Virus record (IMG/VR): IMGVR_UViG_3300050821_003463 | Location: 30,544-94,543 of that record | DNA: 64,000 bases | Source: a virus | Direction: 5' to 3' (one strand) | Shown here: positions 1-64,000 of the stretch, piece by piece | How positions within the stretch are numbered: position 1 is the stretch's first letter | How the letters are laid out: every line of letters begins with the position of its first letter | Notes under the pieces: model-generated | What the model saw: the letters and a program-made list of their open reading frames with translations, nothing else | Database searches by the model: none | Told to the model about the DNA's origin: nothing | Position numbers and translations under genes: made by a program

Positions 1-85
1 TTTCGCCGCCCGGGTCTGACGGATCGTTCACGTAGCCGCCCTCGTGCCGCAGGACGGTCGGAATTGCCAACTCAAACATTGCCAT
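1..85 (-). CDS. Glycoside hydrolase family 108 endolysin, N-terminus only (runs off the window)
   Basis: Hand translation from ATG at 85 after GGAGG RBS: MAMFELAIPTVLRHEGGYVNDPSDPGGE, the EGGYVNDPxDPGGE signature of GH108; absent from the ORF track. Confidence 0.9.
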   Translation of the reverse strand, partial: MAMFELAIPTVLRHEGGYVNDPSDPGGE

Positions 86-232
86 AGTAAAACCTCCAGG
101 TCTTCGCTCTCCAACCCCACCCTTCGCGCATACCGCTGCTTCGACGCCATTTCCAGGGGATGACCACTGTCAGTGCCCACGAAGGAACAGGGTCCTGCAA
201 ACGCGAGCAGTGCTCGATCTCTATACCGATTC

Positions 233-445
233 TCATACGCCCTCATTCGTGAAACCGACGGCGCTCCCGCGCACGGTGACGAGGTAAGTGTGCCATTGGA
301 TTCGCTCGTCGTACGCATAGGGTTTGACTTCAATATCCTCGACAGGCTCTTTGAGATGAACAGCCAATGCGTGCTTCGTATCGTCGAGCCTGACCGCTTT
401 ACCCATCGCTTCAACTAACCCACCGCATGCCGGTCTGTATTTCAT
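233..445 (-). CDS. Hypothetical protein
   Basis: ATGA coupling with neighbouring genes. Confidence 0.5.
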   Translation of the reverse strand: MKYRPACGGLVEAMGKAVRLDDTKHALAVHLKEPVEDIEVKPYAYDERIQWHTYLVTVRGSAVGFTNEGV

Positions 446-864
446 CGCATTCGCTCTTTCTTAAGGACTACTGTGTCCACCCGCACGAGATTGTGGCATC
501 CGACACCCTGCACGTTGTGGTGCGAGACTCGCTCGTAAGTCAAGAGAAACGGCTCCTTGACTCCCTCGAACTTGTCGGTCGGATACCCACAGAACAGGAT
601 GGACTCATCATACAGCATGTAGGTCCCAACGGGTTTCAGTCTGAGGTTCAGATTGCCGTCGATCTCATCCACCGCGTTTCCGTTGGTCGAGAGACTGGCT
701 GCGAGGTACATCAGCGGGTTCGACTTGTAGGAGATGGTGCCCAGGGAGTTCTCACGGCTGGACGTGGTTGAGCAGTGCCCGAACTGAGATAGAAGAAGGA
801 CTCCTGTGATCAGAGTGCCCCACACCAAAGCCTCAACCAGCGCGTTCAGAGTTTTATTTGTCAT
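442..864 (-). CDS. Membrane-anchored or exported hypothetical protein
   Basis: Likely start MTNKTL at 864; N-terminal hydrophobic helix. Confidence 0.55.
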   Translation of the reverse strand: MTNKTLNALVEALVWGTLITGVLLLSQFGHCSTTSSRENSLGTISYKSNPLMYLAASLSTNGNAVDEIDGNLNLRLKPVGTYMLYDESILFCGYPTDKFEGVKEPFLLTYERVSHHNVQGVGCHNLVRVDTVVLKKERMR

Positions 865-997
865 GCCGCTTTGCCTCTTTCTGAGTGAGATCGAGCACTT
901 CGTCCTCAATGCGATCTTCGCGCCAGAGGATGTAGAGGGAGAGGAAGAGTCCGAGGATCGACGCCACGGACCCAACCGTACTAAGAACCGCTGTCAT
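854..997 (-). CDS. Small single-TM protein (possibly holin-like)
   Basis: MTAVLSTVGSVASILGLFLSLYILW plus charged tail; upstream of the endolysin. Confidence 0.4.
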   Translation of the reverse strand: MTAVLSTVGSVASILGLFLSLYILWREDRIEDEVLDLTQKEAKRHDK

Positions 998-1250
998 CGC
1001 CAGAAACCACGAGATGCTCGACGCATCCCTTTCCGCAAGAGCGATCCCACGACGTCTGGATTTGCACCCCGCAGTGCGTGTAGTAGATGTTCTCGTCCGC
1101 ATCTACGAATCGGTAGACGCGGCACCCTTCGTTCTCGAAGAGAAAGTCGACTTTGAAGTTCGAGTTGCTGGTTGGCACGGTCTTTAGCGGAGCGGAGTCA
1201 CAACCCAGCAAGCCGGTCAGCAGAACTGGGATTAAAAATAGAGTTTTCAT
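981..1250 (-). CDS. Lipoprotein (DUF4884-like)
   Basis: Lipobox LLGC; FKVDFLFENEGCRVYRF motif. Confidence 0.65.
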   Translation of the reverse strand: MKTLFLIPVLLTGLLGCDSAPLKTVPTSNSNFKVDFLFENEGCRVYRFVDADENIYYTHCGVQIQTSWDRSCGKGCVEHLVVSGDDSGS

Positions 1251-1525
1251 CGCCCCTCCAGACTGGTTTCAAGGATGCGCAATTCTTCGCTGTTGCTGAG
1301 CACGGGTTCGAATTCACTGGTTGCTTCCAGCAGAGTCTCCCCGAACATCGGACCCATGAGGTCATCAACAGCCCGTGCTGAGTCACGGTAGTAATTTCCC
1401 TTGATCTTCGGGTTGACATACTTCGCCTCGTACCTCTCGCGCAGCGCGCGGAGCGACTTCAACCCATCGCTTTCTTCATCAACCTCGATCAGCCGTTCGA
1501 GCGGGAAATTACGAAGCTGGTTCAT
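1247..1525 (-). CDS. Hypothetical protein
   Basis: GGAGG RBS, coupled to neighbours. Confidence 0.55.
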   Translation of the reverse strand: MNQLRNFPLERLIEVDEESDGLKSLRALRERYEAKYVNPKIKGNYYRDSARAVDDLMGPMFGETLLEATSEFEPVLSNSEELRILETSLEGR

Positions 1526-1772
1526 TGGTGACCTCCACGTTGCGGACGTTGCGCGTGCATTTGCACGACTTGGAACATCCAGAGCAGCGCCACGAGCCGA
1601 GTGAGCCCTCAGCCTCTGGATGCGCTCCCAGGTGAGCCTGGGTCAGTTTGTTCGCTGCGACGCAAGGCGTCTTCTTCGCTACCGTGTTGCAGCAAACCGA
1701 GAAGTACGCAAACTTGGCATCTGCCAAGGGATCGCGCACAGGAACAGGCTTCGACTTGAACGGCTTTTTCAT
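1509..1772 (-). CDS. Cys-rich putative zinc-binding protein
   Basis: SVCC...CSGCSKSCKC; AGGAG RBS. Confidence 0.55.
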   Translation of the reverse strand: MKKPFKSKPVPVRDPLADAKFAYFSVCCNTVAKKTPCVAANKLTQAHLGAHPEAEGSLGSWRCSGCSKSCKCTRNVRNVEVTNEPAS

Positions 1773-1783
1773 AGTGTCTCCTC

Positions 1784-2450
1784 AAAAAATCTGGGTGTTA
1801 GAAACTGCTCTCTACCGCCCCTCCGCGACGAGGATTGGTGAAGGTGTTCGCGTTACCTCCGACCCTGCGTGAGAGCCGAGAGCAGTCACTAACGACCAGA
1901 AATTACATGCGTGTTATGTGGTTTCAACGCATGGAACAGGGTAAGTCAGAACTCGAACCGCGTTTTTATTACGCGATTGCCTGCTTCTCAAACCCACCCC
2001 TGCTTCGAATTCTATTTACCCTTGGGCTCTTGATCCTTCTCAAAACCCCATAAAGTCGGTCATAGGTTCCTCCAAAGATTTAGTGGGCGAGTGAGCCGTC
2101 CTCGCCCCAGGGCACAGCAGCATTATGACCGTGTTCGGCGGGGGCTACCCGCTTCTCCGTGTTCTGCGGTATCTGCCTATCAATTAGGTGCCCAAAATCA
2201 AACTTAACACCGGGAGATTCGAACTCCGGTTCGGAGGGATGACTGGGAGTGACGTCCCACTTTTGCATCTCCGAACTACGCTCACCTACGTTTAAGCCTC
2301 TCACGCACAGTGCCAAGATCAAGAAAGTACCGGGAGAGGTACGGCGAAAAGGTCGGGGGATCGTGCCCAAGTCGACCTTGGCTAATCCTCTCCCTTCAAG
2401 TGGCTGACGTAGGGTCTAGAATGCGCTTCGTCTCCACCGGATGTTAAGAG
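1784..2450 (-). ncRNA. Candidate large structured ncRNA (about 660 nt), unassigned family
   Basis: Intergenic; many perfect helices, long-range pairings, T-arm GGAG-TTCGAAT-CTCC, 3' U-tract. Confidence 0.6.
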
Positions 2451-2470
2451 CAGAAACTTCCTGCATTTCG

Positions 2471-3643
2471 CTAAATGGCTTCCAGGGCAGCGGCAACTTG
2501 TTCATCGTTCAACCTCTCCGTCGTTATCTTCTCGGCTTCTGATTTAATAGTATCGAAGAGAGGTTCCTGTGTCAAGTCCAATCTTCGATAATTTTCGTTC
2601 TTGAAACCGTACCAGCCTTTCGGAACTCCGTTGCCCGTTCCTGCCTTGACGTCTTCCTTCGTCTGGTCGCCTTCGATCACCGCGCCGATTTTGATCGCGT
2701 ACGCAACGACATCGCTCTTGAGATCGAACCCAGTCTCGTACAGCAGGTTGACTATCGTCTCGCGGAACGGAGGACCCACTTTGTTCTTCACGTTTTTGAT
2801 CCGCATCTTATGCCCGATGTGGACTGCCTGATCATCTCTGATCTCGCCCCCATCTGTCTTCGACAACCGACGCACTTCCAGTCGTACAGATGACCAGAAC
2901 TTCAGCGCGCGCCCACCAGTAGTGACTTCCGGATTTCCGAACGTCACGCCGATCTTCTCGCGCACCTGATTGATGAAGATCACCAGGACTCCTGCCCTGT
3001 GCGCCTTCGCTACGATCTTACGCATCGCCTGGGACATTAGCCGCGCGTGCAGACCCATGTGACTATCGCCCATGTCGCCTTCGAGTTCGGCTTTAGGAAC
3101 GAGAGCCGAGACAGAGTCAACGACGATGATGCGAAACGCTCGCGTGTCGATCAAGCCATCGAGAACTTCCAATGCCTGCTCGCCGTAATCCGGCTGGCTG
3201 ATCAGCAAGTTGTCGACGTCAACACCCAGCTTCTTCGCATAGTTCGGATCGAGTGCGTGCTCTGCGTCAATGAATGCTGCGAAGCCGCCCGCGCGCTGCG
3301 CCATCGCGATGAAGTGCAGGCTGAGCGTGGTCTTACCGGATGATTCCGGTCCATAGATTTCAACTACGCGACCATCCGGTAGACCGCCGCAAGACATTAA
3401 AATCTCGTCAAACGTTGGCATGCCTGAAGCAAGGCAAGGTAGACGGACTCCCGTCTTCTTGCCCAGCTTCTGGATGAGTTGCGTCTCGTACTCGGCGTTG
3501 AACGAGCGGATGACACCGTCAATCGCCTTTAGCTTATCAGCCTTCGAGAGTTCCGGCAGCTTGACTAACTTCTCCGCTTTCTTCGACGGGGGTGCCGTCA
3601 CCGAGGACTCCTGGTTGGGACTGACCTTGACCTGTAGAGACAT
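2471..3643 (-). CDS. recA: RecA recombinase
   Basis: GPESSGKTT Walker A, DAEHALD, VDSVSALVPKAE, GGRALKF. Confidence 0.97.
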   Translation of the reverse strand: MSLQVKVSPNQESSVTAPPSKKAEKLVKLPELSKADKLKAIDGVIRSFNAEYETQLIQKLGKKTGVRLPCLASGMPTFDEILMSCGGLPDGRVVEIYGPESSGKTTLSLHFIAMAQRAGGFAAFIDAEHALDPNYAKKLGVDVDNLLISQPDYGEQALEVLDGLIDTRAFRIIVVDSVSALVPKAELEGDMGDSHMGLHARLMSQAMRKIVAKAHRAGVLVIFINQVREKIGVTFGNPEVTTGGRALKFWSSVRLEVRRLSKTDGGEIRDDQAVHIGHKMRIKNVKNKVGPPFRETIVNLLYETGFDLKSDVVAYAIKIGAVIEGDQTKEDVKAGTGNGVPKGWYGFKNENYRRLDLTQEPLFDTIKSEAEKITTERLNDEQVAAALEAI

Positions 3644-4052
3644 TTGCCTGCTCCTGTGCTTTCAGTGCCGCCTCTTCCTTCGCCAGTCGAATGTAGGTCG
3701 ACATGAAACGAAAGAACATAGTAGCGTACTTCTTCCCGCGCATCGCGATGAGCGGCTGCTTGCCCTGCGTGCGATAGAACTGGTCGGTCGTCTCGACCAA
3801 CTGTGGGTGATGCAAGAACCACTGCCACCAGCAGTTCTCACAATTGGTTCGCGGCTCTGTGATCATATCGAGCCTATGCCCGCACTGTTCGAGCAGGACG
3901 TGCTTGACCGTGAAGTAGTGACCGCGCATCTGGCGCAGTAACTTCTCCGTCATTACGGGCGGTTTGCCGTCCGGTCCTGGACGAAGCTCGGGCGGGAGCC
4001 GCTGTAGTTCTTCGGCTGTGAGCCCCGGTTGTTCAGTTATTGGTTCTGACAT
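3537..4052 (-). CDS. Hypothetical protein, possible Zn-binding
   Basis: CGH...CENC; GGAGG RBS. Confidence 0.55.
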   Translation of the reverse strand: MSEPITEQPGLTAEELQRLPPELRPGPDGKPPVMTEKLLRQMRGHYFTVKHVLLEQCGHRLDMITEPRTNCENCWWQWFLHHPQLVETTDQFYRTQGKQPLIAMRGKKYATMFFRFMSTYIRLAKEEAALKAQEQANVSTGQGQSQPGVLGDGTPVEESGEVSQAAGTLEG

Positions 4053-4579
4053 TTAATCCTCCTGAACCACGAAGTCATGTTATACCACTCGTCGTACGTG
4101 AAGTCCTCCCGCTTGCTTAGATTACACCTAGGACAGCAGGCAACACAGTTTTCGTAGGAATACCCGAGCGCTGAATTTTTGCGATCTAAGTTATACCGCT
4201 GTTTTGAACGAGTGCTTCCGCCATGTTGGTGCGGTTCCCACACAAGCTGTGCTAAGCAGTAGTGACATTGAGGGTGACGCGTGAAACGTAGAAACTCTTC
4301 GTAGGTCAAAGTATTCTCTCGTTTCAACCGTGTAGCCCAATAGCACAATGCCTTGTATAGCCATTCATAAGGGCGAAGGGTACGTCGAGTGTGACAGGCG
4401 TCGCAGCCTTGATGCGCGTTGTCATTTGCAAGGCTGCGCTTGAGGTTTTCTCCTGTTCGCAAAAAGATATTTCCACAAGCGCATTTGCAATCCCACAAGC
4501 TGCGTCCTGCTTTGTTAGTACCGTTTCGTTGAAGGACGATGACTTGTCCTATCTGACGTCCGATTAGATCGAGGGTCAT
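4037..4579 (-). CDS. HNH-family homing endonuclease-like protein
   Basis: WDCKCACG N-terminus; CHYC...LDRKNSALGYSYENCVACCPRCN. Confidence 0.8.
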   Translation of the reverse strand: MTLDLIGRQIGQVIVLQRNGTNKAGRSLWDCKCACGNIFLRTGENLKRSLANDNAHQGCDACHTRRTLRPYEWLYKALCYWATRLKRENTLTYEEFLRFTRHPQCHYCLAQLVWEPHQHGGSTRSKQRYNLDRKNSALGYSYENCVACCPRCNLSKREDFTYDEWYNMTSWFRRIKCQNQ

Positions 4580-4767
4580 GTTGAGTCTTTCGTCGAAACT
4601 GATCTTTCGCGACCAGATTTTTTGTCGCTTGGTAGAATTCCGCTTTCAATGTCCGCCATCTTCCCTCGGACATCCATCCCGGCTTCGTTACCGCGCGATC
4701 AATGCGAGCCGCCGCGACCCCGTACTTCTGGAGCACCTGGAACTTCTGCTCGCTCGTGGGCTCGCCG

Positions 4768-5340
4768 TTAGGTCCGAGTTCGTACGCGACCTGTCGTCGT
4801 ACGGCTAGGTCTACCGTCGCCGCTGTTACTCTCTTGCGTTTGAACGTAGGACGCTCTCGCTTCTCCCGTTTCTGCGCCAGCTCCTCCGGACTGTGTGGAC
4901 AGACCTTGCAGTCCAGCCAGCTTCCGTTGTGAATCCGTGTTCCCATCTGTTGCCTCATTCTTGCTGCTTTGATTTGACTCCAAAAACTCTATGTGACTCC
5001 TGAACGATGCGATGCGGTCTACCAGATAAGAGAGGTGATATGCAACCATCTCGTTATCCAGCTCCGCGCCCGCCCACTCGAACATGCGGAACACCGCGTG
5101 CCACGCCTCGTGCGCTATGATGCCCTCGCTATTGTCCAGCTTGAAGAAGAGGTGACCGTGCCCGCCTACTGCTACAGAAGACAGCGCCGCCGCGCCCTCT
5201 GCCGCCCCCTCCGTTCCGTATCGCGCCTTACGCGAGCGGGCGATGCTGTCAGTAAATATGACGTGGACAAAGTAATTTGAGAGGACGGGGAACTTCACGA
5301 TGTGCTCGTAATCTCCCCACTTCGTCAGTTTGATCTTCAT
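4768..5340 (-). CDS. HExxH zincin-like phage protein
   Basis: IIAHEAWHAV followed by NEMVAY. Confidence 0.55.
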   Translation of the reverse strand: MKIKLTKWGDYEHIVKFPVLSNYFVHVIFTDSIARSRKARYGTEGAAEGAAALSSVAVGGHGHLFFKLDNSEGIIAHEAWHAVFRMFEWAGAELDNEMVAYHLSYLVDRIASFRSHIEFLESNQSSKNEATDGNTDSQRKLAGLQGLSTQSGGAGAETGEARASYVQTQESNSGDGRPSRTTTGRVRTRT

Positions 5341-5741
5341 CAGACCCTCTTGTGCGAAAAGTATGCCGCTGGGGTGAACAGACCGACCTCTATGAACTTC
5401 CCGCCGAGTCGCTGCTCCCAGGAGTGCCGCCGATCTCCAACTAGTCGTTGGGCAAACAGCTCGCGCTCAATTGCGTCGTCACTGTCGAACCAACTGTACG
5501 CTGCCCAGAACCACGGATGATATTTCTTGGCGACCAACTTCTCGACCGTGTTCTCAACGTCAGCTCGGAATTCCGACATGTTAGGTTTCGCGGGGTCCTG
5601 CGCCGTCGCTCCCTTTGAGGCACTCCAGCTTGCTGCGCCGAGTCCGTTGCTGCTTCTCGACCTTCGGTACGCTGCGAGCACTTGATCGAACGCGCTTTTT
5701 TGTTTTGCGTAGTTTGGAGCCTTCTTCTTTTTTTGGTTCAT
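5340..5741 (-). CDS. Hypothetical protein
   Basis: Coupled ORF in minus-strand operon. Confidence 0.55.
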   Translation of the reverse strand: MNQKKKKAPNYAKQKSAFDQVLAAYRRSRSSNGLGAASWSASKGATAQDPAKPNMSEFRADVENTVEKLVAKKYHPWFWAAYSWFDSDDAIERELFAQRLVGDRRHSWEQRLGGKFIEVGLFTPAAYFSHKRV

Positions 5742-6096
5742 AGCCCCCTCGTGCTGCGATCTTCTCGTGCCACTCCTTCAGATAGATGAATGCCTTCTCT
5801 GCAGGGATGTTAACTTTTGCCATGAACTCCAGGGCACCTATCGCCCACTTGTTGCATAAGTAGCAAAGCCAGCCTCGGTTGCACTTGCCGCAGAACACTG
5901 CGTTGTTGCCCTTCTTGCCTCGGGGTCGCTTGCAGCATGCGTGGTCGTGATCTTGGTTGAGAATGTACTGTGGGTACGGTCGCCCGCAGATCGCACAGCC
6001 GCCACCCTGGTCCGCGATCTCCTGCAGCTTATCCGCGAGGGTCTTCTTATAGACGCGCCGTAGGCGGGCATCCTGCGCCTTCTCCTTCGTAGTCAT
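5581..6096 (-). CDS. Endonuclease VII-like (His-Me finger) protein
   Basis: QGGGCAICG...DHDH...RGWLCYLCN. Confidence 0.8.
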   Translation of the reverse strand: MTTKEKAQDARLRRVYKKTLADKLQEIADQGGGCAICGRPYPQYILNQDHDHACCKRPRGKKGNNAVFCGKCNRGWLCYLCNKWAIGALEFMAKVNIPAEKAFIYLKEWHEKIAARGGYEPKKEEGSKLRKTKKRVRSSARSVPKVEKQQRTRRSKLECLKGSDGAGPRET

Positions 6097-6500
6097 TAGA
6101 TGCAGCCGCCACTTGGACTGTCACCTTCAAACTCTGCCTTGCGATGTTTATTATAGACCGCACAGGCTATCGAATGTCTGAAGTCGTTCGGCTTCGGGAT
6201 ACACAGGCATTCATACTGGTAACCGACGCGCTGTGTCTCGACGTCGGTGTCTATAGTGTACATGATCGCTTTCACGCACATCGCCGCGAGATGGATCAGC
6301 TCCTTACGCATGTGCGGGCGCGTATCCTTCCCCTTGCGGAGATTGAAGGCGAACACGTCATCCTCATACTCGATGTACTCCTCGCGTATGACACCTAGCG
6401 CCTCATGCACGCTGTGCATCGGGACCGGGAAGAGTTCCATCGTTCGGGCGACCTCAGCCGAAATTTCACTTGTGATCTTTGCTACGCGTGAATCGATCAT
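6096..6500 (-). CDS. MazG-like all-alpha NTP pyrophosphohydrolase
   Basis: HEALGVIREEYIE...KELIHLAAMC. Confidence 0.55.
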   Translation of the reverse strand: MIDSRVAKITSEISAEVARTMELFPVPMHSVHEALGVIREEYIEYEDDVFAFNLRKGKDTRPHMRKELIHLAAMCVKAIMYTIDTDVETQRVGYQYECLCIPKPNDFRHSIACAVYNKHRKAEFEGDSPSGGCI

Positions 6501-6684
6501 CGGTCCCCCATTGCTTTCGAGATTGCCTTATCAGTGTGCGCCTTTAGCGCATGACGAAACATCTTCGCTACGAATCTTGCGTCTTCCTGATCTCTCTCAA
6601 CTCCGAGATAGAAGGTCTGGTTATTCTGGGTGAGTCGCACTCGATAACTTCCGCGCTGTAACAGAGAAGGTTCGACAATGACTT

Positions 6685-8349
6685 TCATGCTTTCCTCGCT
6701 AGCCTTTCGCTTATGACTTTGCTCGCTTGTCCGCTGGTCATCAGATCAAACGCAAATGCCTTGTGCGGGAATAACCGCTTGAGCATCGCCTTCTGTCCAC
6801 CGGTGACCGGCTTGCCGTGCCAAGTCGCCTCGCGCAGTATCTTCGTGAGCGTCATCTTCGTTACGCGCTTGCGGACCTGCTCATCGCTCACCTTGAAGAT
6901 TTCTTCTATGCTCGGGCGAGTGCCGTGGAACTCATCCTCGTTGATGCGCCCGACCAACTCCCACTTACCGAGTGCGTTTTCGAAGACGCGCACAAAGCCA
7001 GCGCGCGAGTCTTCCTTCGGGATAAGCATCTTGTAGCCGCCGTCAACAGCGCGGAACCACATCAACTCGCTATTTGATTCTACCTCAGCCGGGAAGCGTA
7101 CCTGGAACAAGTCAACCTGCTCAATAAGCCACTTCGCTTTATCGAGCGATTCTAGTTTAGAGAAGTCAACGCTCGGATGTTCTTCCTTCAGCGCTTCCAA
7201 CTCTTCGACGGCTTCCAGAAGACCGCGCCCCTGGAGATCGAGCGACGCCTGCATGCCCATCAGCGTTGGTAGCGTGAGCAGACTATGCTTGCTCGTGCCG
7301 TCAACGACGTCTATGACGATCAAGTCCTGCTTGCCCGCGAATAGTCGCGTGCCGCGTCCTACCATCTGGGTAAATAGGACACCAGACGTGGTAGGACGAG
7401 CAAGTACCACGCACGCAATACCCGGATCATCGTATCCTTCAGTGAGCACATTGCAATTAGTAAGAACGTTAAGACTACCCGTACGGAAAGCATCGAGTTT
7501 CTCCTGTCTGAGAGGATCATCGCCCCACACCGCTTCGGCGGCAATACCGCGATCCTTAAACGCCTGCGCCTGATCCTTCGCGTGCTGGATGTCCACCGTG
7601 AAGACCAGCGTCCGCCGATCTTCGCCTAGCTTCTTCCAGACGTCTACGATCTGTCGGTTGCGCTTCTCCTGGTTAACAGCAGCGGAGAGTTCGCTCTTGA
7701 CGAAGTCCCCATCGCTCTTGCTGACTTCGTCTAGCTTCGTGTCTGTGACGGTGCGAAACCCACGGACGGGCACGAGCCACTGCTCTTTGATCGCCTGTCG
7801 GATGCTGTAGACGTATGCGACCTTCTCGAAGAGATCACTGAGTGGTGTCCCGTCGGGTCTGTTGGGAGTAGCGGTAACACCCAGTAGCAACTTGCGAGTA
7901 TCATCGCGAAGAGAGCCAGCAGCATCAAGGATGCGACGGTAGCCGTCAGTAACGCCATGATGAGCTTCATCGATAACGATCTTGTCGATCTTGTCCCAGT
8001 TGAATTTGTCAACACGTTTAGTATCCTTCCGACCGAGAGTCTGTACGCTGGTGCTGACGACGTCATCAAAAAGAGGGTCGCACTGCGTTCCCGCCATCTC
8101 AATCCCGACGCTGAGCGCAGGGTTGACCGCTTGCATCTTATCCGCGTTCTGTTTGACCAACTCTTCAGTATGCGCGATCACGAGCATCTGCCCGGGTAGG
8201 CGCGACTTCATAGCATCGTACAGCTTCGAGAACACGATAGTCTTGCCCGTGCCGGTCGCCATCACATGCATCATGCGACGTATGCCCTTATCGTACTCAG
8301 AGAGCGTCGCAGCGATAGCTTCAGTTTGATACGGTCGATCTTGCATCAT
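6685..8349 (-). CDS. Superfamily 2 DEAH helicase
   Basis: RPYQ, ATGTGKT, DEAHH, TATP, QMVGRGTR. Confidence 0.95.
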   Translation of the reverse strand: MMQDRPYQTEAIAATLSEYDKGIRRMMHVMATGTGKTIVFSKLYDAMKSRLPGQMLVIAHTEELVKQNADKMQAVNPALSVGIEMAGTQCDPLFDDVVSTSVQTLGRKDTKRVDKFNWDKIDKIVIDEAHHGVTDGYRRILDAAGSLRDDTRKLLLGVTATPNRPDGTPLSDLFEKVAYVYSIRQAIKEQWLVPVRGFRTVTDTKLDEVSKSDGDFVKSELSAAVNQEKRNRQIVDVWKKLGEDRRTLVFTVDIQHAKDQAQAFKDRGIAAEAVWGDDPLRQEKLDAFRTGSLNVLTNCNVLTEGYDDPGIACVVLARPTTSGVLFTQMVGRGTRLFAGKQDLIVIDVVDGTSKHSLLTLPTLMGMQASLDLQGRGLLEAVEELEALKEEHPSVDFSKLESLDKAKWLIEQVDLFQVRFPAEVESNSELMWFRAVDGGYKMLIPKEDSRAGFVRVFENALGKWELVGRINEDEFHGTRPSIEEIFKVSDEQVRKRVTKMTLTKILREATWHGKPVTGGQKAMLKRLFPHKAFAFDLMTSGQASKVISERLARKA

Positions 8350-8503
8350 TCGTCTCCTCGTACACCCACCACATCAGAACGGAATCTACACATTGCTCCA
8401 GATAAACGCGCCCTGCAGGAGTAGTCTTAAAGCGCATGGGAAAGTCTACGAGGGGGTCGTCATCAATTGCCGCCGACCAACGAAACTTCTGGATGCGAAG
8501 CAT

Positions 8504-8881
8504 TTACGCTTTCTCAAAGAACAGCGTTGGCTCACGATCACCGTCCTGTAACCGAATGATGGAGTGCCCTTCGCGCCGCCGATCACTGCCAAGGATAGCC
8601 TGCAGCGCGATGCGCTCCAAGGGAGTGATTTTGTTGTAGAGAATTACGACGATATGTTTCCCTTCAGGCTTCGAGCGAGAGGGCGTTGTAAAGACGTTCT
8701 GGATGCCTGCGAACCGGTCTACGATGTCGTAGTTTCGCACGAACTGGTCAAACTCCAGGCTGTTGTCGATGTCAATAAACAATTCGTTGTCGGCTGGGGT
8801 CCTGACGGTGAGCCCTTCCTTCGTCGCCCACTCGCGCGCTTCTGCTGAGGTGTTGCCGCCCGCTGTGATAAATTCGCTCAT
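8504..8881 (-). CDS. Small AEP/primase-like fold protein
   Basis: LFIDID and SRS..GKH motifs; start MSEFIT at 8881. Confidence 0.4.
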   Translation of the reverse strand: MSEFITAGGNTSAEAREWATKEGLTVRTPADNELFIDIDNSLEFDQFVRNYDIVDRFAGIQNVFTTPSRSKPEGKHIVVILYNKITPLERIALQAILGSDRRREGHSIIRLQDGDREPTLFFEKA

Positions 8882-9147
8882 GGTTTCCATCCCTCCAGGT
8901 GCCAGAATTTTACTTCCAGATCGCGAGCCGTGGTCCGGAGAACCTCGATTCGCAACTTCCCGCCGTGAACTCCATCGATATGACAGTGCCTGCAAAGCGT
9001 CAGGAGATTTGACATCTCATCAGAGCCGCCCGCGCTCCGGTAGATCACATGGTGCGGATCGAGCGTCTGTCGGTTCCCGCAGTGTCGGCACTTCCAGCTA
9101 TCCCGCTGATACACCGCGTTGCTGATCGCTCTTGGCAGGCTCGGCAT
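8878..9147 (-). CDS. HNH endonuclease
   Basis: RDSWKCRHCG...HHVIYRSAGGSDEMSNLLTLCRHCH; start MPSLPR. Confidence 0.85.
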   Translation of the reverse strand: MPSLPRAISNAVYQRDSWKCRHCGNRQTLDPHHVIYRSAGGSDEMSNLLTLCRHCHIDGVHGGKLRIEVLRTTARDLEVKFWHLEGWKP

Positions 9148-10150
9148 AATACTCCCATATCCCGTTTGCGTAGTCAACGATAATCGTATCGCTCGGCAAG
9201 ACTTGCCCAGTCGCAACGAGTCTGCCCAGGGGTGTTGCGACGTGCTGGTCAATCGTCCGTTTCAGGTTACGGGCGTTATATCTCCGGTCGTACCCTTCCT
9301 TCAAGATTTGCCGCAAGCCCGAAGGGGAGACTTGAAACTCAAACTGTACGGGTGAGTGCGATGCGATCCGGTCCCACAGTTTCTCCAGCTCCAGGCTAAG
9401 GATCGAGTCGAGGTCGCTCGGCGTCAAAGTCTTGAACATGATGACCTTGTCGAGCCGGTTCAAGAACTCAGGCTTGAACTTGCTGCGTGCCGCAGCCATA
9501 GCGATCTCTTTCATCTGTGATTCGCTACGTTCCTTGGTGCTGCCAGTAAAACCAATTGCACTTTCATCGGCTAACTCAGCGGAGCCGACGTTGCTGGTCA
9601 TGATGATGACGGTAGAGGTCAAGTCGACGACCTCGTTCGCGCCCGTAGTCAGGGTACCCTTATCGAGAATGCCCAGCAAGAGATTCCACAGAGAGTCGCT
9701 CGCCTTCTCGATCTCATCGAACATGATAATCGTGAAGGGCATTAGCTCGCTGTGGGCAGTCCCTGAGCGTGCCGCGAGGACGCTTGCGTTCGTGAAGAAC
9801 GGGTGCGTCTCACGGTGTCCCAGGTAGCCTGGGGGAGAGCCGACCAACTTTGCGATCTCGTGGCTGTGTTGGAACTCCGCACAGTCCACCTTCAACATCT
9901 TCTTCGGGTCGCCAAATAGACCTTCAGCAAAAGCTTCCCCGACACCGGTCTTGCCGACTCCGGTAGGTCCGAGAAACAGCAGACTCGCTATCGGCTTCGT
10001 CCGGTCGTAAAATCCGCTCTGGAACTTCTCCAGAACGGAGGAGAGGGCTGTGGTCGCTTCAGTCTGTCCCACTATACGGAGAGAGAACCGCGACGCGAGT
10101 GCCTGTGCCTTGTAGCTCTGTCGATTCAGGTCTAGCTGTCGAACTGTCAT
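9098..10150 (-). CDS. ClpA/ClpB-type AAA+ ATPase, second (D2) module only
   Basis: IVGQ, GPTGVGKT, LVGSPPGYLG, FDEIEKA, MTSN, FKPEFLNRLD, YNARNLKR; start MTVRQ at 10150. Confidence 0.9.
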   Translation of the reverse strand: MTVRQLDLNRQSYKAQALASRFSLRIVGQTEATTALSSVLEKFQSGFYDRTKPIASLLFLGPTGVGKTGVGEAFAEGLFGDPKKMLKVDCAEFQHSHEIAKLVGSPPGYLGHRETHPFFTNASVLAARSGTAHSELMPFTIIMFDEIEKASDSLWNLLLGILDKGTLTTGANEVVDLTSTVIIMTSNVGSAELADESAIGFTGSTKERSESQMKEIAMAAARSKFKPEFLNRLDKVIMFKTLTPSDLDSILSLELEKLWDRIASHSPVQFEFQVSPSGLRQILKEGYDRRYNARNLKRTIDQHVATPLGRLVATGQVLPSDTIIVDYANGIWEYYAEPAKSDQQRGVSAG

Positions 10151-10160
10151 GCAACGCACC

Positions 10161-10916
10161 TCACTGGTCTTGAAGTTTTTGTTCGAGTTCTGCGATCTGT
10201 TGGTTGATGTCTTCAATCGGGTCGTCGTCGACGTCCGAAAGGTCAGGAGCGCCCATCTCTGCGGGTTCCGTGGGGTTGAAGTTCTCATCCGCCAGGAAGT
10301 TCGCACAGATCATCTCCAGCGCTGCGCCGTCGCTCGGATCGACGAAGTTTCCGTCATCATCCTTCGTCTGGGACTCAGGCATGTGCTTCTTCGCCAGAGC
10401 CAGAGCGGGCTTAACGCAGTTCTCACGCGCGAGTTTCTTCAGGTGGATGTTGAGCCACACCATTGATTCGTCTTCAGTAAGCCCAAGGATCGTTTCGACC
10501 TCAAACGTTACCTCTTCCAGGGACATACCGCTAGCTTTCTCGGTGAGTTCCTTGATGATGAGCGGCATTGGAACGCCTTTAAACTCACCCTCTAAATTCA
10601 GCCGAGAGATCACACGCAGCTTGCCCATCCCAACGGGCTCATACACATCGCGCCCCAGACCGACGCCCTTCATAAGTTCGATGACCTTGACGTAGTAGTA
10701 GGCACGGCTGTACTTAATGCTCAAACTCTTTGCGAACTTTGAGAAAGACTCGAAGTCAGGTGAGTAGTAGTGATTCGACTTCGCCTCGTGCAGCAAGTCA
10801 GCGATGTCAAATTCACTGCTGTTAAGACCTTTGATCAGCTTGTTGATATCCCTGCGCACCTTCGCGGCGCGCCCAGCTTCGATCTCTCCAACTACAGCAG
10901 GAATGTTTGGTTCCAT
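10161..10916 (-). CDS. Hypothetical protein
   Basis: 251 aa, GGAGG RBS. Confidence 0.65.
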   Translation of the reverse strand: MEPNIPAVVGEIEAGRAAKVRRDINKLIKGLNSSEFDIADLLHEAKSNHYYSPDFESFSKFAKSLSIKYSRAYYYVKVIELMKGVGLGRDVYEPVGMGKLRVISRLNLEGEFKGVPMPLIIKELTEKASGMSLEEVTFEVETILGLTEDESMVWLNIHLKKLARENCVKPALALAKKHMPESQTKDDDGNFVDPSDGAALEMICANFLADENFNPTEPAEMGAPDLSDVDDDPIEDINQQIAELEQKLQDQ

Positions 10917-11235
10917 TTACTTCCTCCCAAAGATGCGATTCAGATGACTCTCCTATTTCTTTGCTGGTTTTAGTCCGACATTCTCCATGCTGCATTCGAG
11001 AAACAAGTCAATGATCTTGACGTATGCAGCCGTAACATCACCCAACGCTTTGCGTAGCCGTCGATTTTCCTTAGCTAGGTCTTTCATTTTCACCCTTTCA
11101 GATGCACTATCATGAATGCGATGACGTTGATGATCGAGAACAAGAACACGCCAGCGGCAACGCTGTGCAACGCGAACCCCAGAGAGATCGACGCAGCAAG
11201 CAGCCACGCCAGAGCCGATACCTGTGTGTTCGACA

Positions 11236-11721
11236 TTACGCCCGCCCAACGTAGCTAACGAACCGGCTGGGGTCTGATAGCGGGTCATCTGCAGGACGTT
11301 CGTTCTCGACCGTGCCCTTGATATCTTCTTCGATAATGAGAAGAAGGATTTCACCGTTCAGCTTGAACTCGGTCCCGCTGTACTTTCCAAATACTACACG
11401 GTCGCCCGGGTTCACGTCAACAACTTTCGGTCCAATGGCGATCACGGTTCCTTCGGCGGGCTTCTCTTTCTCCATGTTCTCGGTGATCACGATGTTGGAC
11501 AACTCTTCAAGGGTGACGCGACGCACGAGGATTGTCGTTCCACGCGGACGGAAGGTTTGTTTAACGACGGGGGCGTGCTCAACGACGATGTCCGTCTCGT
11601 CGCGGGTCCCTTCGGGTGCGACGTTGCGGAAGATATCAGTATTTGCGTCGGGCACTTCGGTACCGCCCACTGCGAACTTAGCGCTGCGCGCGCCTGCTGC
11701 GAGATAATCTTTACGTGACAT
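11236..11721 (-). CDS. groES: Co-chaperonin GroES-like protein with N-terminal extension
   Basis: FRPRGTTILVRR...GTVIAIGP...PGDRVVFGKYSGTEFKLNGEILLLIIEEDIKG. Confidence 0.88.
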   Translation of the reverse strand: MSRKDYLAAGARSAKFAVGGTEVPDANTDIFRNVAPEGTRDETDIVVEHAPVVKQTFRPRGTTILVRRVTLEELSNIVITENMEKEKPAEGTVIAIGPKVVDVNPGDRVVFGKYSGTEFKLNGEILLLIIEEDIKGTVENERPADDPLSDPSRFVSYVGRA

Positions 11722-11921
11722 GATCCCTCCCTAAATTCCTAACCAGTCTTTTCGAAACTCAATCCCGGCTCGATTCGCCACCTCTACGATGCGGTCCCCC
11801 AGCTTCGGATCGATGCACGTCTCGGATGACATGCCCAGGGGCTCTTGACCAGAAGCAGCCAAGAAGTGCTCCATGAACACTCGCCCGTAATACGCCTTTG
11901 CGGAATCAAACATGCGCCCTC

Positions 11922-12245
11922 CTAAAAAATGAGATTCTGCGGGATGTCGGCTGGTTCGTCCACGAAGATGAAGTCGAGCCGCCCACCGTTATCCGCACCA
12001 AACGTGTTGATCTGGATATTCTTACCCAGGCGCTTCGCAGTGCCGACGATAGCCAACAGTTCGGGCGCTGAGATGGTGCTCGGTTTCAACTTGCCGTCGA
12101 CCTTCTCATACCCAACGACTGAGAAAAACGACTGGGTTGCGGGGTTGCGCAGGGTGCGAATATACTGCAGCGCTGCGGTCTTATACGCCTCGAACTTCTG
12201 CTTCGCGCTGATGCGCGTGACTGTCTCTTTGACTTGCTTCGCCAT
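11922..12245 (-). CDS. Hypothetical protein
   Basis: AGGAGG RBS. Confidence 0.6.
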   Translation of the reverse strand: MAKQVKETVTRISAKQKFEAYKTAALQYIRTLRNPATQSFFSVVGYEKVDGKLKPSTISAPELLAIVGTAKRLGKNIQINTFGADNGGRLDFIFVDEPADIPQNLIF

Positions 12246-12254
12246 GACTTCCTC

Positions 12255-13421
12255 CTATGTGTGCGCGTCGACCATCGGGTTCTTTCCCGAGGTCATCTGC
12301 TTGACCATCTTCCAGATGATAGCACGTTCGTCCTTGCCGTCCAACCTCGCGAACAGAATACCTGAATACTTTACAAACTCTGGTCGCTTTATGATCAGCG
12401 CCCAGTCCTTGCGAACCGGAATGTTGCCCGATTCTTTCCACTGCTGATTGAGCACTCCTTGGATTACGCTGTAAGAGGCAGCGGCTCCGTGCTCGATCTC
12501 TTTGTACTCGGCGGTCAGCGCACGCATCCACTTCTGTACGAATGCGCTGAACCACGGAGTGCTTTGCTTGAGATATTCGTCCAACTCTGATGACTGATTG
12601 GTCGCCAGAACTTCCCAGATTCGTTTGGGTGACACGCCTGTGACCATGCGGTGCAGTCTCAGGTATTCGATGAACTTCAGTTTCAAGCGGAAGGGCGGTT
12701 TGCCCTTCTGATACCATGTGGTGACATATCCCTCTTCGTCGAGCCCGCAGTAGATCATCGTCTCGTCGTGAACTGTCTTCAGAGTGGCGTTCTTCAGCTT
12801 TGGAGTCGCCAGCCCCCGCGAGTCTGCGAACGCGATCAGAGCCCCCGGTGAATACTCTTCGCCCGTCTCGTTATTGATCAGAGCTAGCAGGACCAGTTCC
12901 TTGCGCTCTTTGTAGTCTACGACGATACGTAGGTCGGGGTGTAGCCCTTCGAACACTGCAGTATAGCCAGGGAGCACTCCCAGAGATTCACCAAAACTCT
13001 TACGCAGCCATGCGGTCGCCCACTTCGCGTGAACGGAGTGAAACGAACCCTTGGACGCGAGGTAGTCAACTCCGTCCCAGGTGTATAACGTACACATGAA
13101 CCCATCCATCTTCTCCCACACAACGGGAGCCTGGAACGCCTCAGTACCGAGAACCCCCAGAACGTCTGTCGCCATCGGGTTCCCGTAGTTGTGGAACTTC
13201 TCGAACGGGCGCGAGACGATGTCGCCGGTCAACCAGTTAATAACAATGCCACGGCACTTGCTCGTGACCCCGTCCCACCTCTGCTCTTGCACAGTCTTGC
13301 GCGAGTAGGCGAAGATCGAAAGCGGGAACTCGCTATGGTTCTGCTGCGATACGTACCCCGTCTCGATATACTTCTCGCTGAACTCTGCGGGAGACATGCC
13401 GATATAGGTGAAGAAGTTCAT
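12255..13421 (-). CDS. T4 Rnl1-like RNA ligase
   Basis: KCRGIV, SRPFEKFHN, motif I EKMDG, FE, EGYV, LKLK. Confidence 0.9.
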   Translation of the reverse strand: MNFFTYIGMSPAEFSEKYIETGYVSQQNHSEFPLSIFAYSRKTVQEQRWDGVTSKCRGIVINWLTGDIVSRPFEKFHNYGNPMATDVLGVLGTEAFQAPVVWEKMDGFMCTLYTWDGVDYLASKGSFHSVHAKWATAWLRKSFGESLGVLPGYTAVFEGLHPDLRIVVDYKERKELVLLALINNETGEEYSPGALIAFADSRGLATPKLKNATLKTVHDETMIYCGLDEEGYVTTWYQKGKPPFRLKLKFIEYLRLHRMVTGVSPKRIWEVLATNQSSELDEYLKQSTPWFSAFVQKWMRALTAEYKEIEHGAAASYSVIQGVLNQQWKESGNIPVRKDWALIIKRPEFVKYSGILFARLDGKDERAIIWKMVKQMTSGKNPMVDAHT

Positions 13422-13644
13422 TTTCCATCCGTGAGCAGCACTGGCGTAGGCTGGGACTCGATGTGCGCGAGTACGTTAGCCGCCAGCAGAAAGTTGATCT
13501 TGTTCGCAGCCGCATGCTCCATCGCGTTGCCGGGGCGGTTGCGCCGACTGAGTCCTTGCTGTGGGTAAGTCTTGCCACCAAGCCACGAAAGCCTGGGGAC
13601 GTCGTGCCCAAATGGTTGCGCCATGTGTGATCTCCTCTATGTAC

Positions 13645-13674
13645 AGAATAGACGATTCAGTTGATGCTTGTCAA
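13645..13674 (-). promoter_or_regulatory. Sigma70-like promoter
   Basis: TTGACA-18 nt-TATTCT. Confidence 0.65.
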
Positions 13675-14744
13675 GGTTTTTCCGGATGAACCTCGAAATA
13701 TTTTTTCAGGCACGACAGACAGCCCGTGCCCGTGGGTCCGCACTTCGGAACCCTTATCCCCTTGTACTTTTTCGAGCCCTCACACGCTAGCGCCAAGCGC
13801 TCGGCGCGCGCCGCCTCTGCCGCTGCCTTGCGCACCTCCCGCCGCGCGTCCCGTATGACCCCGATGCGCCCGTCTATCGCCTTGAGCGACCGTGTCAACG
13901 CTAGCGCCTGCAGAAAGGCGTCGAAGTCCTGGGTGAACGCCTCGCGCCCCTCCGCGTGCCAGGGGTCGAAGTCGCCCGTCTCTTTGTCCAGTCGGAGGAC
14001 CCAGCGATCCTCAACCTGCTCGCCCGTCTCGCACTCGTACGCTGCCTGATACGCAGCCACCTGCATGAGATAAGTCACGTACAGGTAGTTGCTCGTCTTC
14101 CAGTCGGAGATGGTCAGCCGATCCTTAAACTCACTGGGACAGCAGAGTCGATCACTGCATGAGTCGACGATACATAGACCGTCCATCGTGCCCGCATAAA
14201 GGTGCTCCCGGTGAAAGACCTTCCGCTCGGTACTGCGCCACCGGACGTTGTGCGCGACCATCCACTCCACGGCTCCAATACAGCAGGAAGCGGCGCGCTC
14301 GTCCGTAGGTAGCTTCGCAAGTACTTCCAGTTCTCGATTGCGATTGTCCGAGAGGTTGCTCTTGATGAGTTCTTCGATCCACGAGTGCGCGTCATGCCCC
14401 GTCTCCCCCGCAGATTCGAGTTCCTCCCGATCTGCCTTCTTTGCCTCTGCGATGATTGCGTCTAGCTCAGCCTCGAACACCTGGATGCAGTCATCCGGTC
14501 CCAGGTGCCCCTCGACCAGCAGACGGCGCAACTTCTCCATTGCCTTTCGAACTGCCCACGGCATCAGCGCTGCTGACTTGTCGATGATCTTGACAACGCC
14601 AGTGACGCCCGCGAGTTCCTGAAGCTTGCCTTCGACTTCGCGCACCCACAGCCACTTGCTCGGACTAAAGCGCAGCCGTTCCGTGTCGCCGTAGAAGAAG
14701 TGAATCGCGCTTAGGTCATTGTACTTCTTGATGATCAGACTCAC
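13671..14744 (-). CDS. PD-(D/E)xK exonuclease (Cas4/RecB-like phage nuclease)
   Basis: GHDAHSWIE, TE, YAGTMD, DWKTS, QVAAY. Confidence 0.85.
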   Translation of the reverse strand: MSLIIKKYNDLSAIHFFYGDTERLRFSPSKWLWVREVEGKLQELAGVTGVVKIIDKSAALMPWAVRKAMEKLRRLLVEGHLGPDDCIQVFEAELDAIIAEAKKADREELESAGETGHDAHSWIEELIKSNLSDNRNRELEVLAKLPTDERAASCCIGAVEWMVAHNVRWRSTERKVFHREHLYAGTMDGLCIVDSCSDRLCCPSEFKDRLTISDWKTSNYLYVTYLMQVAAYQAAYECETGEQVEDRWVLRLDKETGDFDPWHAEGREAFTQDFDAFLQALALTRSLKAIDGRIGVIRDARREVRKAAAEAARAERLALACEGSKKYKGIRVPKCGPTGTGCLSCLKKYFEVHPEKP

Positions 14745-15019
14745 GCGATCCTCCGGATGTTTCGTGCTGCGACCCAGAGCCTGCCTGTCAGAGCGTGGAG
14801 GATTCGCACCTCGCCGTATCTAGGCTCGTCCGCTGCTGGCAGCGTTTCAATCTTGCCGTACCGCCAGCCGTCGTGAAAGTACTGAACGGCTTCCCCCTCA
14901 GTGAGCAGGTCCGCTGCCGCCTCATTCTGCTTCTGGTACCCGTCGATGATATCTCGCCCGACCACCGCGTCAGTCTGTGCTACAGGTTCCGCCTTCGTGC
15001 GCCGAGTCATTCGACCCAT
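14741..15019 (-). CDS. Hypothetical protein
   Basis: Coupled ORF. Confidence 0.5.
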   Translation of the reverse strand: MGRMTRRTKAEPVAQTDAVVGRDIIDGYQKQNEAAADLLTEGEAVQYFHDGWRYGKIETLPAADEPRYGEVRILHALTGRLWVAARNIRRIA

Positions 15020-15706
15020 GATTCACCTGATCTCTCTATACGTCGGTTTTGCGATTGCCTTGTGACACGCTATGCGCCCTTCATTCTCGTAGCAGAGCCA
15101 CCCATCAGCGAAGGCACCGATGACTACGACGTGATCCCTCACAATGAGCGTCATGCCCTGGTCACCTTTGACGTGCGTGTGGACGTGAAACGCTAACAGC
15201 ATATTCAAAACTGCGAGCGCTGCTCTGCATGTCATCTGTTTTTCCCCTAGTTGGTGAACTCGATGTTGCGCTGGATATCAGCGAAGATGCGCGCCCGGGC
15301 AGAGGCTTCGTCCACGGTGATGTAGAAGACGCCGCGCAGACCGTTAGACTCTTCGCGCGTGGCGATATCATCACTGTGAACGTGGTCGAGTAGAGATTTC
15401 ACGGGCGGGCTAACTCGCGGAACGTACACGAACGGCTCCGTCACCGGCATGCGAAATCCTGTATCTTCCGCAGGTGTGTTGTCTTGCGCGAGGAGTCTCA
15501 TCGAAGGTCCCCGTTATTGCGGCGCAACAGGTCCGCGAAGGATTTACTGGCTTGGTCGTACCCGATGTCCCACAGCTTGCGCTCGCCTTCAGTCTTGCGC
15601 GGGTTATTGCGCTTCTCGATTCCCATCTTGTATCCGAGTGCGCCCAGTGCGATGATTTCCTCGCGATTGGTGAACTTGATTCCAGCGACAGCTTCTTTCA
15701 GACCCT

Positions 15707-16045
15707 TCATTGTGCGACCTCCGGTAAATTCTTGTAGCCGATCAACTTTGCAACCGCGAGTATGACCGCAGCGTCAGCCGTGCCCTGAAGGAACGAACCG
15801 ATGTTGTAGCGATTCTTACTCGCCCACTGTGCTAGGGCTTGATCCGCCTGGGTGCCGAAGATATATCCCTTCCCTGACTTTGGCAACTTCCTAGCGTAGC
15901 GGTCAAGAGCTGTCTTTTGCCAGCCAGCCGCTCCGACAGGGAGAACTAGCCAGCTACGCGACGTCTCTCCCACAACTTCGTATCCTGCGTAGGTCACTTG
16001 GTACTCGTTTCGGACGTAGATGACCTCGCCCACTTTTGGTTTCAT
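15707..16045 (-). CDS. Hypothetical protein
   Basis: AGGAGG RBS. Confidence 0.55.
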   Translation of the reverse strand: MKPKVGEVIYVRNEYQVTYAGYEVVGETSRSWLVLPVGAAGWQKTALDRYARKLPKSGKGYIFGTQADQALAQWASKNRYNIGSFLQGTADAAVILAVAKLIGYKNLPEVAQ

Positions 16046-16054
16046 TCAATCCTC

Positions 16055-16879
16055 CTAGTTGTCGTTACACACTGCGTAATAGTGTTCTTCGTACATCTCC
16101 ACCAGCAACTTGTCGACCTTAGCATAGTCGGGCTTCGACTGCAAGGGAGAACTTTTATGCGCCTCTTCGAGCACCTTCAGACGCGCGCTCACGACGGAGC
16201 AAACCGTATCGAGTGACCACTTGCCCTGTCGAACTTCAAGCAACAGAGGCTTGTCGGGTCGAGGGTAGGTGATAGTGCCGGTCTGCAGTAGCTCAAAGCC
16301 TTCACTGCACAATCGGATCGCGTGCATCGCCGCCTTGGTGTCATACCCGTGCGTCTCCGTGAGTTCAGGGCGCTGTCCGTGCCTGCCCAGCCCCTTCTCT
16401 CCCAGGAGCCGCTTCATCTGCCCAGTTACGAAACCAGTGAAGTGCCCCGCCGCCGACTTCGCGACGATAGCGCCGCGCAGCTCACTCGCGTACGAGCCCC
16501 AGAGGGAGATATCCTGCATATCCCAGTTAAGCGCTAGCGCGTTCTCTGCGAAGAGAAAACTTAACGCAGTCGGGTTCCCCTGACACGCAAGCCGCGCCCA
16601 CCGACGCAGAGTGTACAATGTAATATCTGTATCCTCCGCGTTGTTGCGCCTGCTCATGTCACTAGTGCTCGTGACGCAGTGCTCGAACGGATGGAGCCCG
16701 AAGACGTGTTCCTTCGGCTCGATGAAGATGCCGTAGATATCTAGATCAGACTTCTCGGTCAGCCGCGCGCCGTGCAACGCAGAGCCGCCCTCGAAGAGAT
16801 GGAGCACATCTCTCGCCTCGCACGTTTGGCTAAACGCTGACTCGGTCACTGCATGCAGTAGCTGTTCTTTAGTTGCCAT
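16055..16879 (-). CDS. Pol-beta superfamily nucleotidyltransferase (YcgL/RlaP-like)
   Basis: GGSALHG...SDLDIYGIF, GNP, YDTKAAMHAIRL. Confidence 0.85.
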   Translation of the reverse strand: MATKEQLLHAVTESAFSQTCEARDVLHLFEGGSALHGARLTEKSDLDIYGIFIEPKEHVFGLHPFEHCVTSTSDMSRRNNAEDTDITLYTLRRWARLACQGNPTALSFLFAENALALNWDMQDISLWGSYASELRGAIVAKSAAGHFTGFVTGQMKRLLGEKGLGRHGQRPELTETHGYDTKAAMHAIRLCSEGFELLQTGTITYPRPDKPLLLEVRQGKWSLDTVCSVVSARLKVLEEAHKSSPLQSKPDYAKVDKLLVEMYEEHYYAVCNDN

Positions 16880-17337
16880 GCGATCCTCACTTTCGGTGCG
16901 AGTTCAAAGTACTCTTCCAGCGTTGTGCTCGGCGTGACGCCCAGATTGCGCGCGACGTTCTTCGCCCAGCGCTGCCAGTTGCCCGCATACCATTTTGCTA
17001 CCTGATTCAGCGTCATGTCCTGGCGATAATAGCGAGACTCCCCTATTAGCGCCTTCGCAATTTGGTGATCGAGCGCAGCCCAGCCCGCCGCGTCACTCTT
17101 GAAGATCACATGGTTCGCCTTGCCGATTCCGATCTGTCCTGGGTAGCGCTCACCGCGTCGCACCTTCAGGTCGCCCGGGTTGTGGTAGCGGTTAGGGATC
17201 GATCTGTATGTGTAAAAGCCCTCCGCGCGAGCAATCGCGTGTGCGAATAGATCAACTCTGTCCTGCGCCCAGCACGTACCCACCATACAGAAGCCGACCA
17301 ACTTCAGGATGACCAGCCGTAAGAGTGTGCGCGTCAT
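16846..17337 (-). CDS. Exported lysozyme-fold cell-wall hydrolase-like protein
   Basis: Signal peptide MTRTLLRLVILKLVGFCMVGTCWA; AIARAEG...RYHNPGDL...YA. Confidence 0.6.
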   Translation of the reverse strand: MTRTLLRLVILKLVGFCMVGTCWAQDRVDLFAHAIARAEGFYTYRSIPNRYHNPGDLKVRRGERYPGQIGIGKANHVIFKSDAAGWAALDHQIAKALIGESRYYRQDMTLNQVAKWYAGNWQRWAKNVARNLGVTPSTTLEEYFELAPKVRIAWQLKNSYCMQ

Positions 17338-17729
17338 TCGCACCCCGCATTCTCCGGATTCCCCCTGCTGAAGTCCCACATGGTTAGTTCTTTCGTTACC
17401 TGCTCGAACCTGTCGCACAAAAGATTCCCGGCGCTGCGTCGTGTCTTGAAGTCAATCGCACCTTCCAGGTATAGCTTCTCGATGAACCGAAACGCGTTGC
17501 CGAGATGCAGCAAGCCCTGCGCGCCTTGCGCGCCAGTTGTCGGTGGATTCTGAGCGCGCCGCGCCGCGTACGCGACTTCTAGATCGTACTCGCGCATCGC
17601 TTCGGAAAAGATCATCCTCGTGCCTGATGCCGTGCGCTCCGCAGTGAACCGGGGGATCGGGCGCAACGTCTCGATGTCCAGAGTGATATTCTCAGGTTCA
17701 GTGATACCAGATGGTTCAGGGTTATGCAT
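17334..17729 (-). CDS. Hypothetical protein
   Basis: AGGAGG RBS. Confidence 0.55.
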   Translation of the reverse strand: MHNPEPSGITEPENITLDIETLRPIPRFTAERTASGTRMIFSEAMREYDLEVAYAARRAQNPPTTGAQGAQGLLHLGNAFRFIEKLYLEGAIDFKTRRSAGNLLCDRFEQVTKELTMWDFSRGNPENAGCE

Positions 17730-17738
17730 TGTATCCTC

Positions 17739-18221
17739 CTATTTGCCGACCGCTGCTGCGAATGCACTGCATGCTTCTGATTCGTCCGCTTCCATGTAGA
17801 TCAGTGAGTTGCCCGGGTTCTTGTGTCCCAGGTACGCGACCAATTCCGCTACTCCCATGCCGCCTTTGTAGCCCAGCCGCCCGCAGGTGTGTTTCAGAGA
17901 GTGCGGATGGAGCAGGTGCTTCGGGATTCCGACCTTCGCGCCGTAAGCCTGCATCCTGCGCCATACTGTCATGCGACACAGGGGGAAGAACTGTCCTTTC
18001 ATCCCGACCAGCGCCAGCTCATCTGGCAGCAACTTCTGGGTCGTCTTCTTGCTACCCTTCAGCCGCTGCACTACGAGGTGCCCGTCTATCACGTTCGCAT
18101 CCGTCAACGCAATTACTTCGCTGACGCGCAGACCGTGATTAAACATCACCGTGAACATCAGCCGGTCACTGCCCGTGACATCGAGAAACCGTCCCAGTTC
18201 GTCCTTCGTGAGTGATTTCAT
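17739..18221 (-). CDS. Small tyrosine recombinase (FimB/FimE-like, catalytic domain only)
   Basis: HGLRVSE, RLKGS, HPHSLKH, LGH, catalytic Y in SLIY. Confidence 0.85.
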   Translation of the reverse strand: MKSLTKDELGRFLDVTGSDRLMFTVMFNHGLRVSEVIALTDANVIDGHLVVQRLKGSKKTTQKLLPDELALVGMKGQFFPLCRMTVWRRMQAYGAKVGIPKHLLHPHSLKHTCGRLGYKGGMGVAELVAYLGHKNPGNSLIYMEADESEACSAFAAAVGK

Positions 18222-18227
18222 GTTTCG

Positions 18228-18256
18228 ATACTACACGGTCGGGTCGACCTTGTCAA
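18228..18256 (-). promoter_or_regulatory. Sigma70-like promoter giving a leaderless recombinase mRNA
   Basis: TTGACA-17 nt-TAGTAT, 6 nt before the ATG, no RBS. Confidence 0.7.
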
Positions 18257-19128
18257 CCCCCTTGAAGAGAATCGCTAGCCGCAGTACGTTCGCCTTTTGT
18301 TCGACCTCTGCTTTTGGCTTACGTTCGAGGACCACCTCGCCCTCAAGTAGCAGCGTCTGCGTGCCGTCCCACTCGTCTCGGATTGTGATTTCATTCGCCA
18401 TCGCGCGTAGCCCTCTCCTGGCACTGTTTGCACAGATGCGTCTCAGTGACCTTGGGCGTGCCCTTGCCCACGCCGTACGTTAGCTTCGTACCGCAGGGCA
18501 GTGCGCCGCCGCTCACGACCTTGCCGTTATTGTCCAGCTTTCCGCATCCTGTCATGATGTCCTCTGATTCGGATATGTCATCCGAGGAAAACGCATCTTC
18601 CCATATTGTCCCGGGCTTGTGCGGTTGTCGCTATCCTCATCTACCACTACCGCGCCACAGTCGATGCACCAGCGCACGACGGCATCGCTCGCGGCACCGT
18701 GCCGTCGATAGATTTCAATGAGCATGTGATCATGCCCATCGCACTTATCTTTGACGGAGTCCATCCCCCTCATCGCTTGCCAGCCTTGCCCGACTCTGGG
18801 TCCATGACACTACTTGCGTACGCAGTCTTCACGGTCCAGACGCGCCGGTCGCCCTTGAACGCGATGACCATACCCGCCTTCGGCTTGAGCGATTCATCCA
18901 CCCAGTCGACCTTGTTGATCTCGCCCTGAGACGCGGGCGTTGTGAGGTGGCACTGCATCTGTAGACTCATCGCGCACCGCCACGTTGCGTGAACAGCCCG
19001 CTCTGGTGTCGGGGACCGATCTGCTGGATCGCCGCGCGCATACGCACGATAGTCCAGTCCTGCGACGGGTCCGACTTCTGAAGCAGCTTCTCGATTAGCT
19101 TTCGCATGATGTTCTCCTATCCTCGAAA

Positions 19129-19157
19129 ATACTATCAGCACCCCAGGTCGCTGTCAA
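19129..19157 (-). promoter_or_regulatory. Sigma70-like promoter with extended -10
   Basis: TTGACA-17 nt-TAGTAT with TGn. Confidence 0.7.
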
Positions 19158-19168
19158 GAGATAAAATC

Positions 19169-19381
19169 TCACCGGAAGTGCCTTCCTGTCTTCGGCGCGG
19201 AGGGGATTGGCTTCTTCGCCGTCAGACGATACGTAAGATAGTTAGACGGCTGAGGCACGACGATTGAGAAAACTTCCCAACCATCCTGTGCCCACTCGTT
19301 GCACGCTTGCTGTATCTTGTCGGGTTGCGTCCAACTGTCGACATTGTTTACGACTATGCGCGAACGGAATTCATATGTCAT
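19169..19381 (-). CDS. DUF4177-like small protein with C-terminal GRHFR
   Basis: YEFR...NEWAQDGWEVFSI. Confidence 0.6.
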   Translation of the reverse strand: MTYEFRSRIVVNNVDSWTQPDKIQQACNEWAQDGWEVFSIVVPQPSNYLTYRLTAKKPIPSAPKTGRHFR

Positions 19382-20409
19382 CGAAATTTTCTCCCAGTGG
19401 TAAAAAGGGGCTTGCTCGCACCAGCCGGTAACGCTGGCGTGCCCGCCGCTGCCTGCTGTCGAAGGAACTTCTGGAACGCTTCCTGCTGATCTTCCGGCAT
19501 CAGCGCGACCGGCGCAGCGCTCGGCTTGACGCCTTCTGATAGCATGACCTTCAGGATGTGCTTACACTCTGTACGTGGGGAGTGCTGCGTAAAGTTAGGG
19601 CACGAGCAAGCCCAGCCCTCAGCCGTTGTCGAGCCCTTCGGATTCACAGTGCGACTGACCACGTAGGGTGCCTTCGCCGTGCCTTGCACAGTCCACTGCG
19701 TTGTCCACATCGGGGAGTTCGACTTCGGCAGTTTTCGCACCTCACCGTTCTTCATCGGAGGTGTGACCTTCTTTACCTTCACGAAAGACGGCTTTACGTG
19801 ATCTTCGATATTCACAGTTCCCTTTCCGCTGCAGGCAGGGCAATGCGTGCCCGACCAGTCTGCCTGATTGTGATACAGATTGCAACCGAGACAGCGCACG
19901 ACAGCGTACTCTATCTTCGGTCCAAAGACTTGCGCCCAGCTTTTAATTTTCTGAGAAACCTGCTCCACCGTAGTCGGCGCAGTGATCGTGTCGCCCCACT
20001 TCTCGTACTTCCACATCGGCTTGCCGTCTTCGAGCACTCCACCTGAAGTGTCATTGAGCGCGCGCCGATAGTAGCCCTTCAGGTTGCTGTGGATGGGAAC
20101 TGTAGGTTTTTCTTCCATCGCGTCCGCGTTATCCCAGATACCGGTTATGTCTTTCTGGAACGGAGACGCATAGTGGATGGGGTGTTTCGACAGCGGTATC
20201 CTGGGCGTCTCGTTCGTTATGGTCTTGACCTTCTTGCCGCACTTCGTGCAAGTGAAAACTATCTTGGTGCCCGCCCAGTCTGCTGCGCCCACCGTGTTGA
20301 AGTGCGCGCACTTTGCCTGCTCAACGCGACAGGATGAGCATAGCCCGTCCCCGTGGGGAAAGTCTTCCGTATGGGTCGCGCACTTCGAGCAGTTGACTTT
20401 TGCCATCAC
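19378..20409 (-). CDS. SWIM zinc-finger protein with several CxxC motifs and C-terminal GRKFR
   Basis: WACSCPNF...CKHI. Confidence 0.75.
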   Translation of the reverse strand: MMAKVNCSKCATHTEDFPHGDGLCSSCRVEQAKCAHFNTVGAADWAGTKIVFTCTKCGKKVKTITNETPRIPLSKHPIHYASPFQKDITGIWDNADAMEEKPTVPIHSNLKGYYRRALNDTSGGVLEDGKPMWKYEKWGDTITAPTTVEQVSQKIKSWAQVFGPKIEYAVVRCLGCNLYHNQADWSGTHCPACSGKGTVNIEDHVKPSFVKVKKVTPPMKNGEVRKLPKSNSPMWTTQWTVQGTAKAPYVVSRTVNPKGSTTAEGWACSCPNFTQHSPRTECKHILKVMLSEGVKPSAAPVALMPEDQQEAFQKFLRQQAAAGTPALPAGASKPLFTTGRKFR

Positions 20410-20476
20410 ATCCTCCGGTTAAAAATGAGGCTGGCTACCCGACGGATCGGACCAGCCCCTGCCAACAACAAAAACT

Positions 20477-20569
20477 TTACGCCCGTACCCAGGCTTCCAG
20501 CTTCGCGACGATCCACATCACTTCAAGCAGGATAAACATGCCCAGCCCTTCGGTCACCCATGCGCGCAT
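20477..20569 (-). CDS. 30-aa hydrophobic peptide
   Basis: MRAWVTEGLGMFILLEVMWIVAKLEAWVRA after GGGAGG RBS. Confidence 0.5.
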   Translation of the reverse strand: MRAWVTEGLGMFILLEVMWIVAKLEAWVRA

Positions 20570-21019
20570 AGAACCCTCCCGTGTACTTTGTATACTGATG
20601 CTCCAATCCCGTTAGACTGGAGCACCAATTTGGCGTCATGCCCGTTCTTTGCGTTTACAGCCCGTTTAAGCGCCCCAGGTTTCGTGGGGTGCCTGAGACT
20701 CACCTTTGCCCTCCGACCCCCTGTTTTCGGGCGGGAAAGTGGGTACGTTTGCGGGTACAGTGAGCCCGCAGCACCCACATCGCCAGGACACCCCGTACTT
20801 TTGGGGTCGGGGGAGTCCGCAGCGAGGACAGCTCATCGAGTCCTCCGCGCCTGCTCGCCCTCATCCTCCCACCCCGTGTACGGCTCAGGGGTAGGCTGCT
20901 GGCGACAGTCGGCGCATAGGAGTTCCGTCTCGCTCACGGTCACGCCACACGCACCGCACAGGTTAACCCGTGGCTTGCGCTGTTGGTTGATGCGGGCTTC
21001 CTTCGCTCCGTACGACATG

Positions 21020-21439
21020 TCAATTTCCTCCTGCGGCTGCTGCCGCTGCTAGATTCAAGCTGATGATATGCGGAAAGCAGGCATCAGTATGGTACTGCTT
21101 CGCTGTGAAGTCAACATAAAAATACGATGTCTTGACGATGGCGTGCCAGGATGACTTGTTATAGGCAGCGCTGTCGTGCTTGCCGAGGGAGTAGAGCGTT
21201 GGATCGGGGTTATGCTGTCCAAAGGCGTAGTCGACTCCATGCGGATAGATGCTGAAGTCGTAGCGAGATAGTTCTCCCTGGTAGCCCTCTGTGCGTGCAA
21301 AGCGGATGAAGGCGTCGCTCGTGCTATCGCACATGCAGTACGCACCGTCGGGAGTGTCGAGCCCGTACAGCCCGGGCTCGCAGTTCTTGCTATGCCGAGA
21401 CTCCGCGAACTTCTCGATGAGTTTCATGAGTTCATCCAT
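21020..21439 (-). CDS. Papain/transglutaminase-like small protein
   Basis: CMCDSTS...WHAIV...VDFTAKQY (Cys-His-Asp order). Confidence 0.5.
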   Translation of the reverse strand: MDELMKLIEKFAESRHSKNCEPGLYGLDTPDGAYCMCDSTSDAFIRFARTEGYQGELSRYDFSIYPHGVDYAFGQHNPDPTLYSLGKHDSAAYNKSSWHAIVKTSYFYVDFTAKQYHTDACFPHIISLNLAAAAAAGGN

Positions 21440-22786
21440 CGCTAGTTGCCCTCGAAGAACAGATTGTTGTGTTCGTGTTCACGCTCCAATGCCACAATGA
21501 GCACACGTATCGCAGCCTTCCCTCGTTCCGTCAGAGGGTCGTTGATCATCCAGAACTTCAGGCGTCGTGCCACTTCGTCGAAGTTAAGCCTGTGGTCCCT
21601 GGTGTACAAGCGACCGTCACCGCTGTAGTAGATATCTTCCTGTGGCATAGTTTCCTCCGAGTGAAATGATCGAGCGGGTTGGTGGTCCCCGCCCGATTTT
21701 ACTGAGACGACTTAGCGCGCCTCGTTGCTCCACGCCTCAGCGGGAATCGTTGCATTAGCTTCCGGTGCATTTTATATGAGTGCCATCGTGCAACGTCCAG
21801 AGAGTCCGACAAAGCGACCCCCTGGGAAGAGGTTTGCCACATGAGGAGCAGCGATCCTCGCGTGCGATCTTGCCGATGGCGGACTGTATGACATCAGTGA
21901 GCGGGATTGACTTGCTGACCGGCGCGCGTAGCCCTTTGATGATCGATAGCGCGCCGCGTCTATCGCTCACATGCATGCCGCCCAGCTTCGAGCGTTTCAG
22001 CATGAGTTGTGCGAGCAGTATAACGGGGGAGTCCGGTACGCCGACGCCCCAGTTATCCATTCTTAGCTCCTAACTGCTGCTGCTTGTGAGCGTCGAGCCG
22101 TTTTCCAACTGCGTCGCCCAGGTCATTTACATTTGATTTCACAGCCAGCGTACTGTTTGACGGTGCGTTGAAGAGGACGAGATCGTACACACAACCCTCG
22201 CACTCTTGGATGCCGACGTACTTCGCGCCAGCCTTCTCGACTTGCTGCTTGAGATACTGCTCGTAGACATCATCCAGCATTCGCTTCATTGATTCCTTCC
22301 GTAGATACAGCCTATGCCGTACATCGCAGCGTCGATTACCTTCTTCGCCGCCCGCAGCGTCATGCTACGGGGGCGAAGCACAAGGCGAGCGACGCGTCGC
22401 CAGTAGACGTCACGCTCCGCTGCTGTGTAGAGTAGCGCGTCCCTCATCGTTTGCCTCGATTCAGTTCCGCGTTCAACCTCTGGAACGGAGTCTCGGCGCG
22501 GGGAGGTGGAGTCGCGAGGACGCAGAGTACAGGGAAGCCACAGATGGTCTGTTCAACCAGCCGTGTCTTGAACCCGACAGAGCGCAGGCTGAGCGCTCTC
22601 GCGATAGCTTGATTCAACCCTGCGACTGTTAAAGGAAGCGTACAACTGATCTCTTCCATAAGATTCTCCTCAAGAGTTTGGTTGCGACGTGGACAGCGAC
22701 AGCGATAAAGTTGATGGTTGACAGAAGAATAGCATACCACATCAGCCATAGATCGGGGTGCGTGAAGTGCCCGTGATAGAACATGC

Positions 22787-23288
22787 TCACCTCGTGCAGT
22801 AAAAACCCTGTTCGATGAGCAGCCACACGAACCCGATTCGATTGATAAATCCAGGTCGCTGCACCATCAGTGACTTGATTGGCGTAGGGAGTTCAAAAGG
22901 CGGCATCACGAAGGTCACACAGCCCTCGCAGCCTGTCTTGTTGGAGCGCGACGGTGCGACGTGGTAGCCCTCGCCCTCTTTGAGTTCTGCCCCACAGGTC
23001 AGCTTGCGGTACTGCTGGCGCACTGCGAAGTCCATCTCAGGGCACTGCGCTTCTAGGTGCAGGCTGGTCTGCGCTTCAGGAGTGCGCAGGTAGTCTATGA
23101 ACCGGTCGAACTCTGCGACCTCTGAGTCGTGGGGAGAGAGCACAGTGAGGGAACGCGGGACGCGTGAAGCGGGGACAGGTTTCAGCGAGTTGGTCTTGAC
23201 GGTGAACTCGTTGTCGTTATCATCCCGTATCTTTGAGAGGGTGCCGGATTGCTCCAGCACCTCCACAGTTGACTTGCGATAGATCATG
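22787..23288 (-). CDS. Hypothetical protein
   Basis: Long ORF in minus-strand early block; start approximate. Confidence 0.5.
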
Positions 23289-23474
23289 AGTGACATTATC
23301 GGCTCCCTACAGGCAGAACGCGAGCCGCGCCTGTGGCGGTATCAAATTCTACGGATATGTATTCATCATATTCGATGAACTTATCTTTCAGCGCAACAGT
23401 AGCGCTCGCGGCATTCATATACTCGCCTTCTGTTGCGTAGTCGGGGTCCTTGAACGTGCAGATGAATTTTGCCA

Positions 23475-23906
23475 TCACCGCACCTCCTGATCGAGCAGAT
23501 GGTTGACGATGATTGCCTTGCCCTTCGCGATGCAGCCAGGGCACGTCACAACCCAGGTATCCAAGTAGCAGCGGGTCACTGCGCCAGCCTTAGCACAGAG
23601 CGTGCTGCCTTCCTGGATAACGTGGCTGTTGGTTTCGACATCGTACGCGCTGGTGTTCAGGATGTGAAAGTGATGCTCCCCTGCGACCAGCACCGTATTG
23701 AACGGCAGAAGCTTCTGCACGTCTCCGTCTGCGATGCTGCGTTTGAGTACCTCGCGCTCCAGCCGATCAAAGTCAAGTATGATTAGCGTTGCCGTGGGTG
23801 TGAGTAAGTCGACGCTTGGGTCGACAACGTCAAACGTGGTGGATGCCTTGGCGAGCGCTGCTCGAAGTTCAGACTGGCGCAAAGCTTGATATTGAAATTC
23901 GTTCAT
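23475..23906 (-). CDS. Hypothetical protein
   Basis: Coupled ORF with VTCPGC. Confidence 0.5.
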   Translation of the reverse strand: MNEFQYQALRQSELRAALAKASTTFDVVDPSVDLLTPTATLIILDFDRLEREVLKRSIADGDVQKLLPFNTVLVAGEHHFHILNTSAYDVETNSHVIQEGSTLCAKAGAVTRCYLDTWVVTCPGCIAKGKAIIVNHLLDQEVR

Positions 23907-24247
23907 AGGGTTACCTTTCGCTTGGCGAGTTCCGCCAAAAGTTCGAACGTTGAAAAATTTTTCAGAGTCTTTCGTCCCTTCGGATGCCTCTGGTTTTTAA
24001 TGCTCTGCCTGCGGGTTGCCCACCGTACGTTGCCTACAGCATAATGCCCATCGTTTTCAATTCGGTCAAGCATGCGACGTGAGGGGCGTTTGCCGAGTTC
24101 TGCGAAGAACTCCTCGAATGAGGTGAACAGGAATTTTATTCCCCGTCCACCATAATTCGGGAAGTCTGTGCAATTCGGATTCGTGCAACGATTACGAGCA
24201 TCGTAGTAAGCCCGCCATTCGACGGGGTGTGTCTTGTAGGGTTTCAT
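23903..24247 (-). CDS. HNH-type homing endonuclease-like protein
   Basis: RCTNPN...YGGRGI...LDRIENDGHYAVGNVRWAT. Confidence 0.8.
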   Translation of the reverse strand: MKPYKTHPVEWRAYYDARNRCTNPNCTDFPNYGGRGIKFLFTSFEEFFAELGKRPSRRMLDRIENDGHYAVGNVRWATRRQSIKNQRHPKGRKTLKNFSTFELLAELAKRKVTL

Positions 24248-24249
24248 GT

Positions 24250-24465
24250 TTACTGCTTCAGCGTGTTCTTGTGCTGAGCAGGCTTGTTGAATTCACCCTT
24301 GTGTGTGACCTTCACGGTTTGCCCGATTGCATTCCCGAAAGCCTGTGCGACTGCGTCGCAGCCTTTGCCCTGGTACCCATTCAGGTCTACCGTTTGGTCG
24401 CCGGTGGCGATGTCAATGTTGATGGTGATTATCTTAGCCAAAGTGCCCTCACTTTCGGTTGTCAA
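24250..24465 (-). CDS. DUF2997-like protein
   Basis: ITINID..G...LNGYQGKGC...KGEF; adjacent to DUF1257-like gene. Confidence 0.7.
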   Translation of the reverse strand: MTTESEGTLAKIITINIDIATGDQTVDLNGYQGKGCDAVAQAFGNAIGQTVKVTHKGEFNKPAQHKNTLKQ

Positions 24466-24856
24466 TGAATTGGAGTTGAACTTTCCCGTTGACGATCTTC
24501 TTGCCGAGGAACTGCAGACCGTTCTTGCGCGCGGTCTTCATGTCCACCTTCTCGGTATACGCGACCTTCAGTTTCGTCATCCAGGTAGCGTCGTGCTTGT
24601 TGCTATCGTAGTCGCTGACGATTGCGCTGTAGGTCCCGTCCGCTGCTTTGACAAAGCCGAGATCGTTCGCTGCGCTACCTATGTGCTGGCGGCGCACGAT
24701 GACGTTGGCTGTCTGTGCTCGCTTGTCGCCGTGATAGCCGAACAAGTTCTGTGCGACTTCGTTCACTTCCACGTTCTTGTAGCCCATCTCACCAAGGGCT
24801 TCGACAAGACAGTCGCGATCTTTGTACTGTGTCTTCTGTGTGTGGTATGCGCTCAT
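24449..24856 (-). CDS. DUF1257 (Ycf35-like) protein
   Basis: LVEALGEMGY, GYHG, NDLGF...YSAIVSDYD. Confidence 0.75.
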   Translation of the reverse strand: MSAYHTQKTQYKDRDCLVEALGEMGYKNVEVNEVAQNLFGYHGDKRAQTANVIVRRQHIGSAANDLGFVKAADGTYSAIVSDYDSNKHDATWMTKLKVAYTEKVDMKTARKNGLQFLGKKIVNGKVQLQFIDNRK

Positions 24857-25131
24857 GCTATTCGTTCTCCCTTCGAATTTGTTTGCCCGCGTTGACGAGA
24901 ATGTCGATTACGTTAACGGCGTCTTGCTGTGAAAGTTTGCCCGCGTTCATCGACCAGCCGACATACAATAGCGCGTGGGATATCTTGAGATACCCGGGTG
25001 TGTGCCACGGTTGCTTCATCGTGTTCCCCTCTCATAATAGTTGGCGCGCGCTTCGAGTGCTGCGCGCTTTGCCTGTGATCCGCGCCGCCACATGTAGACC
25101 AGCGCGACGATTGCGAGACTGAAGATAACTT

Positions 25132-25590
25132 TCATAGTGTCCTCTCAGCAAAGAATTTATTGAGGAAGGCGATCTCCGCACTGATAGCTGCTTGTCTGTC
25201 GTGCGTCGTGAACGTCCGGTGATCCATCCACGCAGCGACGGGCGACGGTGCGACATGCTCCCAGGTTAGAACAGGTCCGCCGACAGGGGACGTATCGACT
25301 CGCCACTCGCATGCCCACGTTCGTGTCCACGCTGCGACCTTGCTCGTGTCGCTGGAGAGTATACGAAGTAGATTGAAGGCGAGACGCAGTAGCCAGCCTG
25401 CGGGTTCTACGTGCGACGCGCGCTTCGTGATCACCTCTCCGAGTTCGAGGAAGCAATCTGCGCTGTCGGTCTTCAGGAAGACTTGGTCACCATTCTCATC
25501 TATCGTGACGGTGATAATCTTGTGCGCTGGAATCGGGAACGTCTTGGGATATCGCGCGTCGTACCCTTCAGGTTTTGAGATGTGCTTCAC
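25132..25590 (-). CDS. Hypothetical protein, part of AAA module
   Basis: RASHVEP...WRVDTSPVGGPVL...DRQAAISAEIAFL. Confidence 0.6.
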   Translation of the reverse strand: MKHISKPEGYDARYPKTFPIPAHKIITVTIDENGDQVFLKTDSADCFLELGEVITKRASHVEPAGWLLRLAFNLLRILSSDTSKVAAWTRTWACEWRVDTSPVGGPVLTWEHVAPSPVAAWMDHRTFTTHDRQAAISAEIAFLNKFFAERTL

Positions 25591-25649
25591 AGATGTTCTC
25601 CAGTGTTATAGAGGTGAGGGGCGGCTGTGTGAGCCCGCCCCTGTTGAGT

Positions 25650-26560
25650 CTAGCGAAACTTTCTGCCAGAGGTGATAACCATCGTCTTCAGTTCAGCGCG
25701 TACGCCTTCGAGTTGAGAGATGACGTACTGTTGAAGGTTGCCCGACTCTTTCAGGCGTTCGACCGTGACACCCTGCATCGCGTTCTTCACGACTTGCATG
25801 TTCTTCATGAAGTCCACGTCGTTCGCGAGATCACGATCAGGCAGCGTGTCGAGGAACTCTTGCAGGTGCTCGACGTGACAGCCGTACATCTTCTTCGTCT
25901 TGCCCGCTTCAGGCTTGAGCATCGCGAAGAGTGCGTCGACCATCTCAGCACCAGCCAAGCGCATCGCATCGCGCCACTCGATAACAGCCTGCATGCGGAT
26001 GCTGCGTTCCTTCTCCTGCTCACGGGCGATAATGATATCGCTCATGCCGGTGAGGTTCACGCTGCCGACGTTGCGGTAGTTGAACTCCAGAACGAAGCCA
26101 GCCTCTACTGTGTCGCTCGCTGGATAGTCGCTCCGGTCAAAGTTCTCAGCAAGAACCTCGCGCAGCGGTTGAAAGTCTACCGCTTCGAGTTCCCTGTACT
26201 TCGTCATGAACGCCTCGACTAACTTGGGGCGTCGAATCGTCTGGTATGCGACGATGGCGCGGTCCACTTCGTTCAGCCACTTGCGCGGAAGGAAGCGCGT
26301 TGCCTCGCGATACCAGCATGACTTGGACTCGACGTAGCGCTTCAGGAAGCCGTCCTGTGAGCGAATCTCTTCGAGTTCGGGTGAGTCCATCAGGCGTTTC
26401 TGGTGACGCAGTTCACTCGCCTGTGTAGCGGTTTCGACTTTCAGATTCTTGATCTGGCGCATGCGACCGATGCCCATGCGGAAGTTGATGGTGATTGAGA
26501 CGCAGCTTTCAGTCTTGCTCAGGTCAACGTTCGCGACGGGTGCCACTGCGGGTGATGCCA
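25650..26560 (-). CDS. DUF3150-like helical protein with C-terminal GRKFR
   Basis: FDRSDYP motif; position next to Ycf46-like ATPase; start may be 26576. Confidence 0.5.
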
Positions 26561-26703
26561 TTTTATTTTCTCCCATAAGAAGTTTGTGGCGCGATTTATT
26601 TTGTGACTACGTCGCGCCGTCGGTCAGCCTGAGCCGCCGTGCTTACTGCGACTTCAGTTCACTACAGTTTAACGTCATGGAGTGAGCGTATGGACGGTTG
26701 CTA

Positions 26704-28254
26704 CTACCGCATCTTGCGTCCTTCCGTTATCTTCACGGTCGGCGCGTGCTTGGTTGCGGGTGGAGTGTACTTGTAGACGCCCTGGTTAGATGCCGACAGG
26801 AAGCGGTCGGTAGCTCCAGCGCGTAGCACCTCCATCTCTTCTTTATGACTGGTCATCAGAGGGATGATGTATTGACCAGCATCTTCCAGCGTGACGCGCA
26901 TCTTCCGCGCCTTGTTAGCGCAGTTCTTGATGTCGCGCCCAGTCCAGCCCGTCATGTCGGGGTAGGTCTGTGCGGGGAGTTTGTTCGCTGTAACTTTCAG
27001 GTCCATGATGCCCTTCTTCTCTTCGTCGTTCGGCGCATCAAAGAAGAAGATGTCAGCGAAGCGGGAGAGCAGTTCGGGCGGTAGACCGTCCAGTTTGTTT
27101 GCGGTTGCGATGAGCCACACGCGACCGTCGCTAATGGATTGCACGGTGTGATTCGCGCTCACCATGTTTTTGTTCGAGTTGCCAACCAGTGAGTCTTGCA
27201 TTTTTGAGATGCTGTAGTCGATGACTGGCTTGTCGAACTCACCAGCGATGCAGTCGATGCTGTGCGACTTAGACGAGCCCGGTACACCCAGGAACAACGA
27301 GCAGTAGATGTCGTTATCGTTCACCCAGGTCAGCCACTCGCCAAGTAGGTCACCCTTGACGCCGCTGCTGTCGGTGTCGTTCCCTGAGAACTGGCGTTGT
27401 ATCTCATCCATCCTCAGAATCACGGTGGGTGATTGCTCACCAGTCATCAGCTTGCGACCGTATGCCTTGATCGATTCAACCCCGTACAGGTCCTTCAACT
27501 TCAGACCACCTGCGCGGTAGGTCAAACCTTTCTGCTGGGAGACGATAGTCTTCTTGCGAAGCCACAGCGTCTCGATATCCAAAATGCCCTTCGCTTTGTC
27601 CAAGCACATCGCAGTCGCCTGCTCTGCTGGGAAGAGAGGGATTCCGATGAGTGCGTCAACAGCGTTCAAGACTACCGCTTCACTCGGTCCAGCCTTGCAC
27701 GCTGCGTACTTCACTTTGTCACTCGCGTATGCGTACGCGTATGTCTCGCGGACGATTGCTGCGAGTTCAGCGCGCGTCGGCAGTGGATGCTCTAGCACCA
27801 GCGTGTCTTGCTGCAACACGACTGGGATGCTGTCACCGATTCCGAGGAGTAGCACGCACATGTTACCGCGCGCCTTGTAATCGTTGCGCAGATTGGCAAC
27901 ACCCTGGATGACTTTCTTGTCATCGTCCCAGGTGAGCTGCGGATTGAGGATGAATGCGAGGACATCTTCCTGCGCTGCTTCGAGGATGCCAAGCGCGATG
28001 GGCAGGTCAACCGATGCGCCGACTTCCATGCCGCTCTCGCTCGCCATCTTCTGTAGAGCGCTCGTGCCAGCGTCTGTAAGCCCGCGTAGCCCGTGGATGC
28101 TGTCCCAGGCTATGAAGGGGGTGACCTCTGCGAGTTCAGCGCCCAGCGAAGCCTGTATCGTCGTAATGGTCGACGTAGGATCGAAGGTGCGGATAGCGAC
28201 GGTCGGGGTCGATACCGCGCGTGCGTCAGTGAACATCTCAATGAATGACTTCAT
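26704..28254 (-). CDS. Ycf46-like AAA+ ATPase with rearranged Walker motifs, C-terminal GRKMR
   Basis: MDEIQ, GVPGSSKS, IATAN, LPPELLSRF, FFFDAP, WTGRDI. Confidence 0.85.
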   Translation of the reverse strand: MKSFIEMFTDARAVSTPTVAIRTFDPTSTITTIQASLGAELAEVTPFIAWDSIHGLRGLTDAGTSALQKMASESGMEVGASVDLPIALGILEAAQEDVLAFILNPQLTWDDDKKVIQGVANLRNDYKARGNMCVLLLGIGDSIPVVLQQDTLVLEHPLPTRAELAAIVRETYAYAYASDKVKYAACKAGPSEAVVLNAVDALIGIPLFPAEQATAMCLDKAKGILDIETLWLRKKTIVSQQKGLTYRAGGLKLKDLYGVESIKAYGRKLMTGEQSPTVILRMDEIQRQFSGNDTDSSGVKGDLLGEWLTWVNDNDIYCSLFLGVPGSSKSHSIDCIAGEFDKPVIDYSISKMQDSLVGNSNKNMVSANHTVQSISDGRVWLIATANKLDGLPPELLSRFADIFFFDAPNDEEKKGIMDLKVTANKLPAQTYPDMTGWTGRDIKNCANKARKMRVTLEDAGQYIIPLMTSHKEEMEVLRAGATDRFLSASNQGVYKYTPPATKHAPTVKITEGRKMR

Positions 28255-28456
28255 GTTATTTTCTCCTCCGAGTAGGCCAGTAGTGATCCGCGAGTCCGTT
28301 CAAGGAACTCACCGTGAGATACAGTACCGCCAGAAATCCTATCGTGTGCATGGTGTGCTCCTGTTGACGTAGTCGCTTCGCGCAACACTCGGCTCAGGAT
28401 TTTCGCAGGAGCAATAATTGCACGAGTGCTGCGCGAGGCAACTGCCTCGCTGTCGG

Positions 28457-28705
28457 TTAGAGTTCTTCGAGTCGAGGTGCGGTGCGATACACCAGACCGG
28501 GGGTGAGCCGTTCTTTGAACGCGGCATCATCCAGCGCACTCTGCCAGCGCGACCAGTCATCAGGCCACGCGCCCCACAGTGTCCAGCGCGTGACTGCGTT
28601 CTTGCAAGCGGTGAGCACTGCGCCGTAGCCTTTTTTCTCGGCGCGGGTGAGTGCTGCCTTTAATTTCGGTCCCTCTTGTTTCGCGAGTGCGTAGTCGATT
28701 GGCAT
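28457..28705 (-). CDS. Hypothetical early protein
   Basis: AGGAG RBS; GAWPDDWSRWQ. Confidence 0.55.
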   Translation of the reverse strand: MPIDYALAKQEGPKLKAALTRAEKKGYGAVLTACKNAVTRWTLWGAWPDDWSRWQSALDDAAFKERLTPGLVYRTAPRLEEL

Positions 28706-28988
28706 GTTGTCTCCTAGATGAAGCGGGTTCTAATCTTAGCGCCCAACGTCCAGCATGGACGCGGCGCGCCAAGGTTCTGTGAGCTGAAGGGGTAGTTCAC
28801 GAAGGGGTCGTGTATATTCAGTGCCTGCTCGAAGCTTATCGAGCGCTCACGAGTAGTGCGGAACGCGCGTCCACTCTCGTGTACCGTGATTGATATTTTC
28901 ATGATGCCCTCTCTACGTTGCTGCTCACAGTGCCGCAGCGCATTCAGAAGCCGCTTGGTGCGGCGCGTACTTCGTTGCATAGACCCTC

Positions 28989-29525
28989 CTACTGATGGCA
29001 CAAGCCTGATTGGATGAGCGATACTGCAGTGCGCCCGTAGCTGCCCTGCAGCGACCACGCCATGCCGTTGTCGATGAGGTGCTGGAAGAGGATCACCAAG
29101 TCATCCTGTTCGAGTTCACCGTTTTCAAACGCGATGATGTTGCCAGTGATATCATACTGCGCTCGCACGTTCTTCTGTGCGAAGTTCGTAATGATATACG
29201 CGATGCCCTGCTCGAAGGTGCCGTCACTGTTCTTGCTACCCAACCCGCCGAATGACTTCGAGCCGGTGGGCAGTGAGACGTGGATGCTAGCAGAGCCAAA
29301 GCACTCGCCGTTCGATGCGTGTGAGACGCCGTACTTGATATTGAAACCACCAGGGAGAGTCGGTTTAGCGAACGCCTGCTCCCTGTAGCAGAGCGAAGCG
29401 TATGAGTAAGCGGTGCCTTTCACGTAAGCGACCGATACGCCAGCGCGTTCAAGCTGTGCTTGGATTGACTTCAAGCGACTGTAGATGCGTGAGGTGATCT
29501 GCTTACTGCTCAGTCCTGCGCCCAT
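28989..29525 (-). CDS. Hypothetical early protein
   Basis: C-terminal LFQHLIDNGMAWSLQGSYGRTA, typical of phage early genes. Confidence 0.6.
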   Translation of the reverse strand: MGAGLSSKQITSRIYSRLKSIQAQLERAGVSVAYVKGTAYSYASLCYREQAFAKPTLPGGFNIKYGVSHASNGECFGSASIHVSLPTGSKSFGGLGSKNSDGTFEQGIAYIITNFAQKNVRAQYDITGNIIAFENGELEQDDLVILFQHLIDNGMAWSLQGSYGRTAVSLIQSGLCHQ

Positions 29526-30041
29526 GATGTGCTCCTAAAAGAGAGATTGAATAGCCTGCACAGCACCTCGCTCGCCCTTCTGTCATCTAGCGGACAGTCC
29601 AAGGCAACCACGGGGCACTGTGCAGAGCACTCAGCCCTGTTCGCGCGGCCTATATACTCTTGTGCGCGATTGTGAAGTCGAGCAGGTTGAAGTCATGCTT
29701 GACGCGTTTGAATGCTTGGTGAAGGATGTCCGCTGTATCGAGCAGCGCCTGTCCCTCTGCAGTCTTCCACGTCGTAGTGCTGTAGGCTTCGCGCAAATAC
29801 AAGTACGCGTTGCCCAGGGTATCGAGCGCCAGGACAGTCTGAAGGCCCTTGTTGTTTCGCTTGTAGCTCACTGTTTGATCTCCTTTGCCGTGTGCTTAGG
29901 ACACGGTGTGTAATCGCCCTTCGTACGCCAGAGGCAATTCGGAACCGGACAGAACTGCTCAGGATGTTTTTCTTTCGAGAGACGAACTGCTTTTGCAACG
30001 CTACCGTGTGTCATGGTGCTCCTAGTGATAAAGTCGAGGTG

Positions 30042-30078
30042 AAAAAGGTGGGGACCGAGTTCACTAGGCTCAGTCCCC
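30042..30078 (-). terminator. Intrinsic terminator-like hairpin
   Basis: GGGGAC...GTCCCC stem followed by U-run on the minus strand. Confidence 0.55.
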
Positions 30079-30592
30079 GATGCGTAAAGTGGGGGAGTAT
30101 CTTGTGTTCGATTCAACGAACTCGCACAGCATGCCGGTCGACCCTGCGAGCGCACTCTCAGATTGTGAAGGCCCGCATGCTGTACACGTTTTTGAATCGG
30201 CTGTCGTTCTTTGCGCCGTGCCCGTCAGGAGCACCGCTTGGTAGTCAGGATATTTACCAGCGAGGCGATTGTGTCTCAATCGTATAGGGAGTCTTTACCG
30301 TGCATCGTCGCCTGTCCGCTTGTGTGGACTCAGGTCTGATTACCTTCGCTGTCGCATCCTCGTTTGCGTCGGCTGTATTACTCTGCTGTGGCGATTAGTG
30401 CGGCATCACAGCGCGACTGGATTAGTGCGACGGGCTAGGCAACGATGGTTTGGAACCCTTACTCGTCTTCTATTCGGCTACTACCCGCTAGTCTCAGGGG
30501 CTTTTGCTTTGCCTCTCCCCTGTGGGCGGTTGCTCTAACTTTTCACGCCTGCTTTGTTTCGGTTCGGGTGAGTGTCTTGCACTTCCGAACTG
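30042..30592 (-). ncRNA. Candidate structured ncRNA of about 550 nt between its own promoter and terminator
   Basis: No credible ORF; dense helices and a pseudoknot. Confidence 0.55.
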
Positions 30593-30597
30593 AAACA

Positions 30598-30650
30598 ATC
30601 TTAGCTGGTGGTCTAGAACCTGTCAACAACAAAATAAAATTATTTTCAAG
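30598..30650 (-). promoter_or_regulatory. Strong sigma70-like promoter with AT-rich UP element
   Basis: TTGACA (30621-30626)-17 nt-TAAGAT (30598-30603). Confidence 0.75.
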
Positions 30651-30667
30651 CCTTTGTTATCAAACGT

Positions 30668-31081
30668 TTACGGGCGATAGTCTGCAAGCACTGCCGGATC
30701 ATAGCCCACGCGTCGCATGATCTCCTGCGCAGCGTTAGAAGGCGTTTCGCCTGTTAGGAACCCGCAACCCTTCGCGAGTCTATAAGGTATACGGACGCGC
30801 CCGAACTGTGCCGCTGTGATATCGAGCACCTCACCCTGGTATTGCCCCAGCCAATCACGCCGCAGAAACCAGTGGCTATAGCGCACGCCATTGCCGGTAT
30901 GCACGTACATCTGCGCAGGCTTGAAACCTCGCACGCTCGCCCACAGGTGATACAGCGCTTCAGACGCGACATAACAATAGCCGTTCAAAGGTTTTTCTCG
31001 CGCCTGATCCTGCCAGGATCGATCAATTAGATCGGGCGATAGTGAGTCTTGAATGCGCTGGATTAGTTTGTCGCGATTCAT
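30668..31081 (-). CDS. Papain/transglutaminase-like small protein
   Basis: GYCYVASEA...HWFL...LDITAAQF. Confidence 0.55.
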   Translation of the reverse strand: MNRDKLIQRIQDSLSPDLIDRSWQDQAREKPLNGYCYVASEALYHLWASVRGFKPAQMYVHTGNGVRYSHWFLRRDWLGQYQGEVLDITAAQFGRVRIPYRLAKGCGFLTGETPSNAAQEIMRRVGYDPAVLADYRP

Positions 31082-31755
31082 AGGTCAGCCGTGCCTCTCT
31101 TGAGCCATTGATACGTGACATACGCCAGGGGCACGAGATCAGCCGGTTGCCACGCGTACCAGATGACATAGCGCAGCGCGTGCATCATCGCCCCTCCCTG
31201 TGCCCCATTGGTTCGTTCGCAGGACCGACCACAATGCACGATGCGCCTGTGTACCGGTTGCGCCCGCAGTGCGCGCAGACAGAGACGCGTTCACACGCAC
31301 GCTCAAGTACGGGAATGATACGAGACAAGATCATCTCAGCGAATTGCATCAGTTGAATTCTCACTGCATCCTCCTCACGCGATGCAACAGCTCTGCGTCG
31401 CGACATGCCCTGCTAACGTGGTCGTAAGCCGCCTCTGCCTGCTCGCGCGTTGTCGTGATACCCTCGCGCGCCTGCGATGCGATGATGCAGCGCACGAGCA
31501 GCGCGCGCCGTTTGATTGGATCACGCAGTATCGCGCGGATGTCGACTCGCTTAGTCAAGTTCCCCTCCCTTGGCATTATCCCACGCCATCTGAATCACCT
31601 GCTCTGTCTCTGCGATGCGCCGCTTGATGATGACGCGAGCCGCAGCGCGCGCCTTATAGCAGCCATCGTGAACTCGATACCGTGGCTGCTTGCCTTGTTC
31701 TTCTTCGCTGAGATGATGCAACACGCGTCCCAGCGCGTAGATCGTGACTGCAAGG

Positions 31756-32037
31756 TTAGTTGACATATGCCACCACCTCATAGCGACCAGAGTCATACTT
31801 ATGCCACGACAGGGAGAGATAGGTATACGTGCCGACGCGCATGGGAGAGCAGTTGCCATCGCGCCCGCAGTAGATCGCGGGCTCAGTCTCCTCGAAGCCA
31901 TTCGCTGCAAGTGCAGCATCTATCTCAGCGATAGGCAGCGAGTCATGCCGCAATAGCCCCAGCGCATGCAGCGCATTGTTGACGCGTCTGCGTGCGACGC
32001 GTTCCTGCTGTGCTGTCATCTGCGTTAGCTTATCCAT
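31756..32037 (-). CDS. Hypothetical early protein
   Basis: LSWHKYDSGRYEVVAYVN C-terminus. Confidence 0.55.
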   Translation of the reverse strand: MDKLTQMTAQQERVARRRVNNALHALGLLRHDSLPIAEIDAALAANGFEETEPAIYCGRDGNCSPMRVGTYTYLSLSWHKYDSGRYEVVAYVN

Positions 32038-32636
32038 TAGAAACCCCTTTGATTGACTGTGAGGTGCGCCACTGCCGCCGACGCCTTCTCCTGTGCCTCG
32101 ACTTCACTGGAAGCGATGATCCGATTGACGCCAGTCACCTGCGTGCGCGCGCCAGCCGCACCGTTATCATACACAACACCGTCAACCATAGCAAACGCGT
32201 GATTGTTCGACCAGAGCAGCCAACGGCCCGTGCGATGTGTCCTGACGAATTCTGCGAGCGTCGCATAGCGTGCGCGAGTGTAGCGCGTGCGCTGTCCGTA
32301 TGAGTTCACAGAGACGCGCGACGTTGTGCCCACCTGCGACGCGGGCTGAACGAAGGCGCGGAAGCCGAAGATGCACTCGCCTGTCGTGGCGATATCGCGC
32401 ATGATTAAATTGACACTCATCGTCGCCTTTTTCGGCTTGCGACCGAAGCGCTTGGCAACGTAGGTATGCGCGTCCCTGTATGGCACGCCTGTCACTGCCT
32501 GCACTGCCTTGACAAAGCAGTCGTTCGTCTCATACTCGAAGCCCTCGTCTCTGGTCTTCATCGCGACGGCCTTGACGCCCGACCTGCTCAGCTTCGTGTG
32601 CTCTGTCTTGATCCGTTCGTACTCTGCGTTTGGCAT
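32037..32636 (-). CDS. Papain-fold (C39-like) protein, probably leaderless
   Basis: NDCFVKAV...HAFAMVDGVVYD; TTGCGC-17-TATCCT ends 6 nt before the ATG. Confidence 0.55.
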   Translation of the reverse strand: MPNAEYERIKTEHTKLSRSGVKAVAMKTRDEGFEYETNDCFVKAVQAVTGVPYRDAHTYVAKRFGRKPKKATMSVNLIMRDIATTGECIFGFRAFVQPASQVGTTSRVSVNSYGQRTRYTRARYATLAEFVRTHRTGRWLLWSNNHAFAMVDGVVYDNGAAGARTQVTGVNRIIASSEVEAQEKASAAVAHLTVNQRGF

Positions 32637-32684
32637 GTACCCAGGATAGGTGAGCGCGCGAGATAGCGCAAGAGCACTAAGGTG

Positions 32685-32984
32685 CTATGCCTTTCGTTCT
32701 AGTAGCGGATGGCAATTTAGGCAGACCCACAACAGGTTGTTAAGTCCATTGAAATCATCAACATCTAAGCGACGGTGATGTACGTGCCCTGGTCCTTCGA
32801 TTATCTTGAAACACGATTGACACATGCCGTCCGCGCGTCCGACCACTTTTGCATACACTAACGGCTGTGGCTTAATCAACTGTTGAGCGCGTTGACGTGA
32901 TATACCGAGTTGCTCTCCAATCTGCGTGTATGTAAAACCGGTCTTTTTCAACCTTACTGCTCGCTGCCTTTGCGTTTCGTCCAT
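32685..32984 (-). CDS. HTH-HNH protein
   Basis: TYTQIGEQLGISRQRAQQL; CQSC...HVHH...NNLLWVCLNCH; start MDETQ. Confidence 0.75.
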   Translation of the reverse strand: MDETQRQRAVRLKKTGFTYTQIGEQLGISRQRAQQLIKPQPLVYAKVVGRADGMCQSCFKIIEGPGHVHHRRLDVDDFNGLNNLLWVCLNCHPLLERKA

Positions 32985-33002
32985 GATATCCTCCCAACTA
33001 TT

Positions 33003-33085
33003 ACAATAGCACAACTGTGCCATAGAGTCAACCGATAGGCTGTGACCTATCGCGCACGGCGCGCACGATAGACTGTGACCTTTCG
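33003..33085 (-). promoter_or_regulatory. Promoter with two upstream palindromic operator-like repeats
   Basis: TTGACT-17-TATTGT; CGATAGGCTGTGACCTATCG (33033-33052) and CGATAGACTGTGACCTTTCG (33066-33085). Confidence 0.55.
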
Positions 33086-33437
33086 GTGCCATTTACATTG
33101 TACACGGGCTGTGAACCAATTCGGGCGTTCACTACCTGCGCCTCCATGATGCATGAACAAGGGGTACTCACAGTGAGCACAGGCGTACAGATTGAGCACA
33201 GCGTCGTGGCCTGGATAACTATCATGGACACGACTAGCGCAGCGAATACAAGGCGAAAGCCAGTCACCACGCGTAGCACAGTCGGTGACATGGCACAGCG
33301 AATCAAAGGCGAAAGTGTCACCGTACGCAGTACACTGCAATCCCAGGGTCGGGACGTTAAGGCGAATGCGGGGCAATTCGGGCAAACCGTGCCTGAGCCA
33401 GTGAGCATGATAGGGAGACACTCAAGAGAGAATAGGA

Positions 33438-33528
33438 AGCGAAGGACAGCGAAGGACAGCGAAGGCTGATCGCATAGCGCAGCGCCCCAGGTCACAGCAC
33501 GCTGACTGTAGCGAAGGATAAGCGAAGC
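33438..33528 (+). repeat. Short AGCGAAGG tandem repeats in a non-coding region
   Basis: Three tandem copies at 33438-33465 and more near 33510. Confidence 0.6.
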
Positions 33529-34780
33529 ACTCTTGCCGCGTAGCGACCCCAGTGATCTACAATGTAAACGCATGTCTTGGTTACTACGCCTTTTGTTCGC
33601 TATTCGCGAATACAGAATATCATAGATGAACTCTCGTTCGCTTTGTCTTCGCTGTGACGCGACACGCAGCACGCAGCACGCAGGCGGCTACGCAATCTCT
33701 TCGCCCTGTGTGGCACACAGTATACGCGTGCCCCGCGCCCGGTGTTACAATATAGCGTTTTGTAACACATGCTCGTAAACCCTTGATCCTGCGTGCCTTA
33801 TCCTACATTTGGGGCACTCGCGTCGCTCCCACCGCGTAACGTGTACTAGATACACGACTTAGCACGGGGCGAACGCATAGCGAAGGCTGCACGCTGCGTG
33901 CTGCGCAAAGTGATGATAACAAAGGGGATCATAGGGGGTCTTAACTGGGCGCGAGAGGGCACCGGCAGGGGCTCCCCGTACCCCTCTGCGCCGAGCGCAG
34001 CTTGGCTTAGCCCCGGTGCCCTTGAACACGGTAGGGGGTATAAAATTTTTTATAATTTTTATATGGGATTTCATATCAACTTGAGACAGGAGTCTCACTA
34101 TGAGATTCAGGATAGGGTGGTTACCTCCTTCTCTGGGTCCCCCTATGGGTGGTATCGGGTATAAGTGGGTGAGATTGGTACTGGACTCCTCCTGGAGCGC
34201 AGCGGGCGGGGAGGGGGTAACCTGGGGGCGGGCTAGTCTAGACGCAGGAAAGCCCCACCGGATGCCCGGGAGCGGCTGAATTAGCGTAGGATATACTTGG
34301 TACAGTTAAATCTCCCTACGAGACGTCCCCGGTACGCGTGTTGAAAGTCAACCCGCAGTCGCAGATCAAATCATTTCCCGAGCGCCGAGAGTACCAGTGG
34401 GCGTGAGGTTTCCTTCGCCATACGACGCCGTTAGCCAGCCGAGTCTCCTGCCACTGCCCGCCCCAGTAGCTAGAAGAGACGATCCTATCGGGGGACGTGT
34501 CCACATGGACCCAGGAGCCCCCGTCACAGCAGGCAGCTATAGCGACCCCGCAAGTTCTACAGTGGTCTGTACCATCCGTATCAATCCGGTGGATCATCGA
34601 GGTCCTCGTAGGTCCATCTCTTCGTCACTATCTGTGAACTTACTCGCTGTCGAATTGAGAATGCGGCAGAGCGCCCGCTCGATCCTCTTAGGCTCATCCC
34701 GGTTGAACACTCGGAGGTGCGTCTCACCGTCCGGTGAAACGATGAACCAGTTCCCGCCGATATTCTCTCTGTGCCACAGA

Positions 34781-34999
34781 CTAAAAGGGGATATCGTCAT
34801 TTGGTTGCTCCACGAGTCGAAACTTCCGGCTCTTGTGAATCTTCCTCAAATCCTTAAGCAAGCTGGCCCCGTACGCGGGGTGTAGGGCGACTCCGAAGCG
34901 GGTCATCCTGCGCCAGCTCCCGGTCGCCGCGCCCAGGTCTGGCATCCACTCCTCAATGAAGACGAGCGGTTCAATCGGATCACTCTGTTTCACAGTCAC
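34781..34999 (-). CDS. Small protein ending DDIPF
   Basis: ORF track; tail matches the SSB C-terminal peptide. Confidence 0.45.
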   Translation of the reverse strand: MTVKQSDPIEPLVFIEEWMPDLGAATGSWRRMTRFGVALHPAYGASLLKDLRKIHKSRKFRLVEQPNDDIPF

Positions 35000-35787
35000 A
35001 GATCGCCTCCAGGAAGTTCTCCATCAACTTCATCTCACTCAGCCGCATCCAGGCGACCGGAATCTTTAGCTCACCAGCGTAGAACCCCCGGGACCGATCC
35101 CGGCGCGTGGTGAATGATTCTGCAGGTTTGTACTTTCGGGTGAGCGGGGTATCAGGTACCCCGTCATCATATTCTACGGTCATCGTATGATCTCCGTCCA
35201 CGGTTTCCCGCAGGATGGACAGCCCTGGTCGAGCAGGTGAGGCAGGGACATCCCCGACCACATGCAGGTCACACACTTGGTTATACACCAGCCCGTGTCT
35301 GTACTACCTGACTCGGGGAGGACGAACTTCAGCAGATCGCCCTTGGAACTCCAACCCAACCGCGCGTACGCTTCTCTTTCAGTCATCGCAGACCTTTCAC
35401 CATCCGAAATGGCTCTCCGAAGTGAAATGCGCCGGAACCCGTGAGCCCTTCTGTAGCTTCCTGGTAACGATCCAGCGCGTCCCAGACCTCCTGCGGAACA
35501 GCGGGAGGCAGGAGATGCGGGCACGGGTCCTCCGTGCAGTCGAGCCCGTTAGAAAGGGTTGTCATTATATTCTTCGGTCTGAGCCCCTCCAGCCGGTGTC
35601 TCGCTTACCGCGCTCGGCGCATAGAACGTGGAGCTGGGGTCGGGGTTGGTTATCCAGGGGAGTGGCGCTGGATTGAACACCGGAGGGTTGTACACGTACG
35701 GCGCGGGGAAGAAGGTGAACGGCGGGACGGGTTTGAGTGTCAAACTCTCTACCTGATAGCCGTCGGGAATGTCCAGTGTGATCTTCA

Positions 35788-36144
35788 TTAGCTCCTCATT
35801 TCTAGGGAGGGTATGAACTCTCCCAATCTGTCGTTCGAAGAGACGTAGGTCCCAGACCACTTCGTCTCCGGTCGGTCGACCTTCATCTTGTTGAAGCAGG
35901 CGAGCGCTGGGATGGTGAAATGCATAAACTCAAATCTGGTCGGGAGTGACTTCCACTTCAGCGCATATCCCGTCTGCAGGAGTTCATAGTGACGGACGTG
36001 GATCACGACCCCCTCGTCGTTCTTTTGCACGGTAGAGAAAAACACGCGAGGCGAGTAGGACTCTGGATGCTCCTCGTGCGTAGTAGCGTTCTCGCTCATC
36101 ACCGTCTCTGTGGTGATGTCGCACTGGATTAAGGGTTCAGTCAT
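35788..36144 (-). CDS. Hypothetical protein
   Basis: Coupled ORF with RBS. Confidence 0.5.
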   Translation of the reverse strand: MTEPLIQCDITTETVMSENATTHEEHPESYSPRVFFSTVQKNDEGVVIHVRHYELLQTGYALKWKSLPTRFEFMHFTIPALACFNKMKVDRPETKWSGTYVSSNDRLGEFIPSLEMRS

Positions 36145-36363
36145 CGCTTCTCCTTTTCCAGCGGTTCATTTTCGTAGAAGTGCCAGCCGTCAGTCCCCTT
36201 CAACTTCTCAACAGCCTCTTCAAACCGGGACATCATGTGCTCACTGTGCATGATGAGCGCGGCTGCTGTGTTGTCAAACTTGTCCACCTGTTGCCCGAAT
36301 GCGTGGAGCGTCGTGCGCAGGTGTGTCGCGACCTTAGTCAGCCCCTCCGCGTTGATGCTTAAT

Positions 36364-36588
36364 TCAGTTTCCATCTCTCCTCGCTTTCATCTGCGTCTCG
36401 ATAAAGTCTGCGATCTCTCGCAAGCAGGAGACGTCAAATATTCCATTGCATTCGAAGCAGTATCGCCGCCACGGTGCGTACCACCTGATCACTCCGAGCA
36501 CATTATCAGGGCGCGCGTTGAGGACTCTCCAGACCTTCGTGATGTTCCCTCGGGGCGGAACGCCCTCTTCAAATGTCAAAAAACTCAT
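36364..36588 (-). CDS. Hypothetical phage protein
   Basis: LGVIRWYAPWRRYCF...CLREIADF. Confidence 0.6.
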   Translation of the reverse strand: MSFLTFEEGVPPRGNITKVWRVLNARPDNVLGVIRWYAPWRRYCFECNGIFDVSCLREIADFIETQMKARRDGN

Positions 36589-36639
36589 CTCTCCTCCAAG
36601 GTGAAAAGAACCCCCAGCCGAGCCAGGGGTCCTCAGTGT

Positions 36640-38232
36640 TTACGGATTATACGTACAGACGCCGCTTGCGAGGTTACCCGTTCCGATGGTGAGGATGGCG
36701 GTTCCTTGAACGCATAGCCACGTACTGTGCCCCGTGGGGAAGTCAACCCGTGAGCAAAATCCTACAGAGTTCCAAGCGGGGAAGTCATAATCTCGAATCC
36801 ACGCGTCTCCAAAGTTTCCGCTGGCGTACTTATAGTCGGGGTTGTTGGTGTTCGAACAGATCGGGACCACAGTGTACGTACATTCCCAAAACCCAAACAC
36901 TAGCCTGCAAGGAGGGGTAGCTCTCGTCGCTACATTCCCGTACTTAGTGAAGGCTATCTCCTTCTCAATAGTATACTTCGGGACAGAGGGTGGCGGGTTA
37001 GAAATAAATCCCATCACCGAACACTGCACCTGTGACGTGGTGGTTCCGACCCAGCATTCCCCTGGTCCGTCCCATCCACCAAAGTATGGGTCGCACACAA
37101 GAGAGAGGTCATTCGATTGCACCGCTAGGTTAGACCCCGGTGCGCCGGATACTTGCTGTTCGCCATTTCCGATACCGTGAGGAAAGGCGAGGTTGAAGTG
37201 CAGGGTGTGAACCGCCCCTGCAGGGCAGTGTCCTCCCAAGACGGTGCAGTCGTAGTACCCCGAAAGAGTCCCGCCGACAGTCATCGCTATCACTAAGTAG
37301 TGGGAGGGAACGCCAGCGCTGTTAAGGGCAAACACGCCGAGTATGTCAGTTCCGTAGAGAGAGGTGGTCCCGCCGAGGTATGTGCCACCTTGCCTCGCCC
37401 ACACCGGAGAGGTGACGTTGAGGTCCATCGTGTAGAGATAACCATCCATCCCCACGACAAGTGCGGTCCCATCACTCGCGACAGTAAAGCCGGTTCCGTT
37501 TCCGCCGCCCATAGAGGTGGCTGTTCCTGTTGAGGGGTCTACGACGTACATCACTACGCCTTTTTGAGCGTAGATCAGCCCGCCGTAATAAAAGGAATTC
37601 GTCCACCCTGTACTTGAGAAGTGAGCCCAGGTAGCGTTAGGCGTAGCAGGGTTTTTAGAGTAGAACAGTTGTCCCTTTGAGGTGCCTACCATTATACCGT
37701 CCAGAGAGATACTGAACTGGGATAAGCATCCGTTATGTACAGCCCAAGAGGATTGGCTACTCTGCCATTCGTAAATGGCGTACACTCCAGCTCCTCCGAC
37801 ACTAGTGCAAGTTGCATTCGGCACGAGCGCGTAGATTTCAGTGCTGTTGCGAACCGCGAGTTGCTTAATCGGACCTGTAGCGCCTGTCAGACCGGCAGTA
37901 GTGGTCTGGGGAGCTAATGCCCACAAGGATTGCGCGCCCGAGTCGGCTCCGGTAGGAAGGGTATAGACGCCACCCCACTGATTCAATCCAAGGACGTAAC
38001 CGCCGCCTGTGGAGATAGAAGAGAAGCTCGCGTTAGCTCCTGTGGATGTGTAGTTCTGGGGTACGAAACACTGGTAGGTCGCACAGTTCGCGCGGTTATC
38101 AACCAGATTATAGTTGCCCGATGCGCTATAGTGTGCGCCTGATGCCTGTCCGAGAGACGGTACTACTGATGCGGCAAGCAAAGCCGCAGTTGCCACGATG
38201 GTTTTCCAACAACTCTTAAACGTTTTGAACAT
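36640..38232 (-). CDS. Secreted Cys-rich protein with beta-propeller (tectonin-like) repeats
   Basis: Signal peptide; ISxG..V.G.N..G.VY-type repeats; many Cys. Confidence 0.6.
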   Translation of the reverse strand: MFKTFKSCWKTIVATAALLAASVVPSLGQASGAHYSASGNYNLVDNRANCATYQCFVPQNYTSTGANASFSSISTGGGYVLGLNQWGGVYTLPTGADSGAQSLWALAPQTTTAGLTGATGPIKQLAVRNSTEIYALVPNATCTSVGGAGVYAIYEWQSSQSSWAVHNGCLSQFSISLDGIMVGTSKGQLFYSKNPATPNATWAHFSSTGWTNSFYYGGLIYAQKGVVMYVVDPSTGTATSMGGGNGTGFTVASDGTALVVGMDGYLYTMDLNVTSPVWARQGGTYLGGTTSLYGTDILGVFALNSAGVPSHYLVIAMTVGGTLSGYYDCTVLGGHCPAGAVHTLHFNLAFPHGIGNGEQQVSGAPGSNLAVQSNDLSLVCDPYFGGWDGPGECWVGTTTSQVQCSVMGFISNPPPSVPKYTIEKEIAFTKYGNVATRATPPCRLVFGFWECTYTVVPICSNTNNPDYKYASGNFGDAWIRDYDFPAWNSVGFCSRVDFPTGHSTWLCVQGTAILTIGTGNLASGVCTYNP

Positions 38233-38282
38233 AGGGTTTTTTCTCCTGATTTGATTTGTCCTTTCCGGTCATGATGCCTTTA

Positions 38283-39044
38283 TTATTTAATGCCACTCCC
38301 GCCCAGCGCATCCCAGAGTCGCACATACCAAGACACGTTGCGTGCTTCGTCCAGCTTCTCGCGGAGGATGCGAACAGTGTCTTGCCATGCATCCCGTTTA
38401 CTGCGCGCTAGGTCGCGCTCAAAAGTCACAGTAGCCAGATCATCTTTCAGTTTACGAATGTCACCCGCCTGGGTTTCGAGTTCCTTCCCCCATCGCGTTA
38501 TGATGTTGCTCTGGGTCGTTACGCGCTCGGAGAGATGTGTATTCTCAGCCCCCAGGTAATCTCTATCATCTCTGATAGCATCCAATGCCTTCAAAGTTTT
38601 CTGAAGAGAGTCACACCAAAAGTTCAGAGATGCATTGTTGATAGTCAGTTCCTCTCGGGTCTTCTTGAGTTGATCGTGATAAAAATCTCCGAGAGAGGTC
38701 AACGCGGCGATATGCTCCTCCGCTCGCGTTAGGTCTGCGCCTAGCCCCTTGACGTGCGCGAGTAGACCGGTATGATCTCTCTGGAGACAACTGTACGCCA
38801 AGTCTGAAGTTTTGAGTTGCTTCTCTAAGTCCGCGATCAACAGAGTGGTGTTCTCAACCGTGGCGAACTCTTCCGTCGGCTCAATCGGGTCCTGTGGTTT
38901 CGCAGGTGCCATGTCTCTGTAGAACCGGTCGACCTCTTCGTCCCCCACGCTAGCGCATGCGTCGCAGACGAACGGAGCGTTAATCGTAAGCGCCCGCGAA
39001 ACATAATCCACCAACCGGTAGCATTGGCTGCAAGTAATGATCAT
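38283..39044 (-). CDS. Zn-ribbon plus coiled-coil protein
   Basis: CSQC...CDAC then heptad-rich region. Confidence 0.6.
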   Translation of the reverse strand: MIITCSQCYRLVDYVSRALTINAPFVCDACASVGDEEVDRFYRDMAPAKPQDPIEPTEEFATVENTTLLIADLEKQLKTSDLAYSCLQRDHTGLLAHVKGLGADLTRAEEHIAALTSLGDFYHDQLKKTREELTINNASLNFWCDSLQKTLKALDAIRDDRDYLGAENTHLSERVTTQSNIITRWGKELETQAGDIRKLKDDLATVTFERDLARSKRDAWQDTVRILREKLDEARNVSWYVRLWDALGGSGIK

Positions 39045-39478
39045 AGCACTCTCCTCATCAAAAGTCCATCACCCTCGTCGCCGTAGTATCGCTTCGCGAC
39101 TCGCTCGACTCGATACCCACAATCGAAGTAGAGTTTCTGAGCGGGGTTGTCCACCTTGCACGATAGTCCGATGCTGCCGTGCCCGAGACGGCGGTAGCGC
39201 CGTGTGATCTGTTCTAACAGGTCCGTGCCGATTCCGCAACCCCTATATTTCGCAGTGACTGCGATGCTCCAGATGTACCGCCCTTCGGAGGATCGCTGTT
39301 CTACTATGGCGAAGGCGACTACGACGGAGTTAATACTAGAGACGAAGACGTCATCTCTGTCGAAGTGAATTCGGAAGAGTCCGATTGGCGGACGCTCGAC
39401 CCCGGCGAACGACTCGTCACTGATGGCGTGGACCTTCTCGAACATCTCTTCTGTCTTCTCGGTCGGTAAGAGTATCAT
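39041..39478 (-). CDS. GNAT acetyltransferase (RimI-like)
   Basis: IAVTAKYRGCGIGTDLL, NPAQKLY..CGY, YYGDEGDGLLM. Confidence 0.9.
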   Translation of the reverse strand: MILLPTEKTEEMFEKVHAISDESFAGVERPPIGLFRIHFDRDDVFVSSINSVVVAFAIVEQRSSEGRYIWSIAVTAKYRGCGIGTDLLEQITRRYRRLGHGSIGLSCKVDNPAQKLYFDCGYRVERVAKRYYGDEGDGLLMRRVL

Positions 39479-39825
39479 CGAAATCTCCTGCCCTGGGTGA
39501 TCTTCGCCGTGCGTTTGAAATCCGCTGTGACCGGCACGGGGTTGACCAGAGCCTTGCGCGCGGCGATCAGGTCTAATTGAGTTTCGTCAATGTTGTGCGG
39601 ACCCCCGGGCTTGTGCCGTCGTACGTAATCTTGCAGCGTCCAATCTATCTTATCAGAGTCTATAGGTACCGGTAAGATTTCCACCGTGTGACATTGCTTA
39701 CAGCCTACTCGCATTCGGTCTGCATGCCAAGCAAATTGAATGTTGACGTCCAATCCCGCAGTCTTCATCCACTGGTGGAGATAACTCTGGATTGTCGTTT
39801 GCACATCCGCTTTGCTCACCGGCAT
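39475..39825 (-). CDS. Hypothetical protein with C-terminal GRRFR
   Basis: CKQCH; coupled ORF. Confidence 0.6.
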   Translation of the reverse strand: MPVSKADVQTTIQSYLHQWMKTAGLDVNIQFAWHADRMRVGCKQCHTVEILPVPIDSDKIDWTLQDYVRRHKPGGPHNIDETQLDLIAARKALVNPVPVTADFKRTAKITQGRRFR

Positions 39826-39991
39826 ACAGCCCCCTATAAAGTCTCAGTGATCGCTTTCACCGCCACGCCGAGCACCATCAGTATCAAGCCCCACTCGACA
39901 CAGCCCTTAGCCTGCCACGACAGTACCGCGAGCGTCATGCAGATCGCAGAACCAACCAGAGCCGAGATAAGAAAGCCCAGCGCGTAGAATT

Positions 39992-40762
39992 TCATGCGTC
40001 CTCCCGTCGAGCTAAAGTTTCAAAATACTCAGCGAGATCAAAGCGAGAGGTTCTCTGGATTTTACAGAAGCCGCAGGACTCTCCGACCGGATGAAGATGG
40101 TACGTGGAGCCAGCGGAGGGAATCGAACCCCCGACCTCGGGTTTACAAAACCCTTGCTCTGCCGTCTGAGCTACGCTGGCAGTTTTCCACACCTTATCTG
40201 GCGCGATGACATGATGCGACTCAGTCTTCGCCATCTTCGCTTCAATCTCTTCCAGTGACCAGGGCTCGAAGTCGTGACTGTCTACGCCAATATCAAAAGA
40301 GTGCCCGAGTTCTTCGATCTCCCCGTGCGAGTGTCCGTAGACGTGCCACGAACCCTTGTGCGAGTTCTGCCATACGCGCTGGGCGAAGTGAGAGATCACT
40401 ATCATATGTTTGTTGAACTTCACGCTGTGACTCGTGTTCTCTTTGTTAACTCCCCGAACCCACTCGAACTCTTTCTGCAGTGTAACGCGGCGCTCCATCA
40501 GCTCATCGTGATTGCCGTAGAGAAACGCATGTCTTCCGTTTAGACGATGAACGATGGATCGCGCTTCCATCTCACTCATTGTCTGCCAAAACATGTCCCC
40601 GGCGTGGATAGTCAGGTAGGATGGCTTATTGGGAACCTTCTTGTTGTGGCGCTCGATGATGATCTCTCTCATCTCCTCAGTCGAGGAGAACGGGCGATTG
40701 CAAAACTGAATGATGTTGTTGTGCCCGTAGTGCTCGTCACTGGTGATGAAGATTTCGCTCAT
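39992..40762 (-). CDS. Calcineurin-like metallophosphoesterase whose 3' part reads through a tRNA gene
   Basis: SDEHYGH, GD, GNHD, HF, GHSH, DIGVD. Confidence 0.9.
   Translation of the reverse strand: MSEIFITSDEHYGHNNIIQFCNRPFSSTEEMREIIIERHNKKVPNKPSYLTIHAGDMFWQTMSEMEARSIVHRLNGRHAFLYGNHDELMERRVTLQKEFEWVRGVNKENTSHSVKFNKHMIVISHFAQRVWQNSHKGSWHVYGHSHGEIEELGHSFDIGVDSHDFEPWSLEEIEAKMAKTESHHVIAPDKVWKTASVAQTAEQGFCKPEVGGSIPSAGSTYHLHPVGESCGFCKIQRTSRFDLAEYFETLARREDA
40105..40180 (-). tRNA. tRNA-Thr (anticodon TGT), CCA encoded
   Basis: GCCAGCG/CGCTGGC acceptor, GCTC/GAGC D-stem, TTTGTAA loop, TTCGATT T-loop, TCCA end; 76 nt. Confidence 0.92.
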
Positions 40763-41127
40763 TTTACTCTCGTTGCCTCCGATGAAGTGCCCTGTGTGTA
40801 CGTCAGAGGTGCCGTGTTTACCAGCACGAAAACTTTGCTTTCCAAAGTGACGACTTCGGGTATTTCCGGTACAGATGTCATCACAACCTTGACTCGCGCG
40901 AGAAACGTCTGGGAAATATGCCCGAATTTGGGTGTCTCGACCATGCGCGCGACGATGGAAAACATTTGAGATGGAACTCTCGTCTCATTCCAACGCAAAG
41001 CAGCAGGCGGGGGTGGCAGGAGAGTTCCGAGTTTTCGTTTGACTTCGCTTAGAGCGAACCTAGCCATTTCTTCAGGACTGGCGTCTTGGATGCGTGTCTT
41101 TCTCCGCGCCTTCTTCTTTATCGCCAT
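40759..41127 (-). CDS. Hypothetical protein
   Basis: AAGGAG RBS directly after the tmRNA coding piece. Confidence 0.55.
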   Translation of the reverse strand: MAIKKKARRKTRIQDASPEEMARFALSEVKRKLGTLLPPPPAALRWNETRVPSQMFSIVARMVETPKFGHISQTFLARVKVVMTSVPEIPEVVTLESKVFVLVNTAPLTYTQGTSSEATRVK

Positions 41128-41140
41128 GTCTTCTCCTTAA

Positions 41141-41340
41141 AACCAGAAATTAACGGGGACTTTCTGTTCCAAGGTCGTCCCCTGAACCCGCTGACGCGGC
41201 AGCTTTAGGCTGCGGCGGCAAATGCTTTCGGCTTTTCAGTCGTAGCAATTATTGTTTCTGTGTCCTGTTAACGGTAGCCACAGCAGCCCGACACGCAAGT
41301 TAAAACCCTGATGCGCCGCAATCGAAACCATGACGCCCCC
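41141..41340 (-). ncRNA. ssrA: tmRNA coding piece of a permuted ssrA; tag (A)ATTEKPKAFAAAA
   Basis: 5' GGGGGCG...TTCGA at 41340; ATAATT before resume codon GCT at 41246; tag ORF 41246-41205; downstream GGGGAC/GTCCCC pseudoknot. Confidence 0.9.
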
Positions 41341-41449
41341 ATCAAAGTCGCCCACTTGACGAATCGCGCTCTGCCGTATTCCGATGAGAGCAACGGGTCG
41401 TTTTCTCGTAGTGGTCAAACACACGCCCTTGCGCTTTCTTGGGCGACTT

Positions 41450-41510
41450 TGGTGGAGGCGGGGAGAGTCGAACTCCCGTCTTACAGCGTCAATGCTAACC
41501 TTCTACGTGT
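41450..41510 (-). ncRNA. ssrA: tmRNA acceptor piece of a permuted ssrA (5' extent uncertain)
   Basis: GAC-GGGAG-TTCGACT-CTCCC-CGCCTCC-A-CCA; pairs with GGGGGCG giving G3.U70; lies upstream of the 5' piece in the transcript. Confidence 0.9.
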
Positions 41511-41915
41511 GTTCTTGAAGAAGCGTTTCTCAAAGTCCCGCTTGCTCCTCAATTTCTCCTGCGTGTACCGTCCGTTTCGCGGAGTCACGCTTTTATATTC
41601 TTTGATTAGCATGCGAGCCCGTCTAACCTTTTCAGGCTCGCGCAGATATGGAAAAATCAAACCTAAAAATTTTATCGCCGCATCTCCGCTCAATGACCAA
41701 ACCCCGCTCGGAGAGTGACTCTTCTTAGAAGGTCGTTTCCCGCTTATACAGCCGCCAAAGCGGGTCCACATCCAACTCAACAAAGCTGGCGTGCAACTCG
41801 GAATTGAAACAGTCGGCGCTCGGTGTTCTCCCTTATGACGATGAGTCAGAGTCACCGTGCCCTCGCCATCGAAGAGTCCTGCTGCGTACGATAAGTCAAG
41901 AGAGTCATTTGTCAT
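41481..41915 (-). CDS. Single-motif LAGLIDADG homing endonuclease
   Basis: YAAGLFDGEGTV, FGG, IFPYLREPEK. Confidence 0.88.
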   Translation of the reverse strand: MTNDSLDLSYAAGLFDGEGTVTLTHRHKGEHRAPTVSIPSCTPALLSWMWTRFGGCISGKRPSKKSHSPSGVWSLSGDAAIKFLGLIFPYLREPEKVRRARMLIKEYKSVTPRNGRYTQEKLRSKRDFEKRFFKNTRRRLALTL

Positions 41916-42010
41916 AGTAACTTATTGGGAACTCGACCTACTTCGAAAGGCTCGGTCGAATTTTACGAGGGACAGTTTAGCCTTCTTGGGACCTCAACCA
42001 CTCAATATCA

Positions 42011-42166
42011 GGTGAGCACCTGCGGAATCGAACCGCCTCTCCTCATGGCTTACTGGCGTGGTACTTGGTATACCTTCCCACGTTTTCTCTTCTGTCGCAA
42101 AACAACCATGAGGTACTGTCAGCCCATAGACGCGCGATTGGGGCTGTTCCATAACAGCGTGTGCCC
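42011..42166 (-). ncRNA. tRNA-like RNA with expanded internal arms
   Basis: GGGCAC/GTGCTC-ACC acceptor-like stem, GCGG-TTCGATT-CCGC T-arm, CCTCATGG/CCATGAGG arm. Confidence 0.55.
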
Positions 42167-42265
42167 ATAAGAGGGTAGTCGGGTTTATCCTCCTCGTGAC
42201 TGTTGCGCCCGCGTTATAGCTGGGCGCAGTGTCCGCAAGGTGGCAACCTCGCTCCCTCTATTTAC

Positions 42266-42294
42266 AGATTACTGCTACTCCCGTCGCGTGTCAA
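42266..42294 (-). promoter_or_regulatory. Sigma70-like promoter of the RNA operon
   Basis: TTGACA-17 nt-TAATCT. Confidence 0.7.
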
Positions 42295-42459
42295 GAGAAT
42301 TCTTTGGGATACTTTCTCCGCAATAGATGCGGGGATTAAGACCCTCAATCTTCGCAAGATGCTTAGCGAATGCATCTCTGAAGTCGACGGTATACCGCTC
42401 CATGAAAGTCCCCGGTTCGCGCCCTTCATACAAACCCTCTGTGTAGTTCATCACCCCTC

Positions 42460-44538
42460 CTATTTCTTGTAGTACGGACCTTCCCATCCTTCAGCCTTGA
42501 GCACGAAGCCCATTCCCTCAGCCCACTCCGGTATGATACACATCGCCGCCAGCAGGTCCTTCTCTCCGAGAGGAGAATCAATCGGCACCTCACCTACTAT
42601 TTCATCATGGATCGTCATGATGATCGTGAACCCCAGCTTCTCGGCTTCGAGCATGCCGCTAAGCAGAAGGTCCCTGGCGATAGCCTGTACGACGTTTTCT
42701 GTTAGAAGTCCGCCGTAAAGTCGGTTGTCCTTCGCGCCCTTCGAACCATACATGATGAAGTGGATGCCCTCTCTAGGAGGACCGCCCCACGGTGGAGGTT
42801 CGCAAACGAGGCGCGGCTGATGGTAGTGGATGTATCTTCCGCTGGGCAGCTTGATCTTCAGGCAGTTCTCATCGCGCCCATCCACCACAAGACCGTTCAC
42901 ATAAACACAAATACCAGCCTTCAACGCAGTCAGTGTCGCCGCATTCAGCGCAGCCCAGAGATCGCATATCTCAGGGTACGTCTCGCGGAATCCATAGACT
43001 GCTTCCTTCGCTTCCTTCTCGTTCAAGACGATGCCGTATGTCGCGGCGTAGTCAATGAACTTCTCCCAGCCCATCCCGTATCCGCAACCGAGGATGATGA
43101 CCTTGCCTCGATCTCTGTGTGACTTCGTGACCTCGCTCAGCGGAATGCCGAGCTGTGCTGCCATGACTTCTTTGTAGAGATCGCGCCCTTCTGCGTAAGC
43201 TGACATCATTCCCGGGCACTGTGCAATCGCCGCGAGAACGCGGGACTCGATCTGCGCAAGATCGCCCGCGACCAACTTGTTTCCTGGTGCTGCGGCGAAC
43301 GCGCCGCGAATCGTCGACGCTACGACCTCCATCACCGTGAAGATATCCACTTGGAGATGCGGCTGTGGCTTCTCTGTCGGGTGCGCCGCGTTCCACTCAT
43401 CCATCACCGCGTCATACGCTGCAATAACGGTCGGGATATCGAGCGTTCCACTCCGGATAGCCGCCGTCAGAGCATCGGTGCATTTGGAAACTTCCCGGTT
43501 CGGCTTGTACAAGTTCTGCAACTGCACACCGCGCCCCGCCCAGCGCCCCGTGTGCGCGCCGTGATAGATGAACTGGTCGTGCAGACGTCCGTCCGCGCCT
43601 ACGAGGTCTTCTATCTTCTGCAGCTTCGTATACGCGGAGCCGCCGATCTTCTGTTTGAGTTCAAGAATCTTTCGCGGCAGAGGTTTCAGATAGGGGAGCT
43701 TCAGCCCTTCTTCGACGTGCTCAGCATCAAGACTGTCGAACGGATAGCCTCTCTGTTGCAACCATTCGAGCAACTGGTCACGAGAGTTAGGATTCTCCAA
43801 CCCAGTTTCTATCTTCATCTCACTGATGAACTGGTCAACTGCGCCGAGCGCGAGCGCCTTCGCATTCGCTACGTACGCTTTGTCGATCCAGACGCCCGTG
43901 CTGTTCATGCGCTGGTCAAGCAGCCACGCCTGCTTCTCCCCGGGAGTGATGGGAGAGTTGAACGCAACCGCCGCGTGCCACACGCCACGCTCCGCGATGA
44001 CGTCCATGATGCAATACTCACAGAACTGTTTCCATTCCTCCGGATGCGAGTTCCAGTCCTTGAAGTAGAGAGCCGGTGCGGTCGGGTCTTTCTTCAGAAT
44101 GCGCTTGAACTGTTTGCTCGGCTGGGAGAACAGCTTGACGCCGCGCTTATCGCCCGTCGTGTGGATTTTCTTCTCGTCGATATTGAGCGCGTTGCCCGCT
44201 CGGTCCAAGCCGATAGGAAGGGACATGTACGCGCACAGGACGTTCGGGTCATACCATTCGACGAGAGGGATCGCGATGCCGAGTTTATAATGTAGAATGT
44301 CCTTCTCGAAGTTGAAGTTCCAGGCGCACTTGATCACGGTCGGGTCTGTCAAACCGGCGAGGAGTTCCTGGGGCATCGGCTCGCCCAGGCACGGGAGCCA
44401 GAGCTTGGGATAGTCTTCGTCGAATGCCCACGCGAGCATCAGAACGCTGGTCGTCGGGTCCTTGGCGTAGCGATCCAGTCCGCATAGCTTGATGCTGGTC
44501 ATCGAGCGCGTTTCAAAGTCTAGCCAAAGTCGTCTCAT
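42460..44538 (-). CDS. Phage family A DNA polymerase with 3'-5' exonuclease
   Basis: LDFET, HTGRWAG, DLAQIESR, RDRGKVIILGCGYG, TIHDEIV. Confidence 0.95.
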   Translation of the reverse strand: MRRLWLDFETRSMTSIKLCGLDRYAKDPTTSVLMLAWAFDEDYPKLWLPCLGEPMPQELLAGLTDPTVIKCAWNFNFEKDILHYKLGIAIPLVEWYDPNVLCAYMSLPIGLDRAGNALNIDEKKIHTTGDKRGVKLFSQPSKQFKRILKKDPTAPALYFKDWNSHPEEWKQFCEYCIMDVIAERGVWHAAVAFNSPITPGEKQAWLLDQRMNSTGVWIDKAYVANAKALALGAVDQFISEMKIETGLENPNSRDQLLEWLQQRGYPFDSLDAEHVEEGLKLPYLKPLPRKILELKQKIGGSAYTKLQKIEDLVGADGRLHDQFIYHGAHTGRWAGRGVQLQNLYKPNREVSKCTDALTAAIRSGTLDIPTVIAAYDAVMDEWNAAHPTEKPQPHLQVDIFTVMEVVASTIRGAFAAAPGNKLVAGDLAQIESRVLAAIAQCPGMMSAYAEGRDLYKEVMAAQLGIPLSEVTKSHRDRGKVIILGCGYGMGWEKFIDYAATYGIVLNEKEAKEAVYGFRETYPEICDLWAALNAATLTALKAGICVYVNGLVVDGRDENCLKIKLPSGRYIHYHQPRLVCEPPPWGGPPREGIHFIMYGSKGAKDNRLYGGLLTENVVQAIARDLLLSGMLEAEKLGFTIIMTIHDEIVGEVPIDSPLGEKDLLAAMCIIPEWAEGMGFVLKAEGWEGPYYKK

Positions 44539-44809
44539 CGTCGTCTCCCAAGACTAGGAAGCCCCGCGCTGCAAGCTTGTCCACATTGTTTGCCATACAG
44601 AGCAAAATACGCTTTGTCAACCTCTCCCTTAAACATCAACCGTGCTGACTTCAAAAGAGCTGGGTGTAGTCGGGGGTCGAGGTCTGGGGTTTTTTCCAAC
44701 TGAAGCCACACAGACAGCAAACCCATCGCGGTCTGAAAGCATTCCAGCTTTGTAAAATCGACGGGCTTTTGCATGGTAGCTATCAAAGTATCGTACCGTT
44801 CTTGTAGAG

Positions 44810-45106
44810 TCATGCGCCCAACCTCCTCATCTCTTCTAAAAAGGTTTTGATCTCTGGAGTCATTCTGAACCATTCTCCCGCGAGACGTGCTTTACGAAAT
44901 CTCCGGTGCATAGCAGCTTCGTCCCATTCTCCTGATTTGCAGTCGCCCATGAACTCTATGCCTATCGGCAAGATCATGGCGATAGACAAAGGGTTGGCAC
45001 ACCCTGTCTGGAGTTGTCGAAGACGCGCGAAGACATTGAAAGACTTTCCAATCTTTACAGCGCGAGACTTTTTGTCTTCAATGAAGTATGTTGATAGATG
45101 TCCCAT
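44810..45106 (-). CDS. GIY-YIG-like (T5orf172/MUG113) nuclease
   Basis: TYFI..VKIGKS..RLRQLQTG..E..MHRRF...GEWF; start MGHLS. Confidence 0.8.
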   Translation of the reverse strand: MGHLSTYFIEDKKSRAVKIGKSFNVFARLRQLQTGCANPLSIAMILPIGIEFMGDCKSGEWDEAAMHRRFRKARLAGEWFRMTPEIKTFLEEMRRLGA

Positions 45107-45122
45107 GCTTTTCTTCCTTTCA

Positions 45123-45360
45123 ATCACTGTCAAACGTGACAGTGATCCCGTCGCGGCAAGTTCATTGATTCTAAAAGACTTTACCGTGGGGGGAGTCAAT
45201 CACTGTCTACTGTCTTCTCTTACACCCCCCACCACACATACCATCCCCCTATAGGGGTCTATCAGGAGACAGTAGACAGTGATTCTGCTTTTTCTTGGCA
45301 TTTCTGTTGATTCTAAAGTAGTTAACTTAGGAACAGTTCACTGTCACCCCTGACAGTGAT
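45123..45360. repeat. Cluster of TCACTGTC/GACAGTGA inverted repeats, candidate replication origin
   Basis: Three inverted-repeat pairs (10, 18 and 9 bp arms) plus direct repeat TTGATTCTAAA, just downstream of the primase gene. Confidence 0.65.
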
Positions 45361-47442
45361 TCATTGAATACCCTCTTCGAGCGAGAAAACCTCGGTCCCT
45401 TTGTGCGTCTTACCAACAACTCGGATGGCGTTACCCTTCAGTAGAGCCCCCCAAGCCCTATTGAAAGTATCCATACCACCGCTGCCCGCACGGAACACGT
45501 TGCATGAACTCTGAAGCGCTGACTTTGTGAGTGTTTCGTTTTTCTTCAGAGCCCGTCGCATCGACTGCTCCATTCGTTCGATAAGGTTCCCTTTGTCAAC
45601 GGGCCACAGTTCTTGACGTAGGTATAGTTCATAAGTCGCCCATGCAATGGCACGCTCTACATTGTCCGCAGTGATAACAGCGGGAGTAGTCTCGGACCCT
45701 GAGAACAGCGACCGGAGTAATATGTCTCGTTTGAAATAAGACTCTAAACGGGACAGGTAGTCGACATCTGGATTGTCTTCGTATAGCTTTTTGGTTTGTC
45801 CTGAAAGATAGGCTTGAAAGTCGCCTTGCAACTTTTTCGCAGCTTCTTCTCGAACAGGAATGACCCGCGTGTTCTTTTGGTCCGCGAATAGATTGGAGAT
45901 ACTTTGCCAACGAGCCATCATTTTTGCAGTCACAGCTTCGATTTTTTCCAGGTCTAAATCGGGCCACTCCCCCGTTTTTTTGGTTAATCCCGTATACGCG
46001 AGGACAACACGGGACATGAATCCGTCGCCGCCTTGCCCTTTGCCCGCGAGAGCACTCTCGAAGGACGAGCGAGTGAATCCGCCCGTCATAGACAGAGATA
46101 GATTGTCGAAGGCTCCGCCTTTATGCGTCAGACTTCCCGCGCTAGCATCCCCCCGGTCGAAAATGGAGATCAAATTAGACATGAGAGTAGACCCGGCAGC
46201 GGAGCCTTTATCAAATAGAAACTTCATCTCATCGAAGTTCACGAGGCAGCGTTTGTTTGTGAATTCGTCCTCGCTCAGATATCTCACCATGTGCTCTCCA
46301 GAGGAGAACATCCCCGATTTTGGGCGCATCATTCCAACTTTGGCAATGTATGTCGCCAGGGCAAATTCAGCCGTGCGGGTCCACGACATCCCCTTTCCCG
46401 CTTCGGGGTGTTGCGACACTAGAAATGTCCAGTGTTTCATGTGCAAATCGGGGTGAGACGGAAAACCTACCATACCGTCAAGTGACGCGGCAAGGATAGT
46501 TTTGATTTGGGCTCGTGCAAAACTGAGCGGGATGAACGTCCCATCCGTGACGAGGTGCGCCAATTCTGCGATCCAATCTCCCTCAAGGGCAACACATGGG
46601 ATTTCTTGAATTGCGGTATCGACCTTTTGGGTATCGCTGAAGAAGACAGCCGCTGTCGGCGCTTGGGCGTCGAATTTGCTGATAGCAGCGTGTGCGATTT
46701 CTTTTATCTTATCGTCGGGGTAGTTCTCGCCATCTTCGCAATTTTCCGCTGCAAAATCTTTCAGAGCGTTATAGATTCCCTCCTCTGACAAAAATGCGTT
46801 GCGAAGTTTTCCCGCAACACTTTCGAGGTGCATCCAACGGTTGCCCGCAGGGATCAGCCCGCCGTGATCTGCTTTTGTCTGATTTACATCTAAGGGTGCC
46901 TTGCTTTTTTCTTTAGAGAGAGTTATGAATCCTTCTGGCAACGGAACAATTTCAGTCTCAATGACAATCCGATATTCTTCACCGCTAGGGTGGATAGAAC
47001 CGGGACCGACGACGTAACCGCCGATACCTTTGAGTTCACCAGTGACACTCCCCACTTTGAAACCTGTTGTGGTCACAGCCCCTGAGTAGTATAGGTGGAA
47101 TCCCGCTTCGGTCGTTCTGCCCGACTGTACAGTGAACGTTTGAGGGAGATTATGCTCCTTCATCCACGAGCGCAGTTCTTCCAGGCTATTAACTCCGTGA
47201 TCAACGTCGACAACTGTAATGTTGCTGGGACCGCATCCGACGCCATAGTTAGCAGCTTCGCCATTGTCCCACGCAGCAAAGACTACAGACTCGGGTTTTC
47301 GAATTGCTGAGTTGATAGCATGAGGAGAGTATTTTGGGTATGGACCCTTATCCCCGGGCAAGCAGGTCAAAACAGCAAACCCCCTATTCAGGGCATCCGC
47401 TACAGCAGCGCGTAATTTTGCTACAATCTTAGGATCGTTCAC
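45361..47442 (-). CDS. Bifunctional primase-polymerase with PriCT and C-terminal helicase-like (DUF3987-type) domain
   Basis: NYGV..G...VVDVD, GFHLYY, GGYVVGPGSIHPSG; PEAGKG, FDEM; GTG start after GGAGG. Confidence 0.85.
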   Translation of the reverse strand: MNDPKIVAKLRAAVADALNRGFAVLTCLPGDKGPYPKYSPHAINSAIRKPESVVFAAWDNGEAANYGVGCGPSNITVVDVDHGVNSLEELRSWMKEHNLPQTFTVQSGRTTEAGFHLYYSGAVTTTGFKVGSVTGELKGIGGYVVGPGSIHPSGEEYRIVIETEIVPLPEGFITLSKEKSKAPLDVNQTKADHGGLIPAGNRWMHLESVAGKLRNAFLSEEGIYNALKDFAAENCEDGENYPDDKIKEIAHAAISKFDAQAPTAAVFFSDTQKVDTAIQEIPCVALEGDWIAELAHLVTDGTFIPLSFARAQIKTILAASLDGMVGFPSHPDLHMKHWTFLVSQHPEAGKGMSWTRTAEFALATYIAKVGMMRPKSGMFSSGEHMVRYLSEDEFTNKRCLVNFDEMKFLFDKGSAAGSTLMSNLISIFDRGDASAGSLTHKGGAFDNLSLSMTGGFTRSSFESALAGKGQGGDGFMSRVVLAYTGLTKKTGEWPDLDLEKIEAVTAKMMARWQSISNLFADQKNTRVIPVREEAAKKLQGDFQAYLSGQTKKLYEDNPDVDYLSRLESYFKRDILLRSLFSGSETTPAVITADNVERAIAWATYELYLRQELWPVDKGNLIERMEQSMRRALKKNETLTKSALQSSCNVFRAGSGGMDTFNRAWGALLKGNAIRVVGKTHKGTEVFSLEEGIQ

Positions 47443-47503
47443 GACACCTCCGACCAGAAACACCGCGAGGGATGCCGAAGCATCCCCCCGTGTATTTTGT
47501 AGA

Positions 47504-47902
47504 TTAAACTTCTTGCGCGGGCTTGCGGTTCTTGAGAACCGTCGCGATGCTGGCGTACGACTTGCCAGTTTCCTTGTTCGTGTTCTCTTCGATCACGACT
47601 TGGCACTTCACGCCGACCAGAGAGTTGAGGTCAAACGTCTCACTCGCCTGGATGCCGAGCGAGTTGAGCAGCTTCGCCAACTTGCTCTTGGGGTGAAGAG
47701 AGGTGGTAGTGACCGTCATCGGGACGTCAACTGCCTTGCCTTCCTTGTCTTTCTGGTCTTGCGCGGTGAAGAAGATTCGGGCTTGATCTTTCGTGCCGAA
47801 CTTCGTCTCCTGCAATCCGAGGTCTTCGACCTTGGTAATCGTGACGTTGTGCAGACCTTCGGACATCTGCTCGAATACGCGATCCTTTACGATGAGACTC
47901 AT
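47504..47902 (-). CDS. OB-fold ssDNA-binding-like protein
   Basis: EGLHNVTITKVEDLG...SLHPKSKL...LVGVKCQVVI; next to primase. Confidence 0.6.
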   Translation of the reverse strand: MSLIVKDRVFEQMSEGLHNVTITKVEDLGLQETKFGTKDQARIFFTAQDQKDKEGKAVDVPMTVTTTSLHPKSKLAKLLNSLGIQASETFDLNSLVGVKCQVVIEENTNKETGKSYASIATVLKNRKPAQEV

Positions 47903-47975
47903 GTGACTCCTGCTTTCTGCCTCAATTTGGGCTTGGGTACTACAGACGAGAGAATGTGTGCATCTCCCTACTTCC

Positions 47976-48069
47976 AGAATATCGCGCCGCGCGCCGCACT
48001 GTCAATAAGAAAAAGCAGTTAAGTTTTTCTGAATGAAAACTTGACATCGGGCGACCGAAGTGAGAATCT
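47976..48069. promoter_or_regulatory. Divergent promoters at the strand switch
   Basis: Minus TTGACA-18-TATTCT (48005-47976); plus TTGACA at 48041 with TGnGAATCT; AGAAAAA/TTTTTCT inverted repeat between them. Confidence 0.6.
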
Positions 48070-48911
48070 AAAGGTAGGAGGAGCAAATGAAAAAATTATA
48101 CAGAGTGGTGAGAGCCGTAGAGCTGCGTTTGCTCCGCTGGTTCAATGTGTGGATGTAAGGAGAAGACAATGACACCTGAGACGGAACGGGAACGCCGCGC
48201 GAATCAGATCGTACGGTACGCTGACATCTACGGCATCGACAAACATTTCCACAAGATGGTGGACAACACGGTCTACCTCACCCACGAAGAGAAAGAGAAG
48301 TCCGCGCTTGAAGTGGACAGGGTGTACGGGTCCGCGCACGGGAAACTCGACGCTGCCTACTATGAACTGAAGAGGCAATATGGCGCGTAAGCAGAAACGG
48401 GTAGAGGATTCTCCCGAGCACTGGGAGAAGGTTCTTCGCGAAGCCGGTCTTTCGATGGAGCGCGGGCGATCTAAGCGCATCTCGTACGTTGGGGGTACGG
48501 CTATACTTGACAGCTTACACGGGGCTCAAATGGCTGGCACGAGGCTCAAGGGAGGGGACCTCGACATCTCCTACCACGAAAAAGGGAATTAGGCTGAGCG
48601 ATATATTTGACTTCTTTTCAACACTTTACAGACACTGAGGGGCGAAAAGAAGGAAAAGCGGTGCATATAGTAGAGGACATAGTAGGAACAAGCGATCTTT
48701 TGGCTCGACCGCGCCATACCGAGCATCGAACCGGGACGCACAGCGATCCCACTTACCGAGCAAGTCTCAGTTCAAAGCGGTCAAACTTCATACAAGAGAC
48801 GGGCGTGACCTCCTCCTCGACGTGCTCACGCACGGCGACACGCCCGAGTTCGACAAAGCCCCGCTCCGCAGCCATGCGTTGAGCGGGGTTTTACCTTTTC
48901 CTGGAGGACCT

Positions 48912-49649
48912 ATGAAACTCTTAGTTTGTATAATGACGTGCCACAAGCTGGACTACTTCATAGACGACCTCACCATCGACTGGTGCTCCCAGCAGGGTCT
49001 TCGATCCCTGGATCAGCAGGCGCGAGTCAACACGATTCGGGCGACATGGCTCACAGAGCTGCCCGAGGGATTTGACTACAAATTCTTCTACGGCACCAAA
49101 CTTCGCGACGCCAAGCAAAACCAGCGCGTCCCCAGTAAGGTCACCCTCCGCGATCCTCTTAGCGATGAGATTTTTCTTGACTGTGGCGACGGGTACACGT
49201 CGAATCCATACAAGATGAAAGAGATATGTCGCTGGGCGCTCGACCACGGATACGATTGTATCCTGCGTTGCGATGATGATACTTTCATCTATCCCGAAAG
49301 GCTCCTTGTCAACGACTCGTCCGAATGGACAGGCAAGGACTACGTAGGTGCGAGCGATAACAACTTCCACCCGGGCGGATGCGTATTCTTGTCGCGCCGT
49401 ATGATGGAGCTGGTGATATCTGAGCGCGTAACGACTTACGCTGATGATTTGTGGATGGGACAGATCGCAAAAGACTACCGCATCCCGATGACGACTCTTC
49501 GGACGATGCGGAACCAGTGGGGGACGGGCTATAAAGTGCCCGCTAGCATCAACCCTACCGGCATCTCCTCATTCCACTCCTGCACTCCGGATGTCATGAG
49601 GGTTCTCTATGCGCAGAGCGAAGTACGCAGCCGACGGATTGACAATTGA
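48912..49649 (+). CDS. Glycosyltransferase, GT31/Fringe-like
   Basis: IRATW, LRCDDDTFI, DYVG, GGCVFLSR, ADDLWMG; start MKLLV after GGAGG. Confidence 0.8.
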   Translation: MKLLVCIMTCHKLDYFIDDLTIDWCSQQGLRSLDQQARVNTIRATWLTELPEGFDYKFFYGTKLRDAKQNQRVPSKVTLRDPLSDEIFLDCGDGYTSNPYKMKEICRWALDHGYDCILRCDDDTFIYPERLLVNDSSEWTGKDYVGASDNNFHPGGCVFLSRRMMELVISERVTTYADDLWMGQIAKDYRIPMTTLRTMRNQWGTGYKVPASINPTGISSFHSCTPDVMRVLYAQSEVRSRRIDN

Positions 49650-50514
49650 TTGGTACGACACACAGCCTAGCGTTCCTGCGAATCGCGCGGACTGGTGGGC
49701 GACCAACCCAGATAAGAGCAACCCTTTTGGGTTTTCATACTGTATCGTCAACGCGCACAATCCTGCGCACATCGCAGCGATCACCACACAGCTCAGCGAG
49801 TTGACCACAGTGCCGTACGAGATTCTCACCTTCACAGATGAGAAGCAGACGATGCCTGAACTGTACCCCTATTGCAAATATAGCTGGACGCAGCGCATCA
49901 GTGATGACAGCCCGAATATCATAAAGGGCTACAACCCTAAAGTTTCAATAGTGCTGACTACTTTCAAACGACAGCACTGTTTACTTCGCACAATCGGATG
50001 GGTCCGAGCACAGAGTTACGAGAATTGGGAGTTACTCGTTATCAATAATGAGAAGAACGGTCCACCTCTTCCTCCGATGCCCGTCGATCCCCGCATTTCT
50101 GTTTATAATCCAACAGCCGAAGCGAACGGATGCTACTCGCGCAACGAAGGCGTTAAGTTAGCCACCGGCGATCTCGTCTGCAACTTTGATGATGATGATG
50201 AGATGCTCCCTGGATATCTCGCTAAGATGGTCGCCCCGTTTAGCGACCCCGACGTGCAAGTCGTTCGATGCGGCATGTTGCTCACGAAGGGTGCATGTGA
50301 TTTTAGCTACTCCACGCAAGAGGCGTGGCTCCGCAGACAGTACGCCACCCCGACGTGGTTGAAGGGTACCGCCATACACGATCAGATTTACTACCACAAC
50401 ATCATTGAGAAGAACCAGTGGACGCGAAAGAACATCGTCCAGCTAGGCGAGGTGCTAGTCAAAGCGTACTCCGAACCGATGGGCGGACGACGCTCACAAG
50501 GCGCGGAGGATTAA
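49609..50514 (+). CDS. Glycosyltransferase family 2
   Basis: VSIVLTTFKR, AQSYENWELLVIN, RNEGVKLATGDLVCNFDDDD. Confidence 0.88.
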   Translation: MRRAKYAADGLTIDWYDTQPSVPANRADWWATNPDKSNPFGFSYCIVNAHNPAHIAAITTQLSELTTVPYEILTFTDEKQTMPELYPYCKYSWTQRISDDSPNIIKGYNPKVSIVLTTFKRQHCLLRTIGWVRAQSYENWELLVINNEKNGPPLPPMPVDPRISVYNPTAEANGCYSRNEGVKLATGDLVCNFDDDDEMLPGYLAKMVAPFSDPDVQVVRCGMLLTKGACDFSYSTQEAWLRRQYATPTWLKGTAIHDQIYYHNIIEKNQWTRKNIVQLGEVLVKAYSEPMGGRRSQGAED

Positions 50515-51399
50515 ATGGTAATATACGTTCTCGGCGGGCACGGGATGTTGGGGCAAGCCTTTTGCTCTTACGCTCGACAGTACCATACCATTTACAGACC
50601 TACTCATAGCGAGCTAGACGCGACGGATTACACAGCGCTTCTCTCTAGCGTAAAGAATTTGACGCCTGACGTCATTGTGAACTTCATCGCAGTGTGCGAC
50701 ATGGAGAAATGCGAACTCGACCCTGCATCCGCAGTTCGAGTCAACGCCATTGTCTCCGCTAATGCTGCGCTTGTAGCATCAACGCTAAAAACTGAGTATA
50801 TGTTCATCAGTTCTGCATGCGTGTTCGACGGCGAGAAATATGCGTACGACACGCAAGACAAGACGAACCCCGTCTCGGTTTACGGAAAGACGAAGCTGAT
50901 GGGCGAAGAGATCGCCCGCACAATCGAACGTCACTACATAGTTCGGTCGGAGTGGTGCTTCGGTGGCGGACCAATTCATGATACGAAGTTTCTGGGCAAG
51001 CTTTACCGCCAGATCGCTTCCGGAAGTCGAGAGGTCAGAGCAGTTACAGACAAGTTCAGTTCACTTAGCTACATCGCAGACCTGAGCAAAGGCATTGAAA
51101 AAATTCTCCTGCACAAACTGCCAGGAACATTTCACATCACCTGTAAAGGTTCGGCGTCGCGGTATGAAGTCGCATGCGAATTTATTCGGCTGCTAGGCTT
51201 GCAAGACAAGGTGCAAGTGAAACCTGTGCTCTCATCGGCATTTAAGGATTCATATTTTGCGCCCCGTCCCACGAGCGAGCGGCTGATAAACACATACATA
51301 CCGGGATTTGAAGCGCGAGAGTGGAAAGAGTGTCTTGCAGAGTACAGTCAAGAATTCGTAAAGGACCTCGCCGCCCGCTGGCGTACACAGGAGTGCTAG
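50515..51399 (+). CDS. rmlD: dTDP-4-dehydrorhamnose reductase (SDR)
   Basis: GGHGMLG, ISSACVFDG, YGKTKLMGE, APRP. Confidence 0.88.
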   Translation: MVIYVLGGHGMLGQAFCSYARQYHTIYRPTHSELDATDYTALLSSVKNLTPDVIVNFIAVCDMEKCELDPASAVRVNAIVSANAALVASTLKTEYMFISSACVFDGEKYAYDTQDKTNPVSVYGKTKLMGEEIARTIERHYIVRSEWCFGGGPIHDTKFLGKLYRQIASGSREVRAVTDKFSSLSYIADLSKGIEKILLHKLPGTFHITCKGSASRYEVACEFIRLLGLQDKVQVKPVLSSAFKDSYFAPRPTSERLINTYIPGFEAREWKECLAEYSQEFVKDLAARWRTQEC

Positions 51400-52305
51400 A
51401 TGGACGCGACGAACGATCTCCTACTCGGTGTGTTCTCCAACTACTCCTTTGAGTGGTTAGAAGCTTACATGGTTAGCATCTCACGGTGCGGGTTCCGAGG
51501 ACGGAAGATTTTGATGGTATGGAATCTCGCGGCGGATGTTCGCGCTAAGCTTATCGAGTACGGGTTTGAGTTAGTCGACGTTCCTCCCGCAAATATGTCT
51601 GTCGAATTTTGCCACAACTTCTTCGAGTACCGAGATAAGTTGGCGTATGAATTTTTGCGCGACCGCTGGCAAGAGTTTCGATTTGTTTTCTGGATGGACA
51701 TACGCGACCTTGTATTTCAGACTGACCCATCCGTCTGGATGGAGAAAAACATCGGATCGTATAAGATCGTAGTTGCGTCAGAGTGCATCCGCATTAAAGA
51801 CGAAGCGTGCAACGACAATTGGGTCAAGGCAGTATTTGATCCAGAGACGTACGCTCGCGTTCGCGAGTTCGAAGTATTGAACGGCGGCACCTTCGCAGGA
51901 ACCGCAGAAGCAATGCGAGATGTGTTCGATAGAATCTACCATATCGCAAAAGGTAAAAACGTAATTGTAGAGCAAGCCGCACTCAACTTCGTGTTGAGGG
52001 AGCCCGAATTTCGCGACATCACTCTTGTCCCCAGAATGGCTCAGGGGTTTGCGGTGGTCGGATATGGATTCGGCAACCAGCTAGAGTGGGTGTGGACTGA
52101 CCAACAGCCTGACTTCAGAAGCGGAGTTCTCTACCCCAAAGGACAGACCGAACCGTTCTCTATTGTCCATCAGTATGACAGGCATCGCGACTGGAAGTGG
52201 GGCGTGATGGAACGGTATAGATCGAATCTGATACCGCCAGCACGACGTCCCAAACGCGGGTACGCAGCCGACGGATTGACCCTCGACTGGTTCGACACAC
52301 ATTAG
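51400..52305 (+). CDS. GT-A fold glycosyltransferase-like protein
   Basis: DIRDLVFQTDP, LNGGTFAG, EQAALN, IVHQYDR. Confidence 0.7.
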   Translation: MDATNDLLLGVFSNYSFEWLEAYMVSISRCGFRGRKILMVWNLAADVRAKLIEYGFELVDVPPANMSVEFCHNFFEYRDKLAYEFLRDRWQEFRFVFWMDIRDLVFQTDPSVWMEKNIGSYKIVVASECIRIKDEACNDNWVKAVFDPETYARVREFEVLNGGTFAGTAEAMRDVFDRIYHIAKGKNVIVEQAALNFVLREPEFRDITLVPRMAQGFAVVGYGFGNQLEWVWTDQQPDFRSGVLYPKGQTEPFSIVHQYDRHRDWKWGVMERYRSNLIPPARRPKRGYAADGLTLDWFDTH

Positions 52306-52319
52306 AAATAGGAGATATC

Positions 52320-52691
52320 ATGGCAGCAGTTATCGAAGCAAATGGCGGCGGAATCTCGGGTCAACAGCCCGCAGGAATCGTAGCTCAGTATCAGATCGAC
52401 GCTACGGCGGGAGTTTCTGAACTTTCGAACACCAGTATCAACCCAGGCGGCGGACCTTCTGGCGTCACACCGTATGACAGCGGTACCATTCTGGGCACCG
52501 TGCCTCCTGGTAAGCCGGGACTGAAGTTGGTCAACGGAACTATCCAGAGAGCCTCAGCGCTTGTGTGTGATGCAACTCCCGGCGTTGTGGGGAATGCTTT
52601 GGTATGCACTTCTGGCGTTGGGCTGGTTCCAACCCCGCCCGTGGGACAAGGTAAGAGCGCAGGTCTATCTGTACTCCCCTCAGCTAGCTAA
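52320..52691 (+). CDS. Gly-rich hypothetical protein
   Basis: AGGAG RBS. Confidence 0.55.
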   Translation: MAAVIEANGGGISGQQPAGIVAQYQIDATAGVSELSNTSINPGGGPSGVTPYDSGTILGTVPPGKPGLKLVNGTIQRASALVCDATPGVVGNALVCTSGVGLVPTPPVGQGKSAGLSVLPSAS

Positions 52692-52704
52692 ACTAGGAGG
52701 AATC

Positions 52705-52890
52705 ATGCACACTATCGTCGCTGCAGCACTCGCGTACCTCGTTGGGGTCTTCACCCCCGCCGTCTCGCGCAAAGTAAAATCCTTTTTCTCCGCCGAAGGC
52801 AAGAAAGCTGAAGTCGCCGTCACTGCGGATGTCAAGGCAGAAGTTTCCAAAGTGGAAGCAGACGCCAAGGCTGAATTGAAGAAACTGTAA
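52705..52890 (+). CDS. Small single-TM protein
   Basis: MHTIVAAALAYLVGVF after AGGAGG RBS. Confidence 0.55.
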   Translation: MHTIVAAALAYLVGVFTPAVSRKVKSFFSAEGKKAEVAVTADVKAEVSKVEADAKAELKKL

Positions 52891-53082
52891 TCGCAGAGGA
52901 CGCTCTGCTATGGGGGCGCGTGATACGGCTAACGCCAGCATCCGCGCCCCACGCGTACTTCGGAGGAGAGAAGTAGGGAACTGTGCAAGGCATCTATGAT
53001 GTTTTGTTCGATCCATACCACGCCACAGACTATTGTGACGAGGCATTAGCTCCAAACGAAATCCAAAATCGAGGAGGAGCAG

Positions 53083-53385
53083 ATGCCCAGGAAACGAAGA
53101 GACGAAGAAGTAATCATATCCTTTTGGAAACAATTCGCTCGCGACGCTAGCTGCCCGTGGGCGCTGCGAGTGTACTGTGTAAACAACCTAGCGCTGGCGA
53201 CGAATTTGTTGACAGAGACTTTGCCGATACCGGGCACCGCCCAGCGCAACAAGGCGATTGAGCCCTCCCCATTAGTTTCACAGCAAGCCCCTACCCCGAT
53301 AGAAGCGGCAGCGGCAAACGCAGTAGAAGACATGAAGCGGTTTATGAAACAGTTAGGTGGAACCCCAGAGTTACCGACAGACTAA
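53083..53385 (+). CDS. Hypothetical protein (possible terminase small subunit)
   Basis: Strong RBS; position upstream of terminase only. Confidence 0.35.
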   Translation: MPRKRRDEEVIISFWKQFARDASCPWALRVYCVNNLALATNLLTETLPIPGTAQRNKAIEPSPLVSQQAPTPIEAAAANAVEDMKRFMKQLGGTPELPTD

Positions 53386-53443
53386 TTACCTGTTGGCGGG
53401 GAGTGCTTAGCACACTCCCCAATTTCTATGCTAAGGAGAAATT

Positions 53444-53863
53444 GTGAGGAAAGCAAGAGCGCCAAAAACGCACTGTAATCACGGGCATGAGTTAACCCCC
53501 GACAATCTTATCATACAATCTCAGCGAGACGGTTTTCTGCGCAGGTGTAGAATCTGTCGCGACGGATATCGGAATAGCTGGAATAAAACTCACAAGAAAT
53601 ACAAACAAGAGTACGCTCGACAACATGCGTACGGAGTGAGCCCTGAAGTTTATGACGCCTTATGGAAAGAACAACAGGGGCTTTGTGGATTAGGCTGCGG
53701 TCGTCCTATTGACGCCACTGATCATAACCATAAGACTAAAAGGTTTCGCGGTCTGCTTTGCAGGCAATGTAATACGGGTTTGGGGATGCTGAACGAAGAC
53801 CCCGACTTGATGGTTCGTGCTGCCGAATACGTGAGGAGACACAATGGCGATCCCCAAACTTAA
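53444..53863 (+). CDS. Endonuclease VII-like homing endonuclease
   Basis: KTHCNHGH; YGVS...QQGLC...DHNH...RGLLCRQCNTGLG. Confidence 0.85.
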   Translation: MRKARAPKTHCNHGHELTPDNLIIQSQRDGFLRRCRICRDGYRNSWNKTHKKYKQEYARQHAYGVSPEVYDALWKEQQGLCGLGCGRPIDATDHNHKTKRFRGLLCRQCNTGLGMLNEDPDLMVRAAEYVRRHNGDPQT

Positions 53864-54485
53864 TTTCACAGTCACCGAAGCCCAGACGAGATCATTCGCT
53901 AATGCCTGGGACAGTGGTGGGATCAAAGTCATCCTCGATACAACCTCAGTGAAGTTCGCCACCGATTGGGCCAACATCGTGCTCAAGTCCTTCGTCGCAG
54001 ATATGGCGGCACAAGTAGCCAAGGTCGCAGAGGCGAAACTCGCGGCACAGAAGACAGCGGAAGGCGCGGGACCGAAAGTCGCTACCCCGGCGAACGCTGT
54101 CGCTACGCAGACCGTCCCTGCCCCGTCCGCTCCGTCGCGCATCGTTTTGACAGATTGATGAAGCGAGAACTTCGCAAGGCATTAGATAAGATTCAAGACA
54201 TGCTGGACGGCAAGTCTTACTCTGCCGATTTATGGGATATCTTAGTCGCGCTTCGCGGACCTGATTCGCGGAATCGCAAGATTAAGAACGCGACTACTGC
54301 CTTGATTCGCACCACAGCCTTCCCCAAGCAGCCTTGCCTTGAAAGATCAGTCTTCGCAATCGCGGACTCTCCTAAGTTGGCAAAGCGGCGTAGAAAGATG
54401 CTACGCAAAGAAAAAGACTTGAACCACTTTCGCGAACACATCGTTGACGCGTTCGCCGCGTTGGGCTTACTGCTGGAGGAGTCAA

Positions 54486-55007
54486 ATGGCACAGTACAAG
54501 CCCATAGTCGAAGAGATCATAGATAGGTTGTACGTGGGGGATAAAGAGGGAGCACCTATTGCGGAACGGCGAGGGTATTCAGTTCTCGCAGCTTGCAAAG
54601 ACGGCTCTCCTGATTGTCACCGCGCAGTGCTCGGGTACACTACGCTCGGCGCGCCGAAAGATGAGAATTACTACTTCTACCGGTCTGACGCAAAGCACAT
54701 GGCGCTGAACCTCATAGACTCTGAAGACCCTGCGATGATTCCGGATTCGGTAGTTGACGCGGGATTGCAGTTCATGAAAGAAAGATACGATGCGGGAGAT
54801 AAGGTATTCTCTCACTGCATCGCGGGTCACTCCCGTGGTCCGACCATGATGCTCATGTTTCTTCGAGCTATTGGCGAGATGCCAGATAGTTTTCTTGGCT
54901 CTGAGCGAAAGTACGGCGCACTCTACTCCGAATACGATCCCGGTAAAGGGATGAGGAAGTATGCCCGCGAACGTTGGGCTAGTCTGCCGAAGTTTTTCAA
55001 AGGATAA
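54486..55007 (+). CDS. Dual-specificity/PTP-like phosphatase
   Basis: LYVG; HCIAGHSRG = HCxxGxxR; start MAQYK. Confidence 0.85.
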   Translation: MAQYKPIVEEIIDRLYVGDKEGAPIAERRGYSVLAACKDGSPDCHRAVLGYTTLGAPKDENYYFYRSDAKHMALNLIDSEDPAMIPDSVVDAGLQFMKERYDAGDKVFSHCIAGHSRGPTMMLMFLRAIGEMPDSFLGSERKYGALYSEYDPGKGMRKYARERWASLPKFFKG

Positions 55008-55010
55008 ATC

Positions 55011-55724
55011 ATGCCGCAAAAGTCAAACCCAATCTCGGACCTAGTCAAGAACCTCTCCGATAAATATAAGGCTGGGGATAAAGAAACGACGGGCTTGGGC
55101 GACGAACTACACGCCCGCGCCCAGATGAACAAAACAGCCGAGAGCGCTCTCGATCAACCTGCGCCCGAGAAGGCTGCGACTCCATCTTCTAAGCCTACGA
55201 GCACTCTGCCGTACGGCTCCAAAAAAGGGGAGAAGCGTTTGGACACTTCCTACCTTGACAAGCCCTCCGCTGTCAAAGTTTATGACAAGGGCGGTAAGGT
55301 CAACGTCAACGATGGCAAGCACGAAGTTGCTATCCTGAAGCATGGCGAGCGAGTATTGACTCAGAAGCAGAACGAGAAGTACGAGAAGAGTAACCCCGCC
55401 GAGGACGCGACTGAAATGAAGATTTACGACCAGGGAGGCAAAGTGGCAACACCTTACGATATGATCACGGGCGGCAAGAAAGCCCCCAAGACGATTCAGA
55501 AACACGAATATTCGCGCACCCACAATGGCAAGCACGTCGTGACTCACAAACATCACGCTGCGGATCACAAAGACGAGACGCACATGTTTGATAAGTTCTC
55601 CGAAGCAGCGGATCACATGAACTCGAATCCGCCCCAACCAGAGCCGGAAGCCGCTACCGCTGCCCCCGCTGCTGGTGCTGGAGCCCCGCCCGCCGCTGGC
55701 GCAATGCCGCCCACAGGCATGTAA
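55011..55724 (+). CDS. Hypothetical virion-associated protein
   Basis: Two K[VI]YDxGGKV repeats; His-rich region. Confidence 0.55.
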   Translation: MPQKSNPISDLVKNLSDKYKAGDKETTGLGDELHARAQMNKTAESALDQPAPEKAATPSSKPTSTLPYGSKKGEKRLDTSYLDKPSAVKVYDKGGKVNVNDGKHEVAILKHGERVLTQKQNEKYEKSNPAEDATEMKIYDQGGKVATPYDMITGGKKAPKTIQKHEYSRTHNGKHVVTHKHHAADHKDETHMFDKFSEAADHMNSNPPQPEPEAATAAPAAGAGAPPAAGAMPPTGM

Positions 55725-55935
55725 GAGGTTACCTATGGCAGAAGCAAAACTGGGAAGTGGCGACCGTTTCAAGAAGCTGGAGAGTAGCCTTAGTGCTCGC
55801 ATGAAGCGTCACAGCCACGGCAACAAGGAAGTTCACGACCCTGCAGCTCTCGCTGCCTATATCGGTCGCAAGAAATACGGCTCCGCGAAGATGGCTAAGA
55901 TGTCTGCCGCTGGGCGAAAATAGTTCGGAGGAGTC

Positions 55936-57933
55936 GTGAAGTTAGATCAACTGCAAGCCCTGTGCGAGCACCACAAAGACGACAAAAACTATCAACACCG
56001 AGATTTGACTTGGGAGCAGATAGACGTACTCGCAGCGCAAAGTATCAAGCGGTTGAATGACGAGCACCTCCAGAAGTTGATCCAGGTCTGTAAGACATAC
56101 GGTCTTGAAGACGCGAAGATGATTGCGCGTTACCGATTCATGGCACAGACCAATCTGTACTTCCTCTGCAAATTGCTAGAGAAGTACAGCGACACGACTG
56201 CCCAAGAATACGTTTGGTCGGACGGGAACACCCACAACACGCATGAGGAGATTTGCAACGACTTTTTTGTCCGCAAAAATCCGACATACCTGACGTTCAA
56301 AGAATTCGCAGGACAGTACATCGACAAGAAAGAGCGTCTTCTGCTCGTGCCTCGCGGCGGGTTCAAATCCTCTATCGACATGGCGGACGTTGTTCAATGG
56401 GTCATCAATTATCCAGAGATCACGATCCTCGTGCTTACCGGCGTGCTCTCCCTGGCGAATGACTTCGTCGGTGAAATTAAAGGGCACTTCACGTTGGAAG
56501 ACGGCGGCACTCCGAACCTATTCGGCAAGAAGCCGCTTCGCCCCCGTCGGATGAACGACGGCACGATGAGTTTGTTCCAGGTCATATTCCCTGAGCACTG
56601 CATTCCGCCCGATGACGGGAAAAGTTACGAGTATCAGACCCCCGCAGTCAGCATGGTCGAAAAAGAAACGACCGTGTTCGCTGCGTCCATCGAGCAGAAC
56701 CTTGCTGGATGGCACGTCTGCATTCTGAAGCTGGATGACGTGGTCACGGAAGAAAACTCCCAGACCGTCGAGCGGATGAAGAACATCAACAAGAAGGTCA
56801 GTATCGACCGCGCTATTCTCCACCCCTTCGGTTTCTACGACAAGATCGGGACGTGGTACGACAGCGAGGATACGTACGGACAGGACATCAAGAACCGGGA
56901 TAAATACGCCGCTGAAGGCGAAGAGTTCCCGATGAAGGTTTACATCCGCGCCGCATGGTGGGCCAACGCAGCAGCGAAAGCCCAGGGGAAGATTGAAGAA
57001 GAAATGCTGGAGGGGGATTATGATCTCTGGTTCAACGAACCGGGAAATCCGCACTCTCTGACCTACGAAAAACTTCGCTATCTCCGCAAGACCGATCCGT
57101 GGTTCGCGATTAAGTACCTCAACGATCCGACCCAGATGCATGTTATCAAGTTCCCTCGGGAACTTCTGATACGACGCACCGTGAACGCAGCAGAGCTGCC
57201 TGGGACGGGAATGATTGTGACCTGTATCGACACAGCCTACTCTACGAAGAGTTGGGCGGACTTTACAGTCATCGTCACCGCTTTGATCTACGGCGGCAGG
57301 TTCTACATCATTGACATGAAACGCGGTAAGTTCAACGAATACGAGCTGCCCGCGATGATCGCAGCGACGGCGCTGCAGTGGCGACCGAAACGCATCTGTA
57401 TCGAAGACACGGGCAAGGCTGAGAAGTACGTCCAGCGCGAAGTTTACCGCGAGATGGACAAGCTGAAAATCCGCGTCCCGATTGAGATGGTTCCGCTCGG
57501 GCAAGGCAGTAAGGCGAACTCGAAGAAGGTCAAGGCAGGTCCGGTACTCCGTATGCTGGGAGACGACAGACTGCGGTTCATAAACACATGCCCCAGCCTG
57601 GAAGACATGTACGACGAGCTATCGAAGTTTGGCACAGCCGCAGGCACGCACGACGACATCGTTGACGCGCTGGCGATCCTGATCCAACAGTTCGGAGCCT
57701 ACGCCGACATCGAGGGTAAGACTACCTCGGCATCTTTTGGCTACACGTTGGACAACAAGATGAAGACCTTCGCGGACCTGATGCACTGTGACGGGAAGTA
57801 TTCGAAGCACAATGTCAACGTGCAGAACGCGATGTTAGAATTCCCCGACATGGCTCCTAGCCAGTTGGCGCAACAAGCTGCAGAGGAAGCGTACGCAGCC
57901 TCACAGGACCCTCTGGGTGACCTGTTTAGTTAA
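55936..57933 (+). CDS. terL: Terminase large subunit
   Basis: PRGGFKS, LDDVV, IGTWY, IDTAYS, DFTV, HDDIVDAL. Confidence 0.9.
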   Translation: MKLDQLQALCEHHKDDKNYQHRDLTWEQIDVLAAQSIKRLNDEHLQKLIQVCKTYGLEDAKMIARYRFMAQTNLYFLCKLLEKYSDTTAQEYVWSDGNTHNTHEEICNDFFVRKNPTYLTFKEFAGQYIDKKERLLLVPRGGFKSSIDMADVVQWVINYPEITILVLTGVLSLANDFVGEIKGHFTLEDGGTPNLFGKKPLRPRRMNDGTMSLFQVIFPEHCIPPDDGKSYEYQTPAVSMVEKETTVFAASIEQNLAGWHVCILKLDDVVTEENSQTVERMKNINKKVSIDRAILHPFGFYDKIGTWYDSEDTYGQDIKNRDKYAAEGEEFPMKVYIRAAWWANAAAKAQGKIEEEMLEGDYDLWFNEPGNPHSLTYEKLRYLRKTDPWFAIKYLNDPTQMHVIKFPRELLIRRTVNAAELPGTGMIVTCIDTAYSTKSWADFTVIVTALIYGGRFYIIDMKRGKFNEYELPAMIAATALQWRPKRICIEDTGKAEKYVQREVYREMDKLKIRVPIEMVPLGQGSKANSKKVKAGPVLRMLGDDRLRFINTCPSLEDMYDELSKFGTAAGTHDDIVDALAILIQQFGAYADIEGKTTSASFGYTLDNKMKTFADLMHCDGKYSKHNVNVQNAMLEFPDMAPSQLAQQAAEEAYAASQDPLGDLFS

Positions 57934-58183
57934 GGAGAAGTTATGGCTGGATCGATGAGTGGCTCAGCATTGAGCGGTCTGTCTCTGAAAAGAGCAGGTA
58001 GTAATTGGATCGAAGCGACGGGATGCCCCGGCAAGATCGCGGGCAAGGCAGGGTTCAACTCTGCCGGTACGAAGCGCGCAGGAAACCCTTATGTGCCAGC
58101 AACCGGCTGCATGGGCTATGATGGCAAATGCCCAACGATGGGCAAGAGCAGCAAGTAACTAGCATTACTGGGAAGGGGATAAC

Positions 58184-60319
58184 ATGTCAGAACCTATCAC
58201 CGATGGCGTGGGCATAATCCCCGACGGTAACCCGAATCAGATTATCACACAGCAGAGTTTCACGACCGCAGGAGAAACGAAGACGATTGACGTCGACCTC
58301 GCACTCGTAGTTCAGAGCGCGGCTCTCGCGAAAGCTTTTATCGCAAACAAGCAGTGGACTCTTTTATGGCGCGATGCGGACTTGCTGTATCAATCGCCTC
58401 GTCCGATGACGGTCTATGAGAACACGTACGTTCTCGAACCGAACGTCCAGAGATTCACGGTCGCCAAAGTCTGCAACGCAGTTGTTCCGCAACTCTACAA
58501 GGGTCTGTTCTACGACGACCCGCCGATGCTCCTGCGTCCGCGTCCAGGTACAAGCCAGAAGGTGATCGACGCTAAGACCGCGCTTTTCTCGTTCATCATG
58601 GATCAATGCCAATTCAAGACCCAGACTAAGTGGGGTCTTGAGCAAATGGCCCACCTCGGAACCAGTATCTTCAAGTGGGGATATGACTGGAAAGAGATCG
58701 TCTCTTACAAGCGCAAGGCGACGACGTTAAACATACCTCACGGAGATGAGACGACCGTTGGCGCGGTCACGATTCTGCCTACTGACGCACCGCCCGATAT
58801 CACTCAGGACATCCGAACTATCCCGCTTCCTTTTTTCGAGTGGCGACCGGTAGATAAAGTCCTCGTCGACCCACAGTTAAGTGTGTCTGACATTCGCAAA
58901 GCGGGATGGGTGGTCGATGTCCGGTACATGGACTGGTATCAACTTAATGATCTTCGCAAAGCGATTGAGCAGGCTATCGCAGACGGTGAAGACGGCGAAG
59001 CAATCAAAGGCTGGAGGATACCGACTCTTGAGCAGTTGAATCAAATCTGGACTAACCCTCCGAAGGCGCAAACTCTGGAGACAGAGCAAGCCGCTTACAT
59101 CGAAGGCGTGGTTCATCACTCCGAGAGAAACAATATAAAAGCCAGCCCCGATCCGCATCGCACGAAGCTGGAAGTTCTTGAGTACTGGGATAAAGATCGA
59201 AAGATCATGGTCCTGAACCAAGAGATGGTCATCTTCGTTGGCAAGAACGAATTTCGCAAGATTCCGTTCCTATCCGCCAACTGGTGGAATCGCCCGCGTG
59301 CGTTCTACGGCATGGGTCTTGGACTCATCGTCGGACAGAACCAGCGCGTCGATCAGGGCACCATTAACGCCATCCTCAAAATTTTGAGCTACGGCGTCAA
59401 TCCGATCTACCTCCGCAACCGCGAAGACAACGCTCCAACGCAGACTATCCGCACCGGCATCGGCAAGATCATGTCAGTCACGGATACTGCGAAGTCATAC
59501 GCGCTGCTGGAGACTCCGAAGATGCCCGCCGATATCTGGGCGGCTCTCAAGGAATCTGAGCAAGCGACCGAATCTTCCTCGGGCGCAGACCAGACGCTCG
59601 TGCAGGGCAGTTCCGCAGGTCCTCGATCCTCTATGGGTCGCACGGCAGGTGGCGCAAACATCCTGGCAGGAGCCAGTGCAACCCGAATGGATGGTCCTCT
59701 CGATAACTTTATCGAGCAGGTGTTCAAACCGTTCCTCGGGATCATCGACATGCTTGTGTTCAACATCATGTCGGACGCTTCGATCTACCACATCCTCGGC
59801 AAAGAGCAAGGTGGAGATTTCCTGACCGACTTCAATCTTCAGGACTTCCATAACGCTCAAATCGAGTATGAGGTTCTCGCCGGATCGTCCCTCGCTGCAA
59901 AGCGAACGATGGCACAGTCGATGGTCATGCTCACGCAGATTCTCGACAACCCGCAGATTCAGCAGTCTCTCGCTGATATCAACGAAGAGTACATTGACTT
60001 CAAGCCGATTATCAACATGTGGCTCGAAGCCTCAGAGTGGAAGAACAAGAACGACATCATCAAGGCGATGACGCCTGAGATGAAGGCGAAACGAAACGCG
60101 AACTCGAAAGCCGCTCAGATGCAAGCACAGATGCAGATGAAGCAGCAGAGCGACCAACAGAAGTTTGCGCAGAAACAACAACTGGAAGACCAAGCATCGG
60201 ACAATCGAATCAAACGGGACATCACGCGTGAAGCAGCGAAAGCCAGCGGCATGAGTGAGACGGTTGAAGGTACTCCGAGCACGCAGGGTATTCAAGGGCA
60301 ACTGCCCACGGTTGCTTAG
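58184..60319 (+). CDS. Portal protein
   Basis: 711 aa after terL; VLVDP, VLEYW, FYGMGL, RTA, Gln-rich tail. Confidence 0.85.
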   Translation: MSEPITDGVGIIPDGNPNQIITQQSFTTAGETKTIDVDLALVVQSAALAKAFIANKQWTLLWRDADLLYQSPRPMTVYENTYVLEPNVQRFTVAKVCNAVVPQLYKGLFYDDPPMLLRPRPGTSQKVIDAKTALFSFIMDQCQFKTQTKWGLEQMAHLGTSIFKWGYDWKEIVSYKRKATTLNIPHGDETTVGAVTILPTDAPPDITQDIRTIPLPFFEWRPVDKVLVDPQLSVSDIRKAGWVVDVRYMDWYQLNDLRKAIEQAIADGEDGEAIKGWRIPTLEQLNQIWTNPPKAQTLETEQAAYIEGVVHHSERNNIKASPDPHRTKLEVLEYWDKDRKIMVLNQEMVIFVGKNEFRKIPFLSANWWNRPRAFYGMGLGLIVGQNQRVDQGTINAILKILSYGVNPIYLRNREDNAPTQTIRTGIGKIMSVTDTAKSYALLETPKMPADIWAALKESEQATESSSGADQTLVQGSSAGPRSSMGRTAGGANILAGASATRMDGPLDNFIEQVFKPFLGIIDMLVFNIMSDASIYHILGKEQGGDFLTDFNLQDFHNAQIEYEVLAGSSLAAKRTMAQSMVMLTQILDNPQIQQSLADINEEYIDFKPIINMWLEASEWKNKNDIIKAMTPEMKAKRNANSKAAQMQAQMQMKQQSDQQKFAQKQQLEDQASDNRIKRDITREAAKASGMSETVEGTPSTQGIQGQLPTVA

Positions 60320-60412
60320 CTGTAAAAGCATAGCTCGTCAATCAGCTAAAGGTTGACCGCGCACCGCTGGCGTCCGTGAGGAGCAGCGGAAAGATTTTTC
60401 GGAGGAGGAGCC

Positions 60413-60775
60413 GTGATTAGACCTACAGATGGGACGAACGTGTTCAAGCCGACGTTCAAGTTAGATGATCGGTCGCTCGGAATCATGTGCGCCGCTCTAA
60501 AGCAAGAGTGGTTCGATATCCTCCAGAGGTTGATGGAGGAAGAACTTCGCCTGATGAACGTCAAACTTCTAAACTCTAACGATGAGAAAGAAGTGATGGA
60601 GTCTCATCGCATGGTGAAGTACGCGTCGATGTTCTATTCAGGTGTCATGAACCGCATTGCGGAACTGACCGCGATAGACGCATACAATCAATCAGGTATC
60701 GGTAACCCTGGAACCCCAGAGACGCCGCAGTACCCTGATGAATTTTCTACACCGGTCGACGAAAGCCAAATCTAA
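60413..60775 (+). CDS. Head-module hypothetical protein
   Basis: Between portal and scaffold; GGAGG RBS. Confidence 0.6.
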   Translation: MIRPTDGTNVFKPTFKLDDRSLGIMCAALKQEWFDILQRLMEEELRLMNVKLLNSNDEKEVMESHRMVKYASMFYSGVMNRIAELTAIDAYNQSGIGNPGTPETPQYPDEFSTPVDESQI

Positions 60776-60786
60776 GGAGGATAGTC

Positions 60787-61965
60787 ATGGCGATTACACT
60801 GCAGGACCTCGATAACATGCCGAGTGCGGAATACCGCAAGAAGTTAGAAGACCCCACGTTCTGCGCGGAGGTCGACGCTCTGCTGCATAGCCCCCAAGCG
60901 GCGCTCGCAGTCACAGCCCAGCCGGGAGCCGAAGAAGTTGATCCGTCGATGCCCGATAGGACCTCGCGCCCCATCGCGCGCCGCACGGCTGACGCCGCGC
61001 CTACGGCACCGCCCGCAGCAGCACCCGTCGTACCGGCAGTTCAGCCTGAACTCATCTATGAGTATCAGCCGATGGACGAACTCAACCGCCCGCTGGGTGG
61101 CAAGCAAGTCATCAAGTATCGCACGCCCGACGAACTCACCAAGAAGCTAGTCGAGCAGAACACTTCCATCCTGCGCCAGTTGCGGAAAGTCTCCCGCGAA
61201 GCGCGACTTGGCAACTCCACGGAGAACATCCCGTCAGAAGCCCAGCGATTCACAGGCGTGGTTGAGTTCAAAGAGAAGACCCTGACCGCCGATGAGCGGT
61301 TCCAACTGACCCAAGACTTGAACGATCCCGAGAAGTTCGCTTCCGCGCGTGATCGTTTGCTTGAGTCCGCTGTCGGAGTTCCCCCCGCGCAATTGAGGGA
61401 GCAACTCAACCGGCAACAGATGGAGATTTTGCAACTGCGAGCGAAGGACAACTTCCTTGTGTTCGCAAAGAACGAATCCTTCCTGACGGGCGATCAATCG
61501 ACTGACCAGGAGAATGCAACAACTCTGACAGACTGGATGTTCAAGAACCAGCTAGCGCCAACTGTCGAAAATTTCAACTTAGCGAGTTCGCAACTTCGTT
61601 CAGCCGGATTGCTGAATGAAGCACCTGTAGTGCAACAGGTGCCCGCGCCGACCGTATCTGTCGTGCCCGTGGAGTCCGTGGTTCCGCAAACGCAGGAACC
61701 TGTGGTACCGTCCGCTCGGATTAGCGCGCCGGAACCAGTGCAATTAAAGCGACATAGTCAAGTCCCGTCAGGATTGAACGACCGAGTGTCTTCATCCAGT
61801 GGAGTATCTCCTCTCTCTGCGACGAATTCCTTGACTCTTGCTGACATTGAAGCTATGTCAGGCGACCAGTACAAGAAGGCAGCGAGAAATCCTGAGTTCT
61901 TGAAGGTAGTCAACCGTCTCTCGAAAGAGGCGGAAGACAGACGCCGACAACGCAGCAATGCCTAA
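60787..61965 (+). CDS. Capsid scaffolding protein
   Basis: Immediately upstream of MCP; related N- and C-terminal TLxDxxxM..xY.K motifs. Confidence 0.65.
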   Translation: MAITLQDLDNMPSAEYRKKLEDPTFCAEVDALLHSPQAALAVTAQPGAEEVDPSMPDRTSRPIARRTADAAPTAPPAAAPVVPAVQPELIYEYQPMDELNRPLGGKQVIKYRTPDELTKKLVEQNTSILRQLRKVSREARLGNSTENIPSEAQRFTGVVEFKEKTLTADERFQLTQDLNDPEKFASARDRLLESAVGVPPAQLREQLNRQQMEILQLRAKDNFLVFAKNESFLTGDQSTDQENATTLTDWMFKNQLAPTVENFNLASSQLRSAGLLNEAPVVQQVPAPTVSVVPVESVVPQTQEPVVPSARISAPEPVQLKRHSQVPSGLNDRVSSSSGVSPLSATNSLTLADIEAMSGDQYKKAARNPEFLKVVNRLSKEAEDRRRQRSNA

Positions 61966-61981
61966 GAAAAGGTAAAAGCTA

Positions 61982-63013
61982 ATGAGTTTCTCTCCTAGCG
62001 GTAACCAACTTTCCAACCTGCCCCAATCCACGGTAAAGTATTACGACAAACGTTTCCGTGAGAACTTGAAGGCGCAGACCCCGTTCGTCGCATGCGCAGA
62101 GCGTCTTGATCTGCCCATGAAGTCAGGTAACCAGTACGAGATGTTCATGTACGTTCCCCTGGCAGCGAACACCAACCAGACCACCGAAGGGACCGTCGGT
62201 TCCTCGTTGTCTGTGAGCGTGCTGACGACCACCGCAACTATCGGTGAGTACGCTGACTACGCGAACTTCTCTTCGCTGTCCCTGGCTACCGCCATCGACC
62301 AGACCGTTGAGAACGTCGCGAAGGAAATGTCCTATCGCTTGGGCGAATCGTTGAGCGCACTGGTGCGGGCGACCGCAGACGGCGCGTCCAGCATTGACGC
62401 CTCGGTCCTGACGCAGCTCGCTGCGACCAGCACCACTTCGTTCACGGCACTGTCTCTGAGCCAAATCCGTAACAGCGTTCAGTCGCTGGCGGGTCGCTCC
62501 GTGCGTCCGTTCGACGAAGCTTCCAAGTCTTTCGTCGGCGTCATCCACCCCTTCGCTCTTGGCGACGTGTTGGCTGACAACAGCAACGACAGCCCTATCG
62601 ACATCTTGAAGCACACCCCCGTGGGACAGGCCAAGATGGACGAGCTGGTTAGCGTTGATCTGACCGAAGTCATTGAACTGCCCTCCACCGGCGTTCATTT
62701 CTTCCAGACGAACCTCGTCACGAAAACCTCGAACTACAAGGGCGTGACTGGGTTGTCCGCACTTCGCACGTACATCTTTGGTCGCGACGGAATCTTCGCC
62801 ATTAACCTTGGCGCACAGAACGACACGACTTTCGGTGACGGCGATTGGCGCAACATCAAGTGCAACATCGTGCAGAACGCAGAGCCGACCGTTGCCGATC
62901 CCGAAGGGTTGATCCCGGGATGGACCAGCTATCGTGTTCACTTCACGACCAGCTTGGGTCCGGACACCACGATCCGCATGCGGCAGATTGACGCCGCTTC
63001 CGCGATCAGCTAA
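61982..63013 (+). CDS. Major capsid protein, N4-gp56-like
   Basis: LPMKSG, TEG, FVGVIHP, TYIFG, ADP; 343 aa. Confidence 0.85.
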   Translation: MSFSPSGNQLSNLPQSTVKYYDKRFRENLKAQTPFVACAERLDLPMKSGNQYEMFMYVPLAANTNQTTEGTVGSSLSVSVLTTTATIGEYADYANFSSLSLATAIDQTVENVAKEMSYRLGESLSALVRATADGASSIDASVLTQLAATSTTSFTALSLSQIRNSVQSLAGRSVRPFDEASKSFVGVIHPFALGDVLADNSNDSPIDILKHTPVGQAKMDELVSVDLTEVIELPSTGVHFFQTNLVTKTSNYKGVTGLSALRTYIFGRDGIFAINLGAQNDTTFGDGDWRNIKCNIVQNAEPTVADPEGLIPGWTSYRVHFTTSLGPDTTIRMRQIDAASAIS

Positions 63014-63021
63014 AGACATAC

Positions 63022-63052
63022 GGGGCGGGCAGTTCTCGCCGCCCCCTTGTTC
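63022..63052 (+). terminator. Terminator-like hairpin after MCP
   Basis: GGGGCGG...CCGCCCC followed by TTGTT. Confidence 0.5.
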
Positions 63053-63098
63053 CTTAGTCGCACGCAGGTAAGTGCTGCGTGTTAGATAGGAAGAACAT

Positions 63099-63699
63099 AA
63101 TGGCTAATCCTAATCCTCAGCACGTCCCCACAGACGGACTCGGCGTAGCAGCTTACGTCGTACTGTCAGGTGGAACAGGTCTTAGCGCCCTGTCGAATCC
63201 CGCAGGCGGAAGTCTCGGGCATCCAGGTGGAATCGGTTCCCCGATCAATGGTCAGGGAATTGGCGCGACCGAAGGCGGATCAGGTTCCGTCGCTACTGCT
63301 CCCGGCTTCCCGGTTGCCCAGTATGCAATCACCTTGTCGCTCAGCGCGGCAAGCACGTATGAGACGACCGCAGTGTTGACTGCCGCCGCAGTGGACGCGA
63401 AGAACAACGCGTACTCGCCGGTGGGCAACTTCACCGCGTTCTCGTACAACAATCCTGCAGCGGGCTCGCCCACATGGTACCGTCCGAGCAACTTCGCTGG
63501 CTACAACGCCAACGTGTGCTCTGCAGTGGCATCGAGCACCAATGACGCGACCATCACGGTCACGGCTCTGGCGCTTGGTCAAGGCATTGTGGAAGTCGCG
63601 TTCCCAGTTTTCGATAACACCATCGGAACTGACACGCAAGCGGAACTCGAACCGACGAACTTTGTGTACGTTCAGGTGATCGTCACCGTAATTCCGTGA
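63099..63699 (+). CDS. Putative capsid decoration (Ig-like) protein
   Basis: Ala/Gly/Thr-rich beta-type sequence right after MCP; start MANPNP approximate. Confidence 0.55.
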
Positions 63700-63783
63700 T
63701 CTCGTAACAAATCTGGAGAATGTGCCGTTCGATAACGAGCGGCACGCTCCGCATCAAAAGAAAAGCCAGGAGAGGAGCCTGTG

Positions 63784-64000
63784 ATGGAAAATGATTTTAC
63801 GATTGAAAGCTTAGTGGAAGCTAACGATATTCTACAAGACGAAGTCACAAAGTTGCGAAACAGTAATCGCATCCTTCGCACGGTTCATCGCGCACTGCGC
63901 GCCTCTAACGAGAGCTTGCGCCGTCAGGTCGAGCTAGGACAGTTCAACGATGAGACGTTCAAGAAGTTTTGTGCGGGCGAATTTGACGCCCCTAATCAGT
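63784..64000 (+). CDS. Hypothetical coiled-coil protein, truncated by window end
   Basis: MENDFTIESLVEANDILQDEV... after AGGAG RBS, no stop before 64000. Confidence 0.5.
   Translation, partial: MENDFTIESLVEANDILQDEVTKLRNSNRILRTVHRALRASNESLRRQVELGQFNDETFKKFCAGEFDAPNQ

Follow-up and report, generated by a model that had tools for sequence, protein, structure and literature searches.

The 698-nt non-coding gap that follows recA in a 94.5-kb IMG/VR virus record, with soil as its source, is, with slightly better than even confidence, a mosaic untranslated region of the transcription unit formed by recA and a gene for a small Cys-rich protein, in which at least four independent modules have been joined by recombination. 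The gap appears to hold new, sparsely sampled structured RNA motifs, and two of its modules look conserved. If the modules called M4 and M2b below hold up, they would be two unclassified structured RNA motifs from poorly sampled soil phages of ~95 kb with permuted tmRNA genes.

The window analysed here is the whole stretch of 64,000 nt that makes up bases 30544-94543 of the record. The gap lies on its minus strand and is bordered by the stop codon of recA (2471..3643, minus strand; RecA identity among relatives 54-84%) at 2471 and by the ATG at 1772 of an 87-aa gene (1509..1772, minus strand) that encodes a basic Cys-rich protein. Metagenomes yielded 19 homologues of this protein (64-80% identity), in which the Cys positions do not vary, and it matched no Pfam or PHROG family. 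Its cysteines follow the pattern CC-N ... WRCS-x-C-x-K-x-C-x-C, and the gene comes after recA in every relative seen. The segment directly ahead of its start codon (1773..1789, minus strand) holds the ribosome-binding site GAGGAG and a run that reads as U6 on the minus strand (1784-1789), where the initial annotation had reported a U6 run at the 3' end.

Numbered on the minus strand, the gap was split from sequence comparisons into M1 (2470-2311), M2 (2310-2078), M3 (2077-1944) and M4 (1943-1790), with M2 subdivided into M2a (2310-2206) and M2b (2205-2078). In the proposed mosaic, M1 would be the dispensable 3' end of recA with a terminator-like hairpin; M2 a portable cassette in which a T-arm-like hairpin is followed by M2b, of ~125 nt; M3 a variable spacer with a small motif common to the metagenome contig L082; and M4 a selected four-way-junction leader that ends ~20 nt before the next start codon. 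All modules would be read on the minus, gene-sense strand, and we infer their co-transcription and the 5' and 3' ends.

A modular, non-coding gap

The stretch had been read from its letters as a structured RNA, and it is indeed non-coding: a Pfam search of the gap's open reading frames matched nothing, a tblastn comparison of the genome's stop-to-stop frames of at least 60 aa with the gap, looking for pseudogene remnants, returned self matches only, and a close variant carries indels of 1, 2 and 7 nt in the gap. These indels, together with the negative Pfam search and the lack of any remnant of phage proteins, indicate a non-coding stretch. The Rfam check proposed with the initial annotation, which had not matched the region to GOLLD or ROOL, found no family, including GOLLD, ROOL, tRNA and tmRNA. 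A cmscan of 1600-2650 against all 4227 families of Rfam 15 at E<=10 gave one chance snoRNA match (E 9.4) and nothing in the region at the gathering threshold, and neither the GOLLD nor the ROOL covariance model matched at E<=10. For tRNA, RF00005 had no match at E<=10 and ARAGORN at default settings called no tRNA or tmRNA gene there, whether or not introns were permitted; at -ps80 its calls there were all low-scoring and mutually inconsistent. For tmRNA, neither RF00023 nor RF04321 matched in 1600-2650 and ARAGORN -m was negative at default. A group I intron is equally unsupported by RF00028 (the region at E<=10, the copy of M2b in phage G001 at E<=1), and the region sits between two complete genes, unlike an intron with exons of one gene on either side.

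Similarity searches were equally sparse. The gap had no blastn match in the phage GenBank collection, and blastn and nhmmer of the gap against 160 recA loci from viral and metagenome collections gave none either. Pattern scans with the T-arm region, AATTGATAGGCAGATAC, a two-anchor pattern of M2b and the M3 motif returned G001 as the sole related match, the others being A+T-rich coding sequence or scattered chance matches in MAGs, and the viral and genome collections held no further homologues of the gap segments. A sigma-54-like reading of TGGCAC near 2316 was rejected by eye, as the -12 element does not fit.

RecA searches yielded one close viral relative (L002, 79% identity; the same contig as G001) and the metagenome contig L082 (84%), and two phages at a greater distance, L163 (RecA 54%) and L164 (RecA 61%), were reached through the 87-aa protein. 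The order of recA followed by the Cys-rich gene is kept in all four, with a gap between the two genes of 209 nt in L002, 372 nt including a 50-aa ORF in L082, 11 nt in L163 and about 216 nt in L164, against 698 nt in the window. With blastn and nhmmer, no similarity was found between the relatives' gaps and that of the window; the gaps of L082 and the window share only short colinear words.

The most informative comparison comes from contigs of the source soil run aligned to 1400-2800, among which a 585-nt contig (X1) carries a variant of the gap. It aligns to M4 (1790-1943) with 14 substitutions and 6 gap letters and to M2 (2078-2310) with 24 substitutions and 23 gap letters, and it has 58 unrelated letters in place of M3 (1944-2077) and 83 letters in place of 2311-2545, that is, M1 and the end of recA. 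Given that these 83 letters must encode the end of recA as well, we infer almost no room for an equivalent of M1. A contig from another soil run matches 2227-2304 at 93% and diverges past 2304, and module edges thus recur among independent contigs. From the variant alignment, M2 and M4 are kept and M1 and M3 are exchangeable. Taken as sequence evidence, these comparisons demonstrate that the gap is modular as well as non-coding. Substitutions separate M2 and M4 from the variant by about 9-10%, against 16.7% for the adjacent coding gene in what is probably the same variant, where the changes listed fall mostly at third codon positions. That M2 and M4 diverge less could come from recent recombination instead of constraint.

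Of the two replaced segments, M1 (2311..2470, minus strand) is a 3' untranslated segment of recA with an unremarkable folding z of -0.9. Its hairpins are one of GGGAGAGG/CCTCTCCC and, at 2342-2327, a terminator-like one that runs into a U-rich tail; M1's sole shared word with the L082 gap is the 11-mer TCAGCCACTTG. M3 (1944..2077, minus strand; z -2.3) holds an element closed by AGGGUAA/UUACCCU and the motif GGUUUGA(G)AAGCAGG ... CUGACUUAC, whose words are colinear in the L082 gap.

Two observations concern the recA side of the gap. A sigma-70-like site (TTGACA, 17 nt, TACTAT) lies at 2547-2575 on the minus strand within the final 100 nt of recA, in a 30-mer identical in the variant contig and the window just before they diverge; it overlaps conserved coding sequence and may be a coincidence. 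Two genes upstream of recA, the ORFs at 4037-4579 (minus strand) of the window and L082:2631-3101 show, by eye, Cys-His motifs of the HNH or endonuclease VII-like kind, a hint of a further endonuclease hot spot around recA.

Helices, long-range pairings and the tRNA-like core

The helices listed in the initial annotation are real as complements. All six coordinate pairs are perfect, namely the local pairs 1804-1812/1878-1886, 1906-1912/1927-1933, 2057-2064/2124-2131 and 2085-2091/2101-2107 and the long-range pairs 1866-1875/2298-2307 (10 bp) and 2028-2035/2317-2324 (8 bp), and each of the five motif pairs (AGGGTAA/TTACCCT, GGGAGAGG/CCTCTCCC, CCTACGT/ACGTAGG, TTCGGAG/CTCCGAA and CTTAACA/TGTTAAG) was found, once each. 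Complementary 7-mers number 29, against 15.8 +/- 4.9 in dinucleotide shuffles, 1% of which reach 29, and the local helices are therefore modestly above chance. Longer complements are not clearly so: 8-mers number 9 versus 3.9, reached by 7% of dinucleotide shuffles, and there is a single 10-mer versus 0.26, reached by 16%. The whole region folds with a z of -2.6 on the minus and -3.6 on the plus strand. By module, M4 (1790-1943) stands out at -4.35, M3 (1944-2077) reaches -2.3 on the minus strand only, and M1 with M2 (2078-2470) is unremarkable at -0.3 to -0.9.

The two long-range pairings had been proposed as pseudoknots. Both strand pairs are exact complements, but individually they are at chance level against shuffles, and their strands are altered or replaced in the variant. 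The 8-bp pair connects M3 with M1, both of which are replaced there. The 10-bp pair connects M4 with M2; its M4 strand lies within the loop and stem of hairpin H1 and has two substitutions and two deletions in the variant. This pair is unsupported rather than disproved, as the variant's listed differences omit its M2 strand.

A tRNA-like core had been proposed around M2a (2206..2310, minus strand), the conserved segment that is kept in the X1 contig as part of the alignment to 2078-2310. M2a contains a T-arm-like hairpin, GGAG-UUCGAAU-CUCC (2227-2213), and a UUCGGAG/CUCCGAA arm. The T arm is indeed present on the minus strand, though its stem stops after only four pairs, at a C.C mismatch. A 9-bp helix of CUUAACAUC with GGUGUUAAG abuts the T-like hairpin of the window in the fashion of a tRNA. 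The 5' strand of this acceptor-like helix, with its CUUAACA (2448-2442), lies in M1 beyond the terminator-like hairpin, and M1 is missing from the variant; the CUUAACA/UGUUAAG pairing contains no G.U, and UUUG, not CCA, comes next. M2a resembles tRNA-like domains such as tmRNA and viral tRNA-like structures in that a G+C stem carries a UUCGAAU loop and, in the window, the next helix sits as an acceptor stem would; a likeness of the same kind is found in an element at 42011-42166, present in the window phage and G001, in which GGUG follows a 4-pair T-like hairpin. Unlike those domains, M2a has a T stem of four pairs and no D arm, CCA or G3.U70. With ARAGORN and the Rfam tRNA and tmRNA models negative, and a closing helix that needs a segment missing from the variant, the core as proposed is not supported.

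Structured modules and rival readings

In its predicted fold, M4 (1790..1943, minus strand) is the best-supported structured RNA of the gap, read on the gene-sense strand, on the evidence of folding, the variant's substitutions and an analogue in L002. In the minimum-energy structure a hairpin of 7 bp (1906-1933) accompanies a four-way junction (1899-1791). Three stacked helices, CUGG/CCAG, GUUAG/CUAAC and ACUGCUCUC/GAGAGCAGU, close the junction, which has three inner hairpins, and the structure lies directly upstream of the ribosome-binding site of the next gene. The listed differences of the variant, short of the full set by 10 substitutions and 4 indels, include ten substitutions in M4. Six fall at unpaired positions, those at 1831 and 1822 together form a compensatory change from U-A to G-C, the one at 1882 leaves U.G in place of C-G on the minus strand, and the last disrupts a terminal pair; the two bases lost through single-base deletions at 1840 and 1860 pair with each other. 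With the structure predicted from the window itself and the variant represented by its listed differences, the 10 substitutions break one pair on the minus strand, where 5.1 are expected for random substitutions (P = 0.008), and three on the plus strand, where 4.6 are expected (P = 0.24). Within these comparisons, structure-preserving evolution of M4 on the gene-sense strand is demonstrated.

At the same place L002 has an analogous closed element of three hairpins (z -4.5), which has in common with M4 the H3 loop GUYGCG, on a stem that covaries, and the 3' strand ahead of the ribosome-binding site. The U6 run is kept in neither relative: the loose end of the variant reads CCUUUAAGAGGAG on the minus strand, and the run is absent from L002. 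Hence the reading of M4 plus U6 as an intrinsic terminator was rejected.

Phage mRNA 5' leaders can be translational operators, as in the leader pseudoknot of T4 gene 32. M4 has the marks of a structured cis-acting mRNA leader in its position before the ribosome-binding site, its structure-preserving substitutions and its reading on the mRNA strand, and it resembles leaders of the gene 32 type in being conserved and very stable and in ending just before the ribosome-binding site of a gene for a small basic protein. It differs from described leaders in its ~110-nt four-way junction and in having no sequence or model similarity to them. M4 probably has a cis effect on how the downstream mRNA is translated or how stable it is, and it could be a candidate operator, for instance for the small basic zinc-type protein encoded next to it.

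M2b (2078..2205, minus strand), of ~125 nt, was recognised by its homology to an insertion in G001 (L165:1417-1548). A search of the relatives' whole records found window 2205-2083 there at a different locus, immediately upstream of a permuted tmRNA, with matches to G001:25061-25108 and 24987-25006 (E 1e-5). G003 has the same tmRNA region without the ~135-nt insertion. In G001, M2b lies ~40 kb from the M4-like element, which follows recA. The sequence comparison makes M2b a portable structured module, as judged from three copies (window, G001 and the variant, the last rebuilt from its listed differences only). The strands AAUUGAUAGGCAGAUAC and GUCAUAAUGCUGCUG are invariant in all three. The outer helix P1 (2193-2188 with 2115-2110) is GGGCAC/GUGCCC in the window and GACCC/GGGUC in G001, with two compensatory pair changes that demonstrate its covariation between these two copies. 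P2 pairs GGCAG (2177-2173) with CUGCU (2120-2116) and holds a G.U pair valid on the minus strand only; the 3' hairpin (2107-2101 with 2091-2085) is constant; and an inner G+C-rich hairpin is retained with a different sequence in each copy. Thermodynamically M2 is ordinary (z -0.3), and the copies differ in how its interior is arranged.

M2 is probably, on this comparison, a mobile RNA element spread by the recombination that endonucleases drive, and it may be a putative processing or stability signal recognised by tRNA-maturation enzymes. If true, M2b would be a structured RNA cassette that moves between the leader of an RNA gene and an mRNA untranslated region, and this mobility would bear on how the non-coding regions of phages are assembled. 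A bolder reading, which we consider quite unlikely, takes M2b as a small structured RNA of a new, mobile kind, which may be catalytic or may be a processing signal and which inserts in phage RNA genes and untranslated regions, here the tmRNA leader of one phage and the recA 3' region of another, in the niche of homing-endonuclease genes, with M4 as an unrelated new leader motif.

The initial annotation had read the gap as a single RNA class of about 660 nt. In a form that takes account of the variant, this would be one large ornate non-coding RNA of about 450-660 nt with M2 and M4 as conserved cores, M1 and M3 as variable periphery and a tRNA-like junction. GOLLD and ROOL resemble the gap as phage-borne, helix-rich non-coding stretches of several hundred bases in genomes with tRNA and tmRNA genes, and known large phage RNAs also contain variable regions, as the replaced M1 and M3 would be. 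The lack of ORFs and Rfam matches, the joint presence of M2 and M4 in the window and the variant contig, and the 9-bp helix that abuts the T-arm-like hairpin as an acceptor stem abuts a T arm all fit such an RNA. However, the gap matches no GOLLD or ROOL covariance model, is not kept as a unit in syntenic relatives, in which it ranges from 11 nt (L163) to the window's 698 nt, and has two of its four segments swapped in the variant. The strongest argument against one large RNA is that M2b and the M4-like element are ~40 kb apart in G001. The architecture fares no better internally: the 5' acceptor-like strand is lost with M1, the 8-bp pair spans the two replaced segments, the 10-bp pair is at chance level (16% of shuffles) with an altered M4 strand, and ARAGORN and the tRNA and tmRNA models are negative. 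We therefore regard one large RNA as highly improbable. The unmatched structured motifs appear to be new, with M2b and M4 as separate modules rather than one large RNA, and covariation among homologues is seen in parts (M4 and P1 of M2b) and not in the long-range helices or the whole architecture; its basis is the window, one variant with its listed differences and one or two distant relatives, or two to three sequences per module. Dense exact helices in one genome can thus arise from several juxtaposed modules, and comparison with a close variant tells these from a single large RNA.

The mosaic reading has also to be weighed against two others. Much of the gap could be functionless recombination debris near homing-endonuclease hot spots, with incidental hairpins and simple terminators and a role only for the gene-adjacent leader. 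The extreme variation of the gap in length and content, the replacement of whole segments in the variant, the endonuclease genes at the matching tmRNA site, the failure of M1 and M2 to fold better than shuffles and the lack of further homologues in viral or genome collections would all follow. This reading is nevertheless unlikely, given that substitutions in M4 avoid or compensate pairs, that M2b retains long invariant strands and a covarying helix despite its change of locus, and that divergence is lower in M2 and M4 than in the coding gene next to them. Alternatively, M2 (~230 nt, 2310-2078) could encode, as a gene of its own, a small RNA that has a tRNA-like arm, ends at a GGGCGAG/CUCGCCC hairpin and acts in trans, for instance as a decoy or substrate of host enzymes that process or target tRNAs. 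Its edges are sharp and reproducible (5' at 2310 and 2304 in two variants; 3' at 2078 against the variant and ~2083 against G001), the hairpin has the T-loop consensus, and the phage carries five tRNAs, a tmRNA and a further tRNA-like element of ~150 nt. We rate a small RNA gene as very unlikely: no promoter-like site lies ahead of M2, the variant's M2 probably comes almost directly after the recA stop, as fits a 3' untranslated region, the T stem has four pairs and neither a D arm nor CCA accompanies it, and G001 has M2b alone, without the T-arm part.

The permuted tmRNA locus

The window's own permuted tmRNA lies at 41205-41510 on the minus strand, and a tRNA-Thr and this tmRNA, near 40-41.5 kb, are the genuine RNA genes of the window. 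At the site at which G001 carries M2b, the window has a 144-aa homing-endonuclease ORF (41481-41915, minus strand; PHROG 5046, labelled HNH, E 8.5e-21) with, by eye, a LAGLIDADG-like motif near its N terminus. A conserved pseudoknot-like module flanks the ORF on one side and the tmRNA acceptor piece on the other, and the ORF shares its final ~30 nt with the beginning of the Rfam tmRNA match. Among the relatives, the same site holds M2b in G001 and nothing in G003, and G002 has an HNH ORF nearby.

Published tmRNA introns all lie in the T-loop of standard-form genes, average about 290-410 nt and sometimes bear homing-endonuclease genes (PMC11915505); an endonuclease gene in the leader of a permuted tmRNA may thus be unreported. 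M2b resembles such intervening sequences and group I introns in that its G001 copy lies within the tmRNA gene region, where the window has a homing-endonuclease ORF. It differs from them in its length of ~125-140 nt, in lying ahead of a permuted gene's acceptor piece and in having no Rfam group I match. The idea of a group I intron in M2b and at the tmRNA locus was rejected: the putative R-element word belongs to the pseudoknot-like module, which is conserved in G003 without the insertion, and a P7/J8-7-like (S-element-like) word of G001 is not kept in the window copy of M2b.

The pseudoknot-like module itself, upstream of the tmRNA acceptor piece, is conserved in three phages (41925-42005 on the minus strand of the window, L165:1350-1410 and L175:1430-1490). 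In it AAGGCU pairs with AGCCUU in the loop of a covarying hairpin (CGACC/GGUCG versus GUGCC/GGCAC), which makes a pseudoknot-like fold that is possibly part of an extended acceptor piece. Further upstream of the tmRNA, the window phage and G001 share the tRNA-like four-way element of ~150 nt (42011-42166, minus strand; L165:1185-1333), which ARAGORN does not call. Its 6-bp acceptor-like stem GGGCAC/GUGCYC is followed by A-CC. The D-like arm contains GG, the third arm is long, and the T-like hairpin has four pairs and a UUCGAnU loop. Covariation between the window phage and G001 is seen in both the D-like and the T-like stem.

A 692-aa ORF (42460-44538, minus strand), whose end lies just upstream of the tmRNA region, aligns with the DNA_pol_A Pfam profile (381 positions) over 137-254 only; it may encode a divergent or a split polymerase. 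Over the whole record, ARAGORN calls tRNA-Tyr, Ile, Asn, Ala and Thr and the tmRNA, of which the 81-nt tRNA-Ile (anticodon tat; genome 25015-25095) lies 5.4 kb before the window.

Follow-up and report, generated by a model that had tools for sequence, protein, structure and literature searches.

Short peptides at the extreme C-terminus that bind a protein to a partner machine are known from several systems. The adaptor SspB carries a C-terminal XB tail which tethers it to the N-terminal zinc-binding domain of ClpX, whereas proteasome activators carry the HbYX tail (PAN, Rpt and Cdc48) or the GQYL tail (mycobacterial Mpa and Bpa/PafE), both of which must be terminal. Cdc48/p97-type unfoldases dock partners via flexible C-terminal tails, and their rings also recruit many cofactors through short motifs. 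Among phages, T4 has clamp-binding tails on gp43, gp33 and gp55, and the acidic tails of T7 gp2.5 and gp4 dock on the polymerase; in encapsulins, the targeting peptides follow the pattern φ-T-x-G-x-x-x-R. In addition, ClpX reads the basic C-terminal tail of MuA, where the C-motif-2 degron ends ...NRRKKAI-COOH (PMC12723719).

Shared terminal peptides are a phage way of wiring many proteins to one hub, and the basic motif described here differs from those above. It was found in a phage of ~95 kb (virus record of 94,543 bp, or 94.5 kb), in which positions 30544-94543 make up the window, that is, the whole stretch of 64,000 nucleotides that was analysed. As the sequence-only reading of this DNA had claimed, five proteins end in KTGRHFR, TTGRKFR, TSGRKFR, EGRKMR and QGRRFR, each directly before the stop codon and each from a minus-strand gene (Table 1; ORFs of 70-516 aa), and a six-frame search of the whole 94,543-bp record matches GR[KRH][FM]R nowhere else; over 200 shuffles the matches averaged 0.01 and never exceeded 1. 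In the 715 called proteins of the phage and four relatives, the wider pattern GR[KRH][FMILV]R occurs 18 times, with 18/18 matches lying at most 4 residues from the C-terminus and none internal, while 0.04 would be expected at termini and 1.5 anywhere; the C-terminal enrichment that the same reading had asked of relatives and shuffled controls is present. The penultimate position in this five-genome set is F, M, I or V and position -3 is K or R, and the tag, with a net charge of +3 and one hydrophobic residue, sits on a flexible tether, with P/A/T/K-rich linkers of variable length upstream. That the carriers are otherwise unrelated was also borne out, since they have no BLAST similarity to one another, and our literature search gave no published description of the motif, to which extent it is indeed undescribed. 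Searches of the carriers and their relatives in Pfam, PHROGs and NCBIfam returned no function, and we found no paper on DUF3150 or on the function of DUF1257 or DUF2997.

Table 1. Tag carriers, module members and the Clp-type unfoldase, in window positions.
Feature	Position	Strand	Remarks
Family A, AAA ATPase, 516 aa	26704..28254	-	ends ...TVKITEGRKMR; tag codons 26707-26721; stop TAG
Family B, DUF3150-like protein, 308 aa	25650..26576	-	ends ...TMVITSGRKFR; tag codons 25653-25667; stop TAG
Family C, Cys-rich protein, 343 aa	19378..20409	-	ends ...PLFTTGRKFR; tag codons 19381-19395
Family D, CxxC N-domain protein, 116 aa	39475..39825	-	ends ...TAKITQGRRFR; tag codons 39478-39492
Family F, small protein, 70 aa	19169..19381	-	ends ...APKTGRHFR; tag codons 19172-19186
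152-aa protein adjoining B	25132..25590	-	untagged; phmmer matches beside A/B in relatives
DUF1257 gene	24449-24856	-	untagged; Pfam DUF1257 3.9e-9, above cutoff
DUF2997 gene (weak)	24250-24465	-	untagged; Pfam DUF2997 0.011, below cutoff
Clp-type AAA+ unfoldase	9098..10306	-	Pfam AAA_2 9e-39 plus ClpB_D2-small

Four related phage genomes, complete or nearly so, and several metagenome contigs have up to six tagged families, and conservation of the tag extends to more than 200 homologues across three families. Nearly all of about 120 A homologues (52-85% identity) end in (G)RK[MFIV]R, and GRKFR or a near variant ends 117 of 120 B homologues, mostly as LVxxxGRKFR. A single-protein pattern scan of IMG/VR gave no matches, and a scan of genome contigs gave 5 loci only; by megablast there were no close cultured relatives, the one phage matched being Tunturiibacter phage Tunturi_3, whose A homologue (37% identity) ends in GRIIR. 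In the distant phages L008-L012, A and B both end in R-x-I-x-φ-[DE][DE]. The oldest carriers of the tag are A and the DUF3150-like B, which are universal neighbours and both tailed; the DUF1257 and DUF2997 genes are downstream members of their module (24250..24856). In this genome the motif does always stand at the extreme terminus, as stated earlier, but relatives tolerate 1-4 residues after it, often acidic ones (GEGE, TE, VEN, DE, EDD).

The variants of the tag change in concert within genomes. In G002, position 4 is I or V in all six tags, although it is otherwise almost always F in the B homologues; in G004/L065 all four tags have 1-3 extra residues, and in L084/85 all four have acidic extensions. 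Synonymous sites differ between these concerted tags, and gene conversion is therefore not the cause; the concert points to one co-evolving reader. We suggest, with a probability of roughly 0.58, that the tag is a docking peptide on a disordered tail, linking unrelated proteins of the early/replication module to one co-evolving receptor, and its being a handle for one common protein receptor is, on balance, the likelier case. The common address tag proposed from the letters is supported in part, by the protein-level selection, the unrelated carriers, the more than 200 homologues and the concerted variants.

As a short linear docking motif, the tag would read φ-x-φ-x-x-G-R-[K/R]-[F/M/I/V]-R-COOH. 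It is probably ancestral to the A and B pair, both members of which have an R-x-φ-x tail across a very large phage superfamily, some tails terminating in the free carboxylate and others in a few acidic residues, and in this clade it has probably spread to four more families, namely C, D, E and F. The tag of A, B and D is kept against synonymous change (codon table), an observation on the side of docking. The tag also marks a module without an assigned function (Cdc48-like ATPase, DUF3150, DUF1257, DUF2997), widespread in uncultured soil and peat phages, and a 12-residue tail peptide could be a handle for the receptor, and hence for the function of at least six protein families together.

A tail with +3 charge, one hydrophobic residue and a flexible tether, on carriers lying among genes of DNA and RNA metabolism, could also simply anchor to DNA, RNA or an anionic membrane with no protein reader at all. 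We take this to be very unlikely, given that the acidic DE, EDD or GEGE after the core in many relatives would weaken binding to a polyanion, and that the strict G and two R at fixed spacing, together with the concerted position 4, argue for a shaped pocket.

At the level of the DNA, the codons of the tag differ between carriers, and the sequence-only reading took this as proof of selection on the protein. The argument holds for only some of the carriers. In C and D of all genomes, and in F of G002 and G005, the tag is written GG[GA/C] AGG/AGA AAR/AGR TTY/ATC CGA TGA, the stop shares bases with the start ATG of the gene that follows, and ~8 nt upstream there is an SD-like GGAGG/AGGA; in C the CGA-TGA runs into such an ATG, and in D there is an ATGA overlap with the start of a GNAT gene. 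Codon choice in C, D and F is not free, because the same codons form the SD site and the ATGA overlap, and so the case for the protein level rests mainly on A, B and a control of 61 NTGA junctions in five genomes, in which G-R-[KR]-φ-R came from tag families only. A and B have TAG stops, no overlapping gene and the Arg codons CGC/CGT/CGG; B has a hairpin after its stop, and no gene is coupled to it.

Could the tag then be a mere upstream-frame reading of a ribosome-binding site and an ATGA overlap that serve translational coupling? Besides the coincidence in C, D and F just described, other junctions do have SD-derived basic ends (...GGRKH, ...LGRRR and ...NRGKR before the stop), but A and B lack any such overlap and still keep the tag across more than 200 homologues, F of G000 has CGG TGA at its end and no start coupled to it, the 61 junctions give the motif for the tag families alone, and a ribosome-binding site requires neither the hydrophobic position 4 nor the final Arg. 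We regard this by-product as highly improbable; the SD/ATGA overlap does not explain the motif. As a whole explanation, the RBS artefact is largely refuted by the A/B tails and the junction control, and in this genome the stops of A, B and F overlap no start. Spread of the docking peptide was nevertheless probably eased by coupled junctions (SD GGAGGA plus ATGA) that already encode G-R-K...R-stop, and tag codons that double as a ribosome-binding site and overlapping start suggest a simple route for proteins to gain an address label.

Regarding the carriers themselves, A gave a Pfam AAA match (1.1e-7) confined to its C-terminal half, and its AF2 model (pLDDT 93.9, falling to 54-64 in the tail of about the last 20 residues) has as best Foldseek matches Cdc48, p97, Rix7 and NVL, with E about 1e-11 to 1e-12; the matches to these four and to Drg1 span both halves, with E about 1e-11 and a TM of 0.35-0.51. 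As modelled, A is a tandem AAA fold made of a degenerate D1-like half and an active AAA half, and like Cdc48/p97 it has two stacked AAA-fold domains, classic-clade AAA motifs and a flexible C-terminal tail, while the N-domain is absent.

B has DUF3150 as its nearest ESM Atlas clusters (0.96), and its AF2 model (pLDDT 83, the last 5 residues below 50) consists of a beta region and a helical bundle; fold searches (Foldseek PDB, VIA wide) returned generic helical-bundle matches only, at Z of 9 or less, none of them informative. The untagged 152-aa protein next to B has phmmer matches beside A/B in L045-L073, Tunturi_3 gp99 and L012, and since it stays with the pair even in distant relatives, it may be regarded as a candidate for their partner or for the reader; we obtained no family or fold assignment for it, and the ESM Atlas was uninformative.

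In the AF2 monomers of A and B the tails are undocked and no reader site in cis is seen. Such undocked tails count against docking, and that A itself carries the tag counts against A as its reader. The prediction of the A+B complex (full length, own alignments, no controls) gave an ipSAE of 0.00 in both runs, which speaks neither for nor against binding.

These models bear on a rather unlikely arrangement in which the tails would bind the core of A (or B), so that B to F assemble as cofactors or substrates on the Cdc48-like ring. A and B are neighbours everywhere and both tailed, some lineages tail only one of the pair (B in L079/86, A in L073), and rings of the type that A matches in fold generally take many cofactors by short motifs; all of this would suit the arrangement. 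However, besides the undocked monomer tails, no co-varying acidic site for the tail was found, and the same motif on A itself would stay unexplained.

The docking reading asks for a receptor, which may be a ring-shaped AAA+ or a protease-type machine, and the candidates would be host ClpX/ClpP, the phage Clp ring lacking an N-domain, or an A hexamer; the tail would then act like that of SspB on the ClpX N-domain, or like the shared proteasome-activator tails. That the common receptor is a Clp-type unfoldase or protease is less likely than not. The phage Clp protein is a single ClpC/ClpB-D2-like ring with no N-domain and a likely start at M53; it matches ClpC D2 in the PDB at 4e-63, with its IGF aligned to the ClpC AGF loop, and (I/L)GF is conserved at this ClpP-loop position across the aligned orthologues. 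It is a candidate reader of the tag, but among the ten IMG/VR records compared it is present in G002-G005 and not found in G006-G010, whose A and B stay tailed, and therefore it cannot be the ancestral reader. There is no Pfam CLP_protease or Proteasome match in the phage, and no DNA_pol3_beta_3 or gp45 match for a sliding clamp (gp45 control weak, one genome only), so that the host would have to supply any receptor of the peptidase or clamp kind.

With regard to proteolysis, the phage carries its own tmRNA, the tag of which ends ...AFAAAA, and this suggests that the phage makes use of tagging and proteolysis by the host. A link between the C-terminal motif and this tmRNA was considered and rejected, the tmRNA tag peptide ATTEKPKAFAAAA being unrelated to GRKFR. 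A distinctly unlikely role for the motif is that of a degron through which a host AAA+ protease, or the phage Clp ring docked on host ClpP, would unfold or degrade early proteins at a set time. The tail is terminal, disordered, basic and hydrophobic like ...RRKKAI of MuA, and the phage has both the tmRNA and an unfoldase with the conserved (I/L)GF, yet no ClpP of its own; on the other hand, turnover signals are not usually conserved so strongly on a large ATPase throughout a superfamily, the tolerated acidic extensions misfit known C-terminal ClpX degrons, and no phage Clp ring was found in those distant relatives whose A and B are tailed. Also doubtful is a viral address system in which one conserved pocket of a ring machine (host ClpX/ClpP-type, phage Clp or Cdc48-like) would bind the tails of six proteins, an adaptor set that reprograms proteolysis or unfolding. 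In such a system, A (ATP-dependent) and B (ATP-independent) would be alternative caps or adaptors and C to F clients or delivery factors, and further proteins would join the set as their Shine-Dalgarno/ATGA junction sequence evolved into the tag.

Compared with SspB, whose E. coli sequence ends ...PPRGGRPALRVVK (...GGRPALRVVK) after an acidic/Pro linker, the tag is likewise an extreme C-terminal peptide on a flexible linker, basic and aliphatic, with a basic last residue and a free carboxylate, and it is similarly split from the folded body, as the low pLDDT and variable linkers indicate. The two can be aligned only as R-φ-(φ)-basic, and ...ALRVVK is alike in form only to G-R-K-F-R or to the GRIIR/GRKIR of some homologues; furthermore, six unrelated proteins are tailed here, including an AAA ATPase. 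With the MuA tail the likeness, again by form, is that of a basic C-terminal tail on a phage/transposon protein read by an AAA+ unfoldase, whereas the residue order and terminal residue differ and MuA is a single protein. This likeness to the SspB and MuA tails speaks for docking, but that it is one of form only (basic plus hydrophobic, terminal) counts against it.

The proteasome activators resemble this locus in that an unfoldase and an unrelated ATP-independent helical protein share one tail, here the Cdc48-like A and the partly helical-bundle B. Unlike HbYX and GQYL, the tag has no penultimate Tyr (F/M/I/V there, K/R at -3), the phage has no match to a cognate peptidase (Proteasome or CLP_protease), B has no significant structural match to PA26, PA28 or Bpa, and four further non-ring proteins carry the tag. 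As in T4 and T7, a terminal peptide shared by several unrelated phage proteins would dock on a hub, but those tails are hydrophobic or acidic while the tag is basic, and its carriers are not recognisable replisome parts; nor is it a clamp-binding peptide of the QL[SD]LF or T4 type, being basic and having no clamp match in the phage (gp45 control weak).

Virion loading or export, which the sequence-only reading had also offered, gained no support. A capsid-loading signal that sends cargo into the HK97-type procapsid, encapsulin-like, for injection with the DNA has in its favour the C-terminal position and a formal likeness to encapsulin targeting peptides only, and is scarcely credible: all carriers map to the opposite-strand non-structural module, no structural-module protein is tagged in any of the five genomes, and a hexameric ATPase of 516 aa is an unlikely cargo.

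Of the remaining families, C has a CxxC / DnaJ-type CxxCxGxG cysteine pattern and tagged orthologues in G002, G003, G005, L045, L049, L050, L054 and L065, while F has tagged homologues in L045 (2.5e-20) and L054 (3.5e-16); the labels SWIM for C (E = 0.29) and DUF4177-like for F (4.9e-4, below the Pfam cutoff), both given earlier, are weak matches. In D the tag is kept in 6/6 homologues despite linker indels of up to 34 aa, the orthologues ranging from 113 to 299 aa with variable linkers. The tag is modular, which favours docking: D orthologues have only the N-domain and the tag in common, and the position of F in G002 and G005 is taken by unrelated small ORFs, non-homologous to F, that are tagged as well.

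The five gene ends picked out by the sequence-only reading, exactly as it wrote them, all lie in the non-structural module of a virus whose 94,543 bp record CheckV calls complete; the window is the right-hand 64 kb of this record. This module is formed by the minus-strand genes at about 1-47.5 kb of the window and encodes RecA, endonuclease VII, a ResIII helicase, a Clp-type ATPase, a GroES-like Cpn10, RNA ligase, RlaP, a small integrase-like protein, a GNAT protein, a family A DNA polymerase and a primase-polymerase, while the structural genes occupy the plus strand. In a six-frame translation of the full record, GR[KRH][FM]R matched five times, and all five matches are these gene ends, against a mean of 0.01 matches in 200 shuffled records. 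A wider scan covered the called genes of this phage and four relatives (715 proteins, 139,531 residues), in which GR[KRH][FMILV]R gave 18 matches, none internal and every one within 4 residues of the C-terminus; the composition-based expectation was 1.5 anywhere and 0.04 at termini. The C-terminal enrichment looked for in related proteomes is real, and the tag observation is confirmed and strengthened.

Positions of the tagged genes and neighbouring features (window positions unless another genome is named)
Feature	Position	Strand	Remark
F, small ORF	19169-19381	-	ends ...KTGRHFR
C, Cys-rich protein	19378-20409	-	ends ...TTGRKFR
B, DUF3150-like	25650-26576	-	ends ...TSGRKFR
A, AAA ATPase	26704-28254	-	ends ...EGRKMR
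D, CxxC N-domain protein	39475-39825	-	ends ...QGRRFR
E, tagged member	G002:36800-37480		
E, tagged member	G003:88278-88985		
E, tagged member	G005:45826-46623		
Small ORFs upstream of C	20409-21020		
Conserved A/B module	24250-28254	-	A, B, 152-aa protein, DUF1257, weak DUF2997
Clp-type AAA+ ATPase	9098-10306	-	single ClpC/ClpB-D2-like ring
GroES-like Cpn10	11236-11721	-	161 aa
Permuted two-piece tmRNA	41114-41542 + 40105-40180	-	Rfam tmRNA_permuted 75.5 bits (gathering score 47)
Tailed ORFs of distant phage L009	L009:11514-11933, 14469-15560		

The tagged proteins of this phage and of the four related IMG/VR genomes compared in full (G002-G005; 53-73% identity in A) fall into six mutually dissimilar families, A to F, so that the carriers are indeed otherwise unrelated. 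A has a tandem AAA fold, with Foldseek matches to Cdc48, p97, Rix7, NVL and Drg1 across both halves (E about 1e-11 to 1e-12, TM 0.35-0.51), a Pfam AAA domain in the C-terminal half only and no N-domain. B is DUF3150-like by language-model features, and its AF2 model, a beta region with a helical bundle, gave no informative structural match. C carries CxxC pairs, a DnaJ-type CxxCxGxG and a weak SWIM-like motif, and F, directly downstream of C, has a weak DUF4177 match. E measures 226-265 aa; its tags are always extended past the core (GEGE, S, GVE, GAGE), and the window's genome is without it, having only small ORFs upstream of C. A literature search on the carriers and module proteins gave no useful functional information. 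The DUF1257 protein of the A/B module is Ycf35-like (E 3.9e-9), and the 152-aa protein keeps its place after A and B as far away as the Tunturiibacter phage Tunturi_3 and the distant phage L012.

Each of the four relatives carries 2-6 tagged proteins, all on the non-structural strand, and metagenome contigs are alike, with up to six tagged ORFs (e.g. L045, L054). A has hundreds of metagenomic homologues; (G)RK[MFIVL]R, followed by 0-4 further residues, closes nearly all of the top 120 (52-85% identity). B keeps the tag in 117 of 120 homologues (43-100% identity), mostly as LVxxxGRKFR, and the three untagged ones look truncated. In D, whose orthologues (116 to 299 aa) have nothing in common but the N-terminal CxxC domain and the tag, all six homologues end ITQGRRFR or ITTGRRFR despite linker indels of up to 34 residues. 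The proposal that the motif always sits at the extreme terminus holds for all five proteins of the window's genome, but in relatives 0-4 residues may follow the core. A second conserved linear motif, P-[VL]-[TS]-[AV]-D-F-[KH], likewise survives the linker indels in D and its orthologues (P0392-P0397 and those of G002-G005); most of them have it some 10-25 residues ahead of the tag, while in the long forms of G002, G003 and G005 it lies much farther upstream.

A rival explanation would make the pattern a DNA-level by-product of ribosome-binding sites at overlapping genes. The tag codons read GGN AGG/AGA AAR/AGR TTY/ATC CGA TGA in C and D of every genome and in the F genes of G002 and G005; the final CG-ATG-A contains the start of the next gene with GGAGG/AGGA about 8 nt upstream, and these codons are therefore doubly constrained. 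This weakens the original argument from codon variation for these carriers, while it stands for A and B, the most conserved carriers, whose codons vary: both genes end in TAG, no other gene overlaps them, and CGC, CGT and CGG serve for arginine besides AGR. Moreover, at 61 junctions with a four-base overlap, drawn from the five genomes, the C-termini of the upstream proteins are diverse (e.g. LEGR, TDGK, NRGKR, GGRKH, LGRRR), and G-R-[KR]-phi-R occurs at those of tag families only. We therefore reject the artefact as the whole explanation and uphold selection at the protein level, although such junctions are a plausible origin of new carriers, given that their DNA already encodes G-R-K...R-stop, a few changes short of the tag.

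The tag is thus best described as a short linear motif that acts at the protein level, is modular and sits at the terminus. Among 52 non-redundant tags, counted back from the last core residue (position 0), R is invariant at 0 and -3 (52/52 each) and G stands at -4 in 45; position -2 is K or R, rarely H, and -1 is F, then I, M, V and L, preceded by S/T/E at -5, T/S/A/V at -6, I/V/Q at -7, K/V/F at -8 and L/V at -9. The core ends in a free carboxylate in 35 of the 52 and otherwise in a short, often acidic extension, and the linkers ahead of it are rich in P/A/T/K/Q. AF2 models A at a pLDDT of 93.9 and B at 83.1, in both cases with a low-confidence, undocked tail.

The wider A family (3,287 matches at E <=0.001; representatives of 32-56% identity) keeps a conserved ...SASxPGxY, then a variable linker, then R-[KRx]-phi-x, followed by the end or an acidic stretch (GRKISVEE, RKIRFDE, GRAVRLED, GRKMR, GRRIR). 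In the distant phages L008-L012 (A at about 35% identity), both A and B end R-x-I/L-x-phi-[DE][DE], paired as RTISVED with RCITFDEE or RSLSLGED with RAITFEDE, and a third protein of L009 ends RKITLKD. Tunturi_3, the sole cultured relative found, has A ending GRIIR and B ending DRKFHLEGEEF. Across all of these phages A and B share a tail, and its form differs from clade to clade. Besides the ATPase and the DUF3150-like protein, one or more further ORFs bear the tail of L008-L012, with RSIRLED, RKITLKD and RAITFEDE as examples.

Tags also change together within a genome. All six tags of G002 have I or V at -1 (GRKIR five times, once with the GEGE extension, and GRKVR once), where B homologues outside G002 almost always have F; in the G004/L065 lineage all four tags are 1-3 residues longer (TE, VEN, V, EAN), and in L084/85 each of the four gains an acidic extension (DE, EDD, FDEE, TDE). 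Synonymous sites differ between the tags, which makes it unlikely that gene conversion copied a DNA cassette among them. This concerted change, a comparison of a handful of lineages rather than a formal phylogenetic test, is the main argument that a single reader may be co-evolving with the tag. The most economical interpretation, to which we give a probability of about 0.6, is that the tag would be a docking handle for one such receptor, and by inference our preferred partner is ring-shaped, of AAA+ or protease type, with about one chance in four given to a Clp-type machine.

As a candidate reader, the phage encodes a Clp-type ring, likely starting at M53 and hence lacking an N-domain, with a conserved (I/L)GF exactly at the position of ClpC's ClpP-docking loop; no ClpP or proteasome subunit was found in the phage genome. 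Together these features suggest an unfoldase that would borrow the host ClpP. G002-G005 have the ring, but searches of the distant relatives G006-G010, where A and B are still tailed, did not recover it, and this rules it out as the ancestral reader. Searches of the phage for a clamp gene were negative.

Shared terminal handles are, as a principle, already known. In proteasome activators, one terminal peptide (HbYX; GQYL of Mpa and Bpa) occurs both on an AAA unfoldase and on a helical protein unrelated to it, but the tyrosine that defines those tails is absent from the phage tag. In form, the closest verified tails belong to SspB, whose C-terminus reads ...PPRGGRPALRVVK in the E. coli genome and docks on the ClpX N-domain, and to MuA, whose C-motif-2 degron ends ...NRRKKAI (PMC12723719). 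The motif, its carriers and its anchoring on the Cdc48-like/DUF3150 pair appear undescribed in the literature searched, in agreement with the sequence-only reading, which knew of no motif like it.

The peptide encoded by the phage tmRNA, ATTEKPKAFAAAA (ARAGORN), has no relation to the GRKFR tail, and a tRNA-Thr(TGT) adjoins the tmRNA. The GroES-like Cpn10 (Pfam 4.3e-14) is longer than the cellular co-chaperonin and is conserved in four of the five related genomes compared.

Follow-up and report, generated by a model that had tools for sequence, protein, structure and literature searches.

The gene at 26704-28254 (minus strand) of the window, the whole 64,000-nucleotide stretch of soil phage DNA that was analysed, encodes a 516-aa AAA ATPase in which the Walker B segment precedes the Walker A. 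The ORF is arranged in two tiers, D1-like and D2-like, of which the D2-like tier has a permuted core. The preferred reading, given a probability of roughly 0.83, is that of a Ycf46/p97-like AAA ATPase with a transposed Walker B block that has retained the usual fold and active site, where "Ycf46-like" refers to canonical relatives, some with the JGI label "SpoVK/Ycf46/Vps4 family", and not to cyanobacterial or plastid Ycf46 proper. The order of the blocks is permuted, each block is homologous to its canonical counterpart and the arrangement is conserved throughout the family. The permutation was judged to be genuine, and the topology to be new within an otherwise familiar kind of ATPase.

All features of the gene lie on the minus strand. 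Residues 1-235 (27550-28254) showed a D1-like AAA fold that is degenerate, keeps the usual order and lacks a P-loop (sequence, alignment and model). This tier had neither P-loop nor Walker B in the sequence and alignment, with TFDPTST standing where GK[ST] would be, and structural alignment showed that the chain begins straight with the D1-like fold, without an N-terminal substrate or adaptor domain. The N-linker and helix α0 were identified at residues 236-272 (27439-27549) by profile and by the block N0 HMM, in their usual position before the core. Their family consensus is F.D.GG....K.F, and profile residues 236-257 aligned to p97 274-295 (WEDIGGLEDVK).

The D2-like module continues from the linker helix into block B (residues 276-316), block A (residues 317-376) and block C (residues 377-425). 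Block B (27307-27429), the moved block, stands ahead of the Walker A and comprises the Walker B strand β3 (VILRMDE), a pore-loop-2-like DSSG loop and helix α3 (LLGEWLTWVND), as assigned by hhalign, BLAST, DSSP and DCA. The segment P276-W310 (PTVILRMDEIQRQFSG..DSSG..LLGEWLTW) was located at 27429-27325. Within it, V278ILRMDE284 follows the hhhhDE pattern, was predicted to form a strand and shares homology with the Walker B block of canonical relatives, with the acidic pair D283-E284 at 27403-27408 assigned by conservation in a 148-sequence alignment. Block A (27127-27306; Pfam, p97 and DSSP) contains β1, the P-loop with the Walker A, α1, β2, the pore-loop-1 equivalent SLVGNS and α2. In the alignments the Walker A G323-V-P-G-S-S-K-S330 (27265-27288) is a variant with S for G before the Lys, and it was counted as an instance of GxxxxGK[ST]; the consensus of the wider family is GxPGxGKS, and the subclade of the window protein has S or A before the Lys. 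Pore loop 1 (SLVGNS) has no aromatic residue.

Block C (26980-27126; conservation, Pfam and p97) includes β4 with sensor-1, LPPELLSRF with the Arg finger, and β5; VWLIATANKLDGLPPELLSRF begins at 27120. Sensor-1 N386 (27097-27099) and the Arg finger R398 (27061-27063, within LPPELLSRF) are both invariant and aligned to the ATN and RxGR region of p97 in the profile alignment. Residues 426-500 (26755-26979) formed a helical lid by hhalign and by profile alignment to the p97 lid, in which WTGRDI is the counterpart of G.SGAD; R440 occupies the sensor-2 position and positions 397/440 covary in DCA. The C-terminal tail G-R-K-M-R (residues 512-516; 26707-26721) was predicted to be disordered (pLDDT <50 at 514-516), and its R513 was invariant in the alignments. 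A GRKMR-type tail was found in 135 of 260 permuted relatives compared to 5 of 120 canonical relatives.

The resulting order of Walker B, Walker A and sensor-1 is not colinear with the Pfam PF00004 family model. The earlier note had placed the Walker B segment before the Walker A, and translation of the ORF at 26704-28254 confirmed the coordinates exactly. Its description of two internal blocks exchanged with unchanged flanks, which amounts to a non-circular permutation, holds across the family, and the reading frame that it had reported as intact was borne out together with strongly conserved residues. Between the Walker A and sensor-1 N386, where a canonical Walker B would have overturned that description, neither an hhhhDE motif nor an additional strand was present in the sequence, the alignment or the model.

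Comparison with AAA family models returned the out-of-order matches that had been expected of such an alignment. Pfam PF00004 scored 32.8 bits with the 516-aa ATPase against a cut-off of 21.2, above the gathering threshold but as two fragments, at profile 2-47 (block A) and 98-130 (block C) only, with the Walker B-bearing middle unmatched in order. The family profile searched against the PDB matched p97 D2 out of order as well (302-354 to 312-364, 259-298 to 368-410 and 345-442 to 397-500). The block B profile matched the full canonical profile at the canonical Walker B/α3 (residues 352-391) with an hhalign probability of 98.7% and an E-value of 1.7e-16, which is far beyond chance, while the full permuted (A2) and canonical (A3) profiles matched over residues 4-480 with a probability of 100% and an E-value of 2.6e-50, block B being displaced. 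The BLAST alignment of the 516-aa ATPase to gp65 of Aeromonas phage HJ05 began at residue 19 and was colinear except for a 39-aa segment of gp65 (APCVALVDEVDKVF..DSGV..LGTMLTFMQE) that met a gap in the query, and the query block 270-316 alone aligned to HJ05 350-389. Because the order is swapped, permuted proteins are poorly annotated, with Pfam matches fragmentary or absent.

Precomputed Pfam hits were wholly absent from many homologues. An ordinary pre-Walker-A linker that mimics a Walker B was also considered for the upstream block. It was rejected since the linker F.D.GG...K is separately present upstream and block B matched the positionally equivalent canonical region with a probability of only 3.6% (hhalign).

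Residues of the active site were strongly conserved. E284, G326, K329, N386 and R398 were invariant in the 148-sequence alignment (30% mean column identity), D283 and G323 were at least 90% conserved, and S330 was invariant among the 17 closer relatives (alignment A1). P-loop inteins were present in the permuted relatives P0171 and P0241. Inteins prefer conserved, functionally important sites.

The AlphaFold check suggested by the earlier note produced a confident monomer model. AF2 predicted the 516-aa ATPase with a pLDDT of 95.6, and DSSP of the model gave five core strands (278-282, 317-323, 344-347, 379-385 and 401-405) and helix α3 at 299-313; the canonical comparator's model contained these elements too, in canonical order. 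DCA was run on 258 sequences with strand pairs ranking 28-122, and individual couplings are weak evidence because Neff was ~193 for 265 columns. Strand β3 was coupled to β4 (280-381, 283-384 and 285-383), to β2 (279-342) and to the P-loop (281-327), and its start to the end of α2 (278-375). Ten α3-α2 pairs in parallel register and a β1-β5 coupling were also present, and no β3-β1 or β3-β5 couplings were found in the DCA of these 258 sequences. The five predicted strands and these couplings suggest that the spatial ASCE sheet order 5-1-4-3-2 and the arrangement of helices α2 and α3 are kept and that the rewiring concerns chain connectivity alone; AF2 and DCA are not mutually independent here since the same alignment feeds both. 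DSSP, the couplings and topology reasoning together suggest this 3-D placement of block B.

According to the preferred reading, the gene product would belong to the classic clade of AAA ATPases as a Ycf46/p97-like member whose D1-like tier is inactive and whose D2-like tier is catalytic. A block of ~40 residues in the latter (β3 with the Walker B Asp-Glu, pore-loop-2 and α3) would have been transposed: usually found between α2 and β4, it would now follow the N-linker helix α0 and precede β1, and the chain would run α0-β3-α3-β1(P-loop)-α1-β2-α2-β4-α4-β5. As β3 would adjoin β4 and β4 would adjoin β1, and as the crossover helices would each keep their usual sheet face, the three new loops would span one or two strand widths each. 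With such short loops and unchanged helix faces, the 3-D active site would be preserved, consisting of P-loop Lys329, Walker B Glu284 and sensor-1 Asn386, plus Arg398 in trans. Ring assembly is most likely retained, as is ATP hydrolysis, by which the ATPase would unfold or remodel a protein substrate. Judging from the sequence, activity is not guaranteed, as GVPGSSKS has a Ser where the canonical Gly precedes the Lys and pore loop 1 is without an aromatic residue.

The atypical Walker A of this subclade (GVPGSSKS), and an N-tier that is itself a dead AAA fold tolerated by the lineage, would also suit ATP binding with scarcely any hydrolysis, block B then being a relic turned to a different use, for example as a linker or in partner binding. 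This was considered unlikely. The canonical GxPGxGKS is found in the wider family, and invariant E284, K329, N386 and R398 with at least 90% conserved D283, at ~30% identity, form the pattern expected of a working site. In addition, the couplings put the moved strand next to β2, β4 and the P-loop, and the core without block B would be left with four strands only in the AF2 model.

A domain-swapped oligomer had been offered by the earlier note as the alternative to a rewired P-loop topology. The rewired topology stood, as a change of chain connectivity only, while the swap was not needed, because confidence in the monomer model is very high and the link of ~3 residues between α3 and β1 fits placement in cis. 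Donation of block B to the neighbouring protomer, which would confine active sites to the assembled ring, was considered very unlikely even though the module has block B at its N-terminal edge, directly after the inter-tier linker, and DCA is blind to the difference between intra- and inter-chain contacts. AAA active sites are, moreover, already shared between subunits via the Arg finger. Against such a swap, the AF2 monomer places block B at a pLDDT of ~95-98 without a partner, the short connections from α3 (end 313) to β1 (start 317) and from α0 (end 270) to β3 (start 278; ~7 residues) favour packing in cis, and cis rewiring requires loop shifts of just one or two strand widths by topology reasoning. 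A three-copy complex prediction (residues 236-500 with ATP) scored 0.00 and was given no weight either way.

Block HMMs showed the order N0-B-A-C in 265 of 269 permuted-set proteins, the remaining four being fragments, and the order (N0-)A-B-C in 120 of 120 canonical-set proteins. The motif spacing was constant in all 217 of the permuted homologues compared (217/217), and the family comprised 862 clusters (50% identity) at E<1e-30. The permuted order was also found in the isolate Tunturiibacter phage Tunturi_3 (gp103) and in IMG/VR contigs of 75-103 kb. In metagenomic records, such as this one from IMG/VR, an unusual domain order first raises the suspicion of an assembly or annotation artefact, whether reads were misjoined or this contig alone carries a local rearrangement. 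The earlier note had raised misassembly together with a call for homologues of the same order. An artefact gained no positive support and is excluded to a negligible remainder, because 265 full-length homologues share the order across hundreds of independent assemblies (more than 260 proteins with constant spacing from JGI, ENA, NCBI and Logan) and the isolated phage Tunturi_3, with the frame intact and the residues strongly conserved.

The permuted and canonical sets parted on a single branch with an SH-aLRT of 100, a tree that is only weakly informative on a single origin because one query served to collect the canonical set. No B-A-B duplication intermediate was detected by the block HMMs among 389 proteins. 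A single origin of the permutation in a phage lineage is probable, most simply if the Walker A-Walker B segment was duplicated in tandem and the outer copies were then lost.

The ATPase gene belongs to a conserved AAA/DUF3150-like/DUF1257/DUF2997 module. Downstream of it on the minus strand, a distant DUF3150-like gene (25650-26576) encodes a 308-aa protein ending in GRKFR that had no direct Pfam match and was identified by BLAST, with an E-value of 3e-7 to a DUF3150 protein adjoining the canonical ATPase on a Desulfobacterales chromosome. A DUF1257 (Ycf35-type) gene was found at 24449-24856 (minus strand; Pfam PF06868, E 3.9e-9, above the cut-off) and a probable DUF2997 gene at 24250-24465 (minus strand; Pfam PF11211, E 0.011, below the cut-off), the same position in which a clear DUF2997 was present in Tunturi_3, HJ05 and the Desulfobacterales chromosome (L005). 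Permuted ATPases and canonical ones alike are encoded in an AAA-DUF1257-DUF2997(-DUF3150) neighbourhood. The DUF3150-like, DUF1257 and DUF2997 proteins encoded downstream are probable partners of the ATPase, and their joint action would probably fall early in infection. PADLOC defence-system models returned no more than weak IetA/TRIP13-type AAA matches, and none for the partner genes, and NCBIfam matched the 516-aa ATPase to IteA only (E 0.03). Assignment to the IetA/TRIP13 type or to IteA was rejected.

Every family model assumes one fixed order of elements in the AAA+/ASCE core, and this order has been regarded as a defining constant. A full-text literature search for a permuted AAA+/P-loop or a Walker B before Walker A returned nothing relevant, and its coverage was partial so that it is weak evidence of novelty. 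We incline, by a little, to regard this as the first natural AAA+/ASCE clade, large and phage-borne, whose core is non-circularly permuted yet catalytically competent. If so, the most conserved connectivity of P-loop motors would not be obligatory, and the inter-tier linker would lead straight into the Walker B strand and pore loop 2, with a possible change in communication between the tiers. In evolutionary terms, it would be a rare non-circular permutation in an enzyme core and a natural test of how far P-loop motors tolerate changes in folding order and topology. For annotation, the scores of defence-system models drop from ~1e-20 with a canonical relative to ~1e-4 with the permuted form. 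The permuted protein also marks the ATPase of a widespread AAA/DUF3150/DUF1257-Ycf35/DUF2997 module common to bacteria and phages, and an isolated phage, Tunturi_3 on Tunturiibacter psychrotolerans, carries the permuted form and makes it experimentally accessible.

Among known systems, the closest are the canonical Ycf46-like relatives, gp65 of Aeromonas phage HJ05 (WEV89366.1) and the Desulfobacterales chromosomal homologue. Like the permuted family, they are two-tier proteins, homologous over the whole length including the N-terminal domain (hhalign probability 100%), with the motifs DEI/VDK, the DSG loop, LTWMQ and LPPEL in common and with DUF1257, DUF2997 and DUF3150 genes downstream. They differ in the order Walker A, Walker B and sensor-1 and in one continuous Pfam AAA match (profile 1-129 of 131), whereas the permuted family has block B before block A, is ~40 aa shorter and has close members that end in GRKMR.

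The best matches, by sequence profile (E ~1e-34) and also by structure over the two tiers, were the type II classic-clade AAA unfoldases p97/Cdc48/VCP, Rix7/NVL and AFG2. Model residues 2-485 aligned to p97 D1+D2 (210-763; 7lmz_C) as two stacked AAA folds with a Z of 17.3 over 397 aligned residues and an rmsd of 4.4 (VIA-align). With p97 D2 alone (3cf0_A), the permuted protein reached a Z of 15.6 (202 aligned, rmsd 2.6) and the canonical relative a Z of 25.0 (263 aligned). Over the same four single-domain chains (p97 D2 and Vps4), the permuted protein lost 52-61 residues and ~8-10 Z units to the canonical relative, since an order-dependent structural alignment loses both where the D2 core is permuted. 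Unlike p97, the 516-aa ATPase has no N-terminal double-psi-barrel, its D1-like tier is without a P-loop and its D2 core is permuted.

The cpGTPases YlqF/YqeH/YjeQ are P-loop NTPases with a circularly permuted G4-G5-G1-G2-G3 order and a kept fold. They resemble the permuted ATPase in that nucleotide-binding motifs stand in a non-standard chain order within a kept fold, and differ in that their permutation is circular and of the GTPase class, whereas here an internal block is exchanged between fixed flanks in an AAA/ASCE ATPase. The capsid protein of Bordetella phage BPP-1 showed by cryo-EM an HK97 fold with a non-circular permutation (PMC3863775), and is likewise a phage protein of classic fold whose chain topology was non-circularly rearranged. 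It is a structural capsid protein, while the rearrangement described here would lie in an enzyme core, as indicated by sequence, prediction and coevolution.

The permuted AAA ATPase gene was identified at 26704-28254 (-) as an ORF of 516 aa, and its neighbours were also minus-strand genes. Within the ORF, P276-W310 (PTVILRMDEIQRQFSG..DSSG..LLGEWLTW) was located at 27429-27325 (-), followed by Walker A (G323VPGSSKS330) at 27288-27265 (-) and by VWLIATANKLDGLPPELLSRF, which starts at 27120 (-); the coordinates assigned to these segments in an earlier note were exact. Between Walker A and sensor-1 N386, the query had just β2, a VGNS segment equivalent to the pore loop and a single long helix. Neither an hhhhDE motif nor an additional strand was present in this interval in the sequence or the predicted structure, and therefore no canonical Walker B follows Walker A. 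The source record, a complete IMG/VR virus genome of 94.5 kb, also encodes a terminase, SU10-type portal, family A DNA polymerase, prim-pol and helicase. A second AAA-type ATPase gene of this phage at 9098-10306 (-) had its motifs in canonical order (Pfam AAA profile 1-109, E 3.5e-7).

Profile searches returned out-of-order matches, as the earlier note had anticipated for a Walker B segment placed before Walker A. The Pfam AAA match on the query was limited to profile positions 2-47 and 98-130. For a family profile of 148 sequences, the top PDB matches were p97/Cdc48 (E about 1e-34) but with the blocks out of order; the Walker A block (302-354) matched p97 D2 312-364, the preceding block (259-298) matched p97 368-410, the Walker B and α3 region, and positions 345-442 matched p97 397-500, while the usual N-linker (DIGGLE.VK) was located separately, upstream of all other blocks. 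Aeromonas phage HJ05 gp65 (555 aa) has the usual order with one continuous Pfam AAA match. BLAST of the query against this protein was colinear from residue 19, with the sole exception of a 39-residue HJ05 segment (APCVALVDEVDKVF..DSGV..LGTMLTFMQE) opposite a gap in the query, and query residues 270-316 alone aligned to exactly that segment. Profile-profile comparison of the permuted and canonical families gave a probability of 100% (E 2.6e-50, residues 4-480). For the profile of block B (residues 276-316), the probability was 98.7% (E 1.7e-16) on Walker B/α3 of the canonical family and only 3.6% on the positionally equivalent canonical pre-Walker-A region. Together, the matches to p97, HJ05 and the canonical profile point to β3, pore loop 2 and α3 having been moved cleanly from the α2/β4 junction to the α0/β1 junction. 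As the flanks are unchanged, the permutation is non-circular, which agrees with the swap of two internal blocks proposed earlier. It could have arisen by duplication then deletion, or by direct transposition.

Homologues with the same order were found in large numbers. A protein homologue search with the query yielded 367 relatives of uniform length (about 517 aa) in assemblies from JGI, ENA, NCBI and Logan, and an exhaustive search of representatives produced 3,287 clusters (50% identity) at E<1e-3 and 862 at E<1e-30. Walker B preceded Walker A in all 217 proteins in which both motifs were recognisable, with a constant spacing of 44 residues. Block HMMs showed the order N-linker/α0 (N0), B, A (Walker A to α2) and C (sensor-1 and Arg finger) in 265 of 269 permuted-set proteins, the remaining four being fragments, and (N0-)A-B-C in 120/120 HJ05-like relatives; no protein of either set had two B blocks. 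The permuted order was also present in IMG/VR contigs of 75-103 kb and in gp103 of the isolated Tunturiibacter phage Tunturi_3 (37% identity), while the Desulfobacterales and Paenibacillus chromosomal homologues were canonical. With relatives from four assembly sources and an isolate, the Walker B-first order is not an artefact. When 41 permuted proteins were placed in a maximum-likelihood tree with 40 canonical ones, the two groups were split by one branch (SH-aLRT 100), which is compatible with a single origin, a weak test because sampling of the canonical side centred on a single query.

Using the family alignment, AlphaFold2 produced a query model with pLDDT 95.6 and pTM 0.89. The whole model aligned with the p97/Cdc48 D1+D2 tiers (7lmz_C, Z 17.3, 397 aligned, rmsd 4.4) and its C-terminal module with p97 D2 (3cf0_A, Z 15.6, 202 aligned, rmsd 2.6). 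The N-terminal tier had the usual strand order and no P-loop, and therefore represents a dead D1. DSSP of the active tier assigned α0 (residues 260-270), β3 (278-282) and α3 (299-313) of block B, β1 (317-323), α1 (329-339), β2 (344-347), α2 (357-375), β4 (379-385) and β5 (401-405), that is, the five strands of any AAA core with one contributed by block B. The HJ05 gp65 model (pLDDT 87.1) showed an identical set of elements, arranged canonically. On the same single-domain chains it aligned 52-61 additional residues and scored about 8-10 Z units higher than the query (3cf0_A, Z 25.0, 263 aligned); such a loss in the query would be expected of an order-dependent aligner skipping a displaced block.

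The placement of the moved strand was tested by mean-field DCA on 258 permuted sequences (Neff 193). β3 was coupled with β4 (280-381, 283-384, 285-383), β2 (279-342), the P-loop (281-327) and the C-terminal end of α2 (278-375), and showed no coupling with β1 or β5. Among the top 132 pairs, ten linked α3 and α2 in parallel register and six linked α3 and pore loop 1. Control contacts expected from the canonical fold (β1-β5, α0-β1, α0-α1) were recovered. Read from covariation, the couplings of the moved strand appear to be those of a standard 5-1-4-3-2 sheet. The model and DCA are not mutually independent because both draw on the same alignment. The predicted five-strand core with β3 from block B, and couplings that fit a standard sheet, favour the rewired P-loop topology suggested in the earlier note. 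From the established ASCE topology, each crossover helix would stay on its usual sheet face, while α3 would reach β1 and not the adjacent β4, α2 would reach β4 and not the adjacent β3, and α0 would reach β3 and not β1.

In the family alignment (30% mean column identity), E284, G326, K329, N386 and R398 were invariant and D283 and G323 were at least 90% conserved. P-loop inteins, combining Intein_splicing or Hom_end_hint domains with a LAGLIDADG or HNH endonuclease, were found in both families, namely in the permuted relatives P0171 and P0241 and in the canonical relative P0274. Inteins tend to sit at sites important for function. The invariant active-site residues and the inteins argue for a working ATPase. 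In the subclade of the query, the P-loop Lys is preceded by Ser in place of Gly, and pore loop 1 of the query has Leu in place of an aromatic residue. The top coevolving pair was residues 397 and 440 (397-398 at 27061-27066, 440 at 26935-26937), with Arg at 397 in the second region of homology and Ala at 440 in 99 sequences, and Ser at 397 with Arg at 440, the sensor-2 position (lid GxD motif), in 138 sequences including the query. This looks like one arginine moved between two nucleotide-facing sites.

Four same-strand genes follow the ATPase, encoding a distant DUF3150 relative of 308 aa, a 152-aa protein, a Ycf35-type DUF1257 protein (E 3.9e-9) and, last, a probable DUF2997 protein. Between the DUF3150-like gene and DUF1257, ORFs at 25132-25590 (-) and 24858-25019 (-) had no family match. 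The AAA-DUF1257-DUF2997 set also accompanies the permuted ATPase of Tunturi_3, where DUF1257 directly follows the ATPase, and the canonical ATPase of HJ05, and a Desulfobacterales chromosome has canonical AAA-DUF1257-DUF2997-DUF3150. Since this set recurs, the permuted protein belongs to a conserved module as its ATPase. In cyanobacteria, DUF2997 and Ycf35 genes are also recorded as a pair (PMC4284462). By analogy with its structural relatives, the permuted protein would be expected to form a ring and to use ATP to remodel or unfold proteins. The ATPase ends in GRKMR (26707-26721) and the product of the next gene in GRKFR (25650-25667). The tail was found in 135/260 permuted vs 5/120 canonical relatives, the latter often ending in ..LDG.

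Automatic annotation suffers from the permutation; a precomputed Pfam domain was lacking for about 40% of close homologues, and PADLOC IetA matched the canonical HJ05 protein at E 9e-21 vs 1.4e-4 for the permuted one. Full-text literature searches turned up no account of a Walker B-first arrangement in any AAA+ or P-loop ATPase. Circularly permuted GTPases are a known precedent of the kind. Another is the non-circularly permuted HK97 fold of phage BPP-1 (PMC3863775). Overall, the query is homologous to classic-clade AAA proteins and probably works alike, but differs from the AAA family model in one defining feature, the linear order of its motifs.

What the first reader, a model, noticed from the sequence alone, without database searches (positions are those of the whole stretch)
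30042..30650. Second large ncRNA candidate with its own strong promoter and terminator
Seen: TTGACA-17-TAAGAT with an UP element, then about 550 nt with no credible ORF, ending in a GC hairpin plus U-run. Helices: 30554-30567/30585-30598, 30495-30500/30517-30522, 30303-30308/30442-30447, 30385-30390/30407-30412 and 30109-30116/30192-30199. 30126-30134/30175-30183 competes or crosses with 30121-30126/30145-30150, and GATTAGTGCG occurs twice. Inference: an abundant early RNA, perhaps a decoy or anti-defence RNA.
Basis: partly seen in the sequence, partly recalled or inferred. Interest (0 to 1): 0.7.

Follow-up and report, generated by a model that had tools for sequence, protein, structure and literature searches.

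The report
New structured RNA in soil phages
The gene-free stretch is a real, conserved, intricately folded non-coding RNA made from a strong promoter at the head of a block of early phage genes; it matches no described RNA family, and its job is still unknown.

Summary
A near-consensus sigma-70 promoter (TTGACA-17-TAAGAT, A/T-rich upstream) is followed by about 550 nt without coding signal. The stretch ends in a 10-bp hairpin plus ACCUUUUU at 30078-30042.

The window is part of a 94.5-kb soil phage related to Tunturiibacter phage Tunturi_3. Three other uncultured phages carry a homologue at the same place, each behind the same promoter.

The four sequences share invariant blocks that contain 1-nt indels. 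They show no codon periodicity and have stops in all frames. They also show strong compensatory base-pair changes:
- In the 23-bp 3' hairpin, 12 of 23 pairs changed on both sides and 95.7% of cells are paired.
- In a hairpin with an invariant 11-nt loop, 5 of 5 pairs changed on both sides.

Two more helices are rebuilt from unrelated sequence in all four. Rfam 15 has no match.

One soil metatranscriptome contig (261 nt, 2 differences) lies wholly inside the RNA. It is the only RNA cover in the 4 kb examined.

The terminator is found only in this phage; in relatives the RNA runs into the next gene. So "free RNA" versus "processed or regulatory leader" stays open. The decoy or anti-defence idea is untested.

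Verdict: a new RNA family of four members, function unknown. This scan had also noted the stretch once before, as a "structured leader".

The parts
30627..30650 (-). A/T-rich UP-like element upstream of the -35 box
   Evidence: The 25 nt upstream of the -35 are 80% A+T, the highest among the 13 best promoter-like sites of the genome. Relatives are A/T-rich at the same place.
30598..30626 (-). Sigma-70-type promoter: TTGACA, 17-nt spacer, TAAGAT. Inferred start near 30591.
   Evidence: The same tool calls a promoter at the homologous position in L044, L043 and L045. The start site is inferred from spacing and was not measured.
30560..30591 (-). 5' hairpin specific to this phage (an insertion relative to the three homologues)
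   Evidence: Alignments A3 and A4 show a gap of about 30 nt in the three relatives.
30471..30527 (-). Block A, the most conserved stretch. It holds hairpin P2 (CAGGGG 30522-30517 / CCCCUG 30500-30495) with a 16-nt A-rich loop, then CUGAGACUAGC and GAAUA.
   Evidence: Nearly invariant in four sequences, with 1-nt indels in the loop. Coordinates.
30447..30457 (-). P4, a small hairpin (GGU / ACC here)
   Evidence: A hairpin stands at the same place in all four with different stems: GGGU/ACCC, ACGGU/ACCGU and ACAGUC/GACUGU.
30303..30447 (-). Central domain closed by long-range helix P5 (CAUCGUUGCC 30447-30438 / GGCGACGAUG 30312-30303). Inside it: CGCACUAAUC twice (30429-30420, 30402-30393), hairpin GCUGUG/CACAGC (30412-30407 / 30390-30385), and P6 (30329-30314) with an ACAA-containing loop.
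   Evidence: P5 and P6 are found at equivalent positions in all four with unrelated sequences. GCUGUG/CACAGC becomes GCUGAG/CUCAGC in L043.
30239..30259 (-). P7, a 5-bp hairpin with the conserved 11-nt loop AAUAUCCUGAC
   Evidence: 100% paired, with 5 of 5 pairs changed on both sides among four sequences.
30218..30234 (-). P7b, a variable hairpin (GUGCUC / GGGCAC)
   Evidence: Each homologue folds a hairpin here, with a sequence that cannot be aligned to the others.
30109..30208 (-). 3' domain. Conserved AACGACAGC; P8 (30199-30192 / 30116-30109); invariant internal loop AAACG / AGUNNG; P9 (30186-30175 / 30134-30123); variable apical domain.
   Evidence: 23 pairs, 95.7% of cells paired, 12 pairs changed on both sides, 0 of 500 shuffles reach this, and slid controls reach at most 39%. 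G-U pairs, including two invariant positions, mark the minus strand as the folded strand.
30042..30078 (-). Intrinsic-terminator-like hairpin (10 bp) plus ACCUUUUU, found in this phage only
   Evidence: No equivalent in the relatives.
30221..30481 (.). Stretch covered by the single metatranscriptome contig (run X2)
   Evidence: 261 nt with 2 differences. It is the only RNA cover in 28500-32500. A contig does not tell the strand.
29868..30014 (-). Next gene downstream (48 aa, Cys/His-rich), with its ribosome-binding site 27 nt after the U-run
   Evidence: No family hit.
30668..31081 (-). Upstream gene (137 aa, phrog_12251), used as the anchor to find syntenic relatives

Best explanation
This is a new family of structured non-coding RNA, roughly 420-560 nt (about 550 nt here). 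It is encoded by a small group of soil podophages related to Tunturi_3, which infects Acidobacteriota.

Shown:
- A conserved near-consensus sigma-70-type promoter with an A/T-rich upstream element.
- No coding capacity.
- A conserved multi-helix fold. It has a 5' block with the invariant hairpin P2, a central domain closed by long-range helix P5, two hairpins with conserved loops (P6, P7), and a 23-bp irregular 3' hairpin (P8-P9) with an invariant internal loop.

Inferred:
- The host polymerase starts near 30591.
- In this phage most transcripts stop at the hairpin and U-run 30 nt after P8, giving a discrete RNA of about 550 nt.
- In the relatives, which lack that terminator, the RNA is the first part of the early transcript. 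It is probably cut free at or after P8-P9, as RNase III does at irregular hairpins in phage T7 early mRNA.

Speculative: the stable RNA then acts in trans, binding a host or phage protein through its invariant loops.
For: Identity and homologues:
- The window is part of a complete 94.5-kb IMG/VR phage record. Its portal protein is 61% identical to that of Tunturi_3.
- Homologues were found by synteny with the flanking 137-aa gene. They were found again by three independent DNA patterns.
- nhmmer E-values are 7e-25, 9e-25 and 5e-14.
- The RNA is as conserved as its neighbouring proteins. RNA identity is 72-79%; the 137-aa protein is 64% identical.

Non-coding:
- Negative codon score.
- Mismatches spread evenly over the three codon positions. 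Most gaps are not multiples of 3, and there are stops in all frames.
- There are 1-nt indels inside the most conserved block.

Structure:
- P8-P9: 12 of 23 pairs changed on both sides and 95.7% of cells are paired. No shuffle of 500 reached this, and slid registers reached at most 39%.
- P7: 5 of 5 pairs changed on both sides.
- P4, P5 and P6 are rebuilt from different sequence at equivalent positions.
- Folding z-scores are -3.27, -2.97 and -2.71 for three of the four.
- G-U pairs fix the strand as the one read from the promoter.

Promoter: called at the same place in all four.

Expression: a 261-nt contig of a soil metatranscriptome from another sample and study equals 30221-30481 with 2 differences, and nothing else in 28500-32500 is covered.

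Linkage: downstream genes differ among the four loci, so the RNA is not tied to one gene.
Against: - There are only four sequences, and they fall into two pairs for the apical 3' domain. Covariation counts are therefore partly inherited, not independent events.
- One homologue (L043) has no folding-energy signal (z +0.29).
- The terminator is unique to the window. In L045 the RNA abuts the next gene's Shine-Dalgarno sequence.
- No minus-strand promoter was found between the terminator and the downstream genes. Read-through must therefore occur, which fits a leader as well as a free RNA.
- The RNA evidence is one low-depth contig (depth 3.9) without strand information. Under uniform cover it would fall inside the candidate by chance about 8% of the time (my estimate, 290/3741). 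DNA carry-over was not excluded, because no silent stretch could be laid.
- No target, partner or activity is known.
- Two relatives lack the RNA: G001, and the cultured phage Tunturi_3.
Confidence: 0.6

Rival explanations
1. It is a purely cis-acting leader. The folded 5' untranslated region controls the early genes behind it. It could do so by attenuation or ligand sensing at the terminator, by making the polymerase terminator-resistant (as HK022 put RNA does), or by processing that sets mRNA stability and translation. It would have no role as a free RNA.
For: - It sits directly between the strongest-looking promoter and co-oriented genes in all four phages.
- No promoter was found between the window's terminator and the next genes.
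- In L045 the P8 helix ends 3 nt before a Shine-Dalgarno sequence.
- A second, shorter P8-P9-like hairpin stands between two genes, just before a ribosome-binding site, elsewhere in one relative.
- In the window, a C-rich run (CUCCCCC, 30097-30091) can pair with the 5' arm of the terminator as an anti-terminator.
Against: - The expression platform is not conserved: the terminator is present in one of four.
- Downstream genes differ between loci, unlike riboswitches.
- Roughly 400 nt with at least seven conserved helices is far more than known put, nut or attenuator elements need (my own knowledge of those systems).
- RNA cover was seen in the RNA but not in the genes behind it (weak).
Confidence: 0.3
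2. It is a replication-origin transcript: a folded primer RNA, or an R-loop made from a strong promoter. ColE1 RNA II and the T4 and T7 promoter-dependent origins work this way.
For: A strong promoter is followed by an untranslated, folded transcript of about 550 nt. GC skew changes near 31 kb and 21 kb without a change of gene strand.
Against: - No A/T-rich unwinding region or iterons follow the RNA. The only repeat is a 10-mer inside the RNA.
- The skew change coincides with a gene-module boundary and is not a clear extreme.
- Two related phages lack the element altogether.
Confidence: 0.05
3. It is an unrecognised or decayed protein-coding gene, or plain spacer whose hairpins arose by chance.
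For: Mechanical ORFs of 69 aa (minus strand) and 89-131 aa (plus strand) overlap the stretch.
Against: - Negative codon score.
- No third-position bias in substitutions, and frameshifting indels in the most conserved block.
- The antisense ORFs shift frame between homologues.
- Conservation of sequence, promoter and paired positions across four phages.
Confidence: 0.03

Closest known systems
GOLLD and ROOL, large ornate RNAs of phages and prophages (PMC12286853; PMC5737381)
   Same: Encoded by phages. Several hundred nucleotides long. Many conserved helices and conserved loops. No protein partner or function known. Not tied to one coding gene. GOLLD has one conserved and one less conserved half, as this RNA has an invariant 5' block and a swappable apical 3' domain.
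   Different: No match to any Rfam 15 model at gathering or permissive thresholds. Not next to a tRNA island: the nearest tRNA is about 10 kb away. It sits at the 5' end of an early gene block behind a strong promoter. Known so far from only four phages. Oligomer formation was not tested.
Processing and antitermination elements of phage early leaders: T7 early-mRNA RNase III hairpins, the lambda N-leader, HK022 put (my own knowledge, not checked in papers here)
   Same: Placed right after an early promoter and before early genes. The P8-P9 element is a long irregular hairpin with an internal loop. In two cases it stands immediately before a ribosome-binding site.
   Different: Those elements are single or double hairpins of about 60-100 nt, whereas this RNA has a roughly 330-nt conserved domain in front of the hairpin. 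Cleavage and antitermination were not tested. There is no sequence relationship.
Stable regulatory RNAs cut from an operon's own leader: P4 CI RNA and P1/P7 c4 RNA (my own knowledge)
   Same: A stable RNA derived from the untranslated start of a phage operon.
   Different: Those RNAs are about 80 nt and pair with repeated target sequences in the same operon. Here, complements of the invariant motifs occur in the phage genome no more often than chance.
phi29 prohead RNA (pRNA), cited in PMC12286853 as a functional phage RNA oligomer
   Same: A phage-encoded non-coding RNA that works as a folded RNA rather than by antisense pairing. By my recollection it also has its own promoter and terminator.
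   Different: By my recollection pRNA is about 170 nt, a part of the packaging motor, and encoded at a genome end. Nothing links this RNA to packaging.

Membership tests
Any described RNA family (Rfam 15: 4227 models, including GOLLD, ROOL, OLE, HEARO, 6S, RNase P, tmRNA, group I/II introns and riboswitches) | Covariance-model score at or above the family's gathering threshold | tested here: not met
   No hit in the region at gathering thresholds. The only permissive hit is a chance microRNA match, E 0.62. There is no hit inside the three homologues.
Structured non-coding RNA (general criteria) | Base pairs kept through compensatory changes in homologues | tested here: met
   P8-P9: 12 of 23 pairs changed on both sides, 95.7% paired, 0 of 500 shuffles, slid controls at most 39%. 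P7: 5 of 5. P4, P5 and P6 are rebuilt from different sequence. Caveat: only four sequences.
Structured non-coding RNA (general criteria) | Absence of coding signal | tested here: met
   plus 1-nt indels in the invariant block.
Structured non-coding RNA (general criteria) | A discrete transcript with defined ends | tested here: inconclusive
   One 261-nt metatranscriptome contig lies inside the RNA. Strand, ends and level are not shown.
Sigma-70-type promoter | -35 and -10 hexamers at 16-18 nt spacing, conserved in position among homologues | tested here: met
   Window 10/12, L045 10/12, L043 and L044 9/12 with an extended TG. Activity was not measured.
Intrinsic terminator as the family's 3' end | G+C-rich hairpin followed by a U-run, conserved among members | tested here: not met
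   Present in the window. None found on the sense strand after the RNA in L043, L044 or L045.
Riboswitch or attenuator leader | Conserved sensor joined to a conserved expression platform (terminator/anti-terminator or a masked Shine-Dalgarno sequence) and to a functionally coherent downstream gene | tested here: not met
   A terminator in one of four. The Shine-Dalgarno sequence of L045 lies outside P8. Downstream genes differ.
RNase III processing hairpin of phage early mRNA (T7 type) | About 20 bp of irregular duplex with an internal loop, between cistrons; cleavage by RNase III | not testable with these tools
   The shape and position fit. Cleavage needs an enzyme assay.
Antisense regulatory RNA (P4 CI or c4 type) | Complementary target sites in the controlled operon | tested here: not met
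   Complements of six of the seven invariant or conserved motifs tested occur at about chance frequency in the 94.5-kb genome. AACGACAGC has three sites against 0.7 expected, none in the same operon. Host targets could not be searched.

The most novel reading that the evidence does not exclude
It is a new class of large, trans-acting phage RNA, comparable in kind to GOLLD and ROOL. The RNA would accumulate early in infection of Acidobacteriota and work as a folded particle, either alone as an oligomer or bound to a host protein. It could for example sequester a host factor or a defence sensor through its invariant loops (AAYAUCCUGAC, CUGAGACUAGC, GCACUAAU).
Probability: 0.3. Interest if true: 0.8.

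Novelty: new variant of a known kind. Interest (0 to 1): 0.62.

Why it matters
Large conserved RNAs are rare in phages, and none of the known ones (GOLLD, ROOL) has a function yet. Here is another, from the almost unstudied phages of Acidobacteriota, one of the most abundant groups of soil bacteria.

It has a clear promoter, a secondary-structure model backed by covariation, and a first sign of expression in soil. It is small enough (roughly 420-550 nt) for chemical probing or cryo-EM.

Its position at the head of the early genes makes a role in host takeover or in timing early expression testable. The finding also shows that gaps between phage genes, usually left unannotated, can hold elements as conserved as the neighbouring proteins.

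Tried and rejected
- DNA search of the region against 50,697 phage records found no match. BLAST against the records of four relatives gave only chance words.
- BLAST against the phage's own genome found no paralogue. In particular there is no likeness to the other ncRNA candidate at 1790-2448.
- The repeated 10-mer used as a search pattern gave 7 loci in the viral contigs. All are chance: none resembles the RNA outside the repeated 10-mer.
- The block A pattern searched in 185,579 species' genomes gave one hit, in Marinospirillum. It is chance, at 12.8 bits and E 0.19.
- Covariance models R1 and R2 found no further members in 19 loci with related flanking or HNH proteins. They found none in the whole records of G001 and Tunturi_3 either.
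- A loop-strand pseudoknot between the P7 loop (CAUCCU) and AGGAUG was rejected: both partners are present in only 2 of 4 sequences.
- The small hairpin P3 (CGG/CCG) and the alternative helix next to P2 exclude each other. Each fits 3 of 4 sequences, so this is left open.
- The MAFFT and RNAalifold full-length consensus was unreliable in the variable middle. I therefore tested helices domain by domain.
The contigs of the closest flanking-protein relatives (P0002-P0007, 66-75% identical) could not be fetched.
- Relatives cannot be drawn for a virus record.
- No RNA contig covers the flanking genes in run X2. A part without cover is not evidence of silence.

Full report
**What and where.**
The window is bases 30544-94543 of a 94,543-bp IMG/VR virus record rated complete. 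Its portal protein is 61% identical to that of Tunturiibacter phage Tunturi_3. Tunturi_3 is a 97.6-kb podovirus of the acidobacterium Tunturiibacter psychrotolerans, isolated from Arctic tundra soil (PMC11924767). That paper mentions tRNAs but no other RNA genes.

Genes from the left end of the window to about 48.5 kb lie on the minus strand, and so does the candidate. Its neighbours are a 137-aa gene upstream (30668-31081, phrog_12251) and a 48-aa gene downstream (29868-30014).

**Checking the observation.**
- The promoter TTGACA-17-TAAGAT is at 30626-30598. Only 13 sites in the genome score 10/12 or better, and this one has the most A/T-rich upstream flank, at 80%.
- From the likely start near 30591 to the U-run at 30042 there is no coding signal. 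A codon score trained on the phage's own long genes is negative in all three minus-strand frames across 30060-30660 and positive in the flanking genes.
- The 3' hairpin (30078-30050, 10 bp, -18.7 kcal/mol) is followed by ACCUUUUU.
The first one (30554-30567 / 30585-30598) starts inside the -10 box and belongs to an insertion that the relatives lack. The 'competing' helix has one arm in the apical domain, which differs in two of the three relatives.
- The 551-nt RNA folds better than all 100 dinucleotide shuffles, z -3.27.
- Rfam 15 gives nothing here at gathering or permissive thresholds.

**Relatives.**
Nucleotide searches of the phage collection and of four related records found nothing. The closest viral contig by the flanking protein (L002) has other genes downstream.

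A scan of JGI metagenome contigs with an alignment of the flanking protein gave L022. There, nhmmer aligns the RNA over about 500 nt right behind the gene, E 7e-25.

A pattern taken from the block shared by the two sequences then found three viral contigs:
- L043, identical to L022 over the region.
- L045, E 9e-25.
- L044, E 5e-14.

Two further patterns from other conserved blocks returned the same loci or a subset of them, and nothing new.

Covariance models of the 5' core (R1) and the 3' hairpin (R2) find one copy in each of the four phage records. They find none in G001 or Tunturi_3. They also find none in 19 other loci carrying related flanking or HNH proteins. An exact-pattern scan of one genome for each of 185,579 prokaryote species gave only a chance hit.

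So the family is real but narrow: four distinct sequences, all from uncultured soil phages.

**Not coding.**
Pairwise identity of the RNAs is 72-79%. Mismatches are spread evenly over the three codon positions, most gaps are not multiples of three, and every frame carries stops. The most conserved block carries 1-nt indels in two homologues. The antisense ORFs therefore change frame between phages.

**Fold.**
I tested the structure helix by helix, because a full-length automatic consensus was unreliable in the variable middle.

1. *The 3' domain.* This is P8 (8 bp), an invariant internal loop (AAACG facing AGUNNG, with two invariant pairs inside), and P9 (12-13 bp).
   - Of 23 pairs, 12 change on both sides, and 95.7% of cells are paired.
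   - None of 500 shuffles reaches this. Sliding the partner strand by 1-3 columns drops pairing to 23-39%.
   - G-U pairs, including two invariant positions, would be A-C mismatches on the other strand. The folded strand is therefore the one read from the promoter.
   - The apical part of P9 comes in two unrelated versions: window with L045, and L043 with L044.
2. *P7.* This is a 5-bp stem under the loop AAYAUCCUGAC. All five pairs change on both sides and every cell is paired.
3. *P4, P5 and P6.* A hairpin after block A (P4), a 7-10-bp long-range helix closing the central domain (P5), and a hairpin with an ACAA-containing loop just before the 3' strand of P5 (P6) stand at equivalent positions in all four. 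Their stems have unrelated sequences.
4. *P2.* CAGGGG/CCCCUG under a 16-nt A-rich loop is invariant apart from one G-C to G-U change, so it neither supports nor contradicts pairing.

Folding z-scores of the homologues are -2.97 (L045), -2.71 (L044) and +0.29 (L043).

Caveats: four sequences are few, and they are related in pairs, so the shuffle control overstates independence. The slid-register control does not have that weakness.

**Promoter, ends and neighbours in the relatives.**
- The promoter scan calls a site at the homologous position in all three relatives: TTGACA-16-TAAGAT in L045 and TTGCAA-16-TATGAT in L043 and L044. The sequence just after the -10 box is also shared.
- No sense-strand terminator follows the RNA in any relative. 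In L045 the 3' strand of P8 ends 3 nt before GGAGG and the ATG of a 48-aa zinc-ribbon ORF.
- The genes behind the RNA differ in all four loci.
- In three of the four, a homologous small HNH_5 endonuclease gene sits just before the promoter. L044 has a T5orf172 gene there as well. The window has neither. These look like mobile endonuclease genes parked beside a conserved target. They do not look like partners of the RNA, since the RNA exists without them.

**Expression.**
The index of public runs found the likely source DNA sample and one soil metatranscriptome from another sample and study. Laid on 28500-32500, that RNA run contributes a single contig of 261 nt and depth 3.9. It equals 30221-30481 with two differences and lies wholly inside the RNA.

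Under uniform cover the chance of that placement is about 8% (my estimate: 290 allowed positions of 3741). The contig gives no strand, no ends and no level, and DNA carry-over was not excluded. It is a hint that this stretch accumulates more than its neighbours, no more.

**How it most likely works.**
- *Shown:* a conserved promoter, a conserved non-coding sequence, and a conserved fold on the promoter's strand.
- *Inferred:* host RNA polymerase makes the RNA early and in quantity. In this phage the hairpin and U-run release an RNA of about 550 nt. Some read-through must feed the genes behind, because no other minus-strand promoter was found down to 28000. In the relatives the RNA is the first part of the early transcript.
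- *On processing:* the P8-P9 hairpin is long and irregular, has an invariant internal loop, and is placed just before a ribosome-binding site. This matches what I know of RNase III sites in T7 early mRNA. A second, shorter copy of the same hairpin type stands between two genes in one relative (G006:38595-38686). Cleavage there would free the RNA with a protective 3' hairpin.
- *Speculative:* the freed RNA acts in trans through its invariant loops. I found no excess of complementary sites in the phage genome. A protein partner therefore seems more likely than antisense action on phage mRNAs. Host targets could not be searched.

The main rival is that the RNA acts only in cis on the operon behind it. 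Against it stand the lack of a conserved expression platform and the changing downstream genes. For it stand the position and the missing terminators.

**Comparison and novelty.**
The RNA works most like the large ornate phage RNAs GOLLD and ROOL. Those are encoded in phages and prophages, are highly structured, and have no known function (PMC12286853). It is not a member of either family, because their models do not match. It also differs from them in its genomic setting.

It shares position, and perhaps processing, with early-leader elements of lambda, HK022 and T7, but is several times larger. I rate it a new family within a known broad kind.

The scan had noted the same stretch once before, as a 'structured leader' (e1-6064464). 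That is the same DNA, not independent evidence.

Noticed in passing
L054:1500-1592 (G006:38595-38686): A second, shorter hairpin of the P8-P9 type (R2 score 37.8 bits, E 7.5e-8). It has the loop GAACG / AGUCAA and an apical GCACUAAGUGC hairpin. It lies right after a DUF2997-like ORF and just before AGGAG and a GTG start. This suggests the hairpin is a reusable intercistronic module. The window has no counterpart after its own DUF2997-like gene (24286-24441).
   Followed up: partly
L022:2265-2609, L044:74-460 and 457-834, L045:2613-3119: Homologous small HNH_5 endonuclease genes (45-48% identical to each other) sit immediately upstream of the RNA promoter in three of the four phages. L044 adds a T5orf172/MUG113 gene. 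The window lacks both. They are likely free-standing homing endonucleases beside a conserved target.
   Followed up: partly
window 2575 (minus strand): A TTGACA-17-TACTAT promoter-like site with an A/T-rich flank lies about 90 nt upstream of the other large ncRNA candidate noted by the scan (1790-2448). That candidate shows no sequence or model similarity to this RNA.
   Followed up: partly
window 41205-41510 and 40108-40180 (minus strand): Rfam calls a permuted tmRNA (75.5 bits, E 1.1e-12) and a tRNA (64.8 bits) about 10 kb upstream of the RNA.
   Followed up: no
window 30091-30097 with 30069-30078: A C-rich run (CUCCCCC) can pair with the 5' arm of the terminator (GGGGACUGAG), giving a possible anti-terminator hairpin. 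It is seen only in this phage, so it cannot be tested by comparison.
   Followed up: partly
window about 21000 and about 31000: GC skew is negative on both sides but close to zero between about 21 kb and 31 kb, without any change of gene strand. The right-hand boundary coincides with the RNA's promoter.
   Followed up: no
window 48005 (minus strand): Another TTGACA promoter-like site with a 76% A/T upstream flank lies at the far end of the minus-strand gene block. It is possibly the outermost early promoter.
   Followed up: no
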